Part shown: in pieces, positions 1 through 62,198 of the stretch
How positions within the stretch are numbered: the first letter of the stretch is position 1
How the letters are laid out: each line of letters begins with the position of its first letter
Source of the DNA: Candidatus Margulisiibacteriota bacterium
GTDB lineage: Bacteria > Margulisbacteria > Termititenacia > Termititenacales > Termititenacaceae
DNA length: 62,198 bases
Assembly: GCA_031274525.1 (NCBI GenBank)
Contig: JAISQA010000041.1
Span: 1 to 62,198 of the forward strand
Direction of reading: 5' to 3'
The notes under the pieces: generated by a model
The model's database searches: none
Seen by the model: only the letters and a program-made list of their open reading frames with translations
What the model was told of the DNA's origin: nothing
Position numbers and translations under genes: made by a program

Positions 1-2
1 CC

Positions 3-1760
3 TATATTCTCTACAGAGAGCAGCGCGAACGTAAGCGCGACGCCCAGTCCACTTTTATCGAGGTAAAAAACGCCGTGGACGAATATATGGAAAAAACCGA
101 CTGGCGGGTTTTTGAGAACAGCAATTCGGATTTTTCTTTCTCCGGCCTGATGTCGCATATTTCCGGCAAGATCATTGCCAATTATGCGCTGCATGAGATG
201 TATCCCAAGTCTATCGCCGATGCGCACCGCAGCGGCGCGCTGCATATTCACGACCTGAGCCACGCGATCGTCGCGTATTGCTGCGGCTGGTCGCTGCGGC
301 AGCTGATCAAGCGGGGCTTTGGCGGAGTGAGGCACAAGATCTGCTCGCTGCCGCCCAAACATCTGGATGTGGTGGTTATTCAAATGGTTAATTTTCTGGG
401 GTCGCTGCAAATGGAGCATGCCGGCGCGCAGGCTTTCAGTTCGCTGGACACGCTGCTGGCGCCTTTTGTGAAGACAGACCGGCTGACTTACAAGCAGGTC
501 AAACAGCAGATGCAGAAATTTATTTTCTCGCTCAATGTGCCCAGCCGCTGGGGCTGCCAGCCGCCTTTCACCAATGTGACCCTCGACTGGGTCTGCCCGG
601 AAGATATGCAGGACGAGCCGGCCATTGTCGGCGGGGAGCCGCAGGAGTTCACTTACGGCGACTGCCAGAAAGAAATGGACATGATCAATCAGGCTTTCAT
701 GGAAGTCTATCTGGAAGGCGACGCGGAGAGCCGGCCGTTCTTTTATCCTATCCCGACCTACAATATCACCAAAGATTTTGCCTGGGATACGGAGAATGCC
801 AATCTGCTGTTCAAATTGACGGCCAAATACGGCGTGCCGTATTTTCAGAATTTTGTAAATTCTTCCCTCAAGCCCAGCGATGTGCGCTCGATGTGCTGTC
901 GGCTGCAGCTGGACTTAAAAGAACTCAAGAATAAAACCGGCGGCCTGTTTGGCGCGGGCGAGCAGACCGGCTCGATCGGCGTGGTGACGCTTAATCTGCC
1001 GCGCATCGGCTATACTTCCGAGAATAAAACGCAGTTCAAAGAAAAGCTCAGCGCGATCATGGATCTGGCCAAAGACTCGCTGGAGCTCAAGCGCGACGTC
1101 GTGGAGCTTAATCTGAAAAAAGGCCTGATGCCTTTCACCCGCGCCTACCTCGGCTCTTATGACAGCCATTTCTCAACTATCGGCATCAACGGTATGCACG
1201 AGGCTTTGCTCAATCTGCTGGGCCCCGATAAAGGCATAGACACGCCGGAGGGCAAGGATTTTGCCCTGGAGGTTTTGAATTTTATGCGGGAAAAATTAAA
1301 ACAGTATCAGGAAGAGACCGGCCATCTGTACAATCTGGAAGCGGTGCCCTGCGAATCCGCGACCTACCGGTTTGCGCTGCGCGACAGAGAGCTGTATCCG
1401 AGCATTATCCAGGCCGGCACTAAAGAAGCGCCGTATTACACCAACTCGACGCATCTGCCGGTCTCGGCGACCGCGGATATTTTTGAGGCGCTGGAGCATC
1501 AGGATGACTTACAGGTGCTGTACACCGGCGGCACCGTGGTGCACGGGTTTATCGGGGAAAAAATTGACGATCCGGAAGTCTGCAAGCGGCTGGTCAAAAA
1601 GATTGCGGAGAATTACCGCCTGCCGTATTTTACGGTGACGCCGACTTTCTCGATCTGTCCGGAGCACGGTTATATTTCCGGCACGCATCATAAGTGCAAT
1701 CATCTGATCGACCAGCTGACCGCGGAAGATGAAAAAGAACCGGAGCTGATCGGCGCCTGA
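3..1760 (+). CDS. nrdD: anaerobic (class III) ribonucleoside-triphosphate reductase, large fragment; 5' end lies outside the window and the glycyl-radical tail is missing
   Basis: The frame is open from nt 3, with no stop before the listed Met at 75. It has NrdD-typical RSMCCRLQLD and a C-terminal ICPEHGYISGTHHKC metal-site half. nrdG and nrdR lie downstream. Confidence 0.9.
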   Translation, partial: YILYREQRERKRDAQSTFIEVKNAVDEYMEKTDWRVFENSNSDFSFSGLMSHISGKIIANYALHEMYPKSIADAHRSGALHIHDLSHAIVAYCCGWSLRQLIKRGFGGVRHKICSLPPKHLDVVVIQMVNFLGSLQMEHAGAQAFSSLDTLLAPFVKTDRLTYKQVKQQMQKFIFSLNVPSRWGCQPPFTNVTLDWVCPEDMQDEPAIVGGEPQEFTYGDCQKEMDMINQAFMEVYLEGDAESRPFFYPIPTYNITKDFAWDTENANLLFKLTAKYGVPYFQNFVNSSLKPSDVRSMCCRLQLDLKELKNKTGGLFGAGEQTGSIGVVTLNLPRIGYTSENKTQFKEKLSAIMDLAKDSLELKRDVVELNLKKGLMPFTRAYLGSYDSHFSTIGINGMHEALLNLLGPDKGIDTPEGKDFALEVLNFMREKLKQYQEETGHLYNLEAVPCESATYRFALRDRELYPSIIQAGTKEAPYYTNSTHLPVSATADIFEALEHQDDLQVLYTGGTVVHGFIGEKIDDPEVCKRLVKKIAENYRLPYFTVTPTFSICPEHGYISGTHHKCNHLIDQLTAEDEKEPELIGA

Positions 1761-1803
1761 GCAGCAGTAATTTAAGCAAATTTAAGTAAAGGAGGGGATA
1801 ATT

Positions 1804-1947
1804 ATGGCTAAGAAAGAAGCAGTCGCTTGCGGCAAAGCAACGGAAGTTTACTCGCGCATTGTCGGGTATTTTCGTCCGGTGGCGAACTGGAACAAAGGCA
1901 AACAGCAGGAATTTATAGACCGCAAGACCTACGCCGTGGAGAAGTAA
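1804..1947 (+). CDS. 47-aa stand-alone glycyl-radical domain of NrdD (MAKKEAVACGKATEVYSRIVGYFRPVANWNKGKQQEFIDRKTYAVEK)
   Basis: The ORF is too short for the ORF track. An AAAGGAGGGG SD sits 7 nt upstream of the ATG at 1804. It carries the NrdD C-terminal CG...EVYSRxVGYxRPV..WNxGKxxEF radical motif. Confidence 0.75.
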   Translation: MAKKEAVACGKATEVYSRIVGYFRPVANWNKGKQQEFIDRKTYAVEK

Positions 1948-1993
1948 GCTGTTTTTGCAGAGTGCATATTTTTAATAAATAAAGGGAGAAGCT

Positions 1994-2236
1994 ATGATTT
2001 TATATAGCAAACCCAATTGTGATAAATGCGAGGATATTAAGAAACTGCTGAGAAAGCAAAATGTGGCTTTTGAGGAGCGCAGTTCCGGGGATCCGGCGGT
2101 CAAAGCGGAAGTGCTGGCTTTGCTCGCCGACCGGCCCGACGCTATAATGCCGGTGATCAAGTTTGATGACGGCCGCGTGGTCAGCAATGATATGGGCCTG
2201 TACCGGGAGCTCAAGACCACGGGAATTTTGCGGTAA
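1994..2236 (+). CDS. glutaredoxin/NrdH-like small redoxin (CxxC = CDKC)
   Basis: 80 aa with an N-terminal ILYSKPNCDKCEDIKKLL thioredoxin-fold signature. It sits between the nrdD pieces and nrdG. Confidence 0.7.
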   Translation: MILYSKPNCDKCEDIKKLLRKQNVAFEERSSGDPAVKAEVLALLADRPDAIMPVIKFDDGRVVSNDMGLYRELKTTGILR

Positions 2237-2246
2237 GGAGTTTGGG

Positions 2247-2954
2247 GTGCCGATTATTAAGGGTTTGCAAAAAACAACGCTCGTGGATTATCCGGGCAAA
2301 ATTGCCGCGACTATTTTTACCGCGGGCTGTAATTTTCGCTGTGTTTTTTGCCATAATCCGGCGCTGGTCGAGGACAGCCAGTCCGCCGGCCTGCCCGTGA
2401 TAGACGCCGCGGAGCTGCTGGAGTATTTGCGCGGCCGGACCAAGCAGCTGGAAGGCATCTGTATTTCCGGCGGCGAGCCCACCCTGCACCGGGATCTGCC
2501 GGAATTTATCCGGGACATAAAAAAACTGGGTTATGCCGTCAAGCTGGATACCAACGGCACCAATCCCGCAATGCTCCGGACGCTTTTGGCCGGACAGCTG
2601 CTGGACTATGTGGCGATGGATATTAAAGGCCCGCTGGAATTGTACCCGCAGATCGTGAATAGCGCAGTCGATACGGCTAAAATCCGGGCGAGCATCGAAT
2701 TGATAATGCAGAGCGGCGTGCAGTACGAGTTTCGCACCACTGTCCTGCCGGCTTTTCTGGACGAAGCTAATTTCGCCAAAGTCGCCGGTCTGATCAACGG
2801 CGCCAGCTGCTATTATCTGCAGCAGTTCCACGCCGGAGCGCATTTGCTCGATCCGGCTTATCAGCAGGCCGGAGCTTATTCCGCCGGTCAGCTGAATATT
2901 TTCGCGCGCCAGCTGGAGCCCTTTGTCCAAAAAGTGGCGGTGCGGGGAACCTGA
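2247..2954 (+). CDS. nrdG: anaerobic RNR activating protein (radical SAM)
   Basis: CNFRCVFCHNP CX3CX2C motif. The GTG at 2247 is preceded by a TAAGGAG SD. The listed ORF start at 2163 overlaps the redoxin gene and is unlikely. Confidence 0.9.
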   Translation: MPIIKGLQKTTLVDYPGKIAATIFTAGCNFRCVFCHNPALVEDSQSAGLPVIDAAELLEYLRGRTKQLEGICISGGEPTLHRDLPEFIRDIKKLGYAVKLDTNGTNPAMLRTLLAGQLLDYVAMDIKGPLELYPQIVNSAVDTAKIRASIELIMQSGVQYEFRTTVLPAFLDEANFAKVAGLINGASCYYLQQFHAGAHLLDPAYQQAGAYSAGQLNIFARQLEPFVQKVAVRGT

Positions 2955-2955
2955 G

Positions 2956-3402
2956 ATGAAATGTCCCTTTTGCGGTAAGGATCAGGATAAGGTGATAGAG
3001 TCCCGCACGACCAACGACGGCGAGATTATCCGCCGCCGCCGCGAGTGTGAGCAATGCGGCGAGCGTTTTACTTCCTACGAGCGCATCGAACCGCGCGCGG
3101 CTTTTGTCATCAAAAAGGACGGCCGCCGCGAGCCATATGACCGCGACAAGATCAAGAGAGGCTTGCTGAAAGCCGTGGAGAAAAGGCCGATCTCTATGGA
3201 AAAAATCGAGCAGGTGCTGCAGAATATCGAGCATAAAATTCCTTATAATAATGAGAATGAAGTTTCCACCGATCAGGTCGGCCTGCTGGTCATGGAAGAA
3301 CTGGAAAAACTCGATCCGGTCGCCTATGTGCGCTTTGCCTCGGTGTACCGCGAGTTCAAGACGGTGAATGAGTTTGTCGAAGAGATCAAGACCTTGAAGT
3401 AA
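2956..3402 (+). CDS. nrdR: transcriptional repressor NrdR (zinc ribbon + ATP-cone)
   Basis: MKCPFCG...ECEQCGERFTSYERIE zinc ribbon. The ATG at 2956 lies directly after the nrdG stop. Confidence 0.92.
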   Translation: MKCPFCGKDQDKVIESRTTNDGEIIRRRRECEQCGERFTSYERIEPRAAFVIKKDGRREPYDRDKIKRGLLKAVEKRPISMEKIEQVLQNIEHKIPYNNENEVSTDQVGLLVMEELEKLDPVAYVRFASVYREFKTVNEFVEEIKTLK

Positions 3403-4448
3403 TGGATCTAGAAACTTTCCTCTCTGCCGCTCTGGCGGAATTGAAACAAAAAAATTTATACCGTGCTCTGCCCGGACCGGACAGCGGGGCGGCTGGATTT
3501 TCCCGCAACACCTATCTGGGCCATCATTTCGGCGCCAGCGGTTCACGGCTCATCTCCGGCAATCACAAAATATATGCGGTTTTGGAGCAGGCGCTGGCGG
3601 ACTGGAAACAGACCGGGGCGGCGCTGGTCTTTCCGACCGGCTACATGACCAATGTCGGAGCGCTCCCGGCCTTAATGGGCAAACACGATTTGCTGATTCT
3701 GGACAAACTCTGCCACGCTTCGCTTATCGACGGCGCACGTTTGTCCGGCGCTGACCTGCGGGTTTTTAAGCATAATGATGCGCGGGATCTGGCCAGGATC
3801 TTGAGCCAGACCGGAGCAAAATATTCGAAAATTCTGGTCATTACAGAAGCGGTTTTTTCGATGGACGGCGATCTTGCTCCCCTCAAAGCGCTGACCGAAT
3901 TGCGCGCGCAGTATGGCTGCTGGCTGGGCGTGGACGAAGCGCACGCGGTCGGCGTGTTTGGCGCGCGCGGCGCCGGTCTGGCGGAAGAGCTGGGCCTGAC
4001 CGGACAGATAGACCTGAGCATCGGCACCTTTAGTAAAGCGCTGGACAGTCTGGGCGGTTACGCCGCCGGCAGCCAGCTGCTGATCGACTATCTGGTCAAT
4101 CGCGCGCGGCCGTTCATCTACAGCACCGCCCTGCCGCCGTCCGTGCTCCGGGCCAATCTTAAACATTTGCGGCGCCTCCAGAGCCGGAAATTACGCCAGA
4201 AGCTCTGGCAAAATATAGAGTATTTTTGCGGTAAATTAAATGTTCCGGCCCGCTCGGCGATAGTGCCGGTGCTGGTCGGCGATGAGGGCGCCGCCCTGCA
4301 AATGGCGGAGAAACTCCGGCGGCAGGGTTTTCTGATCCCGGCCATCCGTTATCCCACGGTGCCTAAAGGACAGGCGCGCCTGCGCATCACGCTCAGCGCG
4401 GCGCAGACCCGGAGACAGCTGGACTCCCTGCTGAAATTACTGGTCTGA
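3402..4448 (+). CDS. bioF: 8-amino-7-oxononanoate synthase-like PLP-dependent acyltransferase (BioF/Kbl family)
   Basis: SGSRLISGNH, FPTGYMTNVG, DKLCHASLIDG and the PLP-Lys context GTFSKALDSLGGY. It is shorter than typical BioF. Confidence 0.7.
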   Translation: MDLETFLSAALAELKQKNLYRALPGPDSGAAGFSRNTYLGHHFGASGSRLISGNHKIYAVLEQALADWKQTGAALVFPTGYMTNVGALPALMGKHDLLILDKLCHASLIDGARLSGADLRVFKHNDARDLARILSQTGAKYSKILVITEAVFSMDGDLAPLKALTELRAQYGCWLGVDEAHAVGVFGARGAGLAEELGLTGQIDLSIGTFSKALDSLGGYAAGSQLLIDYLVNRARPFIYSTALPPSVLRANLKHLRRLQSRKLRQKLWQNIEYFCGKLNVPARSAIVPVLVGDEGAALQMAEKLRRQGFLIPAIRYPTVPKGQARLRITLSAAQTRRQLDSLLKLLV

Positions 4449-4492
4449 CTGTGTTATGATATTTTCCCGAGCTTAATTTAAAGAGGTGCAGT

Positions 4493-6322
4493 ATGTGCGG
4501 CATTGTGGGTTATTTAGGCCAAAAAGAAGCGCTGCCCATCATTGTGGACGGCCTGAAATATCTGGAATACCGCGGGTATGACTCGGCCGGCGTGGCGGTG
4601 CTCCATAATGGCCGGATTAGCGTGGTCAAAGCGGTCGGCAAAATTAACGATCTTGAACAGGAATTGAAAAAAGTCCGGCTGCCCGGCAGCCTCGGCATCG
4701 GGCATACCCGCTGGGCGACGCATGGCCGGCCCTCTCTGGGAAACAGCCACCCGCATGCCACGGCGGACGGCCGGATCGTTCTGGTGCATAACGGCATTAT
4801 CGAAAATTACAATGTGCTGAAAATGCAGTTGCAGGCGGAAGGCTGTGTTTTCCAGTCGGAGACAGACACCGAAGTGCTGGCGCAGCTCATCGGCAAGTAT
4901 TACACGGACGATCTGGCCGGCGCGGTGCTTTCCGCCCTGCGGGACGTGACCGGGACTTACGCGATCGCCGTGCTGGCCAAAGACCGGCCGGAGCAGCTGG
5001 TCGTAGCCAAAAAAGCCTCGCCCCTGTGCCTCGGCCTGGGTAAAAACGAAGTTTTTGTCGGCTCGGACGCGATCGCTTTTATCAAGCACACCAACAAAGT
5101 GGTATATCTCAAGGATGGCGAGGTGGCCACTCTTACGCCGCAGACTCTGGATATAAGGGATATGCAGGGCAAAAAAGTCAGCGGCAAAGTCCATAAGCTG
5201 GCGCTGGATCATTCCTCGATCGAAAAAGGTGAATACCCGCACTATATGCTCAAAGAGATTTACGAGCAGCCGCGCGCGGTGCAGGATACGCTGGACGGGC
5301 GCATCTCGCCGCAGGGCGACGAGGTTATTTTTACGGAGCTGGAGAAATATTCGGAATATCTTATCGGGATTAACAAGATCGTGATCGCGGCCTGCGGGAC
5401 GAGCTGGCATGCCGGACTGATCGCGGAATATCTTCTGGAAAAACACGCGCGCGTGCCGGTGGAAGTTGACTATGCCGCGGAGTTCCGTTACCGTTATCCG
5501 GTGCTGGATGCCAGAACTCTGGTCGTGACGATCAGCCAGTCCGGCGAGACCGCGGACACTATCGCCGCGATCGGCGAGGCTCAGGCGCTGGGCGCCAAAG
5601 TGTTGTCGATAGTCAATGTGCCGTCCTCGACTATCGCCCGCAATTCGGATATGGTGATCTATACTTATGCCGGCCGCGAGATCGGCGTGGCTTCGACCAA
5701 AGCTTTTACGACCCAGCTGGCAGTCCTGTGTCTGCTGACGGTGTATCTGGGGCGTCTGCGCTGTTCTATGACCGAGGATTATGCACGGAACATGCTCCAG
5801 AATCTTAAATGTGTGCCGAATGAAATATCCAAAATTTTCAAAGAAGTGGAGAATATCCAGAAAATCGCCAGAGCTTTTCACAAACACAGCAACGCGCTCT
5901 ATCTGGGGCGCGGCGTGGGTTTTCCGATCGCGCTGGAAGGCGCGCTGAAACTCAAAGAAATTTCCTATATTCACGCCGAGGGGTATCCGGCGGCCGAGAT
6001 GAAGCACGGCCCGATCGCGCTGATCGATGAGAATATGCCGACTGTCGTGCTGGCGTTCAAAGGACGGCGTTACGAAAAGATTCTGGGCAATATTATGGAA
6101 GTCAAAGCGCGCAAGGGCCAGCTGATCGCCATTGCTTCGGAAAGCAATGAGGACATTGCCCGCGTGGCGGACGCGGTGATCCGCATCCCGGATGCGACAG
6201 AGTCCATCTCCGCGATACTGGCGGTGCTCCCGCTGCAGCTTTTGGCTTATTATGTGGCGGTGGAAAAAGGCTGTCCGGTCGATCAGCCCCGCAATCTGGC
6301 CAAGAGCGTCACGGTGGAGTGA
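4493..6322 (+). CDS. glmS: glutamine--fructose-6-phosphate aminotransferase
   Basis: N-terminal MCGIVGY, two SIS domains and a C-terminal KSVTVE. Confidence 0.97.
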   Translation: MCGIVGYLGQKEALPIIVDGLKYLEYRGYDSAGVAVLHNGRISVVKAVGKINDLEQELKKVRLPGSLGIGHTRWATHGRPSLGNSHPHATADGRIVLVHNGIIENYNVLKMQLQAEGCVFQSETDTEVLAQLIGKYYTDDLAGAVLSALRDVTGTYAIAVLAKDRPEQLVVAKKASPLCLGLGKNEVFVGSDAIAFIKHTNKVVYLKDGEVATLTPQTLDIRDMQGKKVSGKVHKLALDHSSIEKGEYPHYMLKEIYEQPRAVQDTLDGRISPQGDEVIFTELEKYSEYLIGINKIVIAACGTSWHAGLIAEYLLEKHARVPVEVDYAAEFRYRYPVLDARTLVVTISQSGETADTIAAIGEAQALGAKVLSIVNVPSSTIARNSDMVIYTYAGREIGVASTKAFTTQLAVLCLLTVYLGRLRCSMTEDYARNMLQNLKCVPNEISKIFKEVENIQKIARAFHKHSNALYLGRGVGFPIALEGALKLKEISYIHAEGYPAAEMKHGPIALIDENMPTVVLAFKGRRYEKILGNIMEVKARKGQLIAIASESNEDIARVADAVIRIPDATESISAILAVLPLQLLAYYVAVEKGCPVDQPRNLAKSVTVE

Positions 6323-6328
6323 TAGATA

Positions 6329-6754
6329 ATGCGCATCTATTTAGATAATTGTTGTTACAACAGACCGTTTGACGACCAAACCCAGATGAAAATACGGCTG
6401 GAAACTACCGCCAAACTTTATATTCAGAATGCTGTGCGCAAAAATATTTATGAGCTGGTCTGGTCATATATGTCGGATTATGAAAATCAAGATAATCCAT
6501 ACGAGGAAAAACGCAATGCTATCCAAATCTGGAAAACCATAGCCAGGCATTATTGTCCTTCCTCGCCGGATATTTTGAAACAGGGTAAAATTATTGAAAA
6601 ACTGGGTATAATGCCGAAAGATGCTTTACACATTGCCTGTGCCTTGCAGAGTGCCTGTGCTTATTTTATTACGACAGACACAGGGCTTTTGCATAAGAAA
6701 ATTGACAGAATTGTGCTAGCCAGTCCTGTTGATTTTGTCAGAGAGGTGGAGTAA
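6329..6754 (+). CDS. PIN-domain protein (putative toxin-like nuclease)
   Basis: MRIYLDNCCYNRPFDD and a late ITTD acidic motif. The gene is AT-rich compared with its neighbours. Confidence 0.6.
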   Translation: MRIYLDNCCYNRPFDDQTQMKIRLETTAKLYIQNAVRKNIYELVWSYMSDYENQDNPYEEKRNAIQIWKTIARHYCPSSPDILKQGKIIEKLGIMPKDALHIACALQSACAYFITTDTGLLHKKIDRIVLASPVDFVREVE

Positions 6755-6954
6755 TGGAAAAATCGGAAACAGTTTTAAGAGTAGAGGCTATGGATATTCT
6801 GATAAACAAACTTGGGGAGGTTGATGCAGAGCGGTTTATCTCTCTGATAAAAACCGATAATTTTGATTATACCAAATGGCGGCAGGGTCTGTGGCCGGAC
6901 AAGACCATAGACGAGATCCATCATCTAGCGTCTGAATACGAGAAAAATCATTAA
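6754..6954 (+). CDS. 66-aa partner protein translationally coupled to the PIN gene
   Basis: Its ATG overlaps the TAA of the PIN gene (gTAATGg). It has the same AT-rich composition and no recognisable motif. Confidence 0.45.
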   Translation: MEKSETVLRVEAMDILINKLGEVDAERFISLIKTDNFDYTKWRQGLWPDKTIDEIHHLASEYEKNH

Positions 6955-6978
6955 CTTTTAGAAATTGGTGATTTTAAT

Positions 6979-7007
6979 TTGCGTAAGGTAGTGGGCTACT
7001 GTAAAAT
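6979..7007 (+). promoter_or_regulatory. putative sigma70-type promoter of tRNA-Cys (TTGCGT-17-TAAAAT)
   Basis: -35 at 6979-6984 and -10 at 7002-7007, 16 nt before the mature tRNA 5' end. Confidence 0.4.
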
Positions 7008-7023
7008 AAGGGCTCTTTTTAAG

Positions 7024-7098
7024 GGTGGCGTAGCCAAGTGGTAAGGCAGTGGTCTGCAAAACCGCCATACGCCGGTTCAACTCCGGCCGCCACCTCCA
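7024..7098 (+). tRNA. tRNA-Cys (GCA), CCA encoded
   Basis: Hand-folded cloverleaf: acceptor GGTGGCG/CGCCACC, anticodon loop CTGCAAA, T-loop TTCAACT. Confidence 0.9.
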
Positions 7099-7205
7099 AA
7101 AAAAAAATAACTCCGGCCGCGACCGACAGCGGCTACAAGCCGCGGAGGAAGTCCCAGCGCGCAACAGGCGCGCGGAGTGCCACCTCCAAAAAAAATAACT
7201 CCGGC
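7089..7205 (+). repeat. direct duplication of the tRNA-Cys 3' end plus A-tract (GCCACCTCCA-A8-10-TAACTCCGGC), copies 90 bp apart
   Basis: Copies lie at about 7089-7117 and about 7179-7205. The GC-rich hairpin segment between them resembles the core of the repeat family at 14427. Confidence 0.6.
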
Positions 7206-7231
7206 GGCCTCCATTTTAATTTTAGAAAAGA

Positions 7232-7266
7232 AACGCCTGGTAGAAGAAATCCGCCAGGCGTTTTTT
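7232..7266 (+). terminator. Rho-independent terminator
   Basis: Stem AACGCCTGG/CCAGGCGTT followed by TTTTTT. Confidence 0.6.
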
Positions 7267-7401
7267 GAACCTTATTCGTTCAGTAAAATCTCGGCTCGGC
7301 CGTCTTCAAAAGAAGTATTGGCAGATATGTCCTTTAGGCTATTTATAATTTCATATTTAGCCTCGCTCATAAGAGATTTTCTATTATTGCAAATGTATAC
7401 C

Positions 7402-7431
7402 TTGACAAATGTACATACATTGTAGTACAAT
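7402..7431 (+). promoter_or_regulatory. putative promoter TTGACA-18-TACAAT with TTGTA-G-TACAA palindrome; implies a leaderless antitoxin mRNA
   Basis: The -10 ends 6 nt before the ATG at 7438, and no SD is present. Confidence 0.4.
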
Positions 7432-7437
7432 TCCCCA

Positions 7438-7713
7438 ATGAATACTAGAACTTTAACAATCCGGGTGCCGGGCGATGTTGTCGCTGTCGCGCAGGACCGT
7501 GCGGAGAGACTGGGTATCAGTTTAAGTTTGGTTTTGCGTAATGAATTGCACCGCTTTGCTAACGGCGGCGATGTGCTTATCAGTGATTTTCAGCCCAGCG
7601 CCAGCTTGCGGCGGGCCATTGTCTCTGCGGAAAAAGAGCATGCGGCCGGTAAACTAAAAATATTTTCTGCGCCTAAAGAGGCTCTGGCGCATTTGAAAAA
7701 ATTGCGCCGCTAA
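7438..7713 (+). CDS. putative antitoxin (ribbon-helix-helix/DinJ-RelB-like)
   Basis: 91 aa, located 3 nt upstream of a RelE-like gene. The N-terminal basic beta-strand plus helix pattern is typical of RHH antitoxins. Confidence 0.55.
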   Translation: MNTRTLTIRVPGDVVAVAQDRAERLGISLSLVLRNELHRFANGGDVLISDFQPSASLRRAIVSAEKEHAAGKLKIFSAPKEALAHLKKLRR

Positions 7714-7716
7714 ATC

Positions 7717-7974
7717 ATGCGTGTGGAGTTTTCTAAAAATTTTGAGAAAGAATACCGGAAATTAAGGCCCGGAAAACAGGATAAAGTTGATGCGGCGATA
7801 GGGTTGTTTTTGACAGACCACGCCCATCCGCAGTTGCGTAAACACGCCTTAACTGGAGAATGGCTTGGTCATTATTCTATCAGCGCAGGCGGTGATCTCC
7901 GCCTGCATTTTAAGTTATTAGGCGGTCTGGCTTTGTTTGTTAGCGTTGGCACGCATGCGCAGTTGTACGGATAA
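7717..7974 (+). CDS. RelE/ParE-family toxin-like protein
   Basis: 85 aa with FxKxYKKL..., HPQLRKHALTGEWLGHYSISAGGDLRLHF and GTHAQLY, which is the family pattern. Confidence 0.65.
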   Translation: MRVEFSKNFEKEYRKLRPGKQDKVDAAIGLFLTDHAHPQLRKHALTGEWLGHYSISAGGDLRLHFKLLGGLALFVSVGTHAQLYG

Positions 7975-8033
7975 CGAGGCAGGCTGGCCCGAAATATGCT
8001 AAAATAAAACCCGTTTTAGTTTTTGGGGGGATA

Positions 8034-9158
8034 ATGTCGGTCAATTCCGCTAAGCGGGTAGTTGATATTTTTTTAGCTTTAGTGAAAATAAACTCCACCT
8101 CGCGCAACGAAGCGGCGGTGCGCGTTTTTTTGCTAAAAGAGCTCCGGCGCCGCGGCTGCCAGCCCTCCGTCGATAAAAAAGGCAATATTCAGCTGACGAT
8201 TTCCGGCGCTCTGGCCAACGGGCCGGTGCTGCTTTTTAACGCGCATATGGACACGGTGGTGCCGGGTAATAATATCCGGCCGCGGGTTCTGCAAGACCGG
8301 ATCGTCAGCGACGGCACGACCGTGCTGGGCGCGGATGACAAAGCGGGCGTGGCCGCGCTGCTGGAATTATTAACTTTGCTCAAAGAAAAAAAAGTTTTGT
8401 TTCATAAATTAAAAATCATTCTGACCGTGGAGGAAGAGATCGGCCTGCACGGCGCCAAGGCTTTGCGGTTTCAGGATGTGCAGGCGGATTATTGTTTTGT
8501 GCTGGACTCGGACGGCGAGGTCGGCTCGGTGGTGAATAAAGCGCCGGCGCAGGAGACTGTGGAATTCCGGGTGCGCGGCCGGGCGGCGCATGCCGGACTG
8601 GAGCCCGAAGCCGGCATCAGCGCGATTAAGATCGCGGCCGCGGCGATCAGCAGGATCAAAACCGGGCGTATCGACAGCGAGACCACCGCCAATATCGGCA
8701 TTATCAAAGGCGGCTCCGCGGGTAATATCGTGCCGGATGAAACTCTGGTCAAAGCCGAAGCGCGCAGCCACAGCGAGCCCCGGCTGCAAAAACAGCTGCG
8801 CAGTATGCGGGCCGCTTTTCAGAATGCCGCGCAAAAATTCGGCGGCGCGGTCGAGATCACCAGCCGCCGGGAATATGATCCGGTCAGGGTGCCGCCGGAC
8901 GCGCCGATTATTAAGATCTCAAAAATGGCCTCGCGGAAAATGCGGCTGCCGCACCGGGTTTTGACCACCGGCGGCGGTTCGGACGCCTCGGTAATTTTCG
9001 GCTACGGCGTGCCGACTATCGGTCTGTGCATCGGCATGGAGCGGGTGCATACCAGACAGGAATATATCACCCTGCGCAATCTGACCCTGCTGCCCAAATA
9101 TTTGCTGGAGCTTATCAAAGCGGCCCACTCATATGAACGCCTTGCAGTATCTAAATAA
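8034..9158 (+). CDS. M20-family metallopeptidase (peptidase T-like)
   Basis: NAHMDTV, GADDKAGVAALLE and VEEEIGLHGAK metal-ligand motifs. Confidence 0.8.
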   Translation: MSVNSAKRVVDIFLALVKINSTSRNEAAVRVFLLKELRRRGCQPSVDKKGNIQLTISGALANGPVLLFNAHMDTVVPGNNIRPRVLQDRIVSDGTTVLGADDKAGVAALLELLTLLKEKKVLFHKLKIILTVEEEIGLHGAKALRFQDVQADYCFVLDSDGEVGSVVNKAPAQETVEFRVRGRAAHAGLEPEAGISAIKIAAAAISRIKTGRIDSETTANIGIIKGGSAGNIVPDETLVKAEARSHSEPRLQKQLRSMRAAFQNAAQKFGGAVEITSRREYDPVRVPPDAPIIKISKMASRKMRLPHRVLTTGGGSDASVIFGYGVPTIGLCIGMERVHTRQEYITLRNLTLLPKYLLELIKAAHSYERLAVSK

Positions 9159-9996
9159 ATTTCTGGAATATCTGCTCTACGAGCGGGGCTATTCGCCGCT
9201 GACTGTCGAGGCGTATGGCTGCGATCTCAGGCGTTTTGTGCAAAAACATCCGGACTATCTGGCGCTGGAGCGCCGGACTCTGGAGGATTACGCCGGAGAA
9301 CTGTGCGGTCTGGAACATTCTTCGGTGGCGCGCAAGCTGGCCGCGGTCAAAGCTTTTTATAAATTTTTGTATCAGGAAGAAATTATTCCGCAAAATCCCG
9401 CCGCGGGCCTCGCCCTGCCTAAACTGGCCAGACGCCTGCCCAAAGCTCTCTCCAAAAAAGAAACGCAGCGGCTGCTGGCGCTGGATAAGGAGCTGCTGCT
9501 CTGGCGCGATCTGGCGGTGCTGGAACTGCTGTATTCCGCCGGCCTGCGCGTGAGCGAGCTGACCAGTATCAAACTTACGGACATCGATCTGGCGGAATGT
9601 TTTGTCAAAGTCTGCGGCAAGGGCTCAAAAGAAAGGCTGGTGCCGCTGGGTTCGCGGGCGCTGGCGGCGCTGCGTAAATATCTGGAGCTGGAAAGAAACG
9701 GACTGCCGGACCCGGAGCCGGAATTATTTCTCTCGCGGCGCGGCCGGCGCCTGACCAGACAGCGGATCTGGCAAATGGTCAAAAAAACCGCGGCGCTGAC
9801 CGGGGTCATTAAAAATGTTTCGCCGCATACTTTCCGCCACTCGCTGGCCACGCACCTGATCGAGAACGGCGCGGACATCCGCACGGTGCAGGAAATACTC
9901 GGCCATGCCAGTATTGCCACGACGCAGATTTATACTTCCGTGTCGCGCGAGCATCTGCGGCGCGTCTATGCACGGGCTTTTCCGGAGCGCGGCTGA
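9133..9996 (+). CDS. xerD: tyrosine recombinase XerC/XerD
   Basis: SAM-like N-domain. HTFRHSLATHL...LGHASIATTQIYTSV catalytic R-H-R-H-Y region. Confidence 0.85.
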   Translation: MNALQYLNKFLEYLLYERGYSPLTVEAYGCDLRRFVQKHPDYLALERRTLEDYAGELCGLEHSSVARKLAAVKAFYKFLYQEEIIPQNPAAGLALPKLARRLPKALSKKETQRLLALDKELLLWRDLAVLELLYSAGLRVSELTSIKLTDIDLAECFVKVCGKGSKERLVPLGSRALAALRKYLELERNGLPDPEPELFLSRRGRRLTRQRIWQMVKKTAALTGVIKNVSPHTFRHSLATHLIENGADIRTVQEILGHASIATTQIYTSVSREHLRRVYARAFPERG

Positions 9997-12692
9997 TGGA
10001 TTTTGTCGTGGTGGATATAGAGACTACGGGTCTGGCGCCGGACATCAATGAGATCATTGAGATCGGCGCGGTGCGTCTGCAGAAAAAAGACGGGGATTAT
10101 GCGGTGACCGCGCGGTATTCCCAGCTAGTCAAGCCGTACAATGAAATACCGCCGGTCGTGCGCAGTCTGACGGGCATCAGCGCCAAAACCGTGGAGCAGG
10201 CGCCGCGTTTTAAGGAAGTGGCCGGGGCATTCCGCGAATTTGTCGGCGACGCGGTGTTTGTGGCGCACAACGCTTTGTTTGACCTGCGGATGATCAACGC
10301 TTCTTTTGAGCGGCTGGCGCAGGAGCCGCTGCGCAACCCCTGTCTGGATACGCAGGATATGGTGGCGATTGCTTTTCCCGCGCAGCCCTCGCACCGGCTG
10401 GGCGATCTGGTCAAGAACTTAAATATTGAGACTACGGACGCGCTGCACCGCGCGCTGGCGGATGCGGAAGCCACGGCCAGACTCCTGCTCAAGACCATGG
10501 AGGCCATTGCCGCCCTGCCGCCCGCGGTGTCCAATCAGATGGGCAAACTGCTCAAGCATTATCAGGGCGTGGAAAAAGACGTGCTGGCCGAGCTGAAAGG
10601 CCCCGTCCGGGCCGCCGGCAGCTGGAAAAATGCCATTGCCAGAGCGCGGCAGTTTGAACGGTCGGTCTATCTGCGCGCCGAAGAAAAAAGCACCGCGCTG
10701 CCCGCGGAACTGGCCGCGCAGTATTTCGCACCGGCAGGGAAGTTTCAGGATTTTCCGCATTACGAATACCGGCCGCAGCAGAAAGAAATGGCCGCGGCGA
10801 TCATCGAAGCTTTTAATAATGAACAGCACTTGATGCTGGAAGCGGGCACCGGCACCGGTAAATCAGCGGCCTATCTGGTCGCGGCCCTGCTCTGGATCAA
10901 ACAAAACGGCGGGCCGCTCATTGTCTCCACCCGCACCAAAAATCTGCAGGATCAGCTGGTCGATAAAGATATTCCCGCGGTCTTAAAACTTTTTCCGGAG
11001 GATAATTTTCAAATTATGATCCTCAAAGGCCGGCAGAATTATGTCTGCCTGCGCCGTTTTGAAGCGCTGGTGCAGCATTTGCTGCTGTCCAGAAGCAAAG
11101 AGATCAGCAAGATCCTGCCGCTTTTTACCTGGCTGATCTCCACCGCGGAAGGCGATCTGTCCGAATTACATTCCAGTATCGAAAAGAAATACAGCCGGCA
11201 GATTAATTCGGAGGGACTGGGCTGTCCGGGCGAGGCCTGTCCGGATCATCATAAATGTTTTCTCCAGCAGGCGCGGCGGCAGGCCCGGCACGCCGATCTG
11301 ATCGTCGGCAATCACGCGCTGGTTTTTACCGATCTGGCCCGGGAGAGCGGACTGCTGCCCGGACACCGGCAGATCATTCTGGACGAAGCGCATACGCTGG
11401 AAGAAGCGGTGACCGAGAGCTGGTCGCTGGCGGTAAATTACGGTTTTTGCGCGGATGAATTGAAGAAACTGGAACAGCAGATCCGGACGCCGGAGTTTTT
11501 GAGTCTGGCCGGGAAATTTCGGGCGGACGCGCGGGAGTATTTCGAGGAGCTGTCGCGCGTCGGCCGCGAGCAGACCCGATCCGGGGAAGACCGCGCGCTG
11601 CGCATCCGTGATTTGAAAAAACGCGAAGCCCTGTGGCGGGCGCTGGAGCTGGTCAGGCTCAGCGCGGCGAAGCAGCTCAAGAAGTTGCAGCAGCTGATCG
11701 ATGAATACATGGACGCGGCGGGCGAGGACGCCGATATCGTACAGATCCGGAATTCTAAAGTGCAGCTGCAAAAACTCTGGGGGGTTACGGATACGGTCGC
11801 CGCCGAGAAAGATAATTATGTGGCCTGGCTGGCCTGGCAGAACGGCAAGCCGCCTTTTGACGCAGTGCTGCGCGCGGCGCCGGTGGATGTCGGCCGGCTC
11901 CTGCAGGATAATTTGTTTGCGGTGAAAAAATCGGTCATTATGGTCTCGGCCACCCTGACTATTAATAATTCTTTCGCCTATTTTGCCGGCCGGTTTGGTT
12001 TTGCCGCGGCGCCGGAAACGCTGCGGCAGCAGCAGCTGGGTTCGCCGTATAACTACCGCGAACAAATGCTCTGCCTGCTCCCGGACGACCTGACGGCGGC
12101 CGGCGAAAAAGAATATCATCTCAAGGCCGCGGAGTATCTGGCCAAACTGGCGGAGATCACCGCGGGGCGGATGCTGGTCTTATTTACCAGCTACCGCTCG
12201 CTGGAGCTGACCTACCGTTATTTCCGCGCGCTGGTGGAAGAAGATGGGTTGATGGTCTACTGTCAGGGCCTGCACGGTTCGCGGCGCTCGCTGGTCAGCC
12301 GTTTCCGCAGCGGCAAAAATACCGTCTTGTTCGGCACGAGCTCTTTCTGGGAAGGCGTGGATATTCAGGGCGAGGCGCTGTCCTCGGTCGTGATCTTCAA
12401 GCTGCCGTTTGCCGTGCCGTCCGAGCCGGTGACGCAGGCGCGCAGCGAGGAGATCGAAGCGCGCGGCGGCAGTTCTTTCTTTGAATATTCTCTGCCGCAG
12501 GCGGTGATCCGCTTCAAACAGGGCGTCGGGAGGCTGATCCGCGGCCAAAAAGACCGGGGGATAATTACGATTATCGATGAGCGGATCTTTACCAAAAATT
12601 ACGGCAAATCCTTTATCCGCTCCATGCCGGAGTGCGAGCTGCTCAAAGCCCCCTCCGCAGAAACTATCCGGAAAGCACGGGAGTGGTTCTGA
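9996..12692 (+). CDS. dinG: DinG-family ATP-dependent helicase with N-terminal DnaQ-like 3'-5' exonuclease domain
   Basis: DIETTGL exo motif, EAGTGTGKS Walker A, ILDEAH box and a Cys cluster GCPGEACPDHHKC (Fe-S). Confidence 0.85.
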   Translation: MDFVVVDIETTGLAPDINEIIEIGAVRLQKKDGDYAVTARYSQLVKPYNEIPPVVRSLTGISAKTVEQAPRFKEVAGAFREFVGDAVFVAHNALFDLRMINASFERLAQEPLRNPCLDTQDMVAIAFPAQPSHRLGDLVKNLNIETTDALHRALADAEATARLLLKTMEAIAALPPAVSNQMGKLLKHYQGVEKDVLAELKGPVRAAGSWKNAIARARQFERSVYLRAEEKSTALPAELAAQYFAPAGKFQDFPHYEYRPQQKEMAAAIIEAFNNEQHLMLEAGTGTGKSAAYLVAALLWIKQNGGPLIVSTRTKNLQDQLVDKDIPAVLKLFPEDNFQIMILKGRQNYVCLRRFEALVQHLLLSRSKEISKILPLFTWLISTAEGDLSELHSSIEKKYSRQINSEGLGCPGEACPDHHKCFLQQARRQARHADLIVGNHALVFTDLARESGLLPGHRQIILDEAHTLEEAVTESWSLAVNYGFCADELKKLEQQIRTPEFLSLAGKFRADAREYFEELSRVGREQTRSGEDRALRIRDLKKREALWRALELVRLSAAKQLKKLQQLIDEYMDAAGEDADIVQIRNSKVQLQKLWGVTDTVAAEKDNYVAWLAWQNGKPPFDAVLRAAPVDVGRLLQDNLFAVKKSVIMVSATLTINNSFAYFAGRFGFAAAPETLRQQQLGSPYNYREQMLCLLPDDLTAAGEKEYHLKAAEYLAKLAEITAGRMLVLFTSYRSLELTYRYFRALVEEDGLMVYCQGLHGSRRSLVSRFRSGKNTVLFGTSSFWEGVDIQGEALSSVVIFKLPFAVPSEPVTQARSEEIEARGGSSFFEYSLPQAVIRFKQGVGRLIRGQKDRGIITIIDERIFTKNYGKSFIRSMPECELLKAPSAETIRKAREWF

Positions 12693-12762
12693 TTTTTTTG
12701 GGACAATTTGCCTGAAGTTGCGATATACCAGCAGAACCTAAATACCGGAAAGGAGTTATGTT

Positions 12763-13185
12763 ATGACCGGACAATTTTATCCAAATCTTGCGGGAGGGGT
12801 TGGCGGATATAAGCCGATTTTTATTGCACAGCAGCGGGCGGTGAAAGCGGCGGCACAGCAGGCTAAGGCCGTGGCTAAACCGGCGCAGTTTACAGAGGAC
12901 AGCGAGGAATATTATCAAGTAAGGACAACCGTTTGGACTTTTCTGGACTATGTCGCGAAAAACTATAAGGGTTTTGGCCCGATAGATGCAAGTATTGGCC
13001 GGAATATGGATAATAATGAATGGGTGCTTAAAATTGAAGGGGATATTGGCAACCATTTGCAGGCGCTGCGTGACCTGAAAATAGAAGTTTTAGCCTCTTC
13101 GCAAAAACGCCTGCTGTTGAAGGTGGCTGAACTGGAAAAAGCTGGCTTTAACGGATTTAGACGCGGCGCGGCAAATGCGATTTAG
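12763..13185 (+). CDS. hypothetical protein (140 aa)
   Basis: GGAAAGGAG SD upstream of the ATG. No recognisable motif. Confidence 0.5.
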   Translation: MTGQFYPNLAGGVGGYKPIFIAQQRAVKAAAQQAKAVAKPAQFTEDSEEYYQVRTTVWTFLDYVAKNYKGFGPIDASIGRNMDNNEWVLKIEGDIGNHLQALRDLKIEVLASSQKRLLLKVAELEKAGFNGFRRGAANAI

Positions 13186-13826
13186 GCCACATACAGCAGC
13201 AGGGCGAAAAAGTGCAGCGCCGAGCCGGCCAGCACCATAATATGCCAGAGTTCGTGATAACCGAACTGTCGGGATAAATTGGGTTTTTTCAGCGTGTAAA
13301 TCACGCCGCCGGCAGAATAAACCACGCCGCCGCCCACCAGCCACGGTAAGGCCGCCGGGTCCAGATTGTTTAGCAGCGGCCGCATGGCGATGACGATCAG
13401 CCAGCCCATAAGCACATAGACCGTGGTGGTCAGCCAGCGCGGCAGGTCGATGAATACGGCCTGCAGGGTAATGAAAACTGCCGCCAGCCCCCAGACCAGT
13501 CCGAACAGCGTCCAGCCCCACGCGCCATTTAAGGTGATTAGACAGAACGGCGTGTAGGTGCCGGCGATGAGGGCATAGATGGCCAGATGATCCAGCTTGC
13601 GCAGGATTTGATATTTGCCGCCGGTTTTCCCGGGCAGCCAGTGGTACAGCGTGCTGCAAAGGTACAGCGCGAAGAGGGTAAACCCGAAGATGGAGAAAGC
13701 GACTATTTTCCAGACCTGACTGTCGCCGGAATAAAGGCTTTTGACGATCAGCAAAATTACCGCCGGTATAGCCAGCACGGCGCCGAGGAGATGGAGCAGG
13801 CCGTTAAGCGGTTCTTTGAGAATCAT
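13182..13826 (-). CDS. hemolysin III / PAQR-family membrane protein
   Basis: Seven hydrophobic segments, with LDHLAIY and GYHELWHIMVLAGSALHF motifs. Confidence 0.85.
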   Translation of the reverse strand: MILKEPLNGLLHLLGAVLAIPAVILLIVKSLYSGDSQVWKIVAFSIFGFTLFALYLCSTLYHWLPGKTGGKYQILRKLDHLAIYALIAGTYTPFCLITLNGAWGWTLFGLVWGLAAVFITLQAVFIDLPRWLTTTVYVLMGWLIVIAMRPLLNNLDPAALPWLVGGGVVYSAGGVIYTLKKPNLSRQFGYHELWHIMVLAGSALHFFALLLYVA

Positions 13827-13955
13827 GTCCGGTATAATAGCATGAAATGGCGGGTGACGTCTGACCGGGTATATTCGCCCGGTCAGCGTCTCCCCTGAGA
13901 TAGTACAGTTTTACCAGGCGTACCCCGGCCGCGGGATGCCGCCGTGCGGCTGAAT

Positions 13956-14198
13956 TTACCGGCACACCTGCATTTCCGCGCCGAAATAGCCGGACAGGCC
14001 GCTGAGAAAATTAAGGTAACGGGATTTGACCGGCTCCATGGAGCCGTCGAACATGATCCTGACCGAACGGCGCTGCTGGAGACAATGCCGGATCTGTTTC
14101 AGGCCTTCATAAGAGACCAGCTCCACATTGCTGAAACGTTTGAAGACCCCGCCTTTGAAGTCCAGGATCACCGAGGGCGGATATTTTGCTTTACTCAT
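13956..14198 (-). CDS. hypothetical 80-aa protein divergent from lexA
   Basis: Strong SD (AAAGGAGGAAGTA before the ATG). No recognisable motif. Confidence 0.5.
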   Translation of the reverse strand: MSKAKYPPSVILDFKGGVFKRFSNVELVSYEGLKQIRHCLQQRRSVRIMFDGSMEPVKSRYLNFLSGLSGYFGAEMQVCR

Positions 14199-14336
14199 TA
14201 CTTCCTCCTTTGCCCTGAAGACCGGCCGGGGGAACCGGTCTTAGGGACTGTTTAAATAGCCGAAAATGGCCCTGCACATTGCCTGCTGCGCAGGCCGGGA
14301 CAACATTTAACTTCGCGACGTTTGTTAAACGTTGTT

Positions 14337-14367
14337 AGAACAAATTATAGAACAAAATGTTTGTTCT
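14337..14367. promoter_or_regulatory. GAAC/GTTC motif cluster including the perfect palindrome AGAACAAA-ATG-TTTGTTCT (candidate LexA/SOS operator)
   Basis: GAAC at 14338 and 14350, and GTTC at 14363. An 8-3-8 inverted repeat lies at 14349-14367 in the lexA-divergent intergenic region. Confidence 0.35.
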
Positions 14368-14426
14368 TGTCAATAGCCTGTTTTGCTGATTGGAGACTGT
14401 AAAATTAACTGTGAAAATATTTAATC

Positions 14427-14626
14427 CAGCAGGACAAATATATTTCCCTTGCGCGCTATTGCGCAGCACGGCGCGCCTAACGGGGTGCTTGCGACTGCGA
14501 GCGACTACAAGTCGCCGCAGAAGTGTCGCCAGCTAATCAAGCTGGCGGCTGGACCTCACTTCACTTCGCTGACGCTTGTGAAGTTCGTTGCACAGAGCGC
14601 GCTCCGGTAAAATATTTGTCCTGCTG
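14427..14626. repeat. structured 200-bp repeat element, copy 1 (terminal inverted repeats CAGCAGGACAAATAT)
   Basis: It is the reverse complement of copies at 42457-42643 and 62059-62198. It contains three internal GC-rich hairpins and is preceded by the conserved box GAGACTGTAAAATTAACTG at 14393. Confidence 0.8.
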
Positions 14627-14681
14627 TTCAAATTGTGAGCGCATAACGGCTCATATCTAAATTGGGGACAGGTAACTTAAT

Positions 14682-14711
14682 TTGCTAAAACACAGCCGCT
14701 TGTGCTAAAAT
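14682..14711 (+). promoter_or_regulatory. putative lexA promoter TTGCTA-18-TAAAAT (leaderless start)
   Basis: The -10 ends 7 nt before the lexA ATG at 14719, and no SD lies in between. Confidence 0.4.
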
Positions 14712-14718
14712 CTGTTCT

Positions 14719-15321
14719 ATGAAATTGCATCCGCAGCAGGAACAATTGCTGGAAATATTGAAAAAAGCGCAGAACGATCCCTTGACCATCCGTGAATTGC
14801 AGGAGGCGCTGGGCTTGAGCTCGACCAGCGTGGTGGCGCACCATATCAAGCAGCTGGAGAAAAAAGGCCTGCTCAAACGCGACCCGGCCAATCCGCGCAA
14901 TTATACCGTAGTCGGCGAGGACAGCGGCGCGCGCATCACCTATCTGCCGCTTTACGGTCTGGCGCAGTGCGGCCCCAAAGGTTCGCTGCTGGATAATAAT
15001 CCTATCGATAAAATTGCGATCTCCTCCGAGCTGGTCAGATTTCCTGTCGAGGAAATGTACCTCATCAAAGCCCGCGGCGATTCGATGCTGCCCCGGATCA
15101 GCAACGGCGATATAGTTTTTGTGCGCCGGGCGGACGCGGCGGACAGCGGCGAGGTGGTGGTCTGCGTCAATGAAGGCGAGGGTCTGATTAAAAAATATCA
15201 GCGGGACAAAAAACAGGTCGTCCTGTCCTCGCTGAACAGCGAAAAATACGCCCCCTTCACCGCCGCGGCCGATTTCCGCATAGAGGGCATTGTGAAAGGT
15301 GCGCTGAGTTATAAATTCTAG
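14719..15321 (+). CDS. lexA: LexA-type repressor (wHTH + S24 peptidase)
   Basis: N-terminal wHTH. ARGDSMLP Ser nucleophile and GLIKKY Lys region. Confidence 0.85.
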   Translation: MKLHPQQEQLLEILKKAQNDPLTIRELQEALGLSSTSVVAHHIKQLEKKGLLKRDPANPRNYTVVGEDSGARITYLPLYGLAQCGPKGSLLDNNPIDKIAISSELVRFPVEEMYLIKARGDSMLPRISNGDIVFVRRADAADSGEVVVCVNEGEGLIKKYQRDKKQVVLSSLNSEKYAPFTAAADFRIEGIVKGALSYKF

Positions 15322-15427
15322 GCGTGTCTGGTGCGGTCTGGCCTAAAACGCACCGGCTTACTGGCCCGGACGATCTCCGGGAACCGGCAGTTTGGGCCGC
15401 GCGGCCAGCAGATTATAAATAGCCTCT

Positions 15428-15457
15428 TTGACACCCATAAACATATGTTAATATAGA
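15428..15457 (+). promoter_or_regulatory. putative promoter TTGACA-18-TATAGA with AACATATGTT palindrome in the spacer
   Basis: Perfect -35 at 15428-15433, a 10-bp palindrome at 15440-15449 and a -10-like hexamer at 15452-15457. It points toward the 1,020-aa gene. Confidence 0.4.
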
Positions 15458-15503
15458 AATATGCAAGTTTTGCCCCGGAACTTACGATATAATTATGGTG
15501 AGG

Positions 15504-15690
15504 GAGGCCAGCCGCCAGTGCGGCCGGTGCGCCTGCGCGCGTAAGGAAAAACGCGCCTGGCAGGTCACCCGCCAATGCGATTGACACGCCTGCGCGCGCA
15601 AGGAAAGACGCGCTTGGGCAGGTCACCCGCCAATGCGGTTGACACGCCTGCGCGCGCAAGGAAAGACGCGCTTGGCAGGCCCGACCCCGG
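15504..15690 (+). repeat. three 57-58-bp tandem repeats plus a partial fourth, each with a GC hairpin
   Basis: Units lie at 15504-15560, 15561-15618 and 15619-15675. Units 2 and 3 differ at one substitution and one indel. Confidence 0.85.
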
Positions 15691-15781
15691 AGAAAGGGGC
15701 TCGTAAAGAGACGAAACGGCCGGATAATGGGTATAATGTGAGCAAAAGGGGGTATGCTAAAGGGGGAAAGAGGAGCAGAGT

Positions 15782-18700
15782 ATGAGGTTTTTATATTGCC
15801 AGACTTCGGGTGTTGCTGAACGGCGTGCATTACCCGGGGCAGGTTTACCGGCAAGACCGGCGGAGCGCGTTACGGCAAATGCCAGTATTTTAAATAATGC
15901 CGGAATAGATCAGCCCAATGATTTTCTCAAATATTTTGATAATAATGGAAAAATCAAAGATATTTCCGGGTTTGAAGAGTTTCTGAAAGCAAAAGGCTGG
16001 ACAGCAGCGGCTATTACGACAATGTTTGCCCAAAACGGCACCCAGTATTATTTTTTCAATGAAAGTTTTAAGAGTAAGAATGATCTAACGATCGCTGATT
16101 TTCAGGAGTTTATAACCAGCCAAATTGTGCGTTATGCCAGGGCCAATCCCGGCGCCGCGGCAGATAAGCCGTGGTACAAATTTGACAGTTATAATATTGT
16201 GCCGACAGTGAATGAAACTGCGTTAAGAACTGCCCTGCTGAATACCGATCAAACTAAAATCCCGACGGAGATTAAAAAGCAATATTGTCTTCTTGACGAC
16301 AGCAATAATGTAATCGGAATAAAAGAAAATTGTGCGGATTATTTGCTGGTGGCCTTGATAAAAAATAAGGGCGAGGAATATTACAACAGCAAATTTAGCG
16401 GCGCGGCGGGTAATGCGTACAGGGTGTTTAAGACGCCGGAGGACTGGGGGGTGTTTTTGGCGGGTTTGCTGCCGGCGAGGGCAGCGGGCGATATTATCGG
16501 AGGAATAGAGGTTAATAATGATGAAGAAGGCACAGGAACAACAAGAGGTCTGAATGAGAGCCTTGATCTAGAAAGCTTAGATCCAGAAACTGCTGCTGAA
16601 CTAAGTGCGGGAAAGAAATTGCTGACAGAATATAAGGAAATACTAGATCCTGCTAAACAAAGTTCTTATCAGAGATATAGTAAGGCTGAAAATGAAGCAA
16701 AGAACGCTATTGCTAAGGCTGAAGCGGACGATGCTACTACAGAAGATCAACAAAAAGCTCTACAGGCTCAGTTAATATTTGAGCAAGCCGAGTTGGCCAT
16801 GCAGAAAGAGATAGCTAAAAAAATAGCAGATAGAGGATACACCATTGAAGAAGTAAAAAATATACTGGCTGCTGTTTGCGTTAATCCATATGAAATCGAT
16901 AATATGGAAAAGGTAATAGAGCTTTATTTTAGCGTAATGTCTGCCGACGAGAGATTTAACCAAACGCAGGTTGAGGCAGATATAGCCGCCGTAGAAGCTA
17001 AAATACCGGACACATATCTCAATCAATATGGGCAGGAAAAAACGGATGTAGTTCAGTCGCTAAGATATGGGCTATATGCTAAATTATTTGAGTATAATCC
17101 GACAACTGAAAGCCTGAATAATTATATAGATGCTTTGGAGAGGTATTTGCCGGCAGACTACAGCGAGTCTGGACAATCCAGAGCAGAGATACTCTCTAAA
17201 GCGAAGGCTCAAGGACAAGTGTGGATTAAGGATAGACAGGTGGCTATTGAGTTTGATAAGTATAACCAGGCATGGCAGAAATTGTATGGAGAAAATGGAC
17301 AACCAATAGAAAATAATTATACTATAGAAAATGTCCGTGCCTTTGAAGCTGCTGCTAAAAATTTACAAGCAGTGATTTCTGCTATAGACCAGAGATATAA
17401 GACAGAGAATATGAATAATATCCAAGTTCTTGCAGAAGAAAGTCTTGCAGACCTGCCCGTGATGTATGCAGATGTCTATGTATATAGAATGTTTAATGTT
17501 GTTGACGGTCAATATGTTATTGACCCTGATGGCGTTAATGAGGCCGATATAAATAAGCTTAAAGAAATTATAAATAGCAGTAGTTTTGAAAGGGATAAAA
17601 GTTATGGCGATGAGACTACGTATGGCCGCCACTATGACAGCCTGTTAACTGTGGCTGAGCAGGAGCTTAACAAAAAATCTGCGGGGGAAACGGCTGATAA
17701 AAAAACACCGATCAGGGTAGCGGGAGAAGATGAGGCTGAAGCTGCGCGTCGTAGAGCCAGAGAGGACGGGGAAGCCGTTGCTTTGCAAAGGGCAGTGCAT
17801 AAGGAAAATATAGAAAATTTTTTAAGTGTATATAACGCGTTTGCGGGGGTGGGGTCGCTTACTGCCGCTGAACTTAAACAGCCTGTTGATAATTTTCTGG
17901 ATTTTATCAATAGCCAAGCATGCAGCAGCGCGGTGCTTAATGAAAAACTTAGCGATGAGAAATCAATTGCCGAGCATATTCATATTCGTTTGATGGACAT
18001 TATAGAGTGGCACAGTGTTGATAACAGCATAGCGGATAGTACAACTTATTTGCCAAAAATCCTGGCCGGATTTAATAAACTTAAAGAACAGGATAGCACG
18101 TGGAATTTGGATAATATAGCGCAGCTTTTGACAATACACTATAAGACGCCTGTAACCGTAAGCGCTGAGGGCAGGCTGGTTAACAACGCAGGGCAGGCAA
18201 CCGAGCAACAAAGAGTTGAAACAAGGGCTTCCAGTGGCACAGCGAGAAGTCAGCCGCTTTCGTCCTGGTCGAGACCTGCAACCTCTCCCTGGGGTAATGT
18301 AACTGTGTCTGGACTGGATAATGGCAATGGACTGAATGGACGGCTTAAAGTGGTTAAACGTGATGGAACAGCGCTGGGCGAGTTCCCGATGGGCGACTGG
18401 GTGGGTAGCAGCGGGCGCAGGTTTACCTATACTGATGGGCAAGAATATGTCTTGAGTTATGCAAATGGCTGGAAAATAGAGGCGCTGGCTGCCGGACAGC
18501 CGGGCACAGCGGCGAGCAGTGCGCCGGCTGCGGGGGGGCGGACAAATAGCGGGACCCCGGTGGTATCTGATGCCCCGCAGAAATATGCGGCAGGCAGTGA
18601 TCTTTTTGCGCTGGGCGGCACACAATACAGGCTCAGCGGCGCTATCATTTACTGGAATGATCTCGGTACCCGGAATTACGGAACATCTTATTATAAATGG

Positions 18701-18844
18701 CTGGGAAATAATAAAGTGAGATATGAAAGACCCGGACATGCGGACAATGGCAAGGAATATAATATAGTGAATGGTCAATTAGTTTTGGTTCAAAATATAA
18801 CAACGGGGCGAGCATCCACCGAAGATATTCCCACTGGCTTGTAA
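15782..18844 (+). CDS. 1,020-aa acidic protein of unknown function with a C-terminal Gly/aromatic module shared with the giant ORF
   Basis: GAGGAG SD. It is a long ORF in AT-rich DNA with no signal peptide and no known motifs. The C-terminus carries GRRFTY..YVLSYANGWKIE. Confidence 0.8.
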   Translation: MRFLYCQTSGVAERRALPGAGLPARPAERVTANASILNNAGIDQPNDFLKYFDNNGKIKDISGFEEFLKAKGWTAAAITTMFAQNGTQYYFFNESFKSKNDLTIADFQEFITSQIVRYARANPGAAADKPWYKFDSYNIVPTVNETALRTALLNTDQTKIPTEIKKQYCLLDDSNNVIGIKENCADYLLVALIKNKGEEYYNSKFSGAAGNAYRVFKTPEDWGVFLAGLLPARAAGDIIGGIEVNNDEEGTGTTRGLNESLDLESLDPETAAELSAGKKLLTEYKEILDPAKQSSYQRYSKAENEAKNAIAKAEADDATTEDQQKALQAQLIFEQAELAMQKEIAKKIADRGYTIEEVKNILAAVCVNPYEIDNMEKVIELYFSVMSADERFNQTQVEADIAAVEAKIPDTYLNQYGQEKTDVVQSLRYGLYAKLFEYNPTTESLNNYIDALERYLPADYSESGQSRAEILSKAKAQGQVWIKDRQVAIEFDKYNQAWQKLYGENGQPIENNYTIENVRAFEAAAKNLQAVISAIDQRYKTENMNNIQVLAEESLADLPVMYADVYVYRMFNVVDGQYVIDPDGVNEADINKLKEIINSSSFERDKSYGDETTYGRHYDSLLTVAEQELNKKSAGETADKKTPIRVAGEDEAEAARRRAREDGEAVALQRAVHKENIENFLSVYNAFAGVGSLTAAELKQPVDNFLDFINSQACSSAVLNEKLSDEKSIAEHIHIRLMDIIEWHSVDNSIADSTTYLPKILAGFNKLKEQDSTWNLDNIAQLLTIHYKTPVTVSAEGRLVNNAGQATEQQRVETRASSGTARSQPLSSWSRPATSPWGNVTVSGLDNGNGLNGRLKVVKRDGTALGEFPMGDWVGSSGRRFTYTDGQEYVLSYANGWKIEALAAGQPGTAASSAPAAGGRTNSGTPVVSDAPQKYAAGSDLFALGGTQYRLSGAIIYWNDLGTRNYGTSYYKWLGNNKVRYERPGHADNGKEYNIVNGQLVLVQNITTGRASTEDIPTGL

Positions 18845-19008
18845 AAATACCATTTCTTGTCCCGGTTACTACTTATGGAACCGGTCGATGGCAAATGGGG
18901 TGAAAACACAAAAAAATATAAAGTCCTTTCGTTAAATATAGCATGCAAGTTTCTGCTTGATTTCATCGATATATAAGTTGTATTCGGGAGTGTGAGGAAG
19001 TTTTTTGA

Positions 19009-19068
19009 AAAGGACAATTCTTAGCGCCAGTCGTAATTGGCTGGCGAGAGAATTGTCCTTTTTTGTTT
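19009..19068 (+). terminator. long-stem Rho-independent terminator
   Basis: AAAGGACAATTCT ... AGAATTGTCCTTT stem with an inner CGCCAG/CTGGCG stem, followed by TTTTGTTTG. Confidence 0.6.
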
Positions 19069-19127
19069 GTCTGGCAGGTATAAGTGCTAGAGAAAGGGGG
19101 AATAATGATTAATAAGGAGAAATCAAT

Positions 19128-22100
19128 ATGTCGGAAATAGTAAGTCTGCCTAAATATATTCCGCAAAGTAATGAGCTTAAAATCAATGGTGAAATATCCA
19201 GAGGAGAAGAAGCCAGATACGGCGCGGCTCTGAATGCGATTCTGGCGGACGATAATCCGCTCAGAGTGTCGATGGAAAATAGTTTTAACACAGAGAATTT
19301 AACTCCGCTGGAGACCAGACTTTTACTGGTGGCCTTGCTTAAAACAGCTGATTTTTATAACCCGGATGTGCTTTGGTTTGTTCAGGAACTTTTGTCCGTC
19401 AATGGTCAGGATATTCAGAGTCTTGGTCTGGGGCAGCTAAAAAATGCGGTGGTTGATTTACTGGATAAAAATTCTCCAGCGGTGAGTGCGCAGATTAAAT
19501 CTATAGCGGAACGGATCGTCACCGAGCACGAGCAGGGCCTGGCTTCCAGCCTTGATGCTCGAACTAAAGCGGAATTAAAATATTTTGCCGGTGAGGTGGA
19601 AATTGGCAAAATCAGCCAGCTGGAAGCTTTTGCGGTAAATTTTGTAGAAACAGAATTACTCGGCATGCGGTTTTCCAGAGAGGAAGTTTTAGATATAGCG
19701 GAGCGGATAACGGCCGGAAAAAAACTCTCGGATTCTATTAAGTTCGCATTGAAAGCTTTTGCCGGAGATGCGGATCTCAGTACTGTGAGCAAGCTGATAG
19801 AATTTGCCAATGCGCTGGAGCCGCTGCCGGAAGTAAGCTTGGCGGAAGTGGAGCAAGAAGAAATAACGGAAGGGCCGGATATTCAAGAAACAAACGAGGG
19901 ACATAATGCTCAGCCCGGAAATGCGCCGCAACGCCGTGCTTACAGAACGAGATACACCGCTCCGGCCAGGTATACTCCGCCCGAGTCTGATGATAAACCA
20001 ATTATTCGTTATACACTGGAAGAGCTCGGCGAATATATAAAAGAGAATAGCTCCCCTATTAGCAGGACAATATCTGCCGAATATTATGAAAAATTTATGA
20101 CTGACGGTAAAATAGACCCGCTGAAGTTAGTAGAATATCGTAGTGCCAGATATTATCCAAATTTTTATGCGCGCATGATGATTAATTATATATGCGGGGG
20201 CGATAGAGAAATACTGCGTGCCTTTAATCCAGATGGTTCGCTCAATGAGAATCCGCTAACCGACAACGAAAAGCGTGGCTTGCATGAACGGGCTGTTGCC
20301 GCGGGAGTGTTGCGCGGTAATTATGAACAAGCTCAAGTTATTGCCAAATCCTTGAAAGTACCTCTGGCCATGCTGGAAAATATTACGGATGTATTATACG
20401 TTGAGAAGTTTAAAGATACAGAACTATATAAGCTGATTAGCTGGTATAAAGAGAATGATATTCCTGCGCCGCCGGAATTAATCTTAAGGTATGCTTCTTC
20501 CGCAGAGGTGGCTGAATTAAAAGAAATCAAAATCTGGCTTGGCCGGCCGGTCAAGGTGCCGTGGCCGGACGGGGAACAGGCTGACCTCTGGGAATTGTAT
20601 AAAACGCAATATCAATCCTATATAAAACTGTTAGACGATTTGAACCAGCTTGACTGTTATATATCAGACGTTGAATATGAAGAGATTACCTTTCAAAGTC
20701 CGGACGGAAGGAAAGTCAGCGATTTTGTTCTAAGCGAAGTATTTAGCCGATTTTGCGCGGGTTCTGTATATGGCGATATGAAAACCATTCTGTTTGATTC
20801 TACCCAAATGGATATAGAGAAGCTGATGCAGTTGTGGTCTGAATATCTGGAACATATTAAAACTAATCGTCCGCTGGCAGAACAGATGCCGGGAATTGAC
20901 AATCTGTACAAAGAGCCGATGAGAATGCCCCTGCCGGTGGATTTTATCCGCTTTGTGTTTGAAAGGGTGAATTTTCTTAGCGCTGAATCCAAAGCAAGTC
21001 TGCTGCGTTCTATTTCTCTGGCCGGGCTGAACAATTTTCGGCTGGAAGAGTATAACCCGGTGATTGAGCAAATTACGGCCTTAGGCGCGCCCGTAATGAA
21101 TTCCGCGGAAGTGAAACGCTATGCTAATTCAGCTTTTTTGGAAGCCGCTTCGCCTTATCGAATATATGGCAGTCTTACGCTGGATCAAATAACCAGACTG
21201 CTCTCCGGGAACAGGACAGTCGATGTAAAAAAATTCCTGTCTCCGCTGACGGATAATTTTCTGTTAAATATGCGCCAGGCATTGATGCTTAGTGATTATG
21301 AACAGGGCTTCCGGGAGGGTGCCAGCCCGGATATTCTGGTGCAAAAAAGACAAAATTATAAAACCATGCAGGTATTTTTACAGAAATATCCTTCTCTTTA
21401 TACGATAGAACATAAGAGCGGTGAATTTCAGCAGGAATTATTAGTAATATTAAAAGCAATGAGCTCCTGCGCAAAAAACGGCGCGTTGCTGCTGGATTAT
21501 GATAGTTATTTCATTAATAGCCTGGCCAATTTGATCTATATCGCGGCGTTTACGGCCTGTGATGATGAAGTCCAGTGCGATGACTTTATAAAAAGCGTCC
21601 TGCCATATATGCAGGATATAGAGACAGCGCTGCAAAATATAGATAGAGAAGAGTATGAACTGCATACTATAGACACAGAAGGGCAGCGGAGGGAGGGCGG
21701 CGATTATGCGACGTTTAAGGCTATTTTAGCCGACATACTTCTCTATAATGAAGGAGGTTTATCTCATATTAGGGAATACAGAGCAGCCATTGAGGAGAAT
21801 CTTAAAGCCAGCCTTGATGTTTTGTCAGATGTATATTCCACAGTCGGTTATTCTAAAGAAGATATAGAAGCTTTTAATCAAATAGTAAATACTTATCTGC
21901 ATCTGCCGCAGCATCCGGAAATTTTAGAGCAGGATATAGAAGAAGATATACGGATTATCCTTTTATATATAATGAAAGATGTAGCTCCTGAAGAATCTGC
22001 AGATACTGTTATTTCACCGACAGATCTACAGCGCAGCGCGCTGGTTAGAGAAACAATCCGGTTTTATGAACAAACCAAAAAAGCCCTGGCCAACCAGGAG

Positions 22101-25100
22101 GATAATTTAACAATATTGATGAATATCCTATTCAATTTCATAGTCATATTGCGACAGGGAATACGTGCAGGACAGACATTGGATTTGCTGAATGGCGGTG
22201 ATAGCGCAACTTATGCTTCTATACTGGATGCTTTCGTGGAAGATAAATATGAAGAACTGGATACCAATGGGGACGGGGTGGTTGACACTATGAATATGCG
22301 CCCGGAGTCGGAGCGAACCAATCCTCTGGCAGATTTAGAAGCCTATTCTGAAAACGAACTGAGGTACTTCTCCGGGGCGCTTTATTATGGCCGGGACAAG
22401 CTGAAAAATCTCACAACCTATGCAGAAGCAAAGGCTTTTTATACAGCTCTTGCCGGGCTCCAGCCGCCGCCGTCCGGGCTGGAAACCTTTGGCCGTAATT
22501 TTGCGGCTGATTTTGCGGATAGGCATAGACTCTGGACATACGAACGGCACATAGAGTTTTTAATTGCCGGAGAAAACATTCTGACTGGTTTGGACAAAAA
22601 TACAAAGGAGCAGCTGCTTAAAAAACTCAAATTGAGCGACTCTTTCCTGCATAATAAAAGTATAAATATAATAAGTCTGCTGTTTCTCAAAAGCACCAGC
22701 GGAAACGTGTATCAGACGGCGCGCAAAAATACAGAGGCCGGGCTGAAAAATACTCTTGCTCAGAAAGCGGCCTCCGCAATTGATGCGGTATTTCAGACAG
22801 CGGCTGGCACGGATTGGTCAATGACCAAAGAATATATCGACGAGATATACCATACTTACGATACATACAGACGGCAGGATGTAACCTTCAAATCTTTAGT
22901 AAATCAATTGAGCACAGTGAAGACGATTAATGAAGGATTAATGGCTGGTGAGAATCTGCTGTATGGCGGTCACGGGGGTATAGCCATAAACGGCGGAACA
23001 GATCCATACAGAAAAGAAAATGAAAATGCCTTGGCTACGGCGGCGTTTACTCCCTATCGAAAACTGATCGAACTAGCGGTACGTTTTAATATTCAGGTGC
23101 CGATCTATGTTTATTTTACTCTGCCGCTGGATATTGTCAGAGACCTGTGTGATTTTTTTAGCAATTTGGACAGCCCCGATCGCTGGAACGCACTGATGAA
23201 TGCCGGGTCCAGGGTTGTGGAAATGGCGACCTGGAGAATGACGATTATTAACTGGCTGAAAGAATTCTTTGAGAAAATGGCGGCTGGTCAGTACCTGGAG
23301 GCGTTTTGTTCGTTGTATGTTACGCTGTCTATTGGGCAGGGCTTGTTTAAAAAGACGCTGGATCTGGTAACTCTCAAATCACCCAAAAATGCCGGACTGC
23401 GCTTGCTGGACACCTGCGGCAGGCTGCTGGGGAGAGAAACAGTTCGTCATCTGAATACAAAAACCTTAAATGCCGAAATTGAATTACTGGGTAAATCCCC
23501 GGAGGCCCCGGAGCTTGCCGCCTGGAAAAGGGCTATGCAGAAGTTATCCGGTTTGTCTAAATATGGTTTGTATCAACTGACCGAATCTGCGTATAAACTG
23601 GATGCCAGCGTTGTCCGCGATCGTCTTGACGCGGTGTACAAAGAAGCGCAAAAAGCCGATGCGCCGATGCAGGAGAGGCTCTATCTCGGAGATTTGGCGG
23701 CAAACTATCCCGGACCATCAGAGATAAAGGAAGCAACGGTTAACCAGGCAGGAGCCGTTGTTAATGGCATGGCGACCTGGGGCTGGTTTGGCGTGCGTAA
23801 AAGTTTTGGTCTGTTTTCACATGGAGTCAATTGGGCTGTAAGCAATGTCTCTGTACCCGCTTTGCTCAAGAGCGCCAACGCCGGCTTGTTTAACAGCATA
23901 GAATACAACAACAGCATGAATTTTTTCTACAATGCCGGACGGAAATATATATTTAGACATGGGGTATCCATAGGTGTTGGCAATCATAGGGTTGGTTTTG
24001 GTCTGGGTAATTACGGGCATTTTTTCAATTTTTCTTACGGTAAGCATACCGGTCGGTTTAAGAAGATACGCCTTTTTTCTCCGGTTACCTTGAATAAAAC
24101 AATGATAGAAAGCGCCCAGGAACGTTTAACTAAATACCTTGATGACTATCTCCGGGATGAAATGGAGCGCAACCCGGAACTTGAGTCGGCGCTTAAAGCC
24201 CAGTACTTCAAAGAACATCCGGACGTTCAAAGCGTGTCGGTCGAGGAGTTGTTGAAATATCAGGCGGACAATCTGCCTGTGGCGAGAATACGCGAATTGG
24301 CCAGTGAATTCTGGCGCGGGGCCCTGCTGCCGGATATGCGCACGGAGCTTAAAGCTAATGTTGAAGGCGTAAGCGTAAAGGACGGCAAGACAGTATTAGA
24401 AAAAACAGACGCTATGGATAAAGTAGAACCGGTCAGCACGCAGGAAATAAAAGATGGTTTTACGATTACCTGGCGGGAAAGAATAGCAGGAGACAGCTAT
24501 GAAACTAAAACTGCCAGAATTTCTAACTGGGGGGAGGCCAAAGAGCAGATTGAAAGAATAATGCGCTCTATTAGTTCTCCGGCAGACGCTAAAGCGGCTC
24601 TGCCGGATTTGCTGAAACTGTATTCGGTGGCTTACCATGAAGCAAATAAACTGTTGTCGCCGCCTAAAGATTTGACCCTGCTGAAATCCCAAATGGCAAC
24701 GGATTATGAAATCCTGAAACAGTGCATAGACGGGAAAGAGATTGTCGCTGCTCAGCTGGTGGCTGGAGGCGGAAAAACAGTGACCGGAATTATCGGCATG
24801 CGCATAATGCAGAATTTAATGGGAAAGAAAGACCCGGCAACCGGCAGATATATTATTGAGCCGGCGCCTATCGTGTATGTGGTGCCGCAGGATTCTCTGC
24901 TGGCAGAAATTCTGGAAAAGAACAAAGACGCGCATCAATTGCTTAAATTATTATTTGATGGCGATATCGGCAAAGGTTTTGATGTGATTGAAACTGTTGA
25001 ACAGCGCATGGTTCCGGGCCGGATTACTTATATTTCTTTGCAGACATTATTTTTCAAGTTTATTAGCAATCCGGGGTCGCTGCCCTCCTCAAAGATCGCT

Positions 25101-28100
25101 TATATCTGGGATGAATTTGATAAGTACTTTTTCTTGGATTCGGATTTTATCAGCACGCAGCCGCGTTCAGATGTACCCTGGATACGCCAGCTTTCCAGAA
25201 CTGCCGTGCGGCACACTCTGGAAAAAATAGCAGAGAATATTGATAAGGCTTTAGGCATGGAAAATAAGAATCTTTTTATGGAAATAAGTAAACGTATTCA
25301 GGATGATCCTGCTTGCCGGACGCCAGAAGATGTGCTGGCTAAATTTCCAAACTGGAATAGCCTGCCCGCGGTAGAACAGGCATATCTAAAACAAATTATC
25401 ACGGCGGTATATAGAGCCAGAGGGCTATACTACGATCAATACCCGGAGCATCCTAAGAGCAGAACTAATGATGTTTTTCGGATGGCAGAATTGGATATAG
25501 ATCCTAAAACCGGCGCTGTCTATATGAAACCCGGCGGGGAAATTCAAAAAGATCTGAAAATGAATTATGAGGATAATATTTTCTTAAAGCTGGCGCTGGA
25601 TGCAATATGGAAAATGGATGAGGGATATTTCAAAAAAGAAGAAATAAATATAAAGAAAATAGAGCTGAATATTTCGCAGATCAATGAAACCTTGATGAAG
25701 GTCGGTATACCTCAGCTGATGCATGAGACAGCCGGCCGAATTATTGGCCTGACCGGCACTCTGCAGGAATCCCTGTCGATTATTAGGCCGCTACTGGATC
25801 AAATGTCGTCCCTGCGGGGCAGATCCTGGGATTGCTTCTTCTTCAAATCCTGGGAGACTTTTCCTACCTTTACCCTGAATAAGGACAATATTGTAAATTT
25901 TTTACGCAATCCCGGTTCTTATACAAAAGAAATCGCAGATATTTATGCCAAATATGCTAAGGATAAAACAGCACTGGGCACATTTAAGTTATTTGTAGAT
26001 AACGTGCGGGTCAATGAACCTATCATCGCCGGTAATAAATTATATGTGACCGTAGGCGGGGAACAGATCGAATATGCTTATACGGAGAGAGAGAATAAAC
26101 AATATGTAACAATCGGAAATAAAGAATATGAATATACCGGAAATATTTTAGATGTGTTGCTGCGCGCGCAGCTGGATGCTTTGCCCCCGGACATTGCGGG
26201 CAGGCCGCCCTCTACGCCTGAATTAAAGACTGTGGACTACCGCGGTATATATGTTAGCCCGGATTCTAAAATTCCGGCGACTAGAAAGGATAGTCTGAAC
26301 CTGGCTGCCGCAGAAACGGTAAAACAAATTTATGAGATTGATAAAAATACAGGTGGCATTACTTTTAAGACCACAGCTTTGCTGGACTGGAATATGTTAA
26401 ATCGAGCGGATATTACTATTTTAAGAGAAGCGCTGGTTGCCGCGGTCAAAGACGCGCTGGGAGGAAAACAAACAGTATTGGTGGACTTGGATGGCAAAGG
26501 CCAGAAGAGCCTTTCTCCGAAAGAATTTATCGATAAAGTTTTTTTGGCGGATATCGACGCTAAAGGAGATCCGGTTAAAATGAGCGATATTCGCGAGGCT
26601 GCTACGCGCAAAGGCACTATATTGGCCTTGAGCTGGGCTAACCGCGGCACGGACTTTGGCTGGAAGGCGGATCCCTATATTGGCGTTCTTGGCTTCACGC
26701 CTTTGAAAGCTAATCTGGTCCAGACTGTATTCCGCGGCCCACGTTTCAAACTGGGCGCTGTAGTTGATTATTACATTTCTGCCGAAGATATAGGCTCTTA
26801 TTTAAATATGCGCGAGGGTTATCTCGATATTAAAATTGACGGCCAGGACGTCAATTTAAGAAACAGCTGGAATTCTGTTCAAGAGCAGTGCCGCAATGTT
26901 CCTGCGGAAGAATTCTTTAAACAGAATCCTGCTTTTCTCAATGAATGGCAAAACTTGCAGGCGCAAAGCGTTAAAGCTAAAGCACAGGATGTAGAAGCCA
27001 GAAGACTGCTAATGGCCGAGTTTCTGCGGCAGAATGCTGAATTTGCCAAATATGAATGGCCGCGGATACAACAAGCAGGCAAAGGTAAAAAAGACTTTGA
27101 CCCGATAAATGAATTTTTCCGTCAGCACCCGGATAAACTTGCTGCGTGGCAGGATTTGCCTAAAACCTATCCTGAAACAGTCTTTTTAAATCAGCATCCC
27201 GAATTGGCCGCAGAGTGGCAGAAATTTCAAAAGCAGTATTATAAAGATCCAGTCCAGGAATATTTGGCTAAATATGAGGGGCACTTTGAACTTATTGAAG
27301 CAAGAAAAGCCTCGGCGATGAACAGCATTAATATTGATAATCTCCGGGATTATAGTTTAATCTATGCCGCCGGGGTCAAAGATTTTGCGGAATTTTATCG
27401 TCTAGCTATGGATAAGTATATAGATGTATGTATCAGCAGATTTTATTTTGCCTGTCCGCTTGGTCAAAAAATGACAGCGGAAACAATCAAACGCGGCATA
27501 GAAAATCTACGCACCGCGCTGGCGGAAATCGGCCTCTGGCACGTTAATCCGTTGTTTAATGGTGATTATAAGCGCTTGGTTGCGGACTTAGAAGCTAATC
27601 CGCTGGAAGCACGCAATATTATTAGAGCATTTATTCAAGAACAAAAAGGCTCTCTGCCGGATACGAACGGTCCATATCGGCAGGAAATGTTAAAAGCGCT
27701 GAATTATCGGTCAATATCTGAGGCAATATCTGAAAAAGAAATGCGTGAATTCAGGCGCGCAGGCGGAGATACCGGCAAATATACCGGCCCCGGAGATGAT
27801 CGTAAGCTTGTTTTTGATTTCAAGATCGCCCAGACAGTATTAAAGCCCGGACGGAAGACAGCGGTGTATACGCCGGAAATGTTGCAAAATAGTAATACTC
27901 TGCCCAGCCGGATTATTGTTGAGGTCAACAGCCAGGAAGATCTGACTACCCTCAAAGCATATTATGATAGCTTGAATTTCCGCCAGTATCCCGGCTTGCA
28001 GCGTGTTTTTGAGCAAAATATAGTTATCAGGCTTGGTCAGAATATGATTGATAGAACAGCGGACATTGCGCAAATTTTTCATATTTTTGATCCGAGCGTT

Positions 28101-31100
28101 CAAATCAGCGCGGCTGAACAAACTTTCCGGGTTGCAGATATTGCCCGGACAGGCCCACAAGCCTTGCTGGAAGCTATTTTGCCTAAAGACGTAAAGGGAG
28201 AGACGGTATTTTTTGTTTCCTGGACTGAAGATACAGGCGCCGCACGGCAAATTAACGGTGTTTATACGCCGCCGGAGGAAAAATCTATCGATTTGCGCGA
28301 TTGTACTGTACAAATGGAACGCATTTATCAAGCTATTGAACAGGCTATAAATCTGCCGCCGAGAAATTTGCGCAAATATCTGAAAGAAACTCTGGATTTT
28401 TATGGTATTGAAGCAAAAGCCATAGACAAAATTCTGAACTGGACAGCTAATAACAAGAATAATCTGAGCACGCTGGAAATGATCCACGGTACGGATGAAG
28501 TAGTCTGGTTTACCGCCGCACAAAAAGCTGCGGCGTCCGCCCTGAATGTTGATGTGGAAAAAGTGGAGGCTGTGCATACCCATCCTACTCGCGGCGCCAG
28601 CGCCAGTGAGAGTGATATTCGTACTGGCAGCAGCCATGTGCTCTTTAGAGATCGTACGGGAGAATTAATTTTTGTGCAGAATACAAAACGTGAATTGTAT
28701 GTGCGGACAGATGAACAGGGCAGAAAAATATACGCTCCCTATCCGACGATTGCTCAAGAATCGTCACCGACTATGCGCACGCGTGCGATAGATACAAGCG
28801 TGCTTGTTGAAGAAGTGGATGATCTAAAACCTGCTGAGACAGAAACAAAAACAAAAACTACGATATCTGGAGACGTGTCGGAAGATGTCCCCAGGACTTC
28901 CTCTATAGATGGCAATGGCGCACTCAAGTTTGCCGATCAGGCAATCGCAGGCCTAAGCCAGGATATTGCTATTGGCCTTAGTGAGCAGAGTATGCTGCCA
29001 AGCACGTTGCTGGGGATACAGGCTCTGGGTGAAGAACTGGCCAGCAGCGGTCGAACAGAGGAAATAACCAGATATAATGATTTTGTTAGAGAAGTGACTG
29101 CGGATCCATATTTATTTCTTTTGAGCGAGGAGATAGATAGATTAAAAATAACCGATCCTTCTGCCAAACTTGGGGCTACTCTGCAGGCTTATAATAATCG
29201 TTATCAGACTATTGCTGGCGCGTACAAAACGGAATTTGAAAGCAAAGGATTCAGCATTGGCAGAAGACTTTTGGATAGGCTGGATGAGACCCGCGGCGCT
29301 TTTCTGATCGGACTGGCCATGTCTTTGAAAGCGGAAATTACGGACAAAACACGCTCGGCAATGTCTTTTACCCAGAGAGCCAGTGATTGGGTAATAAATA
29401 TCCCTCAGAATACAGGCTTTGGCATCTTTTGTTCATTTAGGGACAATATATTAACAGATGCATCCTTAAAGCTTGTGAACTGGTTTGCCGGTACAAAACT
29501 GGTCGATGTGCCCACCCTGGCCAGGAATACTGTGATACCCAACCGCGATCTGCGTGCTCTCGGAATACAACCTCCAGCTTCCAGCCGCTTGGCCTATGCC
29601 AAAGGCTGCGGGCAGTATTTGCTGGCGGTTGCCCCGGCGCTTTTTGCGGCAGGTTTTGCGACAGAAGGCGTAGTCGCAGTAATGAATAATCCGGAGTATG
29701 AGAAACTGGCGCTCAGCGCTGATCCTTACGATCAGGAAATGTTTATGGCAATCTTACTTATTACCTGCATGACAGAAGGCGCGACTAATGTGCTTTACGA
29801 ACTGCCTACTATTTTGTCGATGCTCTTTCCGGCTCTGGCTGGCGCTAAAGGCGTAATTATTTCTCTGATACGTACAGGCGGCGGTGTTGCGGCTATGCAG
29901 GCTGGCGGAGCGCTTATCAGAAAAAATATTACCGACCCTTTGATCAAGTATGCTTGTGCCAGAATAGAGCAAAAACGGGCTGAAAATAGGGCCAGAGGCA
30001 TAGCCGATCCTCCGCCGCTCGGCCCGGAAGAAATAGCCCATAAATTTAATCTTTTGAGTACATATTCTTCGGTGGTCAAAAATACAATGAATAAGGCGGG
30101 CAGCGCATTTCTGACCAGATTTTTATCTATCCTGCCGCAGAAATCTTTAACTATGCTGGGCAACCTTGGCCTGAAACTTACAGCCAAAGGTCTGGGCGGC
30201 AAAGGCCTGGAAATGCTGGCCGGCAAATGCCTGGCTGTGGCCGGATCAAAAATTGTTACCAAAGTTATTCCGGTTATCGGCTGGGTGCTTGTCGGTATAG
30301 AAGCTGCAGATTGGCTGGCTGGTTCTATAGAAGATGTGTTTGCCCCGAATCCTATGAAACTAAGCGCGCAGGCCTATGCCGCTCTGGATAAGACAGTGTC
30401 TTTGCGGGAGTTTATAGATATTAATCGTTTTGACGGCGTGCAGTCCCTGCCCTTTGAAGTAGCCCAGCAATTAGAACGCGCCGGTTATTTTCAGCAGGTG
30501 CATGACCGGCTGATGGGCGAAGTGCCGGAGGAAAGTAAATATGAATTCGAAGCAATGTGGCAGGAAATGGTCGGAGCCTTGCACAGCGGAAGTATCACCG
30601 CGCTGCGGGATTTCTGGCAAAAAGCCTGGGTTATCGGTTCTCTGGGCCGGGTATTTGACACTTTTCTCAATGGTGGAGTGGGTGCCAATTTTGGCGCCAC
30701 TGGCGACGGCTATGTTGCTATTGGCGGGCGGGAGGCAATTAACAGCTCCTCCAAATTTTTTGAGGCGGTCATGACCGAAGCATTCAAATTATTTTATACA
30801 GAAAACGTAGACCGTTTTAATAGTTCGGCAGAGCTTTTAACCAGCACGGATGCGCGGGTCAGAGGCGCTTATGATAACTATCTGGGCTTGCTGTCCGCCG
30901 CAGACCGGGATAATGCAAAAATGGCCTGGGGCAGTATGTTTACTTCTTTTATGAGCAGAACGGATTTAACGGTGCCGATTTATCCTGGAGCCAGTCAAAG
31001 AAGATCTGCTGTGTCTCAGGTGGATAAAGAAGCGGCTTTCTTAGAATATATGCGTACACAGGGCATAACAATAGATGCTGCTGACTGGACTTGCACAAGA

Positions 31101-33827
31101 GTTAATACGGATTTGCGTACTGTCAGAACAGCGCCGCACAGTATTTCTGATTTGCTAATGCCCAATGGCCTCTTTGCCGCCGATAAAGATGCTTTTGTGG
31201 ACTTTGTGCAATGGCTGGCTTTTGAGTGCAAAGATGCGGATAAATATATTATGCAGTATGACCCAAATGCTTCTTCATACGTATACTGGGAGAACACAGT
31301 GCTTCCCAAAATAATTCAGCTGCTGAATTACAAGGGTCCTGGACGCAATGGTTATGGCCGGAGAGATTTAGCCGCTGATTTAGCCAGAGAAATTATTCCC
31401 TTGTTGTCCGGTGATAGTCTGTTCTTTGATATAGACGCAGCTTTGCAGAAATACCTTAATTATCGGCTTGATCAGGCCAGCGCCTTTTCCACGCAGAAAG
31501 ACCGCCAGACTCTCAAAGAGCAAGGGGCCGTCTGGAGTCTGTCCAGAGCCAACACCGCAAATTCCAGCGCATTTATCGAAGATACGTTAAAAGTGCTGGA
31601 TCACGTTTCTGGCCGCACTGTATTAGACACTGCGGAGCAAAATCGTCTGCGCGCGGTCATTGCTTATTGGGATGAACAGTCTGAAGCGGATAAAGTCTTT
31701 ATGCGTAATTATCTTACCGGACAAAACCGTGTTGCGGCAAATTTAAGGAGCGGCAGGATTGATTATGTGGATTTATTAGACAAGGTATCTGTGGGCAGGA
31801 CAACCCTGCAAGTACTGTCTGAAATAGATAATATGCGGGCTATGTCTATTGCCTGTCAGGTTAGCAGGGAGCAGAATGGATTTACTGCTGTAAGTTATTT
31901 TACCCAATTGCTCAAGTCTACAGACATTCCCGCTGCGGAGTGGCCGGATAAACTGGGCCTTTTCTTGTATATGAATAATTTACAGGAAGACAGTCTTTTA
32001 TCCGCTGGTCAGACTATTTTTATCAATATTGACGCGCTGCCTTCCTGGGTCATTAAAGAGGCCGAGCCTGAAATCAAAAAACGTCCCGGAGATGCTTCCA
32101 GAGATATAAGTCCTTTGGCTGTGGCGGAGACATTGCGTTTGGCCAGAGAGATTACCGGCACGAGAGAAATAAGAAATCACGGGCAGAGAGGTGCTGTTAT
32201 ACGCAGGGAACCAATCTACGGGGATTATAAGTATGCCTCCACGGAAAATTTATTAAAAAATATTGCCGATCAAGAAAGAGCAGCAGTTTATCTGCTCTCT
32301 GAACAAGCCAACAATAATATTGTGCGGCGCTTTGCTTTTGGCGGTACTCCTGACCAGAGAATTTCCCTGCAAATGACGGAAGGAACTGTTATGCGGCCGG
32401 CCAGAGTAGCTGCTTCTATGAGTAATTATAATAAAGTGCGCGGTGAAATGCTGGCAAGAGGCCTGATCGCTGCTGATATGCAGGCCTATGATGTTATACA
32501 GACACTAGGAGCTTATCAGGAATTTAGAACGATCTATGAAGACGCTGACCGGAAAGTGCCGGAAACCATAGAAACGCTCAGACCTCTGGCTCTTAAACTG
32601 GGAATTACTATTCCGCAACCCCCAACCGCGGAAAGTGTTTATAAAGCATACGCCGAATTGGCCTCTGCCATCAATGCCGCTTGCGGCAGGCCAGCGCTGG
32701 AAATAGATCTGCTGATTGTTGTTTTACAAATCAAAAAAAACATAGCTGAAGATACCAGGGTGAAAGATAAAAAATCCGCTATGTTGAACAGCCTGATCGT
32801 AATGGGTCTGTTTAATAACAGCGCGACGCTTGATTTAGCGGAAAGCATTGTAGCGTTAATGGACAATACTATACCGGTAGGGCCTTTGAATGTTGATGGC
32901 ATACACTCGGGCGCTTCCGGTGAAGAAAATCTGGATGCACTGCTTGTGTTAAGCGGCATAATTACGGCAACAGAGGCAGGCCGTCACAGAGATGCCTTTG
33001 GAGTGTCTATTGATTGGCTGTTCCAGCAAAATAAAATAGAAAATGCCTCTCCAGAAAAACTGACTGATCTGGCCAAAAATCTTTATTTGCTGCATTCTAC
33101 GCTGTCCAATTCCGGTAACTTATATCGCTGGAAAATAGAAGCTCTTATTCTCAGTTCGCCGGCTTTATTGAAAACAATGCTGGTGCATGGTTATAGTGTG
33201 TTTATCAAGGATGAAGTGGTTGATTCTAGACTTGGTTATAATAGTTACCGCCCGTCTTTGGAGAGAACTATTACGGCATTGCGTAATCAGGACCCTTTTG
33301 CCGTCGCTTGTGCTGACTATTTACAGACATTATTGGATACTCATACTGGAATAAAGGCTTCTCGTCAGACGGGGGCGACAGCAACTATTACGCAGGAACA
33401 ATGGGAAACGGCTGTTAATACAGAATTTACGGGCACAGATGGACCGCGTAAGGGAGAAAAATACAGATTGGTGAATGGACGGGTTTACTGGCATAATAAT
33501 GGAGTTTATCAGGCTTCAGCGAGTATAACCGTGAGAAATAATCAGTATTATGTGAATAATCAAGAATATGTTATTCAAAATAATCAACTGGCGCCTAAAA
33601 ACAGGGCCGTTTTATCTATGACTTTGGTTCTTGATGGACAGAGTGTTGCTGTATCGGGATTTGACGCTCGTTTGAGCGAAGCCAGCACCTCATTAAGGAT
33701 TAATGATCAGGAATATCCGCTGGGAACATGGGTTCCCGGCAGAAATGGCCGCCGGTTTACTTATAATGGACGGAACTATGTATTGCGCTATGAAAATGGC
33801 TGGAAAATAGAACGACTGAGCACCTAA
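19128..33827 (+). CDS. giant 4,899-aa multidomain protein with SF2/SecA-like ATPase motifs, a JAB/JAMM metallopeptidase motif and a TM cluster
   Basis: AAGGAG SD 8 nt upstream. The ORF is 14.7 kb and uninterrupted in roughly 35-45% GC DNA. Motifs are AGGGKT, DEFD, GLTGTL, NRGTDF, FRGPRFKLG and HTHPTRGASASESD. Confidence 0.85.
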   Translation: MSEIVSLPKYIPQSNELKINGEISRGEEARYGAALNAILADDNPLRVSMENSFNTENLTPLETRLLLVALLKTADFYNPDVLWFVQELLSVNGQDIQSLGLGQLKNAVVDLLDKNSPAVSAQIKSIAERIVTEHEQGLASSLDARTKAELKYFAGEVEIGKISQLEAFAVNFVETELLGMRFSREEVLDIAERITAGKKLSDSIKFALKAFAGDADLSTVSKLIEFANALEPLPEVSLAEVEQEEITEGPDIQETNEGHNAQPGNAPQRRAYRTRYTAPARYTPPESDDKPIIRYTLEELGEYIKENSSPISRTISAEYYEKFMTDGKIDPLKLVEYRSARYYPNFYARMMINYICGGDREILRAFNPDGSLNENPLTDNEKRGLHERAVAAGVLRGNYEQAQVIAKSLKVPLAMLENITDVLYVEKFKDTELYKLISWYKENDIPAPPELILRYASSAEVAELKEIKIWLGRPVKVPWPDGEQADLWELYKTQYQSYIKLLDDLNQLDCYISDVEYEEITFQSPDGRKVSDFVLSEVFSRFCAGSVYGDMKTILFDSTQMDIEKLMQLWSEYLEHIKTNRPLAEQMPGIDNLYKEPMRMPLPVDFIRFVFERVNFLSAESKASLLRSISLAGLNNFRLEEYNPVIEQITALGAPVMNSAEVKRYANSAFLEAASPYRIYGSLTLDQITRLLSGNRTVDVKKFLSPLTDNFLLNMRQALMLSDYEQGFREGASPDILVQKRQNYKTMQVFLQKYPSLYTIEHKSGEFQQELLVILKAMSSCAKNGALLLDYDSYFINSLANLIYIAAFTACDDEVQCDDFIKSVLPYMQDIETALQNIDREEYELHTIDTEGQRREGGDYATFKAILADILLYNEGGLSHIREYRAAIEENLKASLDVLSDVYSTVGYSKEDIEAFNQIVNTYLHLPQHPEILEQDIEEDIRIILLYIMKDVAPEESADTVISPTDLQRSALVRETIRFYEQTKKALANQEDNLTILMNILFNFIVILRQGIRAGQTLDLLNGGDSATYASILDAFVEDKYEELDTNGDGVVDTMNMRPESERTNPLADLEAYSENELRYFSGALYYGRDKLKNLTTYAEAKAFYTALAGLQPPPSGLETFGRNFAADFADRHRLWTYERHIEFLIAGENILTGLDKNTKEQLLKKLKLSDSFLHNKSINIISLLFLKSTSGNVYQTARKNTEAGLKNTLAQKAASAIDAVFQTAAGTDWSMTKEYIDEIYHTYDTYRRQDVTFKSLVNQLSTVKTINEGLMAGENLLYGGHGGIAINGGTDPYRKENENALATAAFTPYRKLIELAVRFNIQVPIYVYFTLPLDIVRDLCDFFSNLDSPDRWNALMNAGSRVVEMATWRMTIINWLKEFFEKMAAGQYLEAFCSLYVTLSIGQGLFKKTLDLVTLKSPKNAGLRLLDTCGRLLGRETVRHLNTKTLNAEIELLGKSPEAPELAAWKRAMQKLSGLSKYGLYQLTESAYKLDASVVRDRLDAVYKEAQKADAPMQERLYLGDLAANYPGPSEIKEATVNQAGAVVNGMATWGWFGVRKSFGLFSHGVNWAVSNVSVPALLKSANAGLFNSIEYNNSMNFFYNAGRKYIFRHGVSIGVGNHRVGFGLGNYGHFFNFSYGKHTGRFKKIRLFSPVTLNKTMIESAQERLTKYLDDYLRDEMERNPELESALKAQYFKEHPDVQSVSVEELLKYQADNLPVARIRELASEFWRGALLPDMRTELKANVEGVSVKDGKTVLEKTDAMDKVEPVSTQEIKDGFTITWRERIAGDSYETKTARISNWGEAKEQIERIMRSISSPADAKAALPDLLKLYSVAYHEANKLLSPPKDLTLLKSQMATDYEILKQCIDGKEIVAAQLVAGGGKTVTGIIGMRIMQNLMGKKDPATGRYIIEPAPIVYVVPQDSLLAEILEKNKDAHQLLKLLFDGDIGKGFDVIETVEQRMVPGRITYISLQTLFFKFISNPGSLPSSKIAYIWDEFDKYFFLDSDFISTQPRSDVPWIRQLSRTAVRHTLEKIAENIDKALGMENKNLFMEISKRIQDDPACRTPEDVLAKFPNWNSLPAVEQAYLKQIITAVYRARGLYYDQYPEHPKSRTNDVFRMAELDIDPKTGAVYMKPGGEIQKDLKMNYEDNIFLKLALDAIWKMDEGYFKKEEINIKKIELNISQINETLMKVGIPQLMHETAGRIIGLTGTLQESLSIIRPLLDQMSSLRGRSWDCFFFKSWETFPTFTLNKDNIVNFLRNPGSYTKEIADIYAKYAKDKTALGTFKLFVDNVRVNEPIIAGNKLYVTVGGEQIEYAYTERENKQYVTIGNKEYEYTGNILDVLLRAQLDALPPDIAGRPPSTPELKTVDYRGIYVSPDSKIPATRKDSLNLAAAETVKQIYEIDKNTGGITFKTTALLDWNMLNRADITILREALVAAVKDALGGKQTVLVDLDGKGQKSLSPKEFIDKVFLADIDAKGDPVKMSDIREAATRKGTILALSWANRGTDFGWKADPYIGVLGFTPLKANLVQTVFRGPRFKLGAVVDYYISAEDIGSYLNMREGYLDIKIDGQDVNLRNSWNSVQEQCRNVPAEEFFKQNPAFLNEWQNLQAQSVKAKAQDVEARRLLMAEFLRQNAEFAKYEWPRIQQAGKGKKDFDPINEFFRQHPDKLAAWQDLPKTYPETVFLNQHPELAAEWQKFQKQYYKDPVQEYLAKYEGHFELIEARKASAMNSINIDNLRDYSLIYAAGVKDFAEFYRLAMDKYIDVCISRFYFACPLGQKMTAETIKRGIENLRTALAEIGLWHVNPLFNGDYKRLVADLEANPLEARNIIRAFIQEQKGSLPDTNGPYRQEMLKALNYRSISEAISEKEMREFRRAGGDTGKYTGPGDDRKLVFDFKIAQTVLKPGRKTAVYTPEMLQNSNTLPSRIIVEVNSQEDLTTLKAYYDSLNFRQYPGLQRVFEQNIVIRLGQNMIDRTADIAQIFHIFDPSVQISAAEQTFRVADIARTGPQALLEAILPKDVKGETVFFVSWTEDTGAARQINGVYTPPEEKSIDLRDCTVQMERIYQAIEQAINLPPRNLRKYLKETLDFYGIEAKAIDKILNWTANNKNNLSTLEMIHGTDEVVWFTAAQKAAASALNVDVEKVEAVHTHPTRGASASESDIRTGSSHVLFRDRTGELIFVQNTKRELYVRTDEQGRKIYAPYPTIAQESSPTMRTRAIDTSVLVEEVDDLKPAETETKTKTTISGDVSEDVPRTSSIDGNGALKFADQAIAGLSQDIAIGLSEQSMLPSTLLGIQALGEELASSGRTEEITRYNDFVREVTADPYLFLLSEEIDRLKITDPSAKLGATLQAYNNRYQTIAGAYKTEFESKGFSIGRRLLDRLDETRGAFLIGLAMSLKAEITDKTRSAMSFTQRASDWVINIPQNTGFGIFCSFRDNILTDASLKLVNWFAGTKLVDVPTLARNTVIPNRDLRALGIQPPASSRLAYAKGCGQYLLAVAPALFAAGFATEGVVAVMNNPEYEKLALSADPYDQEMFMAILLITCMTEGATNVLYELPTILSMLFPALAGAKGVIISLIRTGGGVAAMQAGGALIRKNITDPLIKYACARIEQKRAENRARGIADPPPLGPEEIAHKFNLLSTYSSVVKNTMNKAGSAFLTRFLSILPQKSLTMLGNLGLKLTAKGLGGKGLEMLAGKCLAVAGSKIVTKVIPVIGWVLVGIEAADWLAGSIEDVFAPNPMKLSAQAYAALDKTVSLREFIDINRFDGVQSLPFEVAQQLERAGYFQQVHDRLMGEVPEESKYEFEAMWQEMVGALHSGSITALRDFWQKAWVIGSLGRVFDTFLNGGVGANFGATGDGYVAIGGREAINSSSKFFEAVMTEAFKLFYTENVDRFNSSAELLTSTDARVRGAYDNYLGLLSAADRDNAKMAWGSMFTSFMSRTDLTVPIYPGASQRRSAVSQVDKEAAFLEYMRTQGITIDAADWTCTRVNTDLRTVRTAPHSISDLLMPNGLFAADKDAFVDFVQWLAFECKDADKYIMQYDPNASSYVYWENTVLPKIIQLLNYKGPGRNGYGRRDLAADLAREIIPLLSGDSLFFDIDAALQKYLNYRLDQASAFSTQKDRQTLKEQGAVWSLSRANTANSSAFIEDTLKVLDHVSGRTVLDTAEQNRLRAVIAYWDEQSEADKVFMRNYLTGQNRVAANLRSGRIDYVDLLDKVSVGRTTLQVLSEIDNMRAMSIACQVSREQNGFTAVSYFTQLLKSTDIPAAEWPDKLGLFLYMNNLQEDSLLSAGQTIFINIDALPSWVIKEAEPEIKKRPGDASRDISPLAVAETLRLAREITGTREIRNHGQRGAVIRREPIYGDYKYASTENLLKNIADQERAAVYLLSEQANNNIVRRFAFGGTPDQRISLQMTEGTVMRPARVAASMSNYNKVRGEMLARGLIAADMQAYDVIQTLGAYQEFRTIYEDADRKVPETIETLRPLALKLGITIPQPPTAESVYKAYAELASAINAACGRPALEIDLLIVVLQIKKNIAEDTRVKDKKSAMLNSLIVMGLFNNSATLDLAESIVALMDNTIPVGPLNVDGIHSGASGEENLDALLVLSGIITATEAGRHRDAFGVSIDWLFQQNKIENASPEKLTDLAKNLYLLHSTLSNSGNLYRWKIEALILSSPALLKTMLVHGYSVFIKDEVVDSRLGYNSYRPSLERTITALRNQDPFAVACADYLQTLLDTHTGIKASRQTGATATITQEQWETAVNTEFTGTDGPRKGEKYRLVNGRVYWHNNGVYQASASITVRNNQYYVNNQEYVIQNNQLAPKNRAVLSMTLVLDGQSVAVSGFDARLSEASTSLRINDQEYPLGTWVPGRNGRRFTYNGRNYVLRYENGWKIERLST

Positions 33828-33976
33828 AAAAAATGCAACAAATTTCTGCTGCTTACGATATAATAGTGTAAGCGGTTTTATTAAAAAGGTAATTGGACGG
33901 AGGTGAAGCACTAAGCGTATTTTGGTTTCTGGAGTTTTGGTTAAAATAAAAATATACATTATGAAAGGAGAAAGTT

Positions 33977-34393
33977 ATGAGATTTTTAAATTGTCAGGTT
34001 TTTAGTGGAAGTAGTATTAGTACAGCAGCCGCTGCGGCAAATCTTGGTAATAAAGGCCCGGGATCTGAGGCGGCTGGTGGTGCCCAGAAAAAAGCACTTG
34101 ACACCACTGAGGTTCAGAAAATAGAAGGAGCGCAGGTTGTTGCTGGTAGAGGAGGCCGTTCAGCTGCTGGTCTTTCCAGGGTGGCTGCTCTGAATACAGC
34201 CAGTACTCCTGCCGCTGCTGCTGAGAACACCAATTCAGCTGCTGGCCTTTCCAGAATGGTTGCTGTAAGTACAGCCAGTGTTCCTGCCGCTGCTACTGAG
34301 AACACTAATCCAGTTGTTAGTCTTTCCAGCACGGTTGCTCTGAGTACAGCTAGCGATCCTGCCGCTGCTAATGAGAACAAGGACGCGGACTAA
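33977..34393 (+). CDS. 138-aa Ala/Thr/Asn-rich protein with three 25-aa tandem repeats
   Basis: AAAGGAG SD. It shares the MRFLxCQ N-terminus with the 1,020-aa protein. A terminator follows. Confidence 0.55.
   Translation: MRFLNCQVFSGSSISTAAAAANLGNKGPGSEAAGGAQKKALDTTEVQKIEGAQVVAGRGGRSAAGLSRVAALNTASTPAAAAENTNSAAGLSRMVAVSTASVPAAATENTNPVVSLSSTVALSTASDPAAANENKDAD
34163..34387 (+). repeat. 3 x 75-bp in-frame tandem repeat (AAGLSRVAALNTASTPAAAAENTNS-like units)
   Basis: Units start at 34163, 34238 and 34313. Confidence 0.8.
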
Positions 34394-34419
34394 TAACTGA
34401 TTTTTTGCTGTTCTCTGGA

Positions 34420-34449
34420 GGGCGTTCCATTATGGAGCGCCCTTTTTTT
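34420..34449 (+). terminator. Rho-independent terminator
   Basis: GGGCGTTCC-ATTAT-GGAGCGCCC stem-loop followed by TTTTTTT. Confidence 0.65.
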
Positions 34450-34492
34450 GGCCAATTTATGCTAAAATTATTTACAGGAAAGGGAAATTTTC

Positions 34493-36778
34493 GTGGAAAT
34501 CTCTATTTATTCCAAACTGACCGCTGACGAGTTAAAAAACCTGCATGCTCAGCTGACTTCCCGGTATGGAGCGGCTTTGCAGGATGATTCGCGCTCGCTG
34601 GAAGACAGACGGCTCGATAAACTTGTTTCCAGAAAAGTCAGTCAGGATAAACAGGAACAGGAGATAATTTCTGTCCGCGAATTTGTCAAGGAACATCTAT
34701 ACCGCCAGTTAAAAGAACTGGCCTTGATTATTTATCTGGCTATGGATAAACGCAAGGATTTTGGCGTGATGGGCGAGCAGAGAGTGTCGATTTCTTTTTG
34801 CCGGAATATTCTCAATATCCCCAATAACCGGGAAGTCACCCAGTTTGACGCTGACCGTTTCCGCAGAGTGCTGGATGAGTGTGATAAACGCAACGGCAAC
34901 AGATCCGGTGATGCTTATCTGGCGTATGTCAAAGATTATGCGCTGGAATTATTCGAAAAAAAATATCCCTATCATAGCCTGGTGGATATTAATGTTTTGC
35001 TGGATTTGCTGGGCGCGGAGTATTATTTATTCAGCACGCTGGGAGCGTATGCCGTAAGTTTCATCCTGGGGTCAATAGAAAAAAGAGAAATAGAAGAGAA
35101 CAAGGCTTTTATTATCTTGCGGGAATATGTCCGTTCCCCGCAGTTTGTTTTGTCTATTGCCGCGGAGGTTTACAAAGATGCGACGATGATCCGGCAGGAA
35201 GCCTGTGAGGTTATTTTTTTCAACAAATGGCAGAAGTTTTTTGACCAGTCCAAAGCGGAACGCAAACGCGCTTTGCACCATGTTAATTCTGCTATTCGGG
35301 AGGGACTCAAAGCCAAAGCGCTGGCCTGGTATGATGCCGGTAAGACAGAAGATGTCCTGGAAGTGCGGGAAACTTTTATTCAGGAAATGCTGGACGGTAT
35401 ATTCTGGCACGAAGTCGGTCATCATGTTTCGCATAAAGATATGGATCCGGTGCACCATGCTTTTCGCAGTAATATAGTGGAGGGCGAGGGTGTTGGTACT
35501 GTGTTGCTGGAAGCTCTGGCGGACTGGGCTCCGGCCAGAGGCCAATCTAAAGGCGCGATTACCCGCTTTGCCGAAATTGCCAGAACCGATGTAAAAAGAG
35601 CGACCAGAGATTTGTATGTTTATATGTCGGACAACTGGTTCGTGGATGAGGACGAAGAATTTATGAGCCTGATGAGCAATGTTTTGGTCGGACTGGCAGT
35701 TTATTTTATTAATCCGGATGGCTCTGTGGATTTTGCCCGCTTAAACAAAGAAAAAGAGCAGATATACAACTTTTTCCAGAAACGCTGCAAAGTTCTTTTG
35801 GATAAACTATTAGATATTGTGCGGCACGCGACGTATGAAATTGGCATTCATAAAGTCGATTACAAAACGCTGGAAAAAGAATTATATAAACTATATCAGA
35901 ACACCAGAAATGCCCGTCCGCTGGAAGAATTATGCAAGTTCTCCTCTTTTTGGGTAAATATGGTCGGTTATCTGAAAAAGTTTTCCAGAGCGGGCTGGGA
36001 ACAGTATCAAGCCGCATTAAATGAAGAAGCGGGCTTGCTGGAGCAGATGATCCTCAAAGTGATTACCAAAGGTAATGAAGACAAGTATAAAAATTCCTTG
36101 CGGGAATATATAGTAGCGCGTTCTAAAGAAATAGGGCTTATCCAGCTATTGCCGGAGGTAGACAGCGCCGCGGCGGTGCGTGCGGCCTGCGACGCGATGA
36201 AAATGCCGGATAAGATCCGGGAACAGGTACAGACTAGATTTGAGGAGATAGACAAAGGCAAGAATTATGATATTTCGATTAGCTATGACGGCGAAAAAGA
36301 TCCGTTCATTGCGGTCTTGCAGGAAATGATGCTCAAGAGCGGCTATGGCGATATTAAATCCGGGATGCTGATAGGCGAATACTACAATGCGGACGCTTCC
36401 GCCGAGGAGCGCAAAGGGTATATCAAGGATGAATTGGAAACCCTGCGTGACCAATTAGAATCAGAGATGTATCTGGAAATAGACATACTGCGCGTGAATG
36501 AAAAATATCCTATCCGCCCGATGGTCGAAGAGCTTTTGACCACAGTGGCTTTTTTTGACGGCCGCAAACTGGCGGAGAAAATCCGTTCAGTTGAATATAC
36601 CTCTTTAGATAATGACGCGCTCATGGAAGTATTTATCCCGCTCAAGCGCGGGTATATGGACTGGAACACTTCGCAGGCCGTCTGGCGGATCAATCAAGAC
36701 CTGCGGCCGGAAGATTTTATGCTGCAATGGACCGTAGACAAAGATTTTCTGGAAGCGCTGATCGAGGCTTATTCCTGA
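34493..36778 (+). CDS. 761-aa protein with HExxH zinc-metallopeptidase-like motif
   Basis: GTG start. FWHEVGHHVSH lies at nt 35402-35434, with LLEALADW about 30 aa downstream (gluzincin-like). Confidence 0.7.
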   Translation: MEISIYSKLTADELKNLHAQLTSRYGAALQDDSRSLEDRRLDKLVSRKVSQDKQEQEIISVREFVKEHLYRQLKELALIIYLAMDKRKDFGVMGEQRVSISFCRNILNIPNNREVTQFDADRFRRVLDECDKRNGNRSGDAYLAYVKDYALELFEKKYPYHSLVDINVLLDLLGAEYYLFSTLGAYAVSFILGSIEKREIEENKAFIILREYVRSPQFVLSIAAEVYKDATMIRQEACEVIFFNKWQKFFDQSKAERKRALHHVNSAIREGLKAKALAWYDAGKTEDVLEVRETFIQEMLDGIFWHEVGHHVSHKDMDPVHHAFRSNIVEGEGVGTVLLEALADWAPARGQSKGAITRFAEIARTDVKRATRDLYVYMSDNWFVDEDEEFMSLMSNVLVGLAVYFINPDGSVDFARLNKEKEQIYNFFQKRCKVLLDKLLDIVRHATYEIGIHKVDYKTLEKELYKLYQNTRNARPLEELCKFSSFWVNMVGYLKKFSRAGWEQYQAALNEEAGLLEQMILKVITKGNEDKYKNSLREYIVARSKEIGLIQLLPEVDSAAAVRAACDAMKMPDKIREQVQTRFEEIDKGKNYDISISYDGEKDPFIAVLQEMMLKSGYGDIKSGMLIGEYYNADASAEERKGYIKDELETLRDQLESEMYLEIDILRVNEKYPIRPMVEELLTTVAFFDGRKLAEKIRSVEYTSLDNDALMEVFIPLKRGYMDWNTSQAVWRINQDLRPEDFMLQWTVDKDFLEALIEAYS

Positions 36779-36793
36779 TTTCCCTGCAACTTA

Positions 36794-36822
36794 TTCTCTA
36801 AAGATACGATATCTTTAGAGAA
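36794..36822 (+). other. perfect 12-bp stem / 5-nt loop hairpin in the 54-nt spacer between the 761-aa and 405-aa genes
   Basis: TTCTCTAAAGAT-ACGAT-ATCTTTAGAGAA. It abuts the GAGG SD of the next gene and has no T-tract. Confidence 0.5.
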
Positions 36823-36832
36823 GAGGCCTTTT

Positions 36833-38050
36833 ATGCGTATATCTTATAAAGAAAAAGAAACATTTCCCGTTTTGAATGAGACTGCAACGCAGCAGATGGT
36901 ACAAATTATTAAAATAGTTCAAGAGCAGAGATTTTATCTGTATGATTTTGATATTGCTGAATATGGTGCGGAAAATTTCCAAAAATTTATAACTTTAATA
37001 GAACGCAAAATAGGTCATGCTGCGGCAGCTGTAGTGGCTTTTTACATGGCGGATGGAGTCCGGGACTGGCGTAAAGTTGCGATTGGCTTAGATCTACTGG
37101 ATTTGGCCAAAATAAATTGTGAAATAGCTATTGCCAATAATCTGGATCGGAATAAAACAAAAGCAGATATTGTGTATGAAGTGCTTAACGGCTTAAATGG
37201 CCGCCAGCCGCTGGCTCCCAGGTATGATGGGGAGAATAAAACCCTGATGGGCTTGTTTTTCCGAATTTTGACCGGCGCTACCCGGGAAAATGAAGGCCGG
37301 TATTTGCAGGCAGATTGCAAGCCTTTGACCGTGCTGTTTTATTCAACCATGTCCGCTTTAGGCGAAAAAACAAAAATTCATTTAACAGAATGGATAGATG
37401 AAGAAAAAAATACGCGTCACATGTATTCTGCACTCGAAAATGGCCTTGATTACGAGCATACCCATGATGAGGATAACTATGAAAGGCGTCATGAAAGACT
37501 AAAGAAGATATATGATGATCAAATATTAGACAGTATTTGGCCGGTAATAGCAGAGGAAATGATAACTGTTTGGCTGGCCAATAAGTCTATGGATACGGAA
37601 AAGAACATTGCCACTTTAGAGCAAGTCAGAATTTTAGATCGGAGCAATCTGGTTGTTTTAGGAAACCTGGTTCCTGAATATACAAAAAGACTTGCCGAAA
37701 TGGCAGGTGAATATGATAGAACTCAGGGTGAAGAGAAACAAGCTATTCTAGATAACTACATAAATCTATTAAAATATACTAATGAACTTTTGCTGGAATA
37801 TATTAGGAGTTATGTCAGGGTATATGAAGAAATAGAAAAACCGGAATTAAAAAAATTATTCAGAGAAAACAGAATTAAGGGATTTATAGATAATCTGGTC
37901 TGTGGCGAGGAAGCTATTTCTCCTGCTTTAGAACTTGCTTCCCGGGAAACACAGATAATTTTCGAACAACAATTAGCTGAAATCAAAGCGTTAAAAAATT
38001 TATTAGTGGATAGTTTGACAGTAAGACAGGCTCTTTCCCGCATGATATAA
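36833..38050 (+). CDS. 405-aa hypothetical protein, last gene of the AT-rich block
   Basis: AT-rich ORF co-directional with the preceding genes. No recognisable motif. Confidence 0.65.
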   Translation: MRISYKEKETFPVLNETATQQMVQIIKIVQEQRFYLYDFDIAEYGAENFQKFITLIERKIGHAAAAVVAFYMADGVRDWRKVAIGLDLLDLAKINCEIAIANNLDRNKTKADIVYEVLNGLNGRQPLAPRYDGENKTLMGLFFRILTGATRENEGRYLQADCKPLTVLFYSTMSALGEKTKIHLTEWIDEEKNTRHMYSALENGLDYEHTHDEDNYERRHERLKKIYDDQILDSIWPVIAEEMITVWLANKSMDTEKNIATLEQVRILDRSNLVVLGNLVPEYTKRLAEMAGEYDRTQGEEKQAILDNYINLLKYTNELLLEYIRSYVRVYEEIEKPELKKLFRENRIKGFIDNLVCGEEAISPALELASRETQIIFEQQLAEIKALKNLLVDSLTVRQALSRMI

Positions 38051-38080
38051 TTCCCGCTCAATCCTTTATGAGGAGGCTAT

Positions 38081-39580
38081 ATGCGCGCACTGGTATCCGT
38101 TTCCGACAAGACCGGCATAGTCGAATTTTGCCGGGGGCTGGCCGCGCTGGGTTTTGAGATCATCTCCACCGGCGGCACCTCCAGAGTTCTGAAAGAGAAC
38201 GGCGTCGAAACTACCGATATTTCCGCAGTCACGCAGTTTCCCGAAATGCTGGACGGCCGGGTCAAGACTTTGCACCCCAAAATTCACGGCGGCCTGCTGG
38301 CCCTGCGCGGCAATCCCGAACATGTGGCGACCTGTCAAAAACACGGAATTACTTTTATCGACCTGGTCGTGGTCAATCTCTATCCTTTTGAGCAAACTAT
38401 CGCTAAACCGGATATTGAATTAGCGGAGGCTATTGAAAATATCGATATCGGCGGGCCGTCGATGCTGCGCTCCGCTGCCAAAAATTACCGCTCAGTCGGC
38501 GTGCTCACCGATCCGGCGGATTACGCTGCGGTACTGGCGGAGCTGCGGCAAAATAAAGAACTGTCCATGCCGACGAAAGAAAAACTGGCCGTAAAAGTTT
38601 TTGCCCGGACAGCGGCTTATGATAAAACCATCAGCGCTTATCTGCATAAAACCCTTTTGCCGGAAGATATCGCGGAGGCCGCGCCGGAGCTGGGTTCCGC
38701 CCGGAAACTGCGCTACGGCGAGAATCCGCATCAGAGCGCGGTATATATCGGCAAGCCTTACACCCAGCTGCACGGCAAAGAGTTATCTTTCAATAATATC
38801 ATCGATATTGACGCGGCGCAGAATATCGTCGCGGATTTCCGCGAGCCGGCGGTGGCGATCGTCAAGCACACCAATCCCTGCGGCGCGGCGATCGGTCAGA
38901 CCCCCGAAGCAGCCTATGCCAGAGCGCTGGCCGGCGACCCGGTTTCGGCTTTTGGCGGGATCATCGGCGTGAACCGTCCGGTGTCCGCGGCGCTGGCGGA
39001 AAAAATCGCTGAACTTTTTGTCGAAGTGGTAACTGCTCCTGATTATACGCCGGAAGCGCTGGCCAAATTAAAAGAAAAGAAAAATATCCGGCTGATCAAA
39101 ACGGATTTTGTCATCAGCGGCCCGGATGTCAAACGCACCAACAACGGCTATCTGGTGCAGGACAGAGATCGGATGCTGACCGCGGAAAAAGATTTGCAGC
39201 TCCAGACCCGGCAGGCGCCGCAGGACTTACAGAATCTTTTGTTCGCCTGGAAGATCTGCCGCCATGTCAAGTCCAACGCTATTGTGCTGGCCAGAGACGG
39301 TGCGGTTATCGGCGTGGGCGCGGGGCAGATGTCGCGCATTGACGCGCTGAATTGCGCGGAACGCAAAGCCAGAGAGCACAACGCGGCCCGGCTTCCGGGC
39401 TGTGTGCTGGCCTCAGACGCCTTTTTCCCTTTCCGGGATGTAGTGGACGCCGCGGCCAGACTGGGCGTCAGCGAGATCATCCAGCCGGGCGGCTCGGTGC
39501 GCGATGCGGAGTCTATCGCGGCCTGCGATGAGCACGGCATTGCGATGGTCTTCACCGGACGGCGGCATTTCAAGCACTGA
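38081..39580 (+). CDS. purH: bifunctional AICAR transformylase / IMP cyclohydrolase
   Basis: MRALVSVSDKTG MGS-like N-terminus and a conserved C-terminal RHFKH. Confidence 0.95.
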   Translation: MRALVSVSDKTGIVEFCRGLAALGFEIISTGGTSRVLKENGVETTDISAVTQFPEMLDGRVKTLHPKIHGGLLALRGNPEHVATCQKHGITFIDLVVVNLYPFEQTIAKPDIELAEAIENIDIGGPSMLRSAAKNYRSVGVLTDPADYAAVLAELRQNKELSMPTKEKLAVKVFARTAAYDKTISAYLHKTLLPEDIAEAAPELGSARKLRYGENPHQSAVYIGKPYTQLHGKELSFNNIIDIDAAQNIVADFREPAVAIVKHTNPCGAAIGQTPEAAYARALAGDPVSAFGGIIGVNRPVSAALAEKIAELFVEVVTAPDYTPEALAKLKEKKNIRLIKTDFVISGPDVKRTNNGYLVQDRDRMLTAEKDLQLQTRQAPQDLQNLLFAWKICRHVKSNAIVLARDGAVIGVGAGQMSRIDALNCAERKAREHNAARLPGCVLASDAFFPFRDVVDAAARLGVSEIIQPGGSVRDAESIAACDEHGIAMVFTGRRHFKH

Positions 39581-40512
39581 TGGACGAATTGTTTGTCCGG
39601 GTAAAAAAACTCCAGCAGGAAAAAAACGCGCTGATTCTGGCGCATGTTTACACGCCGCCGGAAGTGCAGGACGCGGCGGATTATGTCGGGGACAGCCTGG
39701 GGCTCAGCCGCAGGTCTGCCGATGCTTCCGTGCCGCAGGACAGGATAATTTTCTGCGGTGTGTATTTTATGGCGGAGACGGCGGCGCTGCTCGCGCCGCA
39801 GAAAAAGGTCTATATCCCCGATCCTAAGGCCGGCTGTCCCATGGCGGACATGGCGGAGGTGGCGGAGGTGCTCCGGCTCAAAGCCGCGCATCCCGGAGCC
39901 GCAGTGGTGACTTATGTCAATTCCACCGCCGCGGTGAAAGCGGTCTCGGATATCTGCGTGACCTCGGCCAACGCCGTCTGTATTGTCCGGAAACTGCCGC
40001 AGCGCAGGATCATCTTTATCCCCGACCGTAGTCTGGGCGCGTATGTCGCCGCGCAGGTGCCGGACAAAGAAATCATTCTCTGGCCGGGCTTTTGTCCGAC
40101 GCATCACCGGATCCTGGGTGAATTTTTGACCAGAGTGAAAGCCGCGCATCCGCAGGCGCTGATCCTGGCGCATCCCGAAAATAATAAAAATGTACTGGAG
40201 CAGGCAGATTTTATCGGCTCCACCGGCCAGATGCAGGAATATGCCTCCGCTTCAGCGGCGCGGGAATTTATTATCGCCAGCGAGAACGGTCTTTTGCACC
40301 GCTTGCGGACGGATAATCCGGACAAGAAATTTTATCCGGTGACGCCGCTGGCGGTCTGCCCCAATATGCAGAAAAATACGCTGGAAAAGCTAGGTAACGT
40401 TTTAGAAAACATGGAGCGGCCAGCGGACGGAGCCGGACTGTCAGTGACGGTGGATGAAAAGATCGCCGTTCCGGCACGGCGGGCTATTCAGAGAATGCTG
40501 GAGTTATCCTGA
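39580..40512 (+). CDS. nadA: quinolinate synthase
   Basis: ILAHVYTPPEVQDAADYVGDSL and YFMAETA. The start overlaps the purH stop. Confidence 0.93.
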   Translation: MDELFVRVKKLQQEKNALILAHVYTPPEVQDAADYVGDSLGLSRRSADASVPQDRIIFCGVYFMAETAALLAPQKKVYIPDPKAGCPMADMAEVAEVLRLKAAHPGAAVVTYVNSTAAVKAVSDICVTSANAVCIVRKLPQRRIIFIPDRSLGAYVAAQVPDKEIILWPGFCPTHHRILGEFLTRVKAAHPQALILAHPENNKNVLEQADFIGSTGQMQEYASASAAREFIIASENGLLHRLRTDNPDKKFYPVTPLAVCPNMQKNTLEKLGNVLENMERPADGAGLSVTVDEKIAVPARRAIQRMLELS

Positions 40513-40607
40513 ACTGATATTCAGGGCAAAGCGAATATTTTGCCGCAAGCATACATACAATATTCTGCCGGGTGCGGCGGCAAAGACCTGCAGGCAGCCG
40601 TAATTTA

Positions 40608-40886
40608 CTAATTGCCAGTCCCGATTTTTTTGCGGTTATCGAAAGCCCAGAGATGCGCCACATCGGTTTCCAGCAGGGCTTCCATAAAAGACTTCTGGTC
40701 GAGAATACCGCAGACATCGCGGCCCTGTTCATCGTGCAGGATATACAGCTCATTATCGACTTTCTTAACGCTGCCTTTGTAGCAGAGCTCGCTTTTTTTA
40801 CTCAGGTGCGCATACATGCTCATGTTTTGCATATTGTCCTGAAATTTGTCGCTGATGATAATTTCTGCCTTTTTCATGTTTTTCAT
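40608..40886 (-). CDS. hypothetical small protein (about 92 aa)
   Basis: An ATG at 40886 preceded by a GAGGTGG SD is more likely than the listed GTG at 40895. The gene is AT-rich. Confidence 0.5.
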   Translation of the reverse strand: MKNMKKAEIIISDKFQDNMQNMSMYAHLSKKSELCYKGSVKKVDNELYILHDEQGRDVCGILDQKSFMEALLETDVAHLWAFDNRKKIGTGN

Positions 40887-40970
40887 AAAGACCACCTCAT
40901 TACACTAAGATATCGTAAGTATTTTCAAATTGTTTCAAAAAAGTTTCCGGAGAAATGTTAGAATTATCCG

Positions 40971-41825
40971 ATGAGAAAAATTTTGCTGTTATTGATGCTG
41001 ATTTTGGGACTGGCCGCTGCGCGTCCGGTGCCGGCTTTGACCGCCAGAGTGAATGATACCGCCGGTCTTTTGACCGCCGGGGAGCGGCAGGAGCTGGAAA
41101 ATCTGCTGGCCGCTTATGAGGCCGGGACAGCCGGACAAATGGTTTTATTGACCATAGACAGTCTGGAGGGCGAAAGTCTGGAAAGTTATTCCATGCAGGT
41201 CGTGGAGCAATGGCAGCCGGGCCAAAAAAACCGGGACAACGGTGTGCTGCTTTTGATCGTCAAAGCTGACCGCCGGGCCAGAATAGAGGTCGGTTATGGT
41301 CTGGAGCCGGTCTTAACGGATGTTTTTTGCGGACAGGCGCTGGATCAATTTTTGCTGCCGGCTTTCCGGGAGGGCGCTTATTACGCCGGTATTTACCGGA
41401 CTCTGACCGCCCTGATGGACAGAACGGGTTTTGGGCCGGAGGGCGCCGCCGCGCCGGCAGTTTCCGCCGGATACGCGCTGTCTCCCGGTCAGGAAATATT
41501 GCTGCCGCTGGTTTTATTCTTTGCTGTTTTTCTGGGTTTGAGCCGGCAGAATTTTTTGTTCAAAGGTCTGTGGGGCGGCGTGTTCTTAATTCTGGCGGCT
41601 TTTGGGGTTTTGCGTCTGGATTTTTCATTCTTGCTGCTGCTCCTCCTTTTGGCGCTGGGCTGGCCTTTTAGTCTGGCCCTGCTCGGCCTGTTCTGGATCA
41701 TCCGGTTTTGGGGCCTGTCCGGCGGCGGAATACACGGCCGCACCTACGGCGGCCGCGGGATGGGCGGCGGATTCAGAGGCGGCGGCGGGCGTTTTGGCGG
41801 GGGCGGCGCCTCGCGGGGCTGGTAA
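40971..41825 (+). CDS. TPM-domain (YgcG-like) membrane protein with Gly-rich tail
   Basis: Signal/TM N-terminus. RVNDTAGLL...MVLLTIDSLEG...NGVLLLIVKADRRARIEVGYGLE. Confidence 0.8.
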   Translation: MRKILLLLMLILGLAAARPVPALTARVNDTAGLLTAGERQELENLLAAYEAGTAGQMVLLTIDSLEGESLESYSMQVVEQWQPGQKNRDNGVLLLIVKADRRARIEVGYGLEPVLTDVFCGQALDQFLLPAFREGAYYAGIYRTLTALMDRTGFGPEGAAAPAVSAGYALSPGQEILLPLVLFFAVFLGLSRQNFLFKGLWGGVFLILAAFGVLRLDFSFLLLLLLLALGWPFSLALLGLFWIIRFWGLSGGGIHGRTYGGRGMGGGFRGGGGRFGGGGASRGW

Positions 41826-42224
41826 GCCGTTTGTTCTGGCCAGCGTGGCAGCCCGCACTGCGGCTAAATCCAGCTCTGCTCCGGGCCCTATGCCGCTGGC
41901 TGCAAACCAGCCCGCGCGCAGCTCCAGGGCATAACGGATCGCCGCGGAGCGGGAAAATATAGACTCAGTACTCCGGGCGGAGAGGGCTTTGATCTCGTCC
42001 AGACGGCCATCCGCGGTGAAATAACCCAGGCTCAAATCGATAGGCACATTGGCCATCCAGAAAGCGCGCCGCTGGCTGTCCGGGAAAACGAACAGCATCC
42101 CCTCGTCGGCCTCCAGAGACTGCCGGTGCATCAATCCCCGCGCGTGTTCTTCCGGCGTCAGCGCCACCTGTACGCGAATGATTTTACCGCCGAGAGCTAT
42201 GCCGAAATGGGCGGCCGGATCCAT
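41625..42224 (-). CDS. DUF192-family protein with long low-complexity C-terminal extension
   Basis: ARGLMHRQSLEADEGMLFVF...AFWMANVPIDLSLGYF core. The last about 70 aa are antisense to the TPM gene Gly-rich tail. Confidence 0.65.
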   Translation of the reverse strand: MDPAAHFGIALGGKIIRVQVALTPEEHARGLMHRQSLEADEGMLFVFPDSQRRAFWMANVPIDLSLGYFTADGRLDEIKALSARSTESIFSRSAAIRYALELRAGWFAASGIGPGAELDLAAVRAATLARTNGLPAPRGAAPAKTPAAASESAAHPAAAVGAAVYSAAGQAPKPDDPEQAEQGQTKRPAQRQKEEQQQE

Positions 42225-42225
42225 A

Positions 42226-42387
42226 TCAGCGCGTCAGTTTGCCCGGCAGCCGCGCACTTCCCGCCCCGCCGGCCTGATACAGTTCCGTCGTCAGCCCGGC
42301 TTGCTGGCAGACCGTCAGTACTGTATTCAGCATTTTTTCTGTGTTGCCGCCTTTACGCGGACTGCCGTTGACGGCTGATACCTGCAT
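42226..42387 (-). pseudogene. 53-codon remnant of an NAD(P)H-dependent FMN reductase / iron-sulfur flavoprotein gene
   Basis: MQVSAVNGSPRKGGNTEKML matches the N-terminus of the intact paralog at 50957 (MKVILVNGSPHEKGCTYT). It stops prematurely, and a +1 frame reads VRGCRAN. Confidence 0.4.
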
Positions 42388-42456
42388 AGATGGTGCTTAT
42401 TGTAAAAAATTAACACAGGTCTGGCAATCGATTTTTTAAAAACACAGGAAGTATTG

Positions 42457-42643
42457 TGTAAATATTTTACCGGAGCGAACATTGCGCAACGAACTTAACG
42501 AGCGTTAGCGAAGTTAAGTGAGGTCCAGCCGCCAGCTTGATTAGCTGGCGACACTTCTGCGGCGACTTGTGGTCGCTCGCAGTCGCAAGTACGCCGTTAG
42601 GTGCGCCGTGCTGCGCACCGTTCGCGGAGGAAAAATATTTACA
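42457..42643. repeat. structured repeat element, copy 2 (termini TGTAAATATTT / AAATATTTACA)
   Basis: The core is near-identical to 62080-62198. It ends 5 nt from the cadA stop codon. Confidence 0.8.
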
Positions 42644-42648
42644 TAAGA

Positions 42649-44601
42649 CTAACTCTTTGTGTTTAATAGAGATTTATCTTTTTGCAGCAGGCGCAGGCTG
42701 TTGAAGACTACCAGCAGGCTCACGCCCACGTCGGCAAAAACAGCCAGCCACATTGTCGCTTCGCCGAAAAGAGTGAAATAAAAAAACAGCGCTTTGACGC
42801 CCAGCGCGAAGATGATGTTCTGCCGCAGCACGCCGGCGGTGCGGCGGGACAGCCGGATAAAGTCCGGCACTTTGCTTAAATCATCGGTCATCAGCGCCAC
42901 AGCGGCGGTCTCTATCGCCGTGTCCGAACCGGCCGCGCCCATCGCAAACCCGATATCCGCCCGCGCCAGAGCCGGAGCGTCATTGATGCCGTCCCCGACC
43001 ATGCCCACCTGATATTTAGACGAAAGCAATTTTTCGATCTCGGTCAGCTTGTCTTCCGGCAGAAGATCGGCCGCCACGGTGTCTATGCCCGCCTGTCCGG
43101 CTATGGCCTGCGCGGTGTGCTGATTGTCGCCGGTCAGGATGATCGTCTTGACCCCCAGCCGGTGCAGGGCCGCGACAGCCTGACGGCTATTTTTTTTCAG
43201 CGTGTCGGCCGCCGCAAAAAGCCCCAGTACTTTTTCCGTATCGGCCAGCAGGACGGTGCTGTAGCCTTTTTTCTCCCGGTGTTCCAGCTGTTCGGTTATT
43301 AGACGCGAGCCCAAATTTAACTCCTTGATCATCCGGTGATTGACGAGATAATAAGTTTTGGCGCCGATGCGGCCCTCGATGCCGCGGCCGGGCAGGGCGC
43401 GGAATTTACTGACGGTTTTTAATTTAAGATTTTTCTGGCGCGCGGCCGCCGCCAGAGCCTGCGACACCGGGTGATCGGAGCGCGCGGCCAGACTGGCGGC
43501 CAGCGTTTGGATCACGGCGGGATTTTGTTTGGTCCAGTTTTTAAAATCAGTCTGGCGGGGCCGGCCCTCGGTGAGCGTGCCGGTTTTATCCAGCGCCAGC
43601 CAGCGCAAATGCCGTCCGTTCTCCAGAAAGACACCGCCTTTGATCAAAATACCCTGCCGCGCCGCATTGGCCAGCCCGCTGACTATGCCAACCGGTATGG
43701 AGATGACCAGCGCGCAGGGGCAGGCCGTGACCAGCAGCACCAGCGCTTTGTAGAGCCAGTTCAGCCACTCGCCGGTGAAAAGCGGCGGCAGCACGGCGAC
43801 GAACAGCGCCAGCAAAAAAACCGCCGGTGTATAAATTCTGGCAAAGCGATCCACAAAGCGCTGCACCGGCGCTTTGTTTTCCTGCGCTTTTTCTACAGCG
43901 TGAATGATGCGTGCCAGCGTGGAATCCTTGGCCAGCGCGGTCACCCGGTAAGTAAAGGAGCCGGTGGTATTGAGCGTGCCGGCAAAAACCGCGGCGTTTT
44001 TATTTTTCTCGACCGGGATACTTTCGCCGGTGATCGGCGCCTGATCGACAAAAGAATGTCCGCTCAAGACCACGCCGTCCAGCGCGATCTTTTCGCCGGG
44101 CTTGACCCGCACGACGCTGCCGGCCGCTACCTGTTCTGCCGCGGTCTCCCGCCAGCTGCCGTTGGCCTGCTGCACCGTGGCTTTTTCCGGCGCGAGTTTT
44201 AACACCTCGCCGATCGCCTGACGCGCGCGGCCGAGCGAGTGTTCCTCGATGACTTCCGACAGCGCGAATAAGACCATCACCATCGCGGCTTCCGGCCAGT
44301 GGCCGATCAGCAGCGCCCCGGTGACCGCCACGGCCATCAGCGCGTTCATATTCAAATCCAGCCGGAACAGTGCCAGCAGGCCCTGCTTGTATACGGGCAA
44401 GCCGCTGCCGGCGATAGCGGCCAGCGCCAGCACGAAGACCAGCCAGTGCCCGCCGTAGAATAACTCGATAATTTCCGCGGCCGCGGCGGCCAGAAAAGCC
44501 GGCAGTAATGTCCGCCAGTCTGCGGACTCTTCCCGTTCTTCTGTCAGGTTTTGGGCGGCGTGATCTTTTGCACAGCAGCCGCAGCTTTTAGTTTCTACCA
44601 T
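42649..44601 (-). CDS. cadA: heavy-metal (Cd/Zn/Co-type) translocating P1B-type ATPase
   Basis: ACPCALVIS, DKTGTLT and GDGINDAPAL. Confidence 0.92.
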   Translation of the reverse strand: MVETKSCGCCAKDHAAQNLTEEREESADWRTLLPAFLAAAAAEIIELFYGGHWLVFVLALAAIAGSGLPVYKQGLLALFRLDLNMNALMAVAVTGALLIGHWPEAAMVMVLFALSEVIEEHSLGRARQAIGEVLKLAPEKATVQQANGSWRETAAEQVAAGSVVRVKPGEKIALDGVVLSGHSFVDQAPITGESIPVEKNKNAAVFAGTLNTTGSFTYRVTALAKDSTLARIIHAVEKAQENKAPVQRFVDRFARIYTPAVFLLALFVAVLPPLFTGEWLNWLYKALVLLVTACPCALVISIPVGIVSGLANAARQGILIKGGVFLENGRHLRWLALDKTGTLTEGRPRQTDFKNWTKQNPAVIQTLAASLAARSDHPVSQALAAAARQKNLKLKTVSKFRALPGRGIEGRIGAKTYYLVNHRMIKELNLGSRLITEQLEHREKKGYSTVLLADTEKVLGLFAAADTLKKNSRQAVAALHRLGVKTIILTGDNQHTAQAIAGQAGIDTVAADLLPEDKLTEIEKLLSSKYQVGMVGDGINDAPALARADIGFAMGAAGSDTAIETAAVALMTDDLSKVPDFIRLSRRTAGVLRQNIIFALGVKALFFYFTLFGEATMWLAVFADVGVSLLVVFNSLRLLQKDKSLLNTKS

Positions 44602-44903
44602 TTACATTCTCCTTTGCAGCAGTCTTTGACCAGAAAGGCTGCCACGGCTTTGATATGTTTGCAGTCCGGGACATAAAGGATCGTTTTGCCTCTCCGGCGC
44701 GAATGGCAGAGCCCGGCGCTGCCCAGCAGGCTGAGATGAAAAGACAGGGTGTTGCGCGGTATATTGCCCATTTCTTTGGCGATCTGGGTCGGGGTCACGC
44801 CGCCGGTGCCTTTTTCGTGGTGCTTGAGCAGGATACAGAAGACCTTGAGCCGCACGGTTTTGGACAGCGCATCGAAGATAACCGCCATTTCCTGCATTTT
44901 CAT
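44595..44903 (-). CDS. ArsR/SmtB-family metalloregulator
   Basis: wHTH RLKVFCILL...IAKEMGNIPRNTLSFHLSLL. It overlaps the cadA start. Confidence 0.85.
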   Translation of the reverse strand: MKMQEMAVIFDALSKTVRLKVFCILLKHHEKGTGGVTPTQIAKEMGNIPRNTLSFHLSLLGSAGLCHSRRRGKTILYVPDCKHIKAVAAFLVKDCCKGECKW

Positions 44904-44925
44904 TTTACCGCTCCTTTATGCCACG

Positions 44926-44943
44926 TTTCTAGAAATCTAGAAA
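44926..44943. promoter_or_regulatory. 8-2-8 inverted repeat TTTCTAGA-AA-TCTAGAAA, candidate ArsR operator
   Basis: It lies 23 nt upstream of the arsR-like start codon. Confidence 0.45.
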
Positions 44944-45101
44944 TATAGAAACATAAAATCGGATAAAAAGCAAGCGTTTTTTAGCCGGCCGCGGCGGGAG
45001 CGGTCTAAAGCCCGGTGCTGGTTAAATTCCGCAGACCGCCAGTTTGTGTTAATATAAGTTTTTACGGCTGTCTCATTAGAATAATTTGAGGAGAATTTAT
45101 T

Positions 45102-45899
45102 TTGAGCGATATTATTGCAGTGCATAATCTGACCAAGCGCTACAAAAAGGCCAAAGAGCTGGCGGTAGACGGGCTCAGCTTTACGGTGCGGGAAGGCGAT
45201 TTTTTTGCTTTTCTGGGGCCCAACGGCGCGGGCAAGACCACGACCATCTCGATCCTGACAACCACGCTTGCCCGGACTTCCGGGCAGGTGACTATCGCCG
45301 GTTATGATCTGGAGCGCGAGACCAGACAGATCCGCGAAAAAGTCGGGATTATTTTTCAAAAACCCAGTCTGGACAAAACGCTCTCGGCGGAAGAGAACAT
45401 CCGTTTTCACGCCTGCCTGTACGGGATGTTCCTGTACCGGCCGTCTTTCTGCCTGATGCCCGCCGCCTACCGGGAGCGCGTCCGGGAGCTGGCGGAGATC
45501 GTGGGGCTGCAGGACAAACTTTTTCAGCCGGTCAAAAAACTTTCCGGCGGCATGCAGCGCAAGCTGGAAATCCTGCGCAGCCTCATGCACACGCCGGATA
45601 TTTTGTTTCTGGATGAGCCGACGCAGGGGCTGGACGCGGTAAGCCGCCGCGCGCTCTGGAATTATATTGACGCTGTCCGGCAAAAACACGGCACCACGGT
45701 TTTTTTGACCACGCATTATATAGATGAAGCCGAAAAAGTTGACGCCCTGTGCGTGATCAACCGCGGCCGCATTGCTTTTGCCGGCACGCCGCGGCAGTTA
45801 AAAGCGCGGCTGGGCGCTCAGCCCGTAATGCGGCTCTATGAACCGTCGCTGGAAGACGCTTATGTGGATCTGCTCCAGAAAACGGGAGGCGCGGAATGA
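45102..45899 (+). CDS. ABC transporter ATP-binding protein
   Basis: GPNGAGKTT Walker A, LSGGMQRKLE signature and ILFLDEPT Walker B. Confidence 0.9.
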   Translation: MSDIIAVHNLTKRYKKAKELAVDGLSFTVREGDFFAFLGPNGAGKTTTISILTTTLARTSGQVTIAGYDLERETRQIREKVGIIFQKPSLDKTLSAEENIRFHACLYGMFLYRPSFCLMPAAYRERVRELAEIVGLQDKLFQPVKKLSGGMQRKLEILRSLMHTPDILFLDEPTQGLDAVSRRALWNYIDAVRQKHGTTVFLTTHYIDEAEKVDALCVINRGRIAFAGTPRQLKARLGAQPVMRLYEPSLEDAYVDLLQKTGGAE

Positions 45900-46687
45900 A
45901 CAAATGGGCGCGGGAAATCAACGCGGTGGTGACGATCGCCGTGCGGGATATTTTGATCCTGCTCAAAACACCGTCCTATTTTATTTTCAGCTTGATCATG
46001 CCGCTGATTTTTATGGGCATACTGGGCGGCAGTCTGGCGCAGAATATGGCCGCCGGTCTGCCCTATGATTACGGTCAGTTTTTGCTGGTCGGGATGCTCG
46101 TCAACATGCTGCTGATGGGCACGACCGGCGGCATCACCTCGCTGGTCGAGGATCGCACGGAGGATTTCACGCAGGAGCTGATGGTCTCGCCGATCTCGCG
46201 TTACTCCATTATTGTCGGCAAGATTCTGGGCTCGTCTTTTACGGCTGTTTTGCAGCTTCTGGGCACGCTGCTGACCGCGCTCCTGATGGGTATTCATTAT
46301 TCTCTCTGGCAGCTGCTGGCGGTGCTGGCCGTCGCGCCGCTGATCTGTCTGTCCGCCGGTTCGCTGGGCATGATCATCGTGGCGTTCATCAAGGATAACC
46401 GCACGGCCGGGATGGTGCAGATGCTGGTCGTCATGCCTCAGATGTTTCTCACCGGCGCGTTTATCCCGATCAATAATTCGCAGGGCCTGTTATTTTTGCT
46501 CAGCCGGCTGATGCCGATGACTTACTGCCTCGATCTGGCGCGCGCGGCGTTCTTTGCCGGCGCTCCGGGCTATGCCAGCATTGTGCTGTTCAATCCCCTG
46601 CTGGATATTCTGATCATCGCGGCCCTGACCGTGGTGTTTCTGCTGATCGGGACTTTTTTCTTTGTGCGGTCGGAAACGAACCGCTGA
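45896..46687 (+). CDS. ABC-2 type transporter permease
   Basis: Six hydrophobic segments. It is translationally coupled to the ATPase gene. Confidence 0.85.
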   Translation: MNKWAREINAVVTIAVRDILILLKTPSYFIFSLIMPLIFMGILGGSLAQNMAAGLPYDYGQFLLVGMLVNMLLMGTTGGITSLVEDRTEDFTQELMVSPISRYSIIVGKILGSSFTAVLQLLGTLLTALLMGIHYSLWQLLAVLAVAPLICLSAGSLGMIIVAFIKDNRTAGMVQMLVVMPQMFLTGAFIPINNSQGLLFLLSRLMPMTYCLDLARAAFFAGAPGYASIVLFNPLLDILIIAALTVVFLLIGTFFFVRSETNR

Positions 46688-46701
46688 AAAACCGCGGCCT
46701 G

Positions 46702-47040
46702 CTAAAACTTGCGCACCACGCGCCAGATGGTGCTGTTGACCTGCGCGGCTAACTGTTCGGCCAGATTTTTTTTGGCGAAAGCGGACAGCAGCGGCCGGGC
46801 GGCCTGCACCGGAGTTTTGGGCCTGGCGTCCAGCAAAAATAAATGGGGCGGCACCTGCAAAGCGTCGGCGATTTTTGTGATCATTTCCAGCGAAGGAAAT
46901 TTGCGCCCGGTCTCTATCTCGCAGATATAACTGGCCGGTGTGTCACAGCGCAATCCCAGCTGCAGCTGGGACATACCGGCCTGCTTTCTGAATTTTTTTA
47001 AGTTGTCAATATAGATTTGCTTTAACTGGGCATACTGCAT
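46702..47040 (-). CDS. XRE-family HTH regulator
   Basis: LKKFRKQAGMSQLQLGLRCDTPASYICEIETGRKFPSLEMITKIADAL. Confidence 0.75.
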   Translation of the reverse strand: MQYAQLKQIYIDNLKKFRKQAGMSQLQLGLRCDTPASYICEIETGRKFPSLEMITKIADALQVPPHLFLLDARPKTPVQAARPLLSAFAKKNLAEQLAAQVNSTIWRVVRKF

Positions 47041-47161
47041 TTTGTCTTTATAAGCTAACAGCTAATGTCTTGACAATTAGCTGTACGTCGATATAATTAC
47101 ATAGCTGTAAGCTATTATAGGTCTGTATGGCTTAGGGCTAATCTAACCCGGGGGGATTTTT

Positions 47162-47866
47162 ATGGTGATAAGAAAAGGCGAGCCGATGCTGGCGCAGGAT
47201 ATCCTTGATTTGCGGGACGGGCTGCAGAATAATATAGATACAGTGTCCGCTAATATAACTGCTGCTGGTGAAGCCAGAGCTTTAGAGTTGCAGAATAATA
47301 TAGATACGGTGTTCGCTAATGTAACTGCTGCCGGTAAAGCCAGAGCTTTAGAGCTGCAGAATAGTATAGATACGCTATCCGCTAATGTGGCCGATTTAAG
47401 TTTTTTTCCTGTAGGCGCTATTTTGATGATAGACGGCGGCTGGACGGACGGACGCGGCGGCTGGTATATCTGCGACGGACGGGATACGCCTTACGGCAAT
47501 ACGCCAAATTTGACAGGCCGGTTTGTCCGCGGCGGGACGGCAGCCGGAACCACCGCGGGCAGTGATACCGTGACTTTAACCATCGCCAATTTGCCGGCGC
47601 ATGTTCATGGAGCGACAGGCTTGGTCGTCAACAATGCCGGCGAGCATACGCATACAATTAAAGAAGGTAGTAACGTCTCAAGCGCTGCTCCGGATCTTAC
47701 CTCCGGAGATGATCACACAAATATAATTAAATTTTATCAGACCACATCGTCTGCCGGTGACCATACGCATACGCTTTCGGGAACTACAGCCAGCGCGGGC
47801 TCAGGCGCGGCTTTTGATATTATTCCGGGTTATTACACAGTGATTTATATTAAGAAAATGGCGTAG
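47162..47866 (+). CDS. phage-tail-collar domain protein (MdpB-like) with N-terminal 22-aa repeats
   Basis: GWYICDG...PNLTGRFVRGG...TLTIANLPAHVHG. Confidence 0.75.
   Translation: MVIRKGEPMLAQDILDLRDGLQNNIDTVSANITAAGEARALELQNNIDTVFANVTAAGKARALELQNSIDTLSANVADLSFFPVGAILMIDGGWTDGRGGWYICDGRDTPYGNTPNLTGRFVRGGTAAGTTAGSDTVTLTIANLPAHVHGATGLVVNNAGEHTHTIKEGSNVSSAAPDLTSGDDHTNIIKFYQTTSSAGDHTHTLSGTTASAGSGAAFDIIPGYYTVIYIKKMA
47222..47395 (+). repeat. 2.6 x 66-bp in-frame tandem repeat (LQNNIDTVSANITAAGEARALE units)
   Basis: Units start at 47222, 47288 and 47354. Confidence 0.8.
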
Positions 47867-47985
47867 TGTTTCAAAGAAAGGGACAGGTAAGCTATGTTAG
47901 CGTAAATATGCTAGCCTATCCGCCTATTTTTTGCTAACACTCTGTTTATGGTATTTACGGCGGCAGCTTTGCAATACTTCTCACA

Positions 47986-48222
47986 ATGAGTAAGACGGCT
48001 AGAGAATTTGAGATATTCAGACAGGCTCTGGGCCGCCGTATTCAAAAAATCCGCAAGGACAAAAAGCATACGCAGGAAAGTCTGGCGGAATCCTCCGGTC
48101 TGGATCGGGTGGCGGTCGGTTACATAGAACAGGGCCGGCGGTCGCCTAAATTGAGCACTCTGTATCTGCTGGCCAAAAGTCTGAATGTGGAAGTCGCCGC
48201 CTTTTTCAAAAGAGACCGGTAG
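47986..48222 (+). CDS. XRE-family HTH regulator
   Basis: IRKDKKHTQESLAESSGLDRVAVGYIEQGRRSPKLSTLYLLAKSL. Confidence 0.75.
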   Translation: MSKTAREFEIFRQALGRRIQKIRKDKKHTQESLAESSGLDRVAVGYIEQGRRSPKLSTLYLLAKSLNVEVAAFFKRDR

Positions 48223-48328
48223 CCTGCGGAAAAAAGCCGCCCGTAACCGGCAGGCTAAAGCCGGGGCTGTGCGCCAAAGTTGCTGCTCAGACAGAGTTTC
48301 AGGGAGTTTAAAAACCTTAAAAAGAGTC

Positions 48329-48358
48329 AAAATCCCCCAGTGTGGGGGATTTTTTGGT
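48329..48358. terminator. bidirectional Rho-independent terminator
   Basis: AAAATCCCCCA-GTG-TGGGGGATTTT with T-tracts on both strands, between convergent genes. Confidence 0.65.
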
Positions 48359-48364
48359 GTTTTA

Positions 48365-49612
48365 TTAGGCCGTTTTTCCTAGCAACCACTCAAAAACATT
48401 TTTATGGATTATTCCTGCTCGGTTTTTTAAAAACGAGTCTGTTGTAAGCAGATATTTAGGATAATTATCTTTTATTTGTTCAAGAGAAAAAAATTCTCGT
48501 TCTTCTGTTTTTGTATCTGCAATGTTCCAGGCAACTTGATAATATTCAATATCGCCAGTCTTATTTTTTACAAGAAAATCAATTTCACCATTTCTCATCG
48601 TGCCTGTCCAAATTTTGTAACCTCTCCGCAAAAGTTCCAAATAAACAGCATTTTCCAAAATATGTCCTCTATCTGTCATTTTTTCTCGCCCTGCTAATAC
48701 ATTTAGCAGACCTAAATCAACAAGATAGTATTTTTCTTGGGTCGCTAATTGTTTCTTGCCTTTTATGTCAAAACGATTAACACGGTAAAAAACAAAACTT
48801 TCTACAAGATAATCGATGAACTTTTCAACAGTTGCGTGATGAACACTCTGATTGTCTGCTTTTAATGCTTTTGAGATACTGCTTGGTGATACCTTGTTGC
48901 CGATATTTGTTGCGATAAATTTTGTGATATTACCGAACGCTCGCTTGTCGTTGATTTTATATCGTTGCATTATGTCTTTTTGGATAATAGTAGCGTATAA
49001 GGCCTCGATATATTCATAGATTTTATCAAAGCCTTCTTTTCGTAAATCAACTCCTTTAGGTAAAGAAGTTTCATTTACATAATCGGAAAATAAGGCTTCG
49101 TAATTCAAATGCTCATTATTTGTAGCTATTTTTCTGGCTTCCAAATATTCAGCAAAAGAAAAAGGTAAAATAGATATTTCTATATATCTGCCGCTCAACA
49201 AAGTAGCAAGCTCACTAGACAATAAATTGGCATTTGAACCTGTAATATAAACGTCAACATTTGGCGTGGCAAACAATCCGTCAATCAATTTTTCAAAACT
49301 AGCGATATTCTGGATTTCATCAAGGAAAATGTAATTGGATTTGTTTACGTGTAACTTTGCTTTTATTTCAAAATAAAGTTTATCCCACGACTTATTCAAA
49401 TAATTTTCCGGTAGCTCGAAATTATAAAATTGGATTTGCCTGGATGTTACGCCGTGTTTTAATAAGAAAGTTTTAAATAAATTAAACAAGGTAGATTTAC
49501 CAGAGCGGCGCAAACCAGTAACTACTTTGATAAGGTCTTTGTCTTTATAGGACAATAAATCGGCAAGGTATTTCTTTCGGTTTAATAATTTGCTCATACG
49601 CCAATATACCAC
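48365..49612 (-). CDS. AAA-family ATPase (AAA_14 + DUF4143-type)
   Basis: GLRRSGKSTL Walker A and IFLDEIQ Walker B. The gene is strongly AT-rich. Confidence 0.8.
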   Translation of the reverse strand: MVYWRMSKLLNRKKYLADLLSYKDKDLIKVVTGLRRSGKSTLFNLFKTFLLKHGVTSRQIQFYNFELPENYLNKSWDKLYFEIKAKLHVNKSNYIFLDEIQNIASFEKLIDGLFATPNVDVYITGSNANLLSSELATLLSGRYIEISILPFSFAEYLEARKIATNNEHLNYEALFSDYVNETSLPKGVDLRKEGFDKIYEYIEALYATIIQKDIMQRYKINDKRAFGNITKFIATNIGNKVSPSSISKALKADNQSVHHATVEKFIDYLVESFVFYRVNRFDIKGKKQLATQEKYYLVDLGLLNVLAGREKMTDRGHILENAVYLELLRRGYKIWTGTMRNGEIDFLVKNKTGDIEYYQVAWNIADTKTEEREFFSLEQIKDNYPKYLLTTDSFLKNRAGIIHKNVFEWLLGKTA

Positions 49613-49768
49613 AAACTATCAAAACTTGTAATTTTTACAAGTTTTGATAGTTTCCTGGTTGTCCGAAAAGAACCAGTAACAACGTCTCCCCTGGGACACA
49701 TTGTTAAGAGGTGCGGGGAGTCCTGTTACTAATAATATACCACAATATACATTAACCAAAAAAACAAG

Positions 49769-49841
<73 letters not shown>

Positions 49842-49905
49842 GCAATAAACGGAAAATAAATATACCAAAAAAACGCCGGGCTGGCTATCTGGTATAATCT
49901 GTGCC

Positions 49906-50907
49906 ATGACCGAACGATCTCTGCAAACCCCGCTTAAATCCGGTTTCAACGCTAAATCCACGGCCAGACAGATTGTCGGCCAGAGAGACTTGCGCGGCAA
50001 AAACATTATTGTTACCGGCGGTTATTCCGGCATAGGACGGGAAATTACCCGCGCGCTGGCCGGAGCTGGAGCATCCGTGCTGGTTCCCGCGCGCGATCTG
50101 GCCAAGGCCCGCAAGAATTTGCGGGGCATTCCCGGCGTAGCAATAGACGCGCTGGATTTACTGGAGCCGGCCTCCATTGATTTGTTCGCCGACAGATTTC
50201 TGGCCGGACAAAAACCGCTGCATATACTTATTAACTGCGCCGGAATTATGGCCCCGCCGCTTACGCGCGACAGGCGCGGCTATGAATCGCAATTTGCGAT
50301 AAATCATCTCGGCCATTTTCAGTTGACCGCCAGATTGTGGCCGGCTCTGCGGCAGGCGGACGGAGCGCGGGTTGTGGCGGTGTCTTCACGGGCGCAGAGA
50401 ATGGGCGGCGTGAATTTTGCAGATATTAACTATGAGCAGACAGCCTATCAGCCGATGCAGGCTTATGCGCAATCCAAAACAGCCAATGTTTTATTTGCCG
50501 TGCGGCTCGACGCGCTGGCCAGAAAATACGGTGTCCGCGCTTTTGCCGCACATCCGGGACTGGTGCCGGGGACGGATCTGGGCAGACAGGCGGCCAATCC
50601 GCTGGTCAGATTTTTGTATTTGCTAATGCTCTGGAAAAAAGACCTGTTTCTGCGCCGTAGACCTCATCATTCCGGCGATGAATTAAAAAATATCCGGCAG
50701 GGCGCGGCCACACCGGTATGGTGCGCGCTGAGCGAGGAATTGAACGGCAAAGGCGGCGTGTACTGCGAGGACTGCAACATTGCCAGCGCGGTGACTGACC
50801 GCGCATCGCCTTACGGCGTGCTGCCCTGGGCTATTGACGCGGAACTGGCCGCCAAACTCTGGACGATTTCGGAAAAAATGACCGGCGTAAAATTTTTGAC
50901 AAATTGA
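49906..50907 (+). CDS. short-chain dehydrogenase/reductase family oxidoreductase
   Basis: VTGGYSGIGRE Rossmann motif and YAQSK catalytic motif. Confidence 0.85.
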   Translation: MTERSLQTPLKSGFNAKSTARQIVGQRDLRGKNIIVTGGYSGIGREITRALAGAGASVLVPARDLAKARKNLRGIPGVAIDALDLLEPASIDLFADRFLAGQKPLHILINCAGIMAPPLTRDRRGYESQFAINHLGHFQLTARLWPALRQADGARVVAVSSRAQRMGGVNFADINYEQTAYQPMQAYAQSKTANVLFAVRLDALARKYGVRAFAAHPGLVPGTDLGRQAANPLVRFLYLLMLWKKDLFLRRRPHHSGDELKNIRQGAATPVWCALSEELNGKGGVYCEDCNIASAVTDRASPYGVLPWAIDAELAAKLWTISEKMTGVKFLTN

Positions 50908-50956
50908 TACCCCGCGCATTTGCGCCTATAATCTCACTCAAGCAAGGAGCAAATAA

Positions 50957-51592
50957 ATGAAAGTTATTTTAGTAAACGGCAGTCCGCATGAAAAAGGCTG
51001 TACTTATACCGCGCTCAATGAAATAGCGCGGACATTAAATAAAGAAAACGTCGAAGCCGAAATTTTCTGGATCGGGACGAAACCAATTGCGGGTTGTATC
51101 GCCTGCCGCAAATGCGGTCAGACCGGGCAATGTGTTTTCCAGGACAATGTAAATGAATTTCGGAAGATCGCCCAAACTGCGGGCGGGTTTATCTTCGGCT
51201 CGCCGGTGCATTACGCGGCGGCCAGCGGCGCGCTGACCTCATTTATGGACAGGGTGTTTTTCTCCGAAATGCTCGGCAGCGCTGAAAATGCTTTTTACCT
51301 GAAGCCTGCCGCAGCGGTGCTCTCGGCCCGCCGTGCCGGCACGACTGCGGCCTTTGACCAGCTCAACAAATATTTTACAATATCGGAAATGCCGATAATC
51401 TCTTCGCGTTACTGGAATATGGTGCACGGAGCTAAGCCGGAAGATGTGCTGCAAGATCTGGAGGGTATGCAGGTGATGCGTATACTCGGCCGTAATATGG
51501 CATATTTTTTGCGCTGTAAAGAAGCTGGAGCAAAGGCCGGCGTTGCCCTGCCGGAGCGGGAAGAAATTATGATGACTAATTTTATTCGCTGA
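50957..51592 (+). CDS. NAD(P)H-dependent FMN reductase / iron-sulfur flavoprotein-like
   Basis: MKVILVNGSPHEKGCTY and GCIACRKCGQTGQC. Confidence 0.8.
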   Translation: MKVILVNGSPHEKGCTYTALNEIARTLNKENVEAEIFWIGTKPIAGCIACRKCGQTGQCVFQDNVNEFRKIAQTAGGFIFGSPVHYAAASGALTSFMDRVFFSEMLGSAENAFYLKPAAAVLSARRAGTTAAFDQLNKYFTISEMPIISSRYWNMVHGAKPEDVLQDLEGMQVMRILGRNMAYFLRCKEAGAKAGVALPEREEIMMTNFIR

Positions 51593-51724
51593 ATTTTTCT
51601 CTTGTATGGTGGCAATTCGCGCGTAATTCCTCGCGCACAAATTGATACCAAACGCAGTACGCCGGGTGACAAATTGCGCGTTTTTCTATGCGCGCAATTT
51701 GATACTCTGCGCCCAGGCGCAGAG

Positions 51725-51798
51725 TGGGCTTGCACGGATTCGAACCGTGGACCTCTCGCATGTGAAGCGAGCGCTCTAACCGGCTGAGCTACAAGCCC
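51725..51798 (-). tRNA. tRNA-Val (CAC)
   Basis: Hand-folded cloverleaf: acceptor GGGCTTG/CAAGCCC, anticodon loop TTCACAT. Confidence 0.88.
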
Positions 51799-51818
51799 GG
51801 AAATTAACTGACCGGCGG

Positions 51819-52040
51819 CTATTTATTAGGCGTTTTGTAATCGATCTGTTCCACAAGCGGCCGCCACTCTTTGAAAGTGCGGTATTTGATCTTGGTGCCT
51901 TTGAGCCCCGCGTCAGTGATTACGCTGATCGAGAGGAAAAGCAGCAGAACCGCCAGCGCAATGCTGATGATAAAAATGCCCAGACCTACCGGTGAAGCCC
52001 AGCCGTGCCACTTGAACAATTCTTTATTTTCTGTAGCCAT
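51819..52040 (-). CDS. 73-aa single-pass membrane protein, hypothetical
   Basis: Strong SD (TAAAGGAGGAAATAAT before the ATG) and one hydrophobic helix. Confidence 0.55.
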   Translation of the reverse strand: MATENKELFKWHGWASPVGLGIFIISIALAVLLLFLSISVITDAGLKGTKIKYRTFKEWRPLVEQIDYKTPNK

Positions 52041-52120
52041 ATTATTTCCTCCTTTAGTTTGCTGTTTCTATTATATCACAGAGTCCGGCGCGGATATTTA
52101 TTTACGCACTAAATGACCCG

Positions 52121-52281
52121 GGGACTGTAAAATTAACTGTGTAAACACCCCAATGCGCGCTACTAACAGCTGCGCAAATATATTGCAGCTCGCGCCTATG
52201 CGCGGGATACGGCTTCGCGGGAGCAGAATATTCCGCTTGCCAGCCAGCGGCCGCGCGATTTTACTTTTATTTTGTATCGAG
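52121..52281. repeat. degenerate copy of the structured repeat with intact GGGACTGTAAAATTAACTG box, abutting the tRNA-Val(GAC) 3' end
   Basis: The box at 52121-52139 is identical to 62025-62043. The following about 140 nt retain GCGCGC-type hairpins and a tail like that of copy 1. Confidence 0.5.
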
Positions 52282-52355
52282 TGGGCATGCGTGGACTCGA
52301 ACCACGGACCTCTTGCATGTCAAGCAAGCACTCTAACCACCTGAGCTACATGCCC
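52282..52355 (-). tRNA. tRNA-Val (GAC)
   Basis: Hand-folded cloverleaf: acceptor GGGCATG/CATGCCC, anticodon loop TTGACAT. Confidence 0.88.
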
Positions 52356-52509
52356 CTATTGTTCAAAACACCAGGACCCGCGGCCAAACAGCTGAACTAA
52401 CCGTTTTTTCTGCCCGGCAGCGCTCCAGCGCAGCGCAGAGACAGACCCGGATCCCGCTCCATTTTAAAGTAAAACGCCGGTTCTGACAATTTTAGTTTGT
52501 TTTTCCCGG

Positions 52510-53487
52510 TTGTTTTATGGTAAAATACCTCAGTCATTACGGGGGGTAAAAGTGCTCGACGAGTATACCGACGAGTTTGGCACCAATCTGGAAAGCAAAA
52601 TTCCTGAGTTTAACACGCCGGCGTCGCAGGGTTTTGTCCCTTCCCAGGCCGGGGTGTGTCAGCCGCGTGCGACCGGCGCGCCGCTGGAAAATCCGCAGGC
52701 CCAGCAGTATCAGCTCAATCCGCAGTATCAACCGTCCCAGCAGCAGGCTTATCAGCCGCCAATTTATCAGCAGTATGTGTATCAGCCTCCGCAGCCGCCG
52801 CCCGCTCCGCCGGTTTACCAGCAGCCTTATCCGGCCCCGCCGCCGGCCTATACGCCTCCGGCGCAGGACAGGATTAACAGCGTGTTTGCCGAGGAATCGC
52901 AGGAGCTGAATAATCTGCTCAAGGCGGAGCACAATACCGGCTGTTTAAAAAATCTGCTGTTTATTTTGATCTGTCTGCTGGTGGTGGCGGGCAGTTTTAG
53001 CCTGAGCTATCTGGTGGGCGCCCGGGTCATCAATCAGAAAAATCTGGTGCCCTCTTTTGCGGTGACCAAAGGCGTGAAAAAAATTAAGCGGCTGATGGAC
53101 AGCTCCGATCTGGTAAAAGATGAAAAAGCCTTTACGAATTACTCTCCGCCGCCCGCGCCGCCAAAAGCCATCCTCCCGCCGGAAGTGCAATACACTCCTC
53201 CGCCCGCCGCCCCGCCGCCCAAACCGGCGGTGCAGACTGCCAGACCGGCAGCCAGTCCCGCCGTGACCGGCACGCTGTACCGCGTGGTGGTCGGAAATTT
53301 TGACACCAGGCAGGAAGCGGCGGATGTGGCCGTGAATGTGCGCGCCGACGGTTTCCCTGTGTATCAGTATCAGGCGGATGGCAAGCACCGTCTGCAAATC
53401 GGTGCTTTCAAATCCAAAGCTCTATCCACGGCTTTGCTGAAAAAAGCCGGCGAGTACGGTTACAACGCTTATATTTCGATCAAGTAA
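52510..53487 (+). CDS. SPOR-domain protein with Pro/Gln-rich N-region and one TM helix
   Basis: C-terminal YRVVVGNFDTRQEAADVAVNVRADGF...RLQIGAF. The GTG at 52552, behind a GGGGGG SD, is a possible alternative start. Confidence 0.8.
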   Translation: MFYGKIPQSLRGVKVLDEYTDEFGTNLESKIPEFNTPASQGFVPSQAGVCQPRATGAPLENPQAQQYQLNPQYQPSQQQAYQPPIYQQYVYQPPQPPPAPPVYQQPYPAPPPAYTPPAQDRINSVFAEESQELNNLLKAEHNTGCLKNLLFILICLLVVAGSFSLSYLVGARVINQKNLVPSFAVTKGVKKIKRLMDSSDLVKDEKAFTNYSPPPAPPKAILPPEVQYTPPPAAPPPKPAVQTARPAASPAVTGTLYRVVVGNFDTRQEAADVAVNVRADGFPVYQYQADGKHRLQIGAFKSKALSTALLKKAGEYGYNAYISIK

Positions 53488-54068
53488 TGCTGTCCCGGCT
53501 CCAGCGGCGGTATAAAATCGTCCTCGTGTCCCGTTCGCCCCGCCGGCGGGTTTTATTAAAAGGACTGGGGCTGGCTTTTACGGTTTTTGCGCCGCAAACC
53601 GCGGAACATATCCGGCCCCGAAATTACAAACAGGATCTGGTCAAAGTCACGCTGGCCAAAATTAACTCCGCGCCCTGCGGGCAGGGTCAGCTCTTGCTGG
53701 CCTGCGACACTATAGTGGTCTGCCGCGGCCGCGTGCTGGGCAAACCGCGCGCGCCAAAACAGGCCGCAGAATTTCTTCGCCTGCTTTCCGGTAAAAAGCA
53801 TACCGTGTACAGCTGCGTGGCTCTGAAATTCCTGCGGCACGGCCGGCCGGTCATCAGGCATAAGACCGTGGCGACGGAAGTGTTTTTCCGCCAAATTACC
53901 GGGCGCGAGCTGCGGGATTATCTGCAAACGCCCGTGCCCTATGACAAGGCCGGTGCCTACGGCATACAGGATACCCGCGGTCTTTTTGTGCGCAAAATAA
54001 ACGGCTGTTACTATAATGTGGTGGGCTTGCCGGTAAGCGCTTTGATTGATATGCTAAAGGCAGTTTAG
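53487..54068 (+). CDS. maf: Maf-like nucleoside triphosphate pyrophosphatase
   Basis: SRSPRRRVLL, CDTIVV, GKP and KAGAYGIQ. Confidence 0.88.
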   Translation: MLSRLQRRYKIVLVSRSPRRRVLLKGLGLAFTVFAPQTAEHIRPRNYKQDLVKVTLAKINSAPCGQGQLLLACDTIVVCRGRVLGKPRAPKQAAEFLRLLSGKKHTVYSCVALKFLRHGRPVIRHKTVATEVFFRQITGRELRDYLQTPVPYDKAGAYGIQDTRGLFVRKINGCYYNVVGLPVSALIDMLKAV

Positions 54069-54095
54069 CGACTAATAAAAGGAGTAAAATAACCG

Positions 54096-55133
54096 ATGAT
54101 TCCATTTATTGAAAAGTTTTTCAGCAAATATTCCCGCGATCTGGGCATCGATCTGGGCACAGCCAATACGGTGGTGTTCGCCCGCGGCGAAGGCATTGTC
54201 CTGCGCGAACCTTCGGTGGTGGCGCTGGATAAATCTTCCAACAAAGTGCTGGCGCTGGGCAATGAAGCCAAGCGCATGCTCGGCCGCACGCCCGGCAATA
54301 TCGTAGCGATCCGCCCGATGCGCGACGGTGTGATCGCGGATTTTGAAGTGACCGAAGTGATGCTCCGGCATTTCATCAAAAAAATCCTGAACAATAATTC
54401 TTTTTTCCGGCCGCGGATAGTCGTGGGTGTGCCGTCGGGCATTACCGGCGTGGAGCGCCGGGCTGTGCTGGACGCGGCGATGAATGCCGGTGCGCGCGAG
54501 GCGTATCTGATCGAGGAGCCAATGGCCGCGGCGATCGGCGCTAATCTGCCCATCTCGGAGCCTTTTGGCAGCATGATCGTGGATATCGGCGGCGGCACGA
54601 CCGAAGTGGCGGTGATCGCGCTGGGCGGCATTGTCATTGCCAAATCTATCCGCGTGGCCGGCGATGAGCTGGACGAGGCGATAGTCAATCAATGCCGGAA
54701 AAATTACAATCTGCTCATCGGCGAGCGTTCGGCGGAAGAGATCAAGATCGCGATGGGTTCGGTTTATCCGACGGAAAACGAATCCACTATGGAAGTGCGC
54801 GGCCGTGATCTCGTGACCGGTCTGCCGCGGACTTTTACGATCAGCGCCGCCGAAGTGCGCGACGCGCTGTTTGAGCCGGTGAATGTGGTGGTGGATGCGA
54901 TCCGGATGACGCTGGAAAAAACCCCGCCGGAACTGGCCGCGGATATTATGGATCGCGGCGTGGTGCTGGCCGGCGGCGGCGCGCTGCTGCGGGGGCTGGA
55001 TCGATATATCGCGCAGGAAACCGAGCTGTCGGTTTTTGTCGTGGACGACCCGCTGTCCTCGGTGGCTTACGGCACCGGCAAGGTTCTGGAGGAAATCGAC
55101 CTGCTGAAAAAAGTTCTGGTTTCTAACGACTAG
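54096..55133 (+). CDS. mreB: rod shape-determining protein MreB
   Basis: [11 protein letters not shown] and [11 protein letters not shown]. Confidence 0.96.
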
Positions 55134-55142
55134 CTGATTTTT

Positions 55143-55733
55143 GTGCTCACCGCGGGCATCGACGAAGCAGGCCGCGGCCCTCTGGCCGGCCCGGTCGTGG
55201 CCTGTGCGGTGCTCATTCCCGGCGGCGCGGAAATCCCGGAGCTGATCAGAGACTCCAAAAAACTGTCTGAAACCCAGCGCGCGGCAATGCACGAGTTTAT
55301 CACCGCGCAGTATCAGTACGGGATCGGGCAGGCGGACAATCTGGAAATAGACCGCCTGAATATTCTGCAGGCGACCTTTCTGGCCATGCGCCGCGCGGTG
55401 GCCGCCCTGCAGGAGAAAATCACGCCGGAGCTGTGTTTGATCGACGGCAACAAACCAATACCCGGCCTCAAAATTCCGCAAAAAACTGTGGTCAAAGGCG
55501 ATGCGCAGATCAAAGCCATTTCCGCCGCGTCTATCGTGGCCAAAGTCACCAGAGATAGACTTATGCTGGAACTGCACGCGCAGTATCCGCAGTACAATTT
55601 TGCGGAACATAAAGGCTACGGCACGCCCTTCCACATTGCGGCTATCAAACATTACGGCCGCTCGCCGGTGCACCGCCGGTCGTTTACTTATCCCGGCGAG
55701 AATGAACAGCAGGGTTTGTTTCGCCTGGCGTAA
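55143..55733 (+). CDS. rnhB: ribonuclease HII
   Basis: AGIDEAGRGPLAGPVV and DSKKLS. Confidence 0.93.
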   Translation: MLTAGIDEAGRGPLAGPVVACAVLIPGGAEIPELIRDSKKLSETQRAAMHEFITAQYQYGIGQADNLEIDRLNILQATFLAMRRAVAALQEKITPELCLIDGNKPIPGLKIPQKTVVKGDAQIKAISAASIVAKVTRDRLMLELHAQYPQYNFAEHKGYGTPFHIAAIKHYGRSPVHRRSFTYPGENEQQGLFRLA

Positions 55734-55937
55734 AACAGTTCATTGACCGAATAATTTTTGCGACTTAATCTTGCGGGGCTTTAGGCCAGGATTGCCTATA
55801 AGGAAATATATACCCTGATAGGGTATCATGATTTGACGCTGGCTTTTTCGTGTGCTGGCACAAAAAATTCATCCACTTGACGTCCCCCCCACCGTAAAAT
55901 ATAATTGTTCTGGTAAAAAAATTTCAAAGGAATAAGT

Positions 55938-57443
55938 ATGAAAAAAGTTCTGTTCAGCGCCTTAGCGATGCTGTTGGTTTTATTTCTGGCAGGATGCGGC
56001 AAAATAGTGCGCTCGACAAGTTCGTCTGGAGGGGACGGCGGAACAGTAACCAAAACTCTGGCAGATAGTTATATCCTGATTACCCCCAATTATGTGGTTA
56101 TCAATACGCAATGTACCCTCAATGCTGTGGCGGAAAATCCTGTGGGAGATGTTAGTTATCAGTGGAGTGTTTCCGGTAGCGGGACATTAAGCAATACGGC
56201 ATCCGCCAATGCTTTGTATACGACTCCGGTAGCAGCCTGCACGGTGTCAATACAAGTAGTTTTAACAGATTACCGCCAAGTAGTTACAAAAGCTATTGAG
56301 GTGATTATCCATGCCGTTCCAGACACCACACCGCCAGCGGCGCCGACGGGATTGATTGTAACATCTAAGACTTTTTCTAAAATTGTTTTAGACTGGGCTG
56401 ATTCGCCGGAAGCGGATTTAGCTGGTTATGACGTATATTGCAAAAAACAAGGGGAGACAGATTTTATTCGTGTTGCCGCGGGTTTAAGCGACAGCACATA
56501 CCTCAGCTCTGGATTAGACGTTTCTACATTTTATACGTTTTATGTAGTGGCTTACGATAACAACAGCAATTACAGTCCAAGTTCGTCAGTTATTTCAGAG
56601 ACAACTAATGCCCCGCCTGCTACGCCGATAGTGTACAGTAATGGAGACGGAAATCTCTACCTCGTCAGCGAAGATGGCTCCTATAGACAGACTATCTATG
56701 CCGGCGGTAACGCTAAAGCTCCTGTGTGGAGTGCGAATAAATCCAAAATATATTTTATAGGCACAGATGATTATATTTATGTTTTGTCCGTGTCTTCTCC
56801 GCAAACAGCACAAAAAACAAATACAGCTGCCGCCCAAATTTTTGATATTACAAACAGCAAAATACTGTACCGGCAAGGAAACACAACGTATATTGCTGAT
56901 ATAAGCGGTGATAATTTTATAAATTCAGCGGTTTTTATTCCAGCTGGGGTAGCTGGCTATCCGGTTGGTTCGGCTTGTTTTTCGCCAAACGGCGCCAAAG
57001 TAGCTTTTAATATACAAGAAGGCGCTGTGAATTTGAGTTTGGAAACTTCTCAGGCTCGGGCTATCGATGAAAATGGTTATGCTGGACGAGCATATATTGC
57101 CAATATAGACGGTTCTTCTCCTGTATTATTACTTGACTCGTACGATGCCTCTCCTCCTTATAATAATATAGTGAAATATAATGCTGTTATTAAAGACTGG
57201 GTTGGCAATAAGGTATTATTTACCAGCTATATCTCACAAACGTCTTCAAGAATTTTCTCAATTCAAGAGGATGGTACAAATGCAGTGCGAGAAACTAGCG
57301 GCAGCAAACACTGGGCTAGAAAATTTTCAGCTGATGGTTCAAAAATGTTATTCTTAGATTTCGGGAATATTTGTATATACAGTGTAGCTAGTACGACAAC
57401 CGTCTATGCCCAGGATTATGCTACGGTCTTAGCGGATTGGTAA
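55938..57443 (+). CDS. lipoprotein with FN3-like domain and TolB-like beta-propeller region
   Basis: Lipobox LFLAGC. PAAPTGLIV...LDWADSPEADLAGYDVY...YTFYVVAYDNNSNYS. The gene is AT-rich. Confidence 0.7.
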   Translation: MKKVLFSALAMLLVLFLAGCGKIVRSTSSSGGDGGTVTKTLADSYILITPNYVVINTQCTLNAVAENPVGDVSYQWSVSGSGTLSNTASANALYTTPVAACTVSIQVVLTDYRQVVTKAIEVIIHAVPDTTPPAAPTGLIVTSKTFSKIVLDWADSPEADLAGYDVYCKKQGETDFIRVAAGLSDSTYLSSGLDVSTFYTFYVVAYDNNSNYSPSSSVISETTNAPPATPIVYSNGDGNLYLVSEDGSYRQTIYAGGNAKAPVWSANKSKIYFIGTDDYIYVLSVSSPQTAQKTNTAAAQIFDITNSKILYRQGNTTYIADISGDNFINSAVFIPAGVAGYPVGSACFSPNGAKVAFNIQEGAVNLSLETSQARAIDENGYAGRAYIANIDGSSPVLLLDSYDASPPYNNIVKYNAVIKDWVGNKVLFTSYISQTSSRIFSIQEDGTNAVRETSGSKHWARKFSADGSKMLFLDFGNICIYSVASTTTVYAQDYATVLADW

Positions 57444-57463
57444 TACTATAAATTATTTTAACG

Positions 57464-57643
57464 CTATTCGTACAGTTTCCCGCTTTCCGCGAAATTCTCG
57501 CGCTCGGTCTCGTTGAAAAATATATAAGTGTCGCCGGGCTGGCAACCGGCTTCATTGACCATCAGTTTTTCTATTTCCGCGGCGAGTTTTTCCTTTACCG
57601 CTCTGTTCCGGCCTTTCAGCCATTGAATATTTACTACCGGCAT
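57464..57643 (-). CDS. 4-oxalocrotonate tautomerase-family protein (59 aa)
   Basis: The ORF is too short for the ORF track. AGGAGG SD. MPVVNIQWLKGRN... with catalytic Pro1. Confidence 0.7.
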   Translation of the reverse strand: MPVVNIQWLKGRNRAVKEKLAAEIEKLMVNEAGCQPGDTYIFFNETERENFAESGKLYE

Positions 57644-57719
57644 ACTTACCTCCTGTGATATCCCCTTTTGTCTTTGCTGGCACCCCTTTACAAGGGGAAC
57701 TGTCCGCTCAGCAAAAGGG

Positions 57720-60281
57720 TTATTTATCCACCAATTTTTTTTCGCGCACCGTAACGTTTTTATTTTTGTCTATGTCGACATAGACCGTCGAGTCCGGCGC
57801 GACCCGGCCGGAGATGATGGCTTTGGAAATAACATTTTCTACATTTTTTTGAATGGCTCTCTTGAGCGGCCGCGCGCCGTAATTGGGGTCGTAACCGATC
57901 TCGATGAGATAATCCTGCAGCGCGGCGCTGAAATCCGCGGTGATTTTTTGCTGCTGCAATTGTTTGTTGAGCCGCTCCAGCAGCAGCTCGACGATCCGGC
58001 GGATTTCTTTTTTGGTCAGCTGGTGGAAGAGGATCACTTCATCAATACGGTTCAGAAATTCCGGCCGGAACACATTTTTCAGCGCGGCCTGGAGTCGTTC
58101 TTTCATTTTTTCATAAGAGATAACCTCTTTGTCCTTGTCCGCAACAAAGCCAAAAACCGCTTTGTTCTGTTCTTCCGAACCGGCGTTGGTCGTCATGATG
58201 ATCACCGTGTTCTTAAAATTGACCGTGCGGCCCTGCGAGTTGGTCAGCTGGCCGTCGTCCATGACCTGCAGCAGAATATTGAATACCTCCGGGTGCGCTT
58301 TTTCGATCTCGTCCAGCAGGATGACCGAATACGGATTGCGGCGCACCTGCTCGGTGAGCTGGCCGCCTTCTTCGTAGCCGACATAGCCGGGAGCCGCGCC
58401 GATCAGGCGCGAAACATTGAATTTCTCCATATATTCGGACATGTCGATGCGGATCATTTTGTCCTGCGAACCGAATAAAAACTCCGCCAGCGTGCGGGCC
58501 AGTTCAGTTTTGCCCACGCCGGTCGGCCCCGCAAAAAGGAACACGCCCGCCGGTTTGTGCGGGTCGGACACTCCGGCTCTGGCGCGGCGGATAGCCTCGG
58601 CGATGGCCTCAATGGCGTTGTCCTGACCGATGACACGCTTGTGCAGCTCGGCTTCCATTTGCAGCAGTTTTTCGGATTCTTTCTGTTCGATGCGGGTCGC
58701 CGGAATGCCCGTCCAGTCCGCGATTATTTCCGCGATGTTGGCTTCGGTGACCACCACGGTAGTGGAGCCGTGCGTGGCTTTCCATTCGCCGGTTTTTTCC
58801 GCCAGTGTTTTTTCTAGCTCGGCCAGCCGGTTATTTATTTTTTCCAGTTTGGCTTTATCGGCGACCTGCGTGACCGAGGCCTGCTCTTTGCGCAAAAGCT
58901 CCAGATCTTTTTTCAGCTTCTGAATTTCCGGCGGCATCGAGATCGAGGCCAGCCGGACTTTGGCGGCCGCTTCATCGACGACATCGATGGCCTTGTCCGG
59001 CAGAAAACGGTCGGCAATATAGCGGTTGGACATATTCACCGCCGCCAGTATCGCGCTGTCGCTGATCTGGACGCGGTGATGCGCCTCGTAACGGTCGCGC
59101 AGGCCTTTGAGTATTTCGATCGTGTCCTCGACGCTCGGCTGGTCGACGCGGATCGGCTGAAAACGCCGCTCCAGCGCGGAATCTTTTTCGATATATTTGC
59201 GGTATTCATCCAGCGTGGTCGCGCCGATACACTGCAGTTCGCCGCGGGACAGCGCCGGTTTCAGAATATTGGCCGCGTCCATAGCGCCCTCCGCGGAACC
59301 GGCCCCGACCAGATTGTGGATCTCATCGATGAAAACAATCACCCGGTCATTGGAATTGCGGATCTCTTCCATGACCGCTTTGATGCGCTCTTCAAATTCG
59401 CCGCGGTGCTTGGTACCGGCGATCATACCGGCCAGGTCTAATTCGATCACCCGTTTTTTCTGCAGAGTCTCCGGTACTTCGCCGCTGACTATTTTTTGCG
59501 CCAGACCTTCAACGACCGCGGTCTTGCCCACGCCCGGATCGCCGATGAGGATGGGATTATTCTTGGTGCGGCGGGAAAGAATCCGGATCATGCGGTTGAT
59601 CTCTTTGGCCCGGCCGATAACCGGATCCAGCCGCGCCTGATAAGCCAGCGCGGTAAGGTCGCGGCCAAAAGCGGTCAGCGCCGTCCGCTCGTCCTGCGGC
59701 GCGTTCTGAAAATAGGATTCATCGATGTTTTTGGACTTGCGGGTCTTGCGGTCGCCAAAACGGTCGTTGATTGCTTTGACCGTGGTTTCCAGCGTAATAT
59801 TATTTTTGTGCAGCACCTGCGCGGCGATGCCCTCGCCCTCGCGCAGGAGGCCGAGCAGGATATGCTCCGGCCCGACGTATTTGTAGCCGAGCTGCGCGGC
59901 GGTCTGATAAGCCAGCTCCAGCGCTTTTTTGGCGCGCGGCGTCAGCATGATCGGGCGGTTGGCCGGGATTTTATTATTGCTCTGGCCGACAAGTATTTCC
60001 ACATCGGAGAAAATTTTGACCAGATCCAGCCCCATATCTTTGAGCACCTGCGTGGTGCTGCTTTCGGATTGGATCAAACCCAGCAGGAGATGCTCCGTGT
60101 CCAGCGCCTTGTGGCCGAGCCGACGCACTTCCTCGGCCGCCAGATACAGGACGCGGTTGGCCGTGTTGGAAAAATAATCAAAGATCCGGTCCGGCCGGCG
60201 GTGCCCGAAAATCTGATTTAAGAAATTCCGCAGCTCCGGCGGAAGTTCGTCAAAATTATCCAGATCATTTAATTCCGCCAT
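57720..60281 (-). CDS. clpC: ATP-dependent Clp protease ATP-binding subunit ClpC-like
   Basis: Clp_N repeats, GDPGVGKT and GPTGVGKT Walker A motifs, and a short coiled-coil linker. The ATG at 60281 behind a GGGAGG SD is preferred over the listed TTG at 60287. Confidence 0.92.
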
Positions 60282-61428
60282 GCACAAACCTCCCGATCCG
60301 CGTCAGCGCTTCCTTGAGCAGCGAAATTTCCGTGGCGTAACAGCAGCGCACAAAACCCTCGCCGCCCGCGCCGAACACACTGCCCGGCACGACGGCCACT
60401 TTTTCCCGCTGGATTAACTTTAACGCAAAATCTTCAGATTGCAAGCCTGTCCGGCGGATATCGACGAAAAGATAAAACGCTCCGTCCGCTTTGACCGCCG
60501 GCAGGCCGATTTTGTCCAGCGCGTTCACGGCAAAATTGCGGCGCTGGAAATAGGAGCGGCGCATCTGCTCGACCTCGTTCCGGCAGTTCTGGAGCGCTTC
60601 GACCGCGCCGTACTGGGACATGATCGGAGCGCAGATCGCGCAGTATTGATGCAGTTTGATGATCTGCTGCATCAGCTCCGCCGGGCAGCAAATATAACCG
60701 ATGCGCCAGCCGGTCATGGCAAAAGCTTTGGAAAAACCGCTCAATAAAATAGTCTGTGCTTTCAGGCCCGGAAAAGAGCCGATAGAAGTGTGCGGCCCGG
60801 CATAGCTCAATTCCGCATAAATTTCATCGGAAATGACCCAGATGCCGTGCTTTTTGACCAGCGCGGCGATTTTTTGCAGTTCGGCTTTGGCAATGGTCGT
60901 GCCGGTCGGATTATTGGGATAGCAGAGGAATAACGCTTTGGTCTGCGGCGTGATTAACTTTTCTATTTCTCTGGCGGACGGTATAAATTTAGTCCGGGAA
61001 GTATCCAGACTGACGGTTTTGCCGCCGGCCAGCGCCACCAGCGGCTGATAAGAAACATAGCAGGGCTCGGCGACAATAACCTCGTCGCCCGGATTGAGGA
61101 TAGACCGCAGGATAATATCCACCGCTTCGGACACGCCGAAAGTTATCAGGATTTCCGCGGCGGGGTCGTAGCTCAGCCGGTATTTTTGCAAATATCCGGC
61201 GACCGCCGTGCGCAGCTCCAGCAGGCCCCAGTTGGAAGTGTAGGAAGTCCGGCCTTTTTCCAGCGCGTAAAAAGCTTTCTCGCGGATATTCCAGGGCGTC
61301 ACAAAATCCGGCTCGCCGACGCCCAGGGAAATAATATCCGGCTGACCGATAATGAGATCAAAAAAACGGCGGATGCCCGAAGGCGGCATCCGGCTGACCA
61401 GCTCTGAATATTTGGGCTGACGCGCCAT
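60265..61428 (-). CDS. class I/II PLP-dependent aminotransferase
   Basis: [19 protein letters not shown]-Lys motif and NPTG. Confidence 0.9.
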
Positions 61429-61438
61429 AGCCGGCCCT

Positions 61439-61924
61439 TTAGGGCGCTATTTCCAGCCGGGCGGATTTTTCCTTGCCGGCAAAAATAGCGCCGTTCTCTT
61501 TGTATTTTTTCAGCACAAAATGGGTTTTGGTGCCGCGCACGCCGTTCAGCGGTGCAAGTTTTTCGGAAACAAAAAAAGCCACTTCTTTCAAAGTCCGGCC
61601 TTCGACAATGACCTGCAGATCATAGCCGCCGGAGATGAGATAGACCGACTCCACCTGCGGGAATTTGTAAATGCGCTCGGCCAGCGTGTCAAAGCCGGTC
61701 TCGCGCTCCGGAAGGACGCTCAGCTCAATAATAGCGCGCACCGTTTCTTTTTTATTCGGCGCTTTTTCCGGATTGACCAGCGCGGCATATTTGATAATCA
61801 CGCCGCTGTCCTCCAGCTGCTTGATTTTCCGGCGTATATCTTTGACGTCTTTTTTCAGCATGGCGGCGATTTCTTCCGGCGTCAGGCGGGCGTCATTTTG
61901 CAGCAATTCCAGAATTTCGTTCAC
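61439..61924 (-). CDS. Lrp/AsnC-family transcriptional regulator
   Basis: N-terminal HTH (ILELLQNDARLTPEEIAAML) and a C-terminal RAM-like domain. Confidence 0.88.
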   Translation of the reverse strand: MNEILELLQNDARLTPEEIAAMLKKDVKDIRRKIKQLEDSGVIIKYAALVNPEKAPNKKETVRAIIELSVLPERETGFDTLAERIYKFPQVESVYLISGGYDLQVIVEGRTLKEVAFFVSEKLAPLNGVRGTKTHFVLKKYKENGAIFAGKEKSARLEIAP

Positions 61925-62058
61925 GGGGAACCTCCTTGGTATGCGGCTGAAAGTATGGCAGAAAGTATAACAAATTCAGGGAGATAATAAAACGGAATTG
62001 TTCCGGAGATAGGCCGGTATTTTAGGGACTGTAAAATTAACTGCGTAAATATTTAATC

Positions 62059-62198
62059 CAGCAGGACAAATATTTTACCGGAGCGCGCTCTGCGCAACGA
62101 ACTTAACGAGCGTAGCGAAGTTAAGTGAGGTCCAGCCGCCAGCTTGATTAGCTGGCGACACTTCTGCGGCGACTTGTGGTCGCTCGCAGTCGCAAGCA
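62059..62198. repeat. structured repeat element, copy 3 (truncated by window end), opposite orientation to copy 1
   Basis: It starts with the CAGCAGGACAAATAT TIR. It is preceded at 62025 by the same box as copy 1, and its core equals the reverse complement of 14470-14612. Confidence 0.8.

Follow-up and report, generated by a model that had tools for sequence, protein, structure and literature searches.

The window analysed here is a stretch of 62,198 nt from a Candidatus Margulisiibacteriota bacterium (contig JAISQA010000041.1), and it is closest in character to Candidatus Termititenax among Margulisbacteria. Between lexA (14719-15321) and purH (38081-39580), it carries an AT-rich block of five genes that could not be assigned to known families by eye. 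This raises two questions: whether the block was inserted there, as a preliminary description of the sequence had stated, and what kind of system its genes may encode.

Composition and conservation of the block

The ORF calls confirmed exactly the sizes and coordinates that had been given for the five genes, which run in the same direction on the + strand throughout 15782-38050. The flanking genes lexA, purH, and nadA (39580-40512) were confirmed using Pfam. The described drop in composition was also borne out. The recomputed G+C counts were 20 at 20041-20100 and 39 at 4021-4080, identical to the earlier hand counts; the GC content of the block was 0.446 compared with 0.54-0.60 in the flanking housekeeping genes; and the edges were abrupt, at about 15,880 and 38,050. 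Third codon positions are the main source of the difference: GC3 is 0.32-0.52 for the block genes, compared with 0.66-0.73 for their neighbors on either side. GC-rich DNA underlies the first ~33 codons of gene 1. In addition, a GC-rich 58-nt tandem repeat of about three copies (15502-15679, no strand assigned) lies between lexA and gene 1 and is perhaps not part of the cluster. None of the five proteins had a family-threshold match in Pfam, NCBIfam, PADLOC, or PHROGs.

The results of the locus comparison showed that the order of a giant gene, a small protein gene, a ~760-aa HExxH protein gene, and a ~400-aa protein gene is kept in Ca. Termititenax and its relatives among Margulisbacteria, at eight loci in all (the window, L005, L006, L007, L008, L009, L010, and L026). 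The linkage of the giant and HExxH genes was further seen in L001, L013, L023, and L024, which brings it to 12 of the 14 informative long-form loci. Thus, four of the five genes co-occur elsewhere. Relatives of gene 1 were not found in any search, which at the other loci covered the giant gene and what follows it. Across Margulisbacteria, the cluster has housekeeping neighbors, and in L005 it lies at the identical purH-nadA junction, in a backbone whose GC content is unlike that of the window. It is also present in metagenome-assembled and single-cell genomes annotated as Candidatus Margulisbacteria/Margulisiibacteriota, which we take to be free-living, and T. aidoneus has two copies.

A recently acquired island, with its low GC content derived from a foreign donor, would explain the sharp step from ~0.57 to 0.446, the low GC3, and a gene 1 without relatives. 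It would also suit the incongruence between the giant and HExxH phylogenies, which implies that parts of the cluster were probably exchanged. Nevertheless, we regard such an origin as very unlikely. First, the linkage in deeper Margulisbacteria, the conserved gene order, and the shared purH-nadA junction argue against a recent insertion. Second, the GC3 deficit recurs in L005 (0.23-0.36 versus 0.46-0.49) and likewise in L009 and L007 despite their different backbone GC, so we argue that it is a lasting trait of a cluster that is resident in these genomes. Third, as the preliminary description had noted for integrases, no integrase was found at the block edges, nor was a tRNA or a flanking direct repeat, and no relatives of the cluster were found in the plasmid, phage, and IMG/VR collections searched. 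Furthermore, the HExxH protein has diverged in step with its neighbors: identity between the window and L005 is 77.5% for this protein, a housekeeping rate, compared with 84% for PurH and 76% for NadA. Thus, the block is a conserved Margulisbacteria gene cluster rather than a fresh island, and the statement that it was inserted between lexA and purH is not supported.

The cluster does not evolve evenly. The giants of the window and L005 can be aligned in only a single 295-aa patch, and the two gene 5 products share 33% identity. In L026, the motor region of the giant shares 34% identity with that of the window over 924 aa, and its HExxH protein (P0026) just 50%. Even where the HExxH proteins are 71-78% identical, the giants of the same loci resemble each other far less. 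Judged by these identities, evolution is extremely fast in both the giant and the 405-aa protein, and giants have apparently been exchanged or have recombined between lineages, whereas the HExxH gene has stayed in place.

The giant protein and its SecA-type motor

Gene 2 (19128-33827) encodes a giant protein of 4899 aa without an N-terminal signal peptide. We infer that aa ~1860-2560 (24705-26807) form a divergent motor of the SecA type, in which both nucleotide-binding folds are present. The motifs follow each other in the correct order: I AGGGKT (1880), Ia VVPQDSLLA, II DEFD (1995), III GLTGT (2207), V ANRGTDF (~2504), and VI Q..FRGPR...YISAED (~2532-2554). An insertion of about 200 aa separates motifs II and III, at the position of the preprotein cross-linking domain (PPXD) of SecA, and the helical scaffold and wing domain were not detected. 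The profile of six giants (A2) had SecA as all of its eight best matches in PDB (E = 5.6e-14 to 5.6e-06), and the alignment spans GEGKT, VVTVNDYLA, DEVDSILIDEARTPLIISG, and TNMAGRGT as well as one 23-residue stretch. In addition, the T. persephonae giant exceeds the Pfam SecA_DEAD threshold (E = 3.5e-16), SecA_DEAD is on record for the giants of L006 and L024, and those of L005 and L006 have matches to SecA_DEAD and P-loop_SecA below threshold in the correct order. However, the window giant had no match to PDB by phmmer, and either alone or with its two nearest relatives it gave no significant match to SecA; in a profile-profile comparison, the window-type giants are linked only weakly to those in which SecA is evident (hhalign E = 0.006, probability 6%). 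Because of this, the call for the window giant is based on its motifs and on positional orthology. The earlier SecA-like assignment was thus right, with support from the family and not from the window protein alone.

Alternatively, the motor could be a generic SF2 helicase acting on nucleic acids instead of a protein translocase, and the giant a cytoplasmic scaffold handling nucleic acids. A2 also has weaker matches to Brr2/Ski2-type helicases and to the helicase domain of reverse gyrase (E = 4e-5 to 0.04), and the window subgroup by itself has no statistical tie to SecA. However, SecA leads the A2 ranking by nine orders of magnitude, one orthologue passes the Pfam threshold, and the SecA-specific motifs TGEGKT, DEID..A.TPY, G.SGTA, TN.GGRGTD, and Y.S.ED are present. 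Moreover, no nucleic-acid-binding domains were detected, and the family has LysM and hydrophobic segments. We therefore consider a helicase role extremely improbable.

The JAB/JAMM peptidase reported previously is represented by a candidate module at aa ~3110-3175 (28455-28652). It has the motif E..HG ... HTHPx7SxxD, but the Prok-JAB match is below the Pfam threshold (E = 0.015; 15.6 versus 25 bits), and the motif occurs in 2 of the 11 giants examined and is missing in the nearest relative, L026; the assignment is therefore a weak one. The reported transmembrane cluster (29610-30317) corresponds to three segments, at aa 3502-3518, 3554-3570, and 3708-3724. They are kept among giants, and each has a conserved acidic residue; their hydrophobicity is moderate, and we treat them as putative membrane segments.

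Downstream of these conserved segments, a region (30318-33347) shares 24-30% identity with the giants of Ca. Termititenax aidoneus and persephonae. Both T. aidoneus giants have LysM above threshold at or near their C-terminal ends (E = 1.1e-10 and 4.5e-17), and LysM was found in no other giants. Since two orthologues terminate in LysM, the C-terminus of the giant is probably outside the cytoplasm. At the same site, the window giant has two modules, A then B (33435-33824), which recur in the swapped order B-A at the C-terminus of gene 1 (18293-18796; B at aa ~838-905, a linker, and A at aa ~940-1005). The sharing that had been noticed by eye was confirmed for module B (GRRFTY..YVL.Y.NGWKIE; 63% identity over 38 aa, E = 3e-10), and the match of module A (G.KYRL..G.vYW...) is weaker (E = 0.24). 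Neither relatives nor a known function were found for A and B.

Partner proteins and possible roles of the cluster

Gene 1 (15782-18844) encodes a 1020-aa protein without a signal peptide or hydrophobic segment, and it is separated from the giant gene by a hairpin and U run resembling an intrinsic terminator (19007-19063, + strand; dG = -36.8 kcal/mol, z = -7.5). Gene 3 (33977-34393) encodes a low-complexity, Ala/Thr/Ser-rich protein of 138 aa with three 25-aa repeats, which are encoded by 75-nt repeats in the DNA (34159-34383). By position, it corresponds to the small proteins of 87-208 aa encoded 3′ of the giant gene in the loci examined, and a terminator-like hairpin and U run follows (34417-34449, + strand; MFE of the folded 61-nt segment -22.1 kcal/mol, z = -3.7). 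As noted before, the predicted starts of the 1020-aa and 138-aa proteins share MRFL[YN]CQ, which did not occur again within the window or among the related loci compared for it. Going by these searches, neither gene 1 nor the MRFLxCQ tag has a counterpart outside this genome.

Gene 4 (34493-36778, GTG start) encodes a 761-aa protein without a signal peptide or hydrophobic segment. The HExxH motif recognized earlier is retained in every relative; H306, E307, and H310 (nt 35408-35422) and E340 (nt 35510-35512) are invariant in 44 sequences. We infer that it is a cytoplasmic HExxH(+Glu) metalloenzyme that matches no known family or structure: it could not be placed in a family of Pfam, NCBIfam, or PDB, and the confident AF2 model (pLDDT 92.1, pTM 0.83) had no Foldseek match at E ≤ 0.001 and no structural similarity to any solved zincin. 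Identity within the family is 40-55% with termite-gut Treponema and 25-32% with presumed free-living Margulisbacteria. Some relatives are fused to TCAD9, NACHT, and WD40 (P0085), ankyrin repeats (P0089), or TPR repeats (P0090). In termite-gut Treponema, short-form tandem pairs adjoin LRR_5, cadherin-like, SMI1_KNR4, and Pkinase-WD40 genes.

Gene 5 (36833-38050) encodes a 405-aa protein in which C162 (nt 37316-37318), G177, and H196 (nt 37418-37420) are invariant among eight positional orthologues that share just 13-33% identity. It ends 30 nt before purH, and no terminator was found in between. Overall, the sensitive searches placed the motor domain in a characterized family, and the HExxH, 405-aa, 138-aa, and 1020-aa proteins in none.

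The explanation that we propose, at about an even chance, is that of a long-resident cluster typical of the lineage, whose giant exports itself using its own motor and becomes anchored to the wall. The giant would have a large cytoplasmic N-terminal part with the motor and, in this genome, a possible JAMM module, then a membrane-associated hydrophobic cluster, and then a ~1,150-aa extracytoplasmic C-terminal part. The latter would end in modules of the cell-wall-binding type, namely LysM in T. aidoneus and the private A and B here. The built-in motor would push this C-terminal part through the inner membrane, perhaps also exporting partners without signals such as the 1020-aa protein with modules A and B, and the exported giant would then be anchored between membrane and peptidoglycan. 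Meanwhile, the HExxH enzyme and the Cys/His protein would work in the cytoplasm, probably as proteolytic processors of the giant or its cargo. A membrane-associated, ATP-driven protein with peptidase-like companions, as first described, is thus a fair characterization.

The HExxH fusions to NACHT-WD40, ankyrin, and TPR suit a conflict effector as well as a processing enzyme, and NTPase-regulated conflict systems typically have architectures of this kind. In a system for defence or inter-bacterial antagonism, the HExxH protein would be an effector protease, while the rapidly diversifying giant and the 405-aa protein would do the sensing or regulation, in an arms race against phages or competitors. 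The neighbors of the Treponema pairs, the extreme evolutionary rate of the giant and gene 5, the incongruent histories, and the two copies in T. aidoneus are in line with this. However, the five proteins had no PADLOC matches, the site is syntenic among housekeeping genes and not a defence island, the cluster is retained across the phylum, and the family is missing from plasmids, phages, and viral contigs. An effector evolving at a housekeeping rate is possible yet not diagnostic, and LysM and the membrane features indicate the envelope. We regard this role as unlikely.

We also give a low probability to a role in cell-cell contact, with the giant as an effector or adhesin that is exported or sits at the surface; the motor would then serve export alone, and the partner surface would drive the fast evolution. 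Termititenax could attach to its spirochaete partner in this way, for instance, or make the kind of predation-like contact that has been proposed for Omnitrophota giants. Ca. Termititenax are reportedly ectosymbionts of spirochaetes, and the HExxH identities are higher to termite-gut Treponema than to presumed free-living Margulisbacteria. In ‘Chlorochromatium aggregatum’, giant proteins of the epibiont are transferred to the partner, and the giant SecA-domain proteins of Omnitrophota were interpreted as serving contact with other cells (10.1101/2023.11.21.568195). However, the cluster also occurs in the presumed free-living lineages, none of the giants examined showed an adhesin, glycoside hydrolase, beta-helix, or repeat domain, LysM suggests binding of the cell's own wall, and no outer-membrane secretion components linked to the cluster were found.

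Comparison with known systems

Canonical SecA and the giant motor share the order of motifs I, Ia, II, III, V, and VI, extra sequence of about 200-270 aa inserted at the PPXD position, and a family profile match to SecA structures. However, the motor here lies within a much longer protein (at residue ~1860 of 4899 aa), the insertion has no detectable PPXD homology, the helical scaffold, helical wing, and C-terminal zinc-binding tail are undetectable, and the giant is not a housekeeping protein by its conservation. Similarly, the JAB candidate has E...HxHx7SxxD at aa ~3117-3163 as in prokaryotic JAB/JAMM proteins, but differs in its sub-threshold score and sporadic presence, and no ubiquitin-like or E1/E2-like partners are present. 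Gene 4 resembles zincins and gluzincins in its invariant HExxH (306-310) within a long helix, an invariant Glu 30 residues on in the next long helix (E-A-L-A-D motif), a predicted beta-sheet before the active-site helix in the AF2 model, and a profile search in which the HExxH helix marginally matched fragilysin (E = 0.1). It differs from them in lying outside their families, in its length of 760 aa, which includes three or more additional domains, and in its cytoplasmic location and housekeeping-like conservation.

The layout had been described as unlike known ones, which is correct only in part. Giant SecA-domain proteins are known in Omnitrophota (‘Archaeovorins’, ‘Dockerin-type’; West-Roberts et al., bioRxiv 10.1101/2023.11.21.568195) and Actinobacteria (Kaur et al. 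2021, PMC8195603), and for SecA domains without scaffold or wing in giants with membrane segments, self-export of the giant has been proposed (10.1101/2023.11.21.568195; PMC8195603). By description, the Margulisbacteria giants share with them the very large size, a highly divergent and fast-evolving SecA_DEAD-type motor without scaffold and wing, membrane segments, mostly unannotatable sequence, peptidase modules, and a motor proposed to export the giant itself or accessory proteins. They are much smaller (4-6.4 kaa versus >30 kaa for the largest Omnitrophota proteins), glycosyl hydrolase/transferase, dockerin, beta-helix, and adhesin domains were not found in them, their genes are not linked to those for type II secretion or carbohydrate import, and their motor precedes the hydrophobic cluster instead of following it. 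The fixed partners (the small disordered protein, the 760-aa HExxH protein, and the Cys/His protein) were not found by keyword in the passages of West-Roberts et al. that were searched. Thus, giants that combine a divergent SecA domain with membrane segments were known before, and the Margulisbacteria giant is a further variant; the apparent novelty lies in its HExxH partner, which evolves at a housekeeping rate and has a confident model without a Foldseek match, and in the invariant Cys/Gly/His of the ~400-aa protein.

Organization and conservation of the cluster

The block between lexA and purH carries five co-directional ORFs, all on the + strand: gene 1 (1020 aa, 15782-18844), gene 2, which encodes the giant protein (4899 aa, 19128-33827), gene 3 (138 aa, 33977-34393), gene 4, which starts with GTG and encodes the HExxH protein (761 aa, 34493-36778), and gene 5 (405 aa, 36833-38050). 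These positions agree exactly with the preliminary description, and a recount gave the same 20 and 39 G+C that had been counted by hand for one line of the block and one of the backbone. The GC content of the block is 0.446, against 0.54-0.60 in the adjoining housekeeping genes, with sharp edges near 15,880 and 38,050. The deficit lies mostly at third codon positions (GC3 of 0.32-0.52 in the block vs 0.66-0.73 in the flanks). The flanking genes are lexA, purH, and nadA, and a DinG-like exonuclease-helicase, a XerC-like recombinase, and HlyIII are encoded upstream. Because there are two strong terminator hairpins, one between gene 1 and the giant gene (19007-19063, z = -7.5) and the other after gene 3 (34417-34449, z = -3.7), the block likely comprises three transcription units, namely gene 1, genes 2-3, and genes 4-5. 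In addition, the transcript of genes 4-5 may continue into purH, since the 30-nt gap before it contains no hairpin. A GC-rich 58-nt tandem repeat (2.6-3 copies, 93% matches) was also found in the lexA-gene 1 intergenic region (15502-15679), just 5' of a TATAAT-like box and the start of gene 1.

The block had been taken as a candidate system, and the genes for the giant, the small protein, the HExxH protein of ~760 aa, and the protein of ~400 aa indeed recur together in this order in eight loci, that is, the window and the related loci L005-L010 and L026. The giants of these loci are 4064-4899 aa long where complete. Linkage of giant and HExxH genes extends to deeper Margulisbacteria, in L001 (giant of 4395 aa), L023 (5379 aa), L024 (6395 aa), and L013, and holds in total for 12 of the 14 informative long-form loci. 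Furthermore, the downstream junction of L005 is identical to that of the window (purH, nadA), with PurH 84% identical, and other copies of the cluster adjoin rpiB, tex, recJ, carB, or ribosome-hibernation genes.

The block had also been described as inserted, and its low GC might be read as the mark of a recent island. However, the cluster is conserved in Margulisbacteria and lies at the same purH-nadA junction in L005, so this part of the description was given up. The GC3 deficit recurs in L005 (0.23-0.36 vs 0.46-0.49), and also in L009 and L007. Because these genomes have quite different backbone GC, the low GC is a standing property of the resident cluster and not a sign of recent arrival. 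The block is bounded by no integrase, tRNA, or repeat, in line with the earlier remark that mobile-element genes are lacking, and an Rfam scan of the whole window found only four tRNAs, none at the block edges. In addition, no member of the HExxH family was found in 72,556 plasmids, 50,697 phage genomes, or IMG/VR. The synteny and the recurring GC3 deficit both speak against recent insertion of an island, and we regard it as very improbable. A phage or polyvalent-protein origin was rejected as well, with no PHROG or viral links.

Some other features of the window and the related loci should be mentioned. A second AT-rich patch (47000-49900, GC 0.37-0.47), with the appearance of a small integrated element, abuts tRNA-Lys (49768-49841, - strand). 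It encodes a protein with a Gp10_C-like baseplate domain (47162-47866) and an AAA_14/DUF4143 ATPase (48365-49612, - strand), and also contains a 139-aa ORF. The AT-rich stretch at 6000-8000 holds a PIN-domain protein (6329-6754) beside tRNA-Cys (7024-7098), and that at 55938-57443 encodes an fn3-domain protein. A gene for a DinG-like RNase_T + helicase protein is found close to the cluster, no more than a few kb away, in the window (9996-12692) as well as in L001 (19629-22322), which comes from a distant Margulisbacterium annotated at phylum level; the two are 22% identical, and the arrangement may have survived from an ancient shared gene order. In L023 (Margulisiibacteriota, GCA_042565475), the genes for the giant and the HExxH protein are separated by those for a SET-domain protein and an opposite-strand 403-aa protein (L023:6769-13791), and fliP, fliO, and fliN, which serve flagellar export, come directly afterwards. 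Meanwhile, the genome of Candidatus Termititenax aidoneus contains two copies of the whole cluster.

The giant protein and its SecA-type motor

Searches with all five proteins, and with the giant in 500-aa slices, gave zero threshold-level matches in Pfam, NCBIfam, PADLOC-DB, and PHROGs, which bears out the earlier view that none belongs to a known family. The only notable sub-threshold matches were Prok-JAB and IcmF-related_N, and the latter (E = 0.0015, giant aa 1301-1355) is probably due to chance. The giant also gave 0 matches against PDB by phmmer.

An SF2/SecA-like ATPase had been recognised in the giant by eye. Six giants were aligned over their ATPase regions (A2). In this alignment, motif I reads GxGEGKT, motif III G.SGTA, motif V TN.GGRGTD, and motif VI Q..R..R, and motif II carries the SecA-type extension (DEID..A.TPY). 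The eight best matches of the A2 profile in PDB are all SecA (E from 5.6e-14 to 5.6e-06). Brr2-type helicases follow far behind SecA, and a nucleic-acid helicase is an extremely improbable reading of the motor. In addition, Pfam SecA_DEAD matches the giant of T. persephonae (L009) above threshold (E = 3.5e-16), and it is present in the database records of the L006 and L024 giants. The L005 and L006 giants gave sub-threshold matches to SecA_DEAD and P-loop_SecA in the correct order. A SecA-type motor is thus established for the orthologous family.

By itself or grouped with L026 and L007, its closest two relatives, the window giant gave no significant SecA profile match in Pfam or PDB, and the hhalign linkage of the two subgroups of giants is weak. 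Therefore, the assignment of a SecA-type motor to the window giant rests on its motifs and on positional orthology. The motifs occur in the order AGGGKT (1880), VVPQDSLLA, DEFD (1995), GLTGT (2207), ANRGTDF (~2504), and Q..FRGPR...YISAED (motif VI, ~2532-2554), the SecA counterpart of the last being [23 protein letters not shown]. The SecA-specific forms are GxGKT; DExD...; G-x-T/S-G-T; N-x-x-G-R-G-T-D; and Q..R..R...Y-x-S-x-E-D. By comparison with the SecA strings from the A2-PDB alignment, motifs I, Ia, II, III, V, and VI of the window giant are all in SecA order and take the SecA-specific forms. An insertion of ~200-270 aa, about 200 aa in the window giant, occupies the position equivalent to that of the SecA preprotein cross-linking domain (PPXD); sequence similarity to PPXD was not detected, and the A2-PDB alignments end at TPLIISG. 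The helical scaffold, the helical wing, and the C-terminal linker/zinc tail had no Pfam or PDB-profile match in any giant. Just after the motor there are four short repeats, (E)FF.Q.P....(E)WQ (window 26913-27230, giant aa 2596-2700).

A JAB/JAMM peptidase had been proposed for the same protein. The motif HTHPx7SxxD is present at giant aa 3150-3163, but the Prok-JAB match is sub-threshold (E = 0.015, 15.6 bits vs a cut-off of 25). The motif is conserved in one other giant, that of L007, and is missing from the nearest relative, L026; the JAMM module is a candidate. Similarly, three segments of the suggested TM cluster are conserved across the giants (aa 3502-3518, 3554-3570, and 3708-3724), but their hydrophobicity is no more than moderate, and a conserved acidic residue is found in every one of them. 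In L007, the giant is split into ORFs of 3779 aa and 915 aa with overlapping stop and start (L007:1-9227), and the break lies within the hydrophobic cluster, ahead of the last segment.

The best-conserved part among the Termititenax giants is the ~1,150 residues past the hydrophobic cluster (24-30%). Both T. aidoneus giants carry LysM at or near the C-terminus, above the Pfam threshold (L008:8750-8900, E = 1.1e-10; L010:2050-2180, E = 4.5e-17). LysM is a peptidoglycan-binding module that is found almost exclusively outside the cytoplasm. Thus, we infer that the C-terminal arm of the giant is periplasmic. The C-terminus of the window giant has no Pfam LysM, and the sequence modules A and B are found at its position instead.

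The partner proteins

Modules A and B are those that the preliminary description had noticed in both the 1020-aa and the 4899-aa proteins. Module B (consensus GRRFTY..YVL.Y.NGWKIE) is 63% identical over 38 aa (E = 3e-10) and module A is weaker; B precedes A in gene 1, whereas A precedes B in the giant. Relatives of gene 1 were sought and found nowhere, and neither gene 1 nor module B had relatives in metagenome contigs. The other link that had been noted was also recovered: MRFL[YN]CQ begins genes 1 and 3 (predicted starts, 15782-15805 and 33977-34000) and is found nowhere else, being in none of the related loci. The two starts resemble each other at the DNA level in their ribosome-binding sites and over the first ~8 codons, but no further. 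Duplication of a 5' end may account for the motif, or it may serve as a recognition tag private to this genome. A conserved export tag was rejected, because the motif is missing from all relatives. Gene 3 itself belongs with other small proteins (87-208 aa), of low complexity and rich in Ala/Thr/Asn, whose genes come after that of the giant in the examined loci; what unites them is position, as their sequences are not conserved. An FlgM-like factor was rejected for the small protein, the N-terminal resemblance being by eye and without support.

The HExxH protein is strongly constrained. H306, E307, H310, and E340, the last in an EALAD motif, are invariant across 44 family sequences, which bears out the peptidase motif read earlier, and every relative in the loci keeps G-x-x-W-H-E-x-G-H, both members of tandem pairs included. 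The AlphaFold2 model based on the 44-sequence family alignment (pLDDT 92.1, pTM 0.83) places HExxH in a helix (292-316) and the Glu in another (334-344), with a preceding beta-sheet, and the predicted active-site arrangement is zincin-like. Foldseek of this model against PDB and BFVD gave zero matches at E <= 0.001, and the sole local structural similarity is to a YjgF/RidA-like alpha/beta domain over ~95 columns. The family profile matched only fragilysin in PDB, marginally (E ~0.1) and limited to the HExxH helix. The family lacks both a Pfam model and a structural relative that has been solved, and is a genuinely uncharacterised one among enzymes.

There are 73 relatives of the 761-aa protein in a set of 5.8 billion proteins. 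The closest (70-78% identical) include those of Candidatus Termititenax aidoneus and persephonae (Margulisbacteria), followed by termite-gut Treponema (40-55%) and then by Margulisbacteria annotated at phylum level, here presumed free-living (25-32%). Because the Treponema proteins are closer than those of the phylum-level-annotated Margulisbacteria, the identities suggest that genes passed between Termititenax and Treponema, which live in physical association; a family common to these attached organisms is itself a hint of such exchange. In a profile search of 1.84 billion representatives, 398 clusters (50% identity representatives) were found, most of them a short form of ~555 aa. Treponema and some Margulisbacteria have short-form tandem pairs without the giant, and the neighbours of such pairs include LRR_5, fn3, cadherin-like, SMI1_KNR4, and kinase-WD40 genes. 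Tandem paralogue pairs without the giant lie in L003 (8252-11764) and L011, which are MAG loci labelled Treponema sp., and in the unlabelled contigs L025 (8121-11668) and L027 (8011-12355).

In addition, the HExxH domain is found in fusions with TCAD9, NACHT, and WD40 (P0085, 2443 aa), with ankyrin (P0089, 1370 aa), and with TPR (P0090, 1361 aa), each a single metagenomic sequence of unassigned taxon. The NACHT, ankyrin, and TPR fusions, together with the diversification, would fit a conflict or defence system in which the HExxH enzyme is the effector. However, the synteny, the phylum-wide retention of the cluster, the absence from mobile elements, and the lack of PADLOC matches (PADLOC-DB 2.0, none of the five proteins matching a family at E <= 1) argue against this, and we consider it unlikely. 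Knowledge of the substrate of this family, which recurs in the NACHT-WD40, ankyrin, and TPR fusions, would inform both envelope biology and conflict systems.

Gene 5 had one homologue in the database search, and its positional orthologues are 13-33% identical or below BLAST detection. Because C162, G177, and H196 are nevertheless invariant in an eight-sequence alignment, with all three kept in L026, the alignment suggests a Cys-His catalytic pair. A papain/transglutaminase-like Cys-His enzyme is one candidate; the gene 5 profile had no match in PDB or Pfam, and the AF2 model from a 2-sequence alignment (pLDDT 49.7) is too poor for use.

Evolution, proposed function, and comparison with known giants

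Between the window and L005, PurH is 84%, NadA 76%, the HExxH protein 77.5%, and gene 5 33% identical, and the giants are alignable solely in one patch of 295 aa (E = 2e-4). Across five Termititenax-type loci, identity is 68-78% between the HExxH proteins and, where alignment is possible at all, 20-32% over the last 2000 residues of the giants. Meanwhile, the HExxH protein of L026 (P0026) is only 50% identical to that of the window, although the motor region closest to that of the window giant is the one in L026 (34% identity over 924 aa). Because the identities of the giants are low beside those of the HExxH proteins, and the L026 motor is close though P0026 is distant, we conclude from these comparisons that the giants evolve far faster than their HExxH neighbour and have probably been subject to exchange or recombination among lineages, with the HExxH gene as the stable anchor. 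This is an unusually extreme contrast inside one operon, a housekeeping-rate enzyme beside a partner nearly unalignable between sister species.

A conserved cluster whose giant has a SecA-type motor, conserved hydrophobic segments, and, in orthologues, a C-terminal wall-binding module, and whose HExxH enzyme is constrained, leads us to propose self-export. The motor would export the giant's own C-terminal arm and possibly also signal-less partners, such as gene 1 with the same terminal modules. The HExxH and Cys/His proteins, both cytoplasmic, would process the giant or its cargo. In its fullest form, which we put forward as a speculation of low probability, the proposal is that Margulisbacteria possess a self-contained, Sec-signal-independent envelope machine, in which the SecA-derived motor of an inner-membrane giant would thread a kilo-residue C-terminal arm and signal-less partners to the peptidoglycan. 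Two enzymes would service the machine, one an unrecognised, housekeeping-grade zinc enzyme whose fold has no solved relative, the other a new Cys/His enzyme. Inter-lineage recombination, including exchange with the Treponema that carry Termititenax, would continually replace the giant.

Another explanation is that the cluster makes a partner-directed adhesin or effector, as the epibiotic lifestyle of Termititenax and the closeness of its HExxH family to Treponema rather than to phylum-level-annotated Margulisbacteria might suggest. However, the cluster is also present in presumed free-living relatives, and no adhesion or carbohydrate-active domains were found in the window giant or ten relatives, so this explanation appears doubtful. 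No genes for type II secretion or sugar uptake were found linked to the cluster, whose neighbours are housekeeping genes.

The same role in export has been proposed for SecA domains in giants of Omnitrophota and Actinobacteria (10.1101/2023.11.21.568195; PMC8195603), and giant SecA-domain proteins have a very large ORF, a divergent and fast-evolving SecA_DEAD, and membrane segments, without scaffold or wing (10.1101/2023.11.21.568195). The Margulisbacteria giant has all of these features, judged by the traits described. The giant SecA-domain membrane proteins of West-Roberts et al. are the closest known kind. They are among the least understood large bacterial genes, and a function has so far been inferred only for predatory Omnitrophota. 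The Margulisbacteria giants differ from them in size (4-6 kaa), in having no carbohydrate-active or adhesion domains, in domain order, and, by a keyword look-up in that paper, in the fixed partner set of their cluster. The cluster is a much smaller version with fixed partners and a clear topological clue, the C-terminal LysM, and it would allow tests of self-export.

Follow-up and report, generated by a model that had tools for sequence, protein, structure and literature searches.

A 4,899-residue protein with a putative SF2 ATPase core belongs to a conserved five-gene cassette of Margulisbacteria-type bacteria

In some giant bacterial proteins, divergent ATPase domains of the SecA type occur together with transmembrane regions, and self-export has been proposed for them (bioRxiv 10.1101/2023.11.21.568195); examples are the 'archaeovorins' of Omnitrophota, giants of the dockerin type and certain giants of actinobacteria (West-Roberts et al., bioRxiv 10.1101/2023.11.21.568195). 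Margulisbacteria are rich in very large genes (bioRxiv 10.1101/2023.11.21.568195; PMC11573180). In general, giant bacterial genes are among the least understood portions of microbial genomes. Margulisbacteria are an uncultured sister lineage of the Cyanobacteria and, to our knowledge, none of their giant genes has been characterised.

Here we describe gene B, found in a 62,198-nt stretch of DNA (the window). As with the giants of West-Roberts et al., gene B is a very long, largely unannotatable single ORF that appears to embed an SF2 ATPase with SecA-type motif details and no recognisable SecA scaffold or wing domain, with hydrophobic segments near the ATPase and an associated protease-type element. 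This likeness is by description and not by sequence, and gene B differs from those giants in lying within a fixed five-gene cassette with a zincin-like partner.

A giant gene within a conserved cassette

Gene B is a real, single gene, coding over its whole length. Its 4,899-aa translation is free of stops, as the first-pass annotation had indicated, and the longest ORF in any other frame inside it was correctly given as 265 aa (27840-28637, minus strand). With a per-codon stop probability of 0.059, calculated from the gene's own base composition, the probability of 4,899 consecutive codons without a stop is ~1e-130, and the other five frames contain 121-381 stops across the gene. Additionally, GC1/2/3, together with purine and G at the first codon position, stay even across all ten bins of 500 codons, and the claim that the ORF is coding is thus sustained by the even codon statistics and by the improbability of a chance open frame. 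The DNA had also been described as AT-rich, but at 45% GC the gene is only moderately so. The good Shine-Dalgarno sequence reported for the gene was found at its place (Table 1), and the N-terminus (MSEIVSLPKYIPQSNELK...) shows no hydrophobic stretch, in agreement with the reported lack of a signal peptide. Self-comparison of the protein gave zero matches at E<0.01, as expected from its description as non-repetitive, and TRF found inside the gene two tiny repeats (52 and 35 bp) and nothing else. A repeat adhesin (RTX, Big or SRR) was rejected because of the lack of self-similarity and of an N-terminal hydrophobic stretch.

An exhaustive search of 1.84 billion protein representatives retrieved two relatives only, P0002 (4,282 aa) and P0003 (3,969 aa). 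The first, from an independent assembly, is colinear with gene B over aa 83-3829 (aligned at aa 83-785, 1073-2949 and 3507-3829), and the alignment of the second covers portions of the core (aa 1310-1413, 1836-2248 and 2386-2563), which supports the contiguity of the gene; the least conserved part comprises the C-terminal ~500 aa. The exact gene B protein occurs on one contig only, as could be the case with an assembly chimera or a non-functional open frame; considering the coding evidence, these alignments and the location of both relatives within the same gene order, the probability of such an artefact is negligible.

Gene B showed no significant match in Pfam, NCBIfam, PADLOC, PHROG or PDB, the latter examined with both sequence and profile searches, and its two relatives had no match in Pfam. 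No relative of gene B was found among GTDB species representatives, in a scan of IMG/VR or in JGI metagenomes searched by ATPase patterns, and tblastn gave nothing in 50,697 phage and 72,556 plasmid records. Looked up by their exact sequences, gene B, LexA and PurH were likewise without a record. A word-index search was also without matches, whether queried with aa 1840-2639, the three-giant alignment or the JAB-like segment (see below); this search is blind here, because it also missed the known relatives of gene B. A polyvalent protein of phages or plasmids was discarded as well, in view of the absence of phage, plasmid and IMG/VR matches and of mobility genes in the surrounding island.

The first-pass annotation treated gene B in isolation, whereas it is really one gene of a conserved five-gene cassette. 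The cassette consists of gene A, the giant B, the small Ala-rich C, and genes D and E, all in the same strand, and occupies a low-GC island (15.8-38.05 kb; 42-47% GC vs. ~55% GC in the surrounding chromosome) between lexA and purH. The gene order and similar gene sizes are kept in three contigs whose flanking genes are unrelated: the window has lexA and purH, L081 has pst genes and recJ, and L082 has the trp operon. All the hosts known so far are uncultured Margulisbacteria-type bacteria, from one phylum. We found no direct repeats at the ends of the island, and no integrase or mobility genes inside it. The window and the Margulisbacteria contigs have no housekeeping gene in common; PurH from the window shows at most 55% identity to any GTDB representative, and Rfam identified tRNAs only.

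Sequence divergence is distributed unevenly along the cassette, with A, C and the C-terminus of B diverging quickly. Apart from D, the putative zinc protease, the three partner genes evolve fast. With respect to the closest cassette, L170, gene D is 75% identical and the C-terminus of B ~30% identical, while C, as in the C-like ORF of L170, keeps only the initial MRFLNCQ, the remainder having diverged. Fast divergence of C and of the C-terminal end of B is what one would expect of exposed regions.

The promoter-like motif preceding several genes of the cassette (Table 1) also precedes genes A and B of L081, gene C of L170 and a C-like gene of L179. Gene B had been assigned a terminator-separated start (19009-19068). 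The hairpin is real (19007-19063, followed by a U-run; -36.8 kcal/mol, z = -7.5); however, the promoter-like motif lies upstream of it, so that the hairpin may belong to the leader of gene B itself rather than simply end gene A.

Table 1. Location of the features of the cassette in the window.
Feature	Coordinates	Strand	Remarks
Promoter-like motif, gene A upstream	15462-15491		Same motif as for gene B
Gene A	15782-18844	+	1,020 aa, partly low-complexity, starts MRFLYCQ; no family match
Promoter-like motif, gene B upstream	18944-18975	+	TGCAAG-N17-CGATATA; recurs before A, B, C and E
Strong hairpin plus U-tract	19007-19070	+	Terminator or attenuator; between promoter-like motif and B start codon
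Shine-Dalgarno sequence	19114-19119	+	AAGGAG, 8 nt from gene B ATG
Gene B	19128-33827	+	Giant ORF, 4,899 aa; ATG start; two colinear relatives
Putative SF2 (DEAD/SecA-like) ATPase core	24690-26837	+	aa ~1855-2570; motif core residues invariant in three giants
Motif I	24756-24782	+	LVAGGGKTV
Motif Ia	24873-24899	+	VYVVPQDSL
Motif II	25104-25127	+	IWDEFDKY
Motif III	25746-25763	+	GLTGTL
Motif V	26631-26654	+	SWANRGTD
Motif VI	26721-26747	+	QTVFRGPRF
JAB/JAMM-like segment	28461-28640	+	Prok-JAB E 0.0038, sub-threshold
JAB motif	28575-28616	+	HTHPTRGASASESD, aa 3150-3163
Hydrophobic segments	29604-30332	+	4-5, Gly/Ala-rich, aa 3493-3735; candidate membrane-inserting region
C-terminal short beta-type module	33708-33821	+	GRRFTYNGRNYVLRYENGWKIE; common to gene A (18377-18490)
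Promoter-like motif, gene C upstream	33834-33862		Same motif as for gene B
Gene C	33977-34393	+	138 aa, Ala-rich, three 25-aa repeats, starts MRFLNCQ
Gene D	34493-36778	+	761 aa, putative zinc metallopeptidase
Gene D, HEVGH	35408-35422	+	H306, E307, H310
Gene D, E340	35510-35512	+
Promoter-like motif, gene E upstream	36785-36811		Same motif as for gene B
Gene E	36833-38050	+	405 aa, last gene of island; no match

Conserved and variable segments of the giant protein

The first-pass annotation located enzyme-like motifs far apart in the protein; those of the putative ATPase are invariant in both relatives, whereas the JAB motif is absent from both. The ATPase core is the conservation peak of gene B, and SF2 motifs I, Ia, II, III, V and VI appear in order, with SecA-type wording (TGT, RGTD), in the three giants. 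The Walker A (GGGKT, aa 1880-1884) and DEFD (aa 1995-1998) sequences are invariant in P0002 and P0003, with K1883 and D1995/E1996 as candidate catalytic residues, while motifs II and III are separated by an insertion of ~210 aa without recognisable similarity. Among SF2 ATPases, the motif details of gene B seem closest to those of SecA. In searches of the PDB, nine out of ten sub-threshold matches to a profile of motifs V-VI were SecA, in register and at E ~1, whereas an N-lobe profile retrieved Cas3 and ASCC3 rather than SecA, also below threshold. Sub-threshold matches to the core were SecA, Cas3 and ASCC3 in PDB, at E ~0.7-1, and DEAD and ResIII in Pfam, at E ~0.1. Pfam SecA_DEAD did not match gene B, phmmer and profile searches of PDB recovered SecA only at E ~0.9, and hhalign against an approximate sequence of E. 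coli SecA aligned the Walker A motif and nothing more. The AF2 model of the core, built with a three-sequence alignment, is too poor for fold assignment (pLDDT 51). With this low-confidence model, Foldseek returned nothing at E<0.001, and its best matches were DEAD-box proteins, RIG-I and DHX36, i.e., nucleic-acid helicases and not SecA; the best local matches corresponded to the DEAD-box protein DDX19B (probability 0.84 and 0.75).

These weak best matches, helicases such as DDX19B, RIG-I, DHX36, Cas3 and ASCC3, would suit an anti-phage or anti-plasmid defence cassette in which the giant, as an SF2 helicase or translocase, would detect foreign nucleic acid or act upon it, and D (a zincin) and the JAB-like segment of this lineage would serve as effector or regulatory proteases. 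A helicase plus a protease is a frequent layout among defence systems. Also in favour of defence are the fast evolution of the cassette components and the low-GC island, acquired amid housekeeping genes and with a sporadic distribution and differing insertion sites. However, the 5,027 PADLOC models yielded 0 families for all five cassette proteins, leading us to reject a known anti-phage defence system; there is no nuclease, methylase or other usual effector domain, and two of the partners are low-complexity, Ala-rich and repeat-containing. Likewise, the giant contains a conserved hydrophobic cluster and the known hosts are confined to one phylum, instead of being widely scattered. A defence function is in our opinion unlikely; if true, the cassette would be a new, unusually large defence system.

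As to the JAB domain claimed in the first-pass annotation, its HTHPx7SxxD motif is present, and an HxHx7Sx2D motif is expected 0.0016 times in gene B by composition, but the profiles remain below their cut-offs (Pfam Prok-JAB, 17.5 bits vs. 25; RadC, 13.1 vs. 22.1). P0002 lacks a counterpart of the segment, and P0003 lacks the motif; the word-index search, which also misses the known giants, found no homologues of the segment. A single-sequence AF2 model of the segment was too poor (pLDDT 48), and Foldseek gave no JAB match. A candidate upstream Glu lies in TDEVVW, at a spacing, judged by eye, that is shorter than what we take to be typical for JAB/RadC domains. With a sub-threshold motif that is missing from both relatives, the idea that the giant is processed by its own JAB domain does not describe a property of the family.

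The three giants all have a hydrophobic cluster, which in P0002 (aa 2978-3336) and P0003 (aa 3114-3432) occupies an equivalent relative position; gene B and P0002 are similar in sequence over aa 3507-3829. In gene B, Kyte-Doolittle peaks are 1.4-1.85 across the cluster, whose segments are only moderately hydrophobic and bear charges. By hydropathy, the N-termini of all five cassette proteins are free of hydrophobic (signal-like) segments. This absence of signal peptides, the lack of a predicted membrane segment in D and the dominance of helices, with some strands, in two short low-confidence AF2 segments would be in keeping with an intracellular giant scaffold or remodelling ATPase, cytoskeleton- or chaperone-like, with no role in export. 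This scaffold reading is very unlikely, given the conserved hydrophobic cluster, the lateral acquisition of the island and how strongly A, C and the C-terminus of B have diversified, something uncommon among housekeeping scaffolds.

The module at the C-terminal end of gene B is 63% identical to that of gene A over 38 aa (E 1e-9), and the giant fragment from L170 ends similarly. Its YxLxYxNGW-type motifs look like beta-hairpins of a binding domain more than like a catalytic module. The low conservation of the C-terminal ~500 aa, with the identities to L170 indicated above for this region and for D, together with the small gene directly downstream, would be compatible with a giant effector like those of polymorphic-toxin systems, secreted or delivered by contact and having a variable C-terminal module and gene C as its immunity or partner gene; by analogy, the Gly/Ala-rich hydrophobic region might also resemble the translocation regions of large toxins. 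However, neither a trafficking or toxin domain nor any secretion-system gene was recognised; protein A has the C-terminal module too, and this module appears to be more binding-domain-like than catalytic. Protein C, in turn, is Ala-rich and repetitive and looks disordered, which sets it apart from typical immunity proteins. A classic polymorphic toxin was rejected because gene B lacks such Pfam domains and C is a low-complexity repeat protein, and the effector reading as a whole seems to us quite improbable.

Partner genes and possible role of the cassette

Gene A has positional equivalents of 945 aa in L081 and 559 aa in L082, with undetectable sequence similarity, and the MRFL[YN]CQ heptapeptide was not seen in either of these two cassettes. 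In gene D, the HExxH motif and residues E340, Y377, S379 and D380 are invariant in 15 sequences, with H306, E307, H310 and E340 as candidate catalytic residues; nevertheless, it has no match in Pfam, NCBIfam or PDB, even with a profile of the 15 sequences. Homologues of gene D are found in L173 and L177 too, where no giant gene lies close by. The positional equivalents of gene E in the L081 and L082 cassettes are of 415 and 349 aa.

From sequence features, we tentatively propose, as a possibility that falls short of probable, that gene B encodes an ATP-driven machine, associated with the membrane, that exports or assembles the rapidly diverging A and C, which D would process. The SF2 ATPase would be the motor, and the hydrophobic cluster, ~900 residues further on, would anchor or insert B into the membrane. 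The ATPase would then drive export or assembly of polypeptides, either parts of B, the low-complexity and fast-evolving A and C, or both, and the product would be a surface or extracellular structure. A and C of this lineage have the N-terminal heptapeptide MRFL[YN]CQ in common, and D, with its invariant HExxH...E site, could process a component, for instance by stripping this tag, while E would be an accessory protein. The membrane location, the export activity and the identity of the substrates are what we infer for the cassette. If this export reading is true, the cassette would represent a new route of secretion or assembly. That it constitutes a self-contained, Margulisbacteria-specific export or surface-assembly system, with a SecA-like motor and its own membrane conduit in one giant protein, recognition of substrates by MRFL[YN]CQ and a zinc protease of a new family to mature them, is rather unlikely; such a system would follow a new secretion principle, separate from Sec, Tat and types I-XI.

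Comparison with known systems

With three full-length members of 4-5 k aa, the gene B family is both small and compact, and has fixed partners and candidate catalytic residues; it thus offers a tractable entry to what SecA-like motors do in giant proteins. At 4.9 k aa, gene B is far shorter than the giants of West-Roberts et al. (30-85 k aa), its domain is not detected by Pfam SecA_DEAD, and it has no glycosyl hydrolase/transferase, dockerin, C39 or S8 domains; likewise, its hydrophobic segments are few (~4-5) and moderate, unlike the numerous ones of those proteins.

Gene B shares with SecA the motif wording (GxGKT, hVVPxxxL, DExD, GxTGT, RGTD and RGxxR) and a large insertion between motifs II and III. 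Unlike in SecA, we could recognise neither a preprotein cross-linking domain nor a scaffold or wing domain, and the putative ATPase lies inside a 4,899-aa protein, 1,850 residues from its start. Similarly, gene D resembles gluzincins in its HExxH, followed 30 residues beyond the second His by a Glu, but it matches no known peptidase family in Pfam or PDB.

In Mycoplasma mobile, the gliding operon gli123-gli349-gli521-p42 encodes orphan giants of ~1.1 k, 3.2 k and 4.7 k aa together with an NTPase, and builds a surface machine in one narrow lineage. Unlike in that operon, the putative ATPase of the cassette is inside the giant, and the cassette has no known link to motility; by analogy of organisation, the two may be regarded as similar in being small operons with an orphan giant that are restricted to a narrow lineage.

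A giant gene in a laterally acquired island

The window is part of a bacterial chromosome, in which nrdD, nrdG, glmS, a tRNA, a peptidase, an xerC/D-like gene, a dinG-exonuclease fusion, an hlyIII-family gene and lexA precede, and purH, nadA and more genes as far as clpB follow, an island of five same-strand genes, here called A to E. The island was acquired laterally: its flanks have ~55% GC and a GC3 of ~0.70, versus 42–47% GC and a GC3 of 0.32–0.52 from ~15.8 to 38.05 kb. We found neither an integrase in it nor direct repeats at either end, and genes A–E had no match in Pfam, NCBIfam, PADLOC, PHROGs or PDB.

Gene B is real. As the first-pass annotation had claimed, it is a single coding ORF of exactly this extent, with the Shine-Dalgarno sequence and spacing described, no ORF above 265 aa in the other frames within it, no hydrophobic segment at the N-terminus that could be a signal peptide, and a non-repetitive chain (no self-hits; TRF reports only 52-bp and 35-bp repeats). 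Contrary to what had been stated, the DNA is not generally AT-rich. Given its own base composition, stops are expected every 17 codons and 4,899 open codons have a probability of ~1e-130; the other five frames contain 121–381 stops. The GC content of all three codon positions, as well as the purine and G bias of position 1, were the same across ten 500-codon bins, so that the whole length looks coding and no part of it like a fused non-coding segment. Its codon usage has a cosine of 0.98 with the other island genes and of 0.85 with the host genes. That relatives from independent assemblies are colinear with B counts as good evidence that the assembly is not chimeric, and the probability that B is an artefact is close to nil. 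It had been read as an isolated gene; it is a real single gene, but it belongs to a cassette with the same arrangement on two other contigs.

Coordinates of the features of the cassette and its relatives (window positions unless a contig or aa is given)
Feature	Position	Strand	Details
Gene A	15782-18844	+	1,020 aa
Gene B, giant ORF	19128..33827	+	ATG start, 4,899 codons, translation without stop
Shine-Dalgarno of B	19114-19119	+	AAGGAG, 8 nt 5′ of ATG
Gene C	33977-34393	+	138 aa
Gene D	34493-36778	+	761 aa
Gene E	36833-38050	+	405 aa
Putative SF2 ATPase core of B	aa ~1855-2570	+	ordered invariant motifs
JAMM-type motif of B	aa 3150-3163	+	HTHPTRGASASESD
Hydrophobic cluster of B	aa 3493-3735	+	four or five Gly/Ala-rich hydrophobic segments
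C-terminal module of B	33708-33821	+	last 38 residues, 63% identical to A aa 866-903 (18377-18490)
Promoter-like motif, window	15462-15491, 18944-18975, 33834-33862, 36785-36811		upstream of A, B, C and E, respectively
Promoter-like motif, L081	6574-6601, 9793-9820		upstream of A and B
Promoter-like motif, L170	~815-850		upstream of C
Promoter-like motif, L179	7997-8023		upstream of C-like gene
Hairpin, followed by a U-tract	19007-19063	+	-36.8 kcal/mol, z -7.5

Elsewhere in the window, a second low-GC patch (48000–50000, 38.6% GC) contains an AAA_14/DUF4143 ATPase gene (48365–49612, minus strand) adjoining a tRNA-Lys (49768–49841), and may be another small acquired element. Among the housekeeping genes there are also a 234-aa protein with weak matches to phage baseplate Gp10_C and tail-fibre repeats (47162–47866) and, in a stretch of 44% GC, a 501-aa protein with fn3 and beta-propeller-like matches (55938–57443). 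The host lineage is poorly represented: the PurH encoded at 38081–39580 is at most 55% identical to that of any of 185,579 GTDB species representatives, and searches for identical LexA and PurH sequences had no match.

Relatives and control regions of the cassette

The B family is almost unique: an exhaustive phmmer search of 1.84 billion cluster representatives with B aa 1840–3039 retrieved only B itself, P0002 (4,282 aa, E 9e-129) and P0003 (3,969 aa, E 4e-49), and no relatives appeared in word-index searches, GTDB representatives, IMG/VR, phage records or plasmid records. P0002 is colinear with B at aa 83–785, 1073–2949 and 3507–3829, and P0003 aligns at aa 1310–1413 and, in part, 1836–2563; conservation among the three giants peaks at B aa 1801–2600, and the last ~500 residues of B are not conserved.

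Both relatives lie in cassettes of the same arrangement, of 945, 4282, 103, 754 and 415 aa in contig L081 (P0002) and of 559, 3969, 207, 564 and 349 aa in L082 (P0003), whose genes have no Pfam matches. Their flanks (pst genes, rmuC and recJ in L081; the trp operon in L082) are unrelated to those of the window. Gene D is homologous across the three cassettes (50% and 23–25% identity), and A, C and E are alike in place and length, with no detectable sequence similarity; the conserved core is B plus D, the other genes being positional. The L081 RecJ is 58–61% identical to those of Ca. Termititenax and Margulisiibacteriota, and the L082 TrpE is 97% and 89% identical to those of Ca. Marinamargulisbacteria MAGs, which places these two hosts in one phylum; known hosts are confined to Margulisbacteria.

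A metagenome scan with D added 14 further D genes. The closest (contig L170, 75% identity) follows the end of a giant gene, ~30% identical to B aa 4741–4894, and a C-like ORF. Tandem pairs of D paralogues occur with no giant within 10 kb in L173 (7945–12349) and L177 (8109–11656), and in L179 (9–12115) D lies beside a 2,658-aa orphan without the ATPase motifs, after which come a small C-like gene and one of 377 aa. Members of the D (HExxH) family occur more widely than the giants do.

The motif TGCAA-N17/18-CGATA(TA) stands 5′ of each of A, B, C and E, and four of its five matches in the 62 kb are these sites; it may mark the site of a cassette- or lineage-specific sigma factor or regulator. 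The terminator that had been said to separate the start of B is a strong hairpin with a U-tract, but it lies downstream of the promoter-like motif of B and could, for that reason, be a leader attenuator of B as well as the end of the gene A transcript. Hairpins also occur 3′ of C and of D. By eye, the giant-gene leader of L081 (9778–10000) shows the promoter-like motif and then inverted repeats with T-runs ahead of the start codon. Gene A of the window has a ~290-nt leader downstream of its motif copy, which holds a GC-rich 58-bp tandem repeat (15530–15679; 2.6 copies, 93% matches, TTGACA in each unit) with no Rfam match and a fold not clearly better than shuffled (z -1.9).

Predicted domains of B and its partner proteins

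The enzyme-like motifs noticed in the first-pass annotation hold for an ATPase-type set. Six core motifs are invariant, and in the same order, in the three giants (I, LVAGGGKT; Ia, VYVxP; II, WDE[FY]DK; III, GxTGTL; V, SWAxRGTD; VI, QxxxRGxR), together the set characteristic of an SF2 ATPase. A TGT motif III, an RGTD motif V and a large insertion between motifs II and III distinguish SecA-type proteins from DEAD/DEAH helicases, and the giants resemble SecA in all three, their insertion being of ~210 aa. This likeness is at the motif level only. Profile comparisons with PDB stayed sub-threshold both for motifs V–VI (nine of ten matches to SecA, in register; E ~0.9) and for the N-lobe (Cas3 and ASCC3; E ~0.7), as did Pfam for one giant (DEAD 0.075, ResIII 0.13), and an AF2 model of the core (pLDDT 51) gave DDX19B, RIG-I and DHX36 as top Foldseek matches, none significant. 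Membership of B in the SecA family is not established by these comparisons. Were the cassette a defence system of a new kind, with a giant helicase as its basis, which we consider unlikely, this core would be that of the helicase.

The hydrophobic cluster is conserved in the giants, being found at the equivalent place in P0002 and P0003 and with sequence similarity to P0002. That B is an intracellular scaffold or remodeller seems very improbable. The JAMM-type motif is improbable by composition (0.0016 expected), Prok-JAB scored 17.5 bits where the cut-off is 25, and the structure model of the segment was unusable; we found no homologues of this segment, P0002 has nothing that corresponds to it, and neither P0002 nor P0003 has the motif. 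The segment is at best a lineage-specific insert, and the self-processing by a JAB domain proposed for B does not generalise.

In D, residues H306, E307, H310, E340, Y377, S379 and D380 are invariant among 15 sequences, a motif set that reads as the signature of a putative gluzincin-type zinc peptidase; a profile of these sequences had no match in PDB. Protein C consists of three Ala-rich repeats of 25 aa. A and C both start with MRFL[YN]CQ (15782–15802 and 33977–33997), encoded with synonymous differences, and so does the otherwise diverged C-like ORF of L170 (955–975); this heptapeptide was not observed in L081 or L082 and may serve as a tag for recognition or processing. The C-terminal module common to A and B has the pattern GRRFTY..G..YVL.Y.NGWKIE over 38 aa, and YRL.G..YW motifs occur near it in both proteins, in swapped order. 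Compared with L170, D is 75% identical, the B C-terminus ~30% and C essentially unalignable; some parts of the cassette diversify fast and the enzyme does not. Such parts might belong to a polymorphic-toxin-like effector, a reading that we hold to be decidedly unlikely.

Proposed role and comparison with giant SecA-domain proteins

Tentatively, we favor a role for B as a membrane-associated protein that would use ATP to drive export or assembly of itself and/or of A and C, with D as the processing protease. There is a modest chance that the cassette is something categorically new. Two surveys found Margulisbacteria to be enriched in uncharacterised very large proteins. The role that we favor matches that proposed, without experiments, for much larger giants with divergent SecA-type domains beside transmembrane regions (bioRxiv 10.1101/2023.11.21.568195). 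Membership of B in that class is not established; since it shares the motif-level features and not the profile matches, B is better described as a protein that may work like those giants than as one of them.

Follow-up and report, generated by a model that had tools for sequence, protein, structure and literature searches.

The stretch of DNA analysed here (62,198 nucleotides, hereafter the window) carries a 14.7-kb giant ORF, P0001 (19128..33827, translated as one ORF of 4,899 aa; plus strand, as are all features described below), and residues ~1840-2570 of its product (24645..26837) are best read, with a probability of roughly 60%, as a true motor of the SecA type, probably capable of catalysis, that would be the conserved heart of a membrane-associated giant belonging to a phylum-wide family. 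The module, supported by conservation, hhalign, structure matches and a language-model search, would be built from two RecA-like nucleotide-binding domains bearing all SF2 motifs together with two large insertions, one of which (~190 aa) would occupy the place of the SecA preprotein cross-linking domain. Residues 1800-2600 are the best conserved stretch of P0001, with an identity to the homologue P0002 of 0.28-0.48 compared with about 0.2 elsewhere. Only three relatives were found for the P0001 family, namely the full-length homologues P0002 (4,282 aa) and P0003 (3,969 aa) and a fragment from genome G008. The P0001 gene sits just downstream of lexA, and a canonical SecA of 876 aa is encoded on another contig of the same genome (G000:C27).

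A sequence-only reading had placed six motifs in order within the module, and translation of 19128-33827 recovers every quoted string in that order. Motif I, the Walker A GGGKT (aa 1880-1884, 24765..24779, within AAQLVAGGGKTVTG), aligns with SecA GEGKT and is invariant in P0001-P0003 and the G008 fragment; the motif Ia-like IVYVVPQDSLLAE (aa 1915-1927, 24870..24908) aligns with SecA V(H)VVTVNDYLA; and motif II, the Walker B DEFD (aa 1995-1998, 25110..25121, within IAYIWDEFDKYFFLDSDF / WDEFDKYFFLDSDFIST), aligns with SecA VDEVDSILIDEARTPLIIS and is embedded in a family-invariant W-D-E-x-D-K. Motif III, GLTGTL (aa 2207-2212, 25746..25763, within IIGLTGTLQE), aligns with SecA GMTGTA at positions 389-396, and motif V, RGTD (aa 2506-2509, 26643..26654, within LSWANRGTDFG / LSWANRGTDFGW), with SecA AGRGTDI. 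Motif VI, QTVFRGPRFKLG (aa 2532-2543, 26721..26756), includes the RGPR of VQTVFRGPRFKLGA at aa 2536-2539, is followed by VVDYYISAEDI and aligns with SecA NQLRGRCGRQGDPG...RFYISLEDDL. The motif residues do not vary among the three full-length members, the patterns G-x-T-G-T-L at motif III and S-W-A-x-R-G-T-D at motif V included; the G008 fragment reads ANRGLN at the latter. This ordered set, from the two Walker motifs (the second of DExx type) through motifs III, V and VI, supports assignment of the segment to the SF2-type tandem RecA ATPases and, with the profile evidence below, to the SecA lineage.

The SecA strings that had been quoted for comparison fit a consensus drawn from 28 SecA sequences of this phylum (VTVNDYLAKRD, DEVDSILIDEARTPLIISG, GMTGTA, AGRGTDI and QLRGRxGRQGDPG). 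As had been proposed, motif III (TGT) and motif V (RGTD) are of the SecA type; together with the post-VI DYYIS.ED they fit this consensus and not that of DEAD-box (SAT, ARGID) or UvrB (SATP, REGLD) proteins. An ordered pattern of G.GKT, DE.D, TGT, RG.D and RG.R with spacing limits served as a test of chance: it matched none of 2,000 shuffles of P0001 and, among the 2,386 ORFs of at least 150 aa in the genome, P0001 only, and it is also present in P0002 and P0003. The spacing of motifs III and V, put at about 300 aa by the sequence-only reading, is about 290 residues, compared with about 115, by alignment, in the SecA of the same genome.

Neither P0001 nor the motor segment has a match in Pfam, NCBIfam or PHROGs, and the HMM search that had been suggested (SecA_DEAD, Helicase_C, ResIII) came back negative for P0001. 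Pfam SecA_DEAD (PF07517), SecA_PP_bind (PF01043) and P-loop_SecA (PF21090) were absent from the segment at E<=10 and from whole P0001 at E<=1, P0002 and P0003 likewise gave no Pfam SecA-family match, PDB searches by sequence and by profile returned none, and the family HMM failed to find the genome's own SecA. Direct hhalign comparison of the family with canonical SecA was weak (P=0.0084, probability 4.8%) and similar to that with UvrB (P=0.015), with the second domain alone reaching P=0.0014-0.0025 against UvrB and SecA. In a language-model search, SecA_DEAD clusters lay nearest to the motor module (0.90, 181/256 features), the nearest being a 547-aa SecA_DEAD protein family. Outside the motor, no enzyme or adhesion domains were identifiable in P0001 apart from a sub-threshold JAB-like stretch.

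The link to SecA is carried by an intermediate. Pfam-positive SecA_DEAD domains occur inside open frames of 2,276-6,999 aa in 23 of 75 genomes of the phylum, and a profile was built from 21 such SecA_DEAD-bearing giant-protein motors. The window family aligned to this profile with E=4.7e-15 (probability 98.4%, 316 columns) and a score of 124.6, as against 12-20 for column shuffles, and each domain alone also aligned (first, 58.5, P=1e-7; second, 43.8, P=2.4e-5). The 21-motor profile in turn matched canonical SecA with E=5.5e-55 across SecA 105-577, including the cross-linking domain, compared with E=1.4e-5 for DEAD-box and E=2.6e-4 for UvrB. Reached through these giant motors, homology to the SecA lineage thus appears stronger than that to other SF2 families, and the proposal of a SecA-like SF2 motor gains its support here. 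P0001 would be one of a phylum-wide family of proteins, 2-7 thousand residues long, in which SecA-like motors are embedded; in its own lineage the motor has diverged beyond Pfam's reach.

Giants homologous to P0001 were found in three sister genomes, G002 (4,713 aa), G003 (4,751 aa) and G004 (5,147 aa). Common to all is a conserved C-terminal region of ~1,400 aa (aa 3327-4731, 29106..33320), which BLASTP aligns to the G002 giant with 30% identity over 1,561 columns (E=2e-150), to that of G004 with E=1e-104 and to that of G003 with E=7e-75; the N-terminus of P0001 is also common to G002 and G004. The G002 giant carries a Pfam SecA_DEAD domain (62.4 bits) with its Walker A at residue 1878, compared with 1880 in P0001, and the G004 giant does so at 59.4 bits. 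The G003 giant shows only a sub-threshold P-loop_SecA match (19.2 bits) and, like P0001, is encoded just downstream of lexA. Within the C-terminal region of P0001 lies a hydrophobic, transmembrane-like cluster, seen by Kyte-Doolittle scan only (aa 3498-3731, 29619..30320, about 950 aa past the motor), and hydropathy scans place equivalent clusters at 3158-3336 in P0002 and 3385-3432 in P0003.

The larger differences from SecA lie between and beyond the motifs. The motif II-III insertion (aa ~2010-2195, 25155..25712) has the size and the position expected of the SecA preprotein cross-linking domain (PPXD), and whole-module hhalign pairs it with the stretch that is equivalent to the PPXD in the giant motors of the phylum (PGGE..DLK...FLKLALDAI against G....Gl..Al.A, corresponding to SecA GRRYSDGLHQAIEA). 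Compared alone, the insertion gives a weak score with those motors (19.0, shuffles 9-17) and no hhalign match with canonical SecA. A further insertion, past motif III and ahead of the second RecA domain (aa ~2260-2400, 25905..26327), has low pLDDT and no profile match and is partly specific to the window, with gaps in P0002 and P0003; the length added before the second RecA domain is ~150-190 aa, and the phylum's giant motors likewise carry unaligned extra columns relative to SecA at this site. When the 455 aa past motif VI, taken from four family members, were compared by hhalign with 28 sequences of SecA, no helical scaffold, wing or two-helix finger was detected (score 19.0, shuffles 13.5-24.3), although a very divergent equivalent may be present, and therefore the SecY-coupling parts of SecA are not seen in P0001; the SecA C-terminal (zinc-binding) tail is likewise undetectable in the module.

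The lack of detectable coupling parts would suit a SecA-derived ATPase that has no role in export and instead works in the cytoplasm, either as an engine for unfolding or remodelling or as a switch by which ATP controls the rest of the giant, as would the absence of a signal peptide or N-terminal hydrophobic segment from P0001 and three neighbours in the hydropathy scan and of secretion-system genes from the window. We nevertheless consider such a role unlikely: each of the three full-length members keeps its hydrophobic cluster ~950-1,150 aa C-terminal of the motor, and no other part of the chain is as well conserved with the sister giants as the C-terminal region in which these clusters lie. 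Moreover, polypeptide translocation is the only activity known for the SecA lineage.

Predicted structures place the module within SF2 and leave its position there nearly tied. AlphaFold (AF2) models of the whole module and of the first domain are of low confidence (mean pLDDT 52.1 and 61.9), with the motif II-III insertion modelled as mainly helical at pLDDT mostly <60 and the second RecA domain, which holds motif V, reaching 82-93. Structure prediction had been put forward as a check on the motor, and the RecA-like SF2 fold stood, in that all 50 VIA-align matches listed for each of the two models are SF1/SF2 helicase-like ATPases, with SecA in the top three. SecA fills the first three places for the whole module (2fsf_A, Z 11.1 over 317 aligned residues with an rmsd of 5.5; SecA2 4uaq, Z 10.3; SecA motor 3bxz, Z 10.2), with other SF2 proteins at <=9.9. 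For the first domain it takes ranks 2-3 (SecA2, Z 13.2, with 243 residues the longest alignment; SecA, Z 13.0) behind a CRISPR-associated DinG (Z 13.7). The Z gap between SecA and other SF2 families is about 1, a near tie. The SecA assignment itself fared less well in Foldseek, which on these low-pLDDT models places DinG, XPD and RIG-I level with SecA or above it: for the whole module DinG comes first (E=1.2e-4; SecA 1.7e-3) and supplies all four of the matches at E<=1e-3, and for the first domain MDA5, XPD, RIG-I and DinG appear, with no SecA among the matches listed.

Such rankings raise the alternative of a DinG/XPD or RIG-I type of motor, a helicase or translocase acting on nucleic acid, with SecA-like motifs that arose by convergence; it might, for instance, be the engine of a multi-domain defence or mobile-element protein. 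It can also draw on the DEAD-box family as the strongest direct profile match (P=9.2e-5 with domain 1, stronger than that with canonical SecA), on a sub-threshold Pfam DEAD match in the G008 fragment (E=0.046) and on the helical model of the II-III insertion. The near-tied structure scores do not discriminate, however, because all SF2 families share the fold, and the transitive profile link to SecA is many orders stronger than that to DEAD-box. Two of the sister giants carry Pfam SecA_DEAD, the G002 Walker A lies within two residues of that of P0001, and motifs III and V are of SecA type. DinG/XPD and RIG-I-like helicases (PDB 6fws, 8s35, 5jch) share with P0001 the tandem RecA fold and large first-domain insertions, and their Foldseek and VIA-align scores match or slightly exceed those of SecA; they are characterized by DEAH and SAT-type motifs and by Fe-S or arch domains, features that P0001 does not show, and its profile link to them is far weaker than that to SecA-type motors. 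In place of a DEAH box P0001 has DEFD, and aa 1928-1990, between motifs Ia and II where the four-cysteine Fe-S domain of DinG/XPD resides, contain no cysteine. A helicase identity is on this evidence highly improbable. An inactive relic kept as a structural spacer, as extreme sequence divergence, the RGLN of G008 at motif V and the two large insertions might suggest, has still less in its favour, as the Walker A Lys, Walker B Asp-Glu, TGT and motif V and VI arginines are invariant in all three full-length members and the motor is the most conserved segment of P0001, the opposite of what a relic would lead one to expect.

A SecA-type motor, the reading that we prefer, invites comparison with both canonical and embedded forms. 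Canonical SecA (G000:C27; PDB 2fsf, 3bxz, 5eul) and SecA2 (4uaq, 6t4h) share with P0001 the order and type of motifs, the post-VI hydrophobic-Y-I/V-S-x-E-D motif, the large II-III insertion and a tandem RecA fold (best VIA-align Z 11.1 and 13.2, on low-confidence models). Unlike canonical SecA, P0001 lacks the Pfam SecA matches, has a far longer III-V gap, shows no detectable scaffold, wing, two-helix finger or zinc-binding tail, and carries its motor from residue ~1,840 onward, inside a protein of 4,899 aa. According to West-Roberts et al. (2023, bioRxiv 10.1101/2023.11.21.568195), divergent SecA_DEAD and preprotein-binding domains without scaffold or wing occur in giant multi-TM proteins of Omnitrophota, Actinobacteriota and others, with export of the giant protein as the proposed role of the embedded SecA_DEAD. 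As portrayed there, those giants resemble P0001 in carrying a divergent, scaffold- and wing-free SecA motor in a very long ORF, hydrophobic or TM segments in the same chain (in P0001 by hydropathy scan only), a normal SecA encoded elsewhere and rapid sequence divergence. By the same account P0001 differs in being much shorter (4.9 thousand aa, as against 10 to over 80 thousand), in having a motor invisible to Pfam and one hydrophobic cluster instead of many, in lacking identifiable enzyme or adhesion domains except the JAB-like stretch, and in having a neighbourhood free of type II secretion and carbohydrate genes. A PF07517 architecture cluster of 20 proteins also appears in a second preprint (bioRxiv 10.64898/2026.06.07.730766). 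Secondary SecA_DEAD proteins adjoining type I secretion-like genes, as outlined by Kamneva, Poudel and Ward (2015, PMC4452313), similarly represent a second, shortened SecA-type motor besides the housekeeping SecA. Those proteins stand alone, measure about 550-700 aa and are encoded next to genes of the HlyD/TolC type; unlike them, the P0001 motor is internal to a giant, and the window holds no HlyD/TolC-type genes.

The P0001 motor is a Pfam-invisible addition to the already known embedded SecA-like motors of giant bacterial proteins. It would hydrolyse ATP to grip and move polypeptide and not nucleic acid, and its function is probably the handling or export of polypeptide. Upstream of P0001, in the same low-GC locus, lies a 1,020-aa ORF without a family match (15782..18844), a homologue of whose product (38% identity) comes after lexA in the same-genus genome G001; it has in common with P0001 a C-terminal motif of 38 aa (BLASTP, 63% identity over 38 aa, E=3e-10). 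A more speculative proposal, which we regard as distinctly improbable, is that of a self-contained, SecYEG-independent translocator, in which the motor and the hydrophobic segments of the same chain would thread the C-terminal ~1,400 aa, and perhaps also the 1,020-aa protein bearing the same 38-aa motif, across the membrane, and in which the hypervariable centre, motor included, would be swapped between strains by recombination. If that were true, Pfam-based surveys would greatly undercount such systems.

The giant protein is encoded by an uninterrupted 14.7-kb open reading frame (19128-33827, forward strand; 4,899 aa), and its translation bears out the sequence-only reading, which had placed six SF2/SecA-type motor motifs within it. 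Motif I, GGGKT (aa 1880-1884), is followed by IVYVVP (aa 1915-1920), DEFD (aa 1995-1998), GLTGTL (aa 2207-2212), RGTD (aa 2506-2509) and, as motif VI, RGPR (aa 2536-2539), all where they had been reported and in that order. The set is not a product of chance: an ordered pattern built from the sharpest five motifs with spacing limits matched none of 2,000 shuffles of the giant and, among the 2,386 open reading frames of at least 150 aa in the same genome, hit the giant alone. A word-index search with the giant returned a single relative, P0002 (4,282 aa), while HMMER, run exhaustively over 1.84 billion representatives, returned P0002, P0003 (3,969 aa) and a short match judged spurious, P0004, which by eye resembles a eukaryotic EF-hand/phospholipase C fragment and was dropped as a family member. 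Sixty further related genomes yielded one match, a gene fragment on a contig with an N gap in G008, a genome of the same order, and searching collections of genome, metagenome and viral contigs brought no additional members of this window family. The motif residues do not vary across the three full-length proteins, and the highest conservation in the giant falls at aa 1800-2600, where identity to P0002 is 0.28-0.48 compared with approximately 0.2 elsewhere.

HMM searches, proposed with the sequence-only reading as a check on it, came back empty, as neither the giant nor its motor segment matched a family in Pfam, NCBIfam or PHROGs. The PDB likewise gave no match by phmmer or with a profile of the window-family alignment, and an HMM of the family, run against all 2,386 reading frames of its own genome, did not detect the genome's own SecA. 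Direct profile-profile matches are weak yet correctly placed: the window-family profile matched 30 DEAD-box proteins at P=9.2e-5 across the Q-motif, Walker A and Ia region, and 28 SecA (P=0.0084) and 25 UvrB proteins (P=0.015) in the second domain. When sub-regions were compared with hhalign, the first domain scored 43.8 against DEAD-box proteins (column shuffles 11-16) and the second scored 31.3 against SecA and 31.8 against UvrB (column shuffles 14-20), with the insertions between motifs II and III and between III and V matching none of SecA, DEAD-box or UvrB. For scale, SecA itself matches DEAD-box proteins at just P=2.7e-5 and UvrB at 0.0017. Taken alone, these sequence-profile comparisons show membership of SF2 and not of a particular SF2 family.

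The link to SecA emerged through other giant proteins of the phylum. We surveyed 75 genomes of at least 90% completeness (about 1.3-3.3 Mb), the window's own included, with the Pfam SecA_DEAD model PF07517. Housekeeping SecA was present in 74 of the 75, and 23, with sizes of roughly 1.3-2.8 Mb, carried a second match above the Pfam cut-off within an open frame of 2,276-6,999 aa; the Pfam-invisible motor type, seen in the window's genome and G008, is additional to these 23. The first such SecA_DEAD giant to be seen, a 6,999-aa frame with a 101-bit match, lies in G017 (G017:C22:148615-169611, reverse strand). BLASTP between the window family and this protein found no similarity in the ATPase region, and a protein-collection search with its motor region returned only its own 6,992-aa entry, P0005. 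The survey also turned up, beside the housekeeping SecA of G020, another SecA-like gene, of ordinary size (G020:C64:13399-14547; 704-aa frame, 318 bits), which may be a SecA2-type paralogue.

A profile of 21 aligned giant-motor modules, 20 from the survey's giants plus that of G017, matched canonical SecA at E=5.5e-55 over SecA residues 105-577, a span made up of the cross-linking domain together with the two nucleotide-binding domains, and matched DEAD-box proteins at 1.4e-5 and UvrB at 2.6e-4. The window-family alignment in turn matched this giant-motor profile with a probability of 98.4% (E=4.7e-15) over 316 columns that start upstream of Walker A and end beyond motif III. Its score was 124.6 compared with 12-20 for column-shuffled queries; the first domain alone gave P=1e-7 and the second alone P=2.4e-5, and the giant-motor HMM detects the window protein at aa 1850-2227 and 2428-2514. 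The SecA-like interpretation of the motor is thus supported in two steps, from window family to giant motors (E=4.7e-15) and from giant motors to SecA (E=5.5e-55).

Predicted structures were assessed from AlphaFold alignments of only five rows, and the resulting models are poor: aa 1800-2561 gave a mean pLDDT of 52.1 (82-93 within the second RecA domain) and a pTM of 0.34, and aa 1845-2255 gave 61.9 and 0.52. Against 48,161 representatives, VIA-align placed SecA on top for the whole module (2fsf_A, Z 11.1, 317 aligned, rmsd 5.5), followed by SecA2 4uaq (10.3), 3bxz (10.2) and other SF2 proteins (9.9-8.2). For the first domain the best match was CRISPR-associated DinG (Z 13.7), then SecA2 (13.2; 243 aligned, rmsd 11.3) and SecA (13.0). 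In Foldseek, DinG (1.2e-4) outranked SecA (1.7e-3) for the whole module, with TM-scores of 0.19-0.26, and the first domain had no SecA among the matches listed. These structural matches therefore settle the fold class, and the tandem RecA fold envisaged in the sequence-only reading stands; the SecA sub-family assignment, unlike the fold class, is left unsettled by the modelled structures. A language-model search placed the window module nearest to SecA_DEAD clusters (0.90) and the G008 piece, as a lead only, nearest to P-loop_SecA, Helicase_C and UvrB (0.82-0.86).

The giant lies in a block of four open reading frames without a Pfam family (15782-38050), bordered upstream by lexA (14719-15321) and downstream by purH (38081-39580), with a G+C of 0.41-0.47 compared with approximately 0.55 in the flanks. 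We considered whether this low-GC block (15.8-38.0 kb) is a recently inserted island and gave this up: a sister giant in G003 sits directly downstream of lexA, as in the window, and in G001, of the same genus, lexA is followed by a frame homologous to the upstream one of 1,020 aa, after which the contig ends. This makes the block a conserved locus that evolves fast. Sister giants occur in three genomes of the same bacterial family, with 4,713 aa in G002 (G002:C126), 4,751 aa in G003 (G003:C17) and 5,147 aa in G004 (G004:C19). All three align with the last approximately 1,400 aa of the window giant (for G002, 30% identity over 1,561 columns, E=2e-150), and those of G002 and G004 also with its first approximately 170-240 aa. 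The central approximately 3,100 aa show no BLAST-level similarity to the sister giants. Walker A is at residue 1878 in the G002 giant and 1880 in the window giant, and the motors of G002 (62.4 bits) and G004 (59.4 bits) are Pfam SecA_DEAD-positive, with that of G003 giving merely a sub-threshold P-loop_SecA match (19.2 bits). The window motor thus stands in place of a recognisable SecA-type motor. The giant genes of this one family are mosaics in which the ends align (25-36% identity) and the center, motor included, does not, yet the window motor shares 45% identity with its counterpart in P0002, which comes from a metagenome. This pattern suggests that the central part either diverges very fast or is exchanged.

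Several other features of the giant and its surroundings were observed. Three window-specific repeats, F[FL].Q[NH]P.....[EA]WQ, spaced approximately 25-70 aa apart, directly follow the motor (window ~26910-27290; aa ~2595-2720) and were not found in P0002, P0003 or G008. A JAMM-type motif, HTHPx7SxxD, occurs at aa ~3112-3171 (28461-28640), where P0002 and P0003 are mostly gaps; with sub-threshold matches to Prok-JAB (E=0.0044, 17.3 bits) and RadC-like JAB (E=0.12), this stretch could be a metal-dependent isopeptidase or protease domain that has been inserted. A 38-aa C-terminal motif, E[FY]P[ML]G.WV.G..GRRFTY..G..YVL.Y.NGWKIE, occurs both in the upstream 1,020-aa frame (15782-18844) at 18380-18493 (aa 867-903) and in the giant at 33711-33821 (aa 4862-4898), with 63% identity between the two (E=3e-10 by BLASTP), and might serve both proteins as a tag for targeting or binding. 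Downstream, a 761-aa frame (34493-36778) matched nothing in Pfam, NCBIfam or PHROGs and contains WHEVGHH around aa 305-311, an HExxH zinc-peptidase-like motif. Farther along, a 234-aa frame (47162-47866) with a phage baseplate Gp10 C-terminal domain (PF21939, 28.6 bits) adjoins an AAA_14/DUF4143 ATPase (48365-49612), where G+C drops to 0.39.

Embedded SecA motors in giant proteins have been a known kind since 2023; the window motor is new and Pfam-invisible. West-Roberts et al. (bioRxiv 10.1101/2023.11.21.568195) report divergent SecA DEAD and preprotein-binding domains, unaccompanied by scaffold and wing, in most full-length giants of Omnitrophota and in some from Actinobacteriota; these giants have many transmembrane regions and occur alongside normal SecA, and the authors propose that the motor serves the protein's own export. 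A 2026 Omnitrophota preprint (bioRxiv 10.64898/2026.06.07.730766) reports a PF07517 architecture cluster of 20 proteins, Kamneva et al. 2015 (PMC4452313) describe stand-alone secondary SecA_DEAD proteins, and Zhang et al. 2012 describe Amoebophilus effectors with SecA-like helicase-related domains. At the level of listings, literature searches, one of them from 2023 on, yielded no other paper on SecA motors in giant proteins and no experimental test of such a motor.

On a different contig, the window's genome also encodes a normal SecA of 876 aa. Canonical SecA has a scaffold and wing region, whereas the window giant has no detectable equivalent in the 455 aa after motif VI (score 19.0; shuffles 13.5-24.3). 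A hydropathy scan revealed clustered hydrophobic segments at aa 3498-3731, within the stretch that is also conserved in the sister giants and with counterparts in P0002 and P0003. Lineage and architecture together point, with a probability of roughly 0.6, to a motor that moves polypeptide, exporting or inserting either the giant itself or a partner; the main rival is an ATP-driven role other than export.

A 730-aa motor module in a giant of 4.9 thousand residues is far more tractable in ATPase or export assays than giants of 30-80 thousand residues. Within one bacterial family and at the same locus, motors range from Pfam-visible to Pfam-invisible with the protein ends still alignable. A motor can diverge past standard family models with all of its catalytic motifs kept, and so HMM-based censuses miss members.
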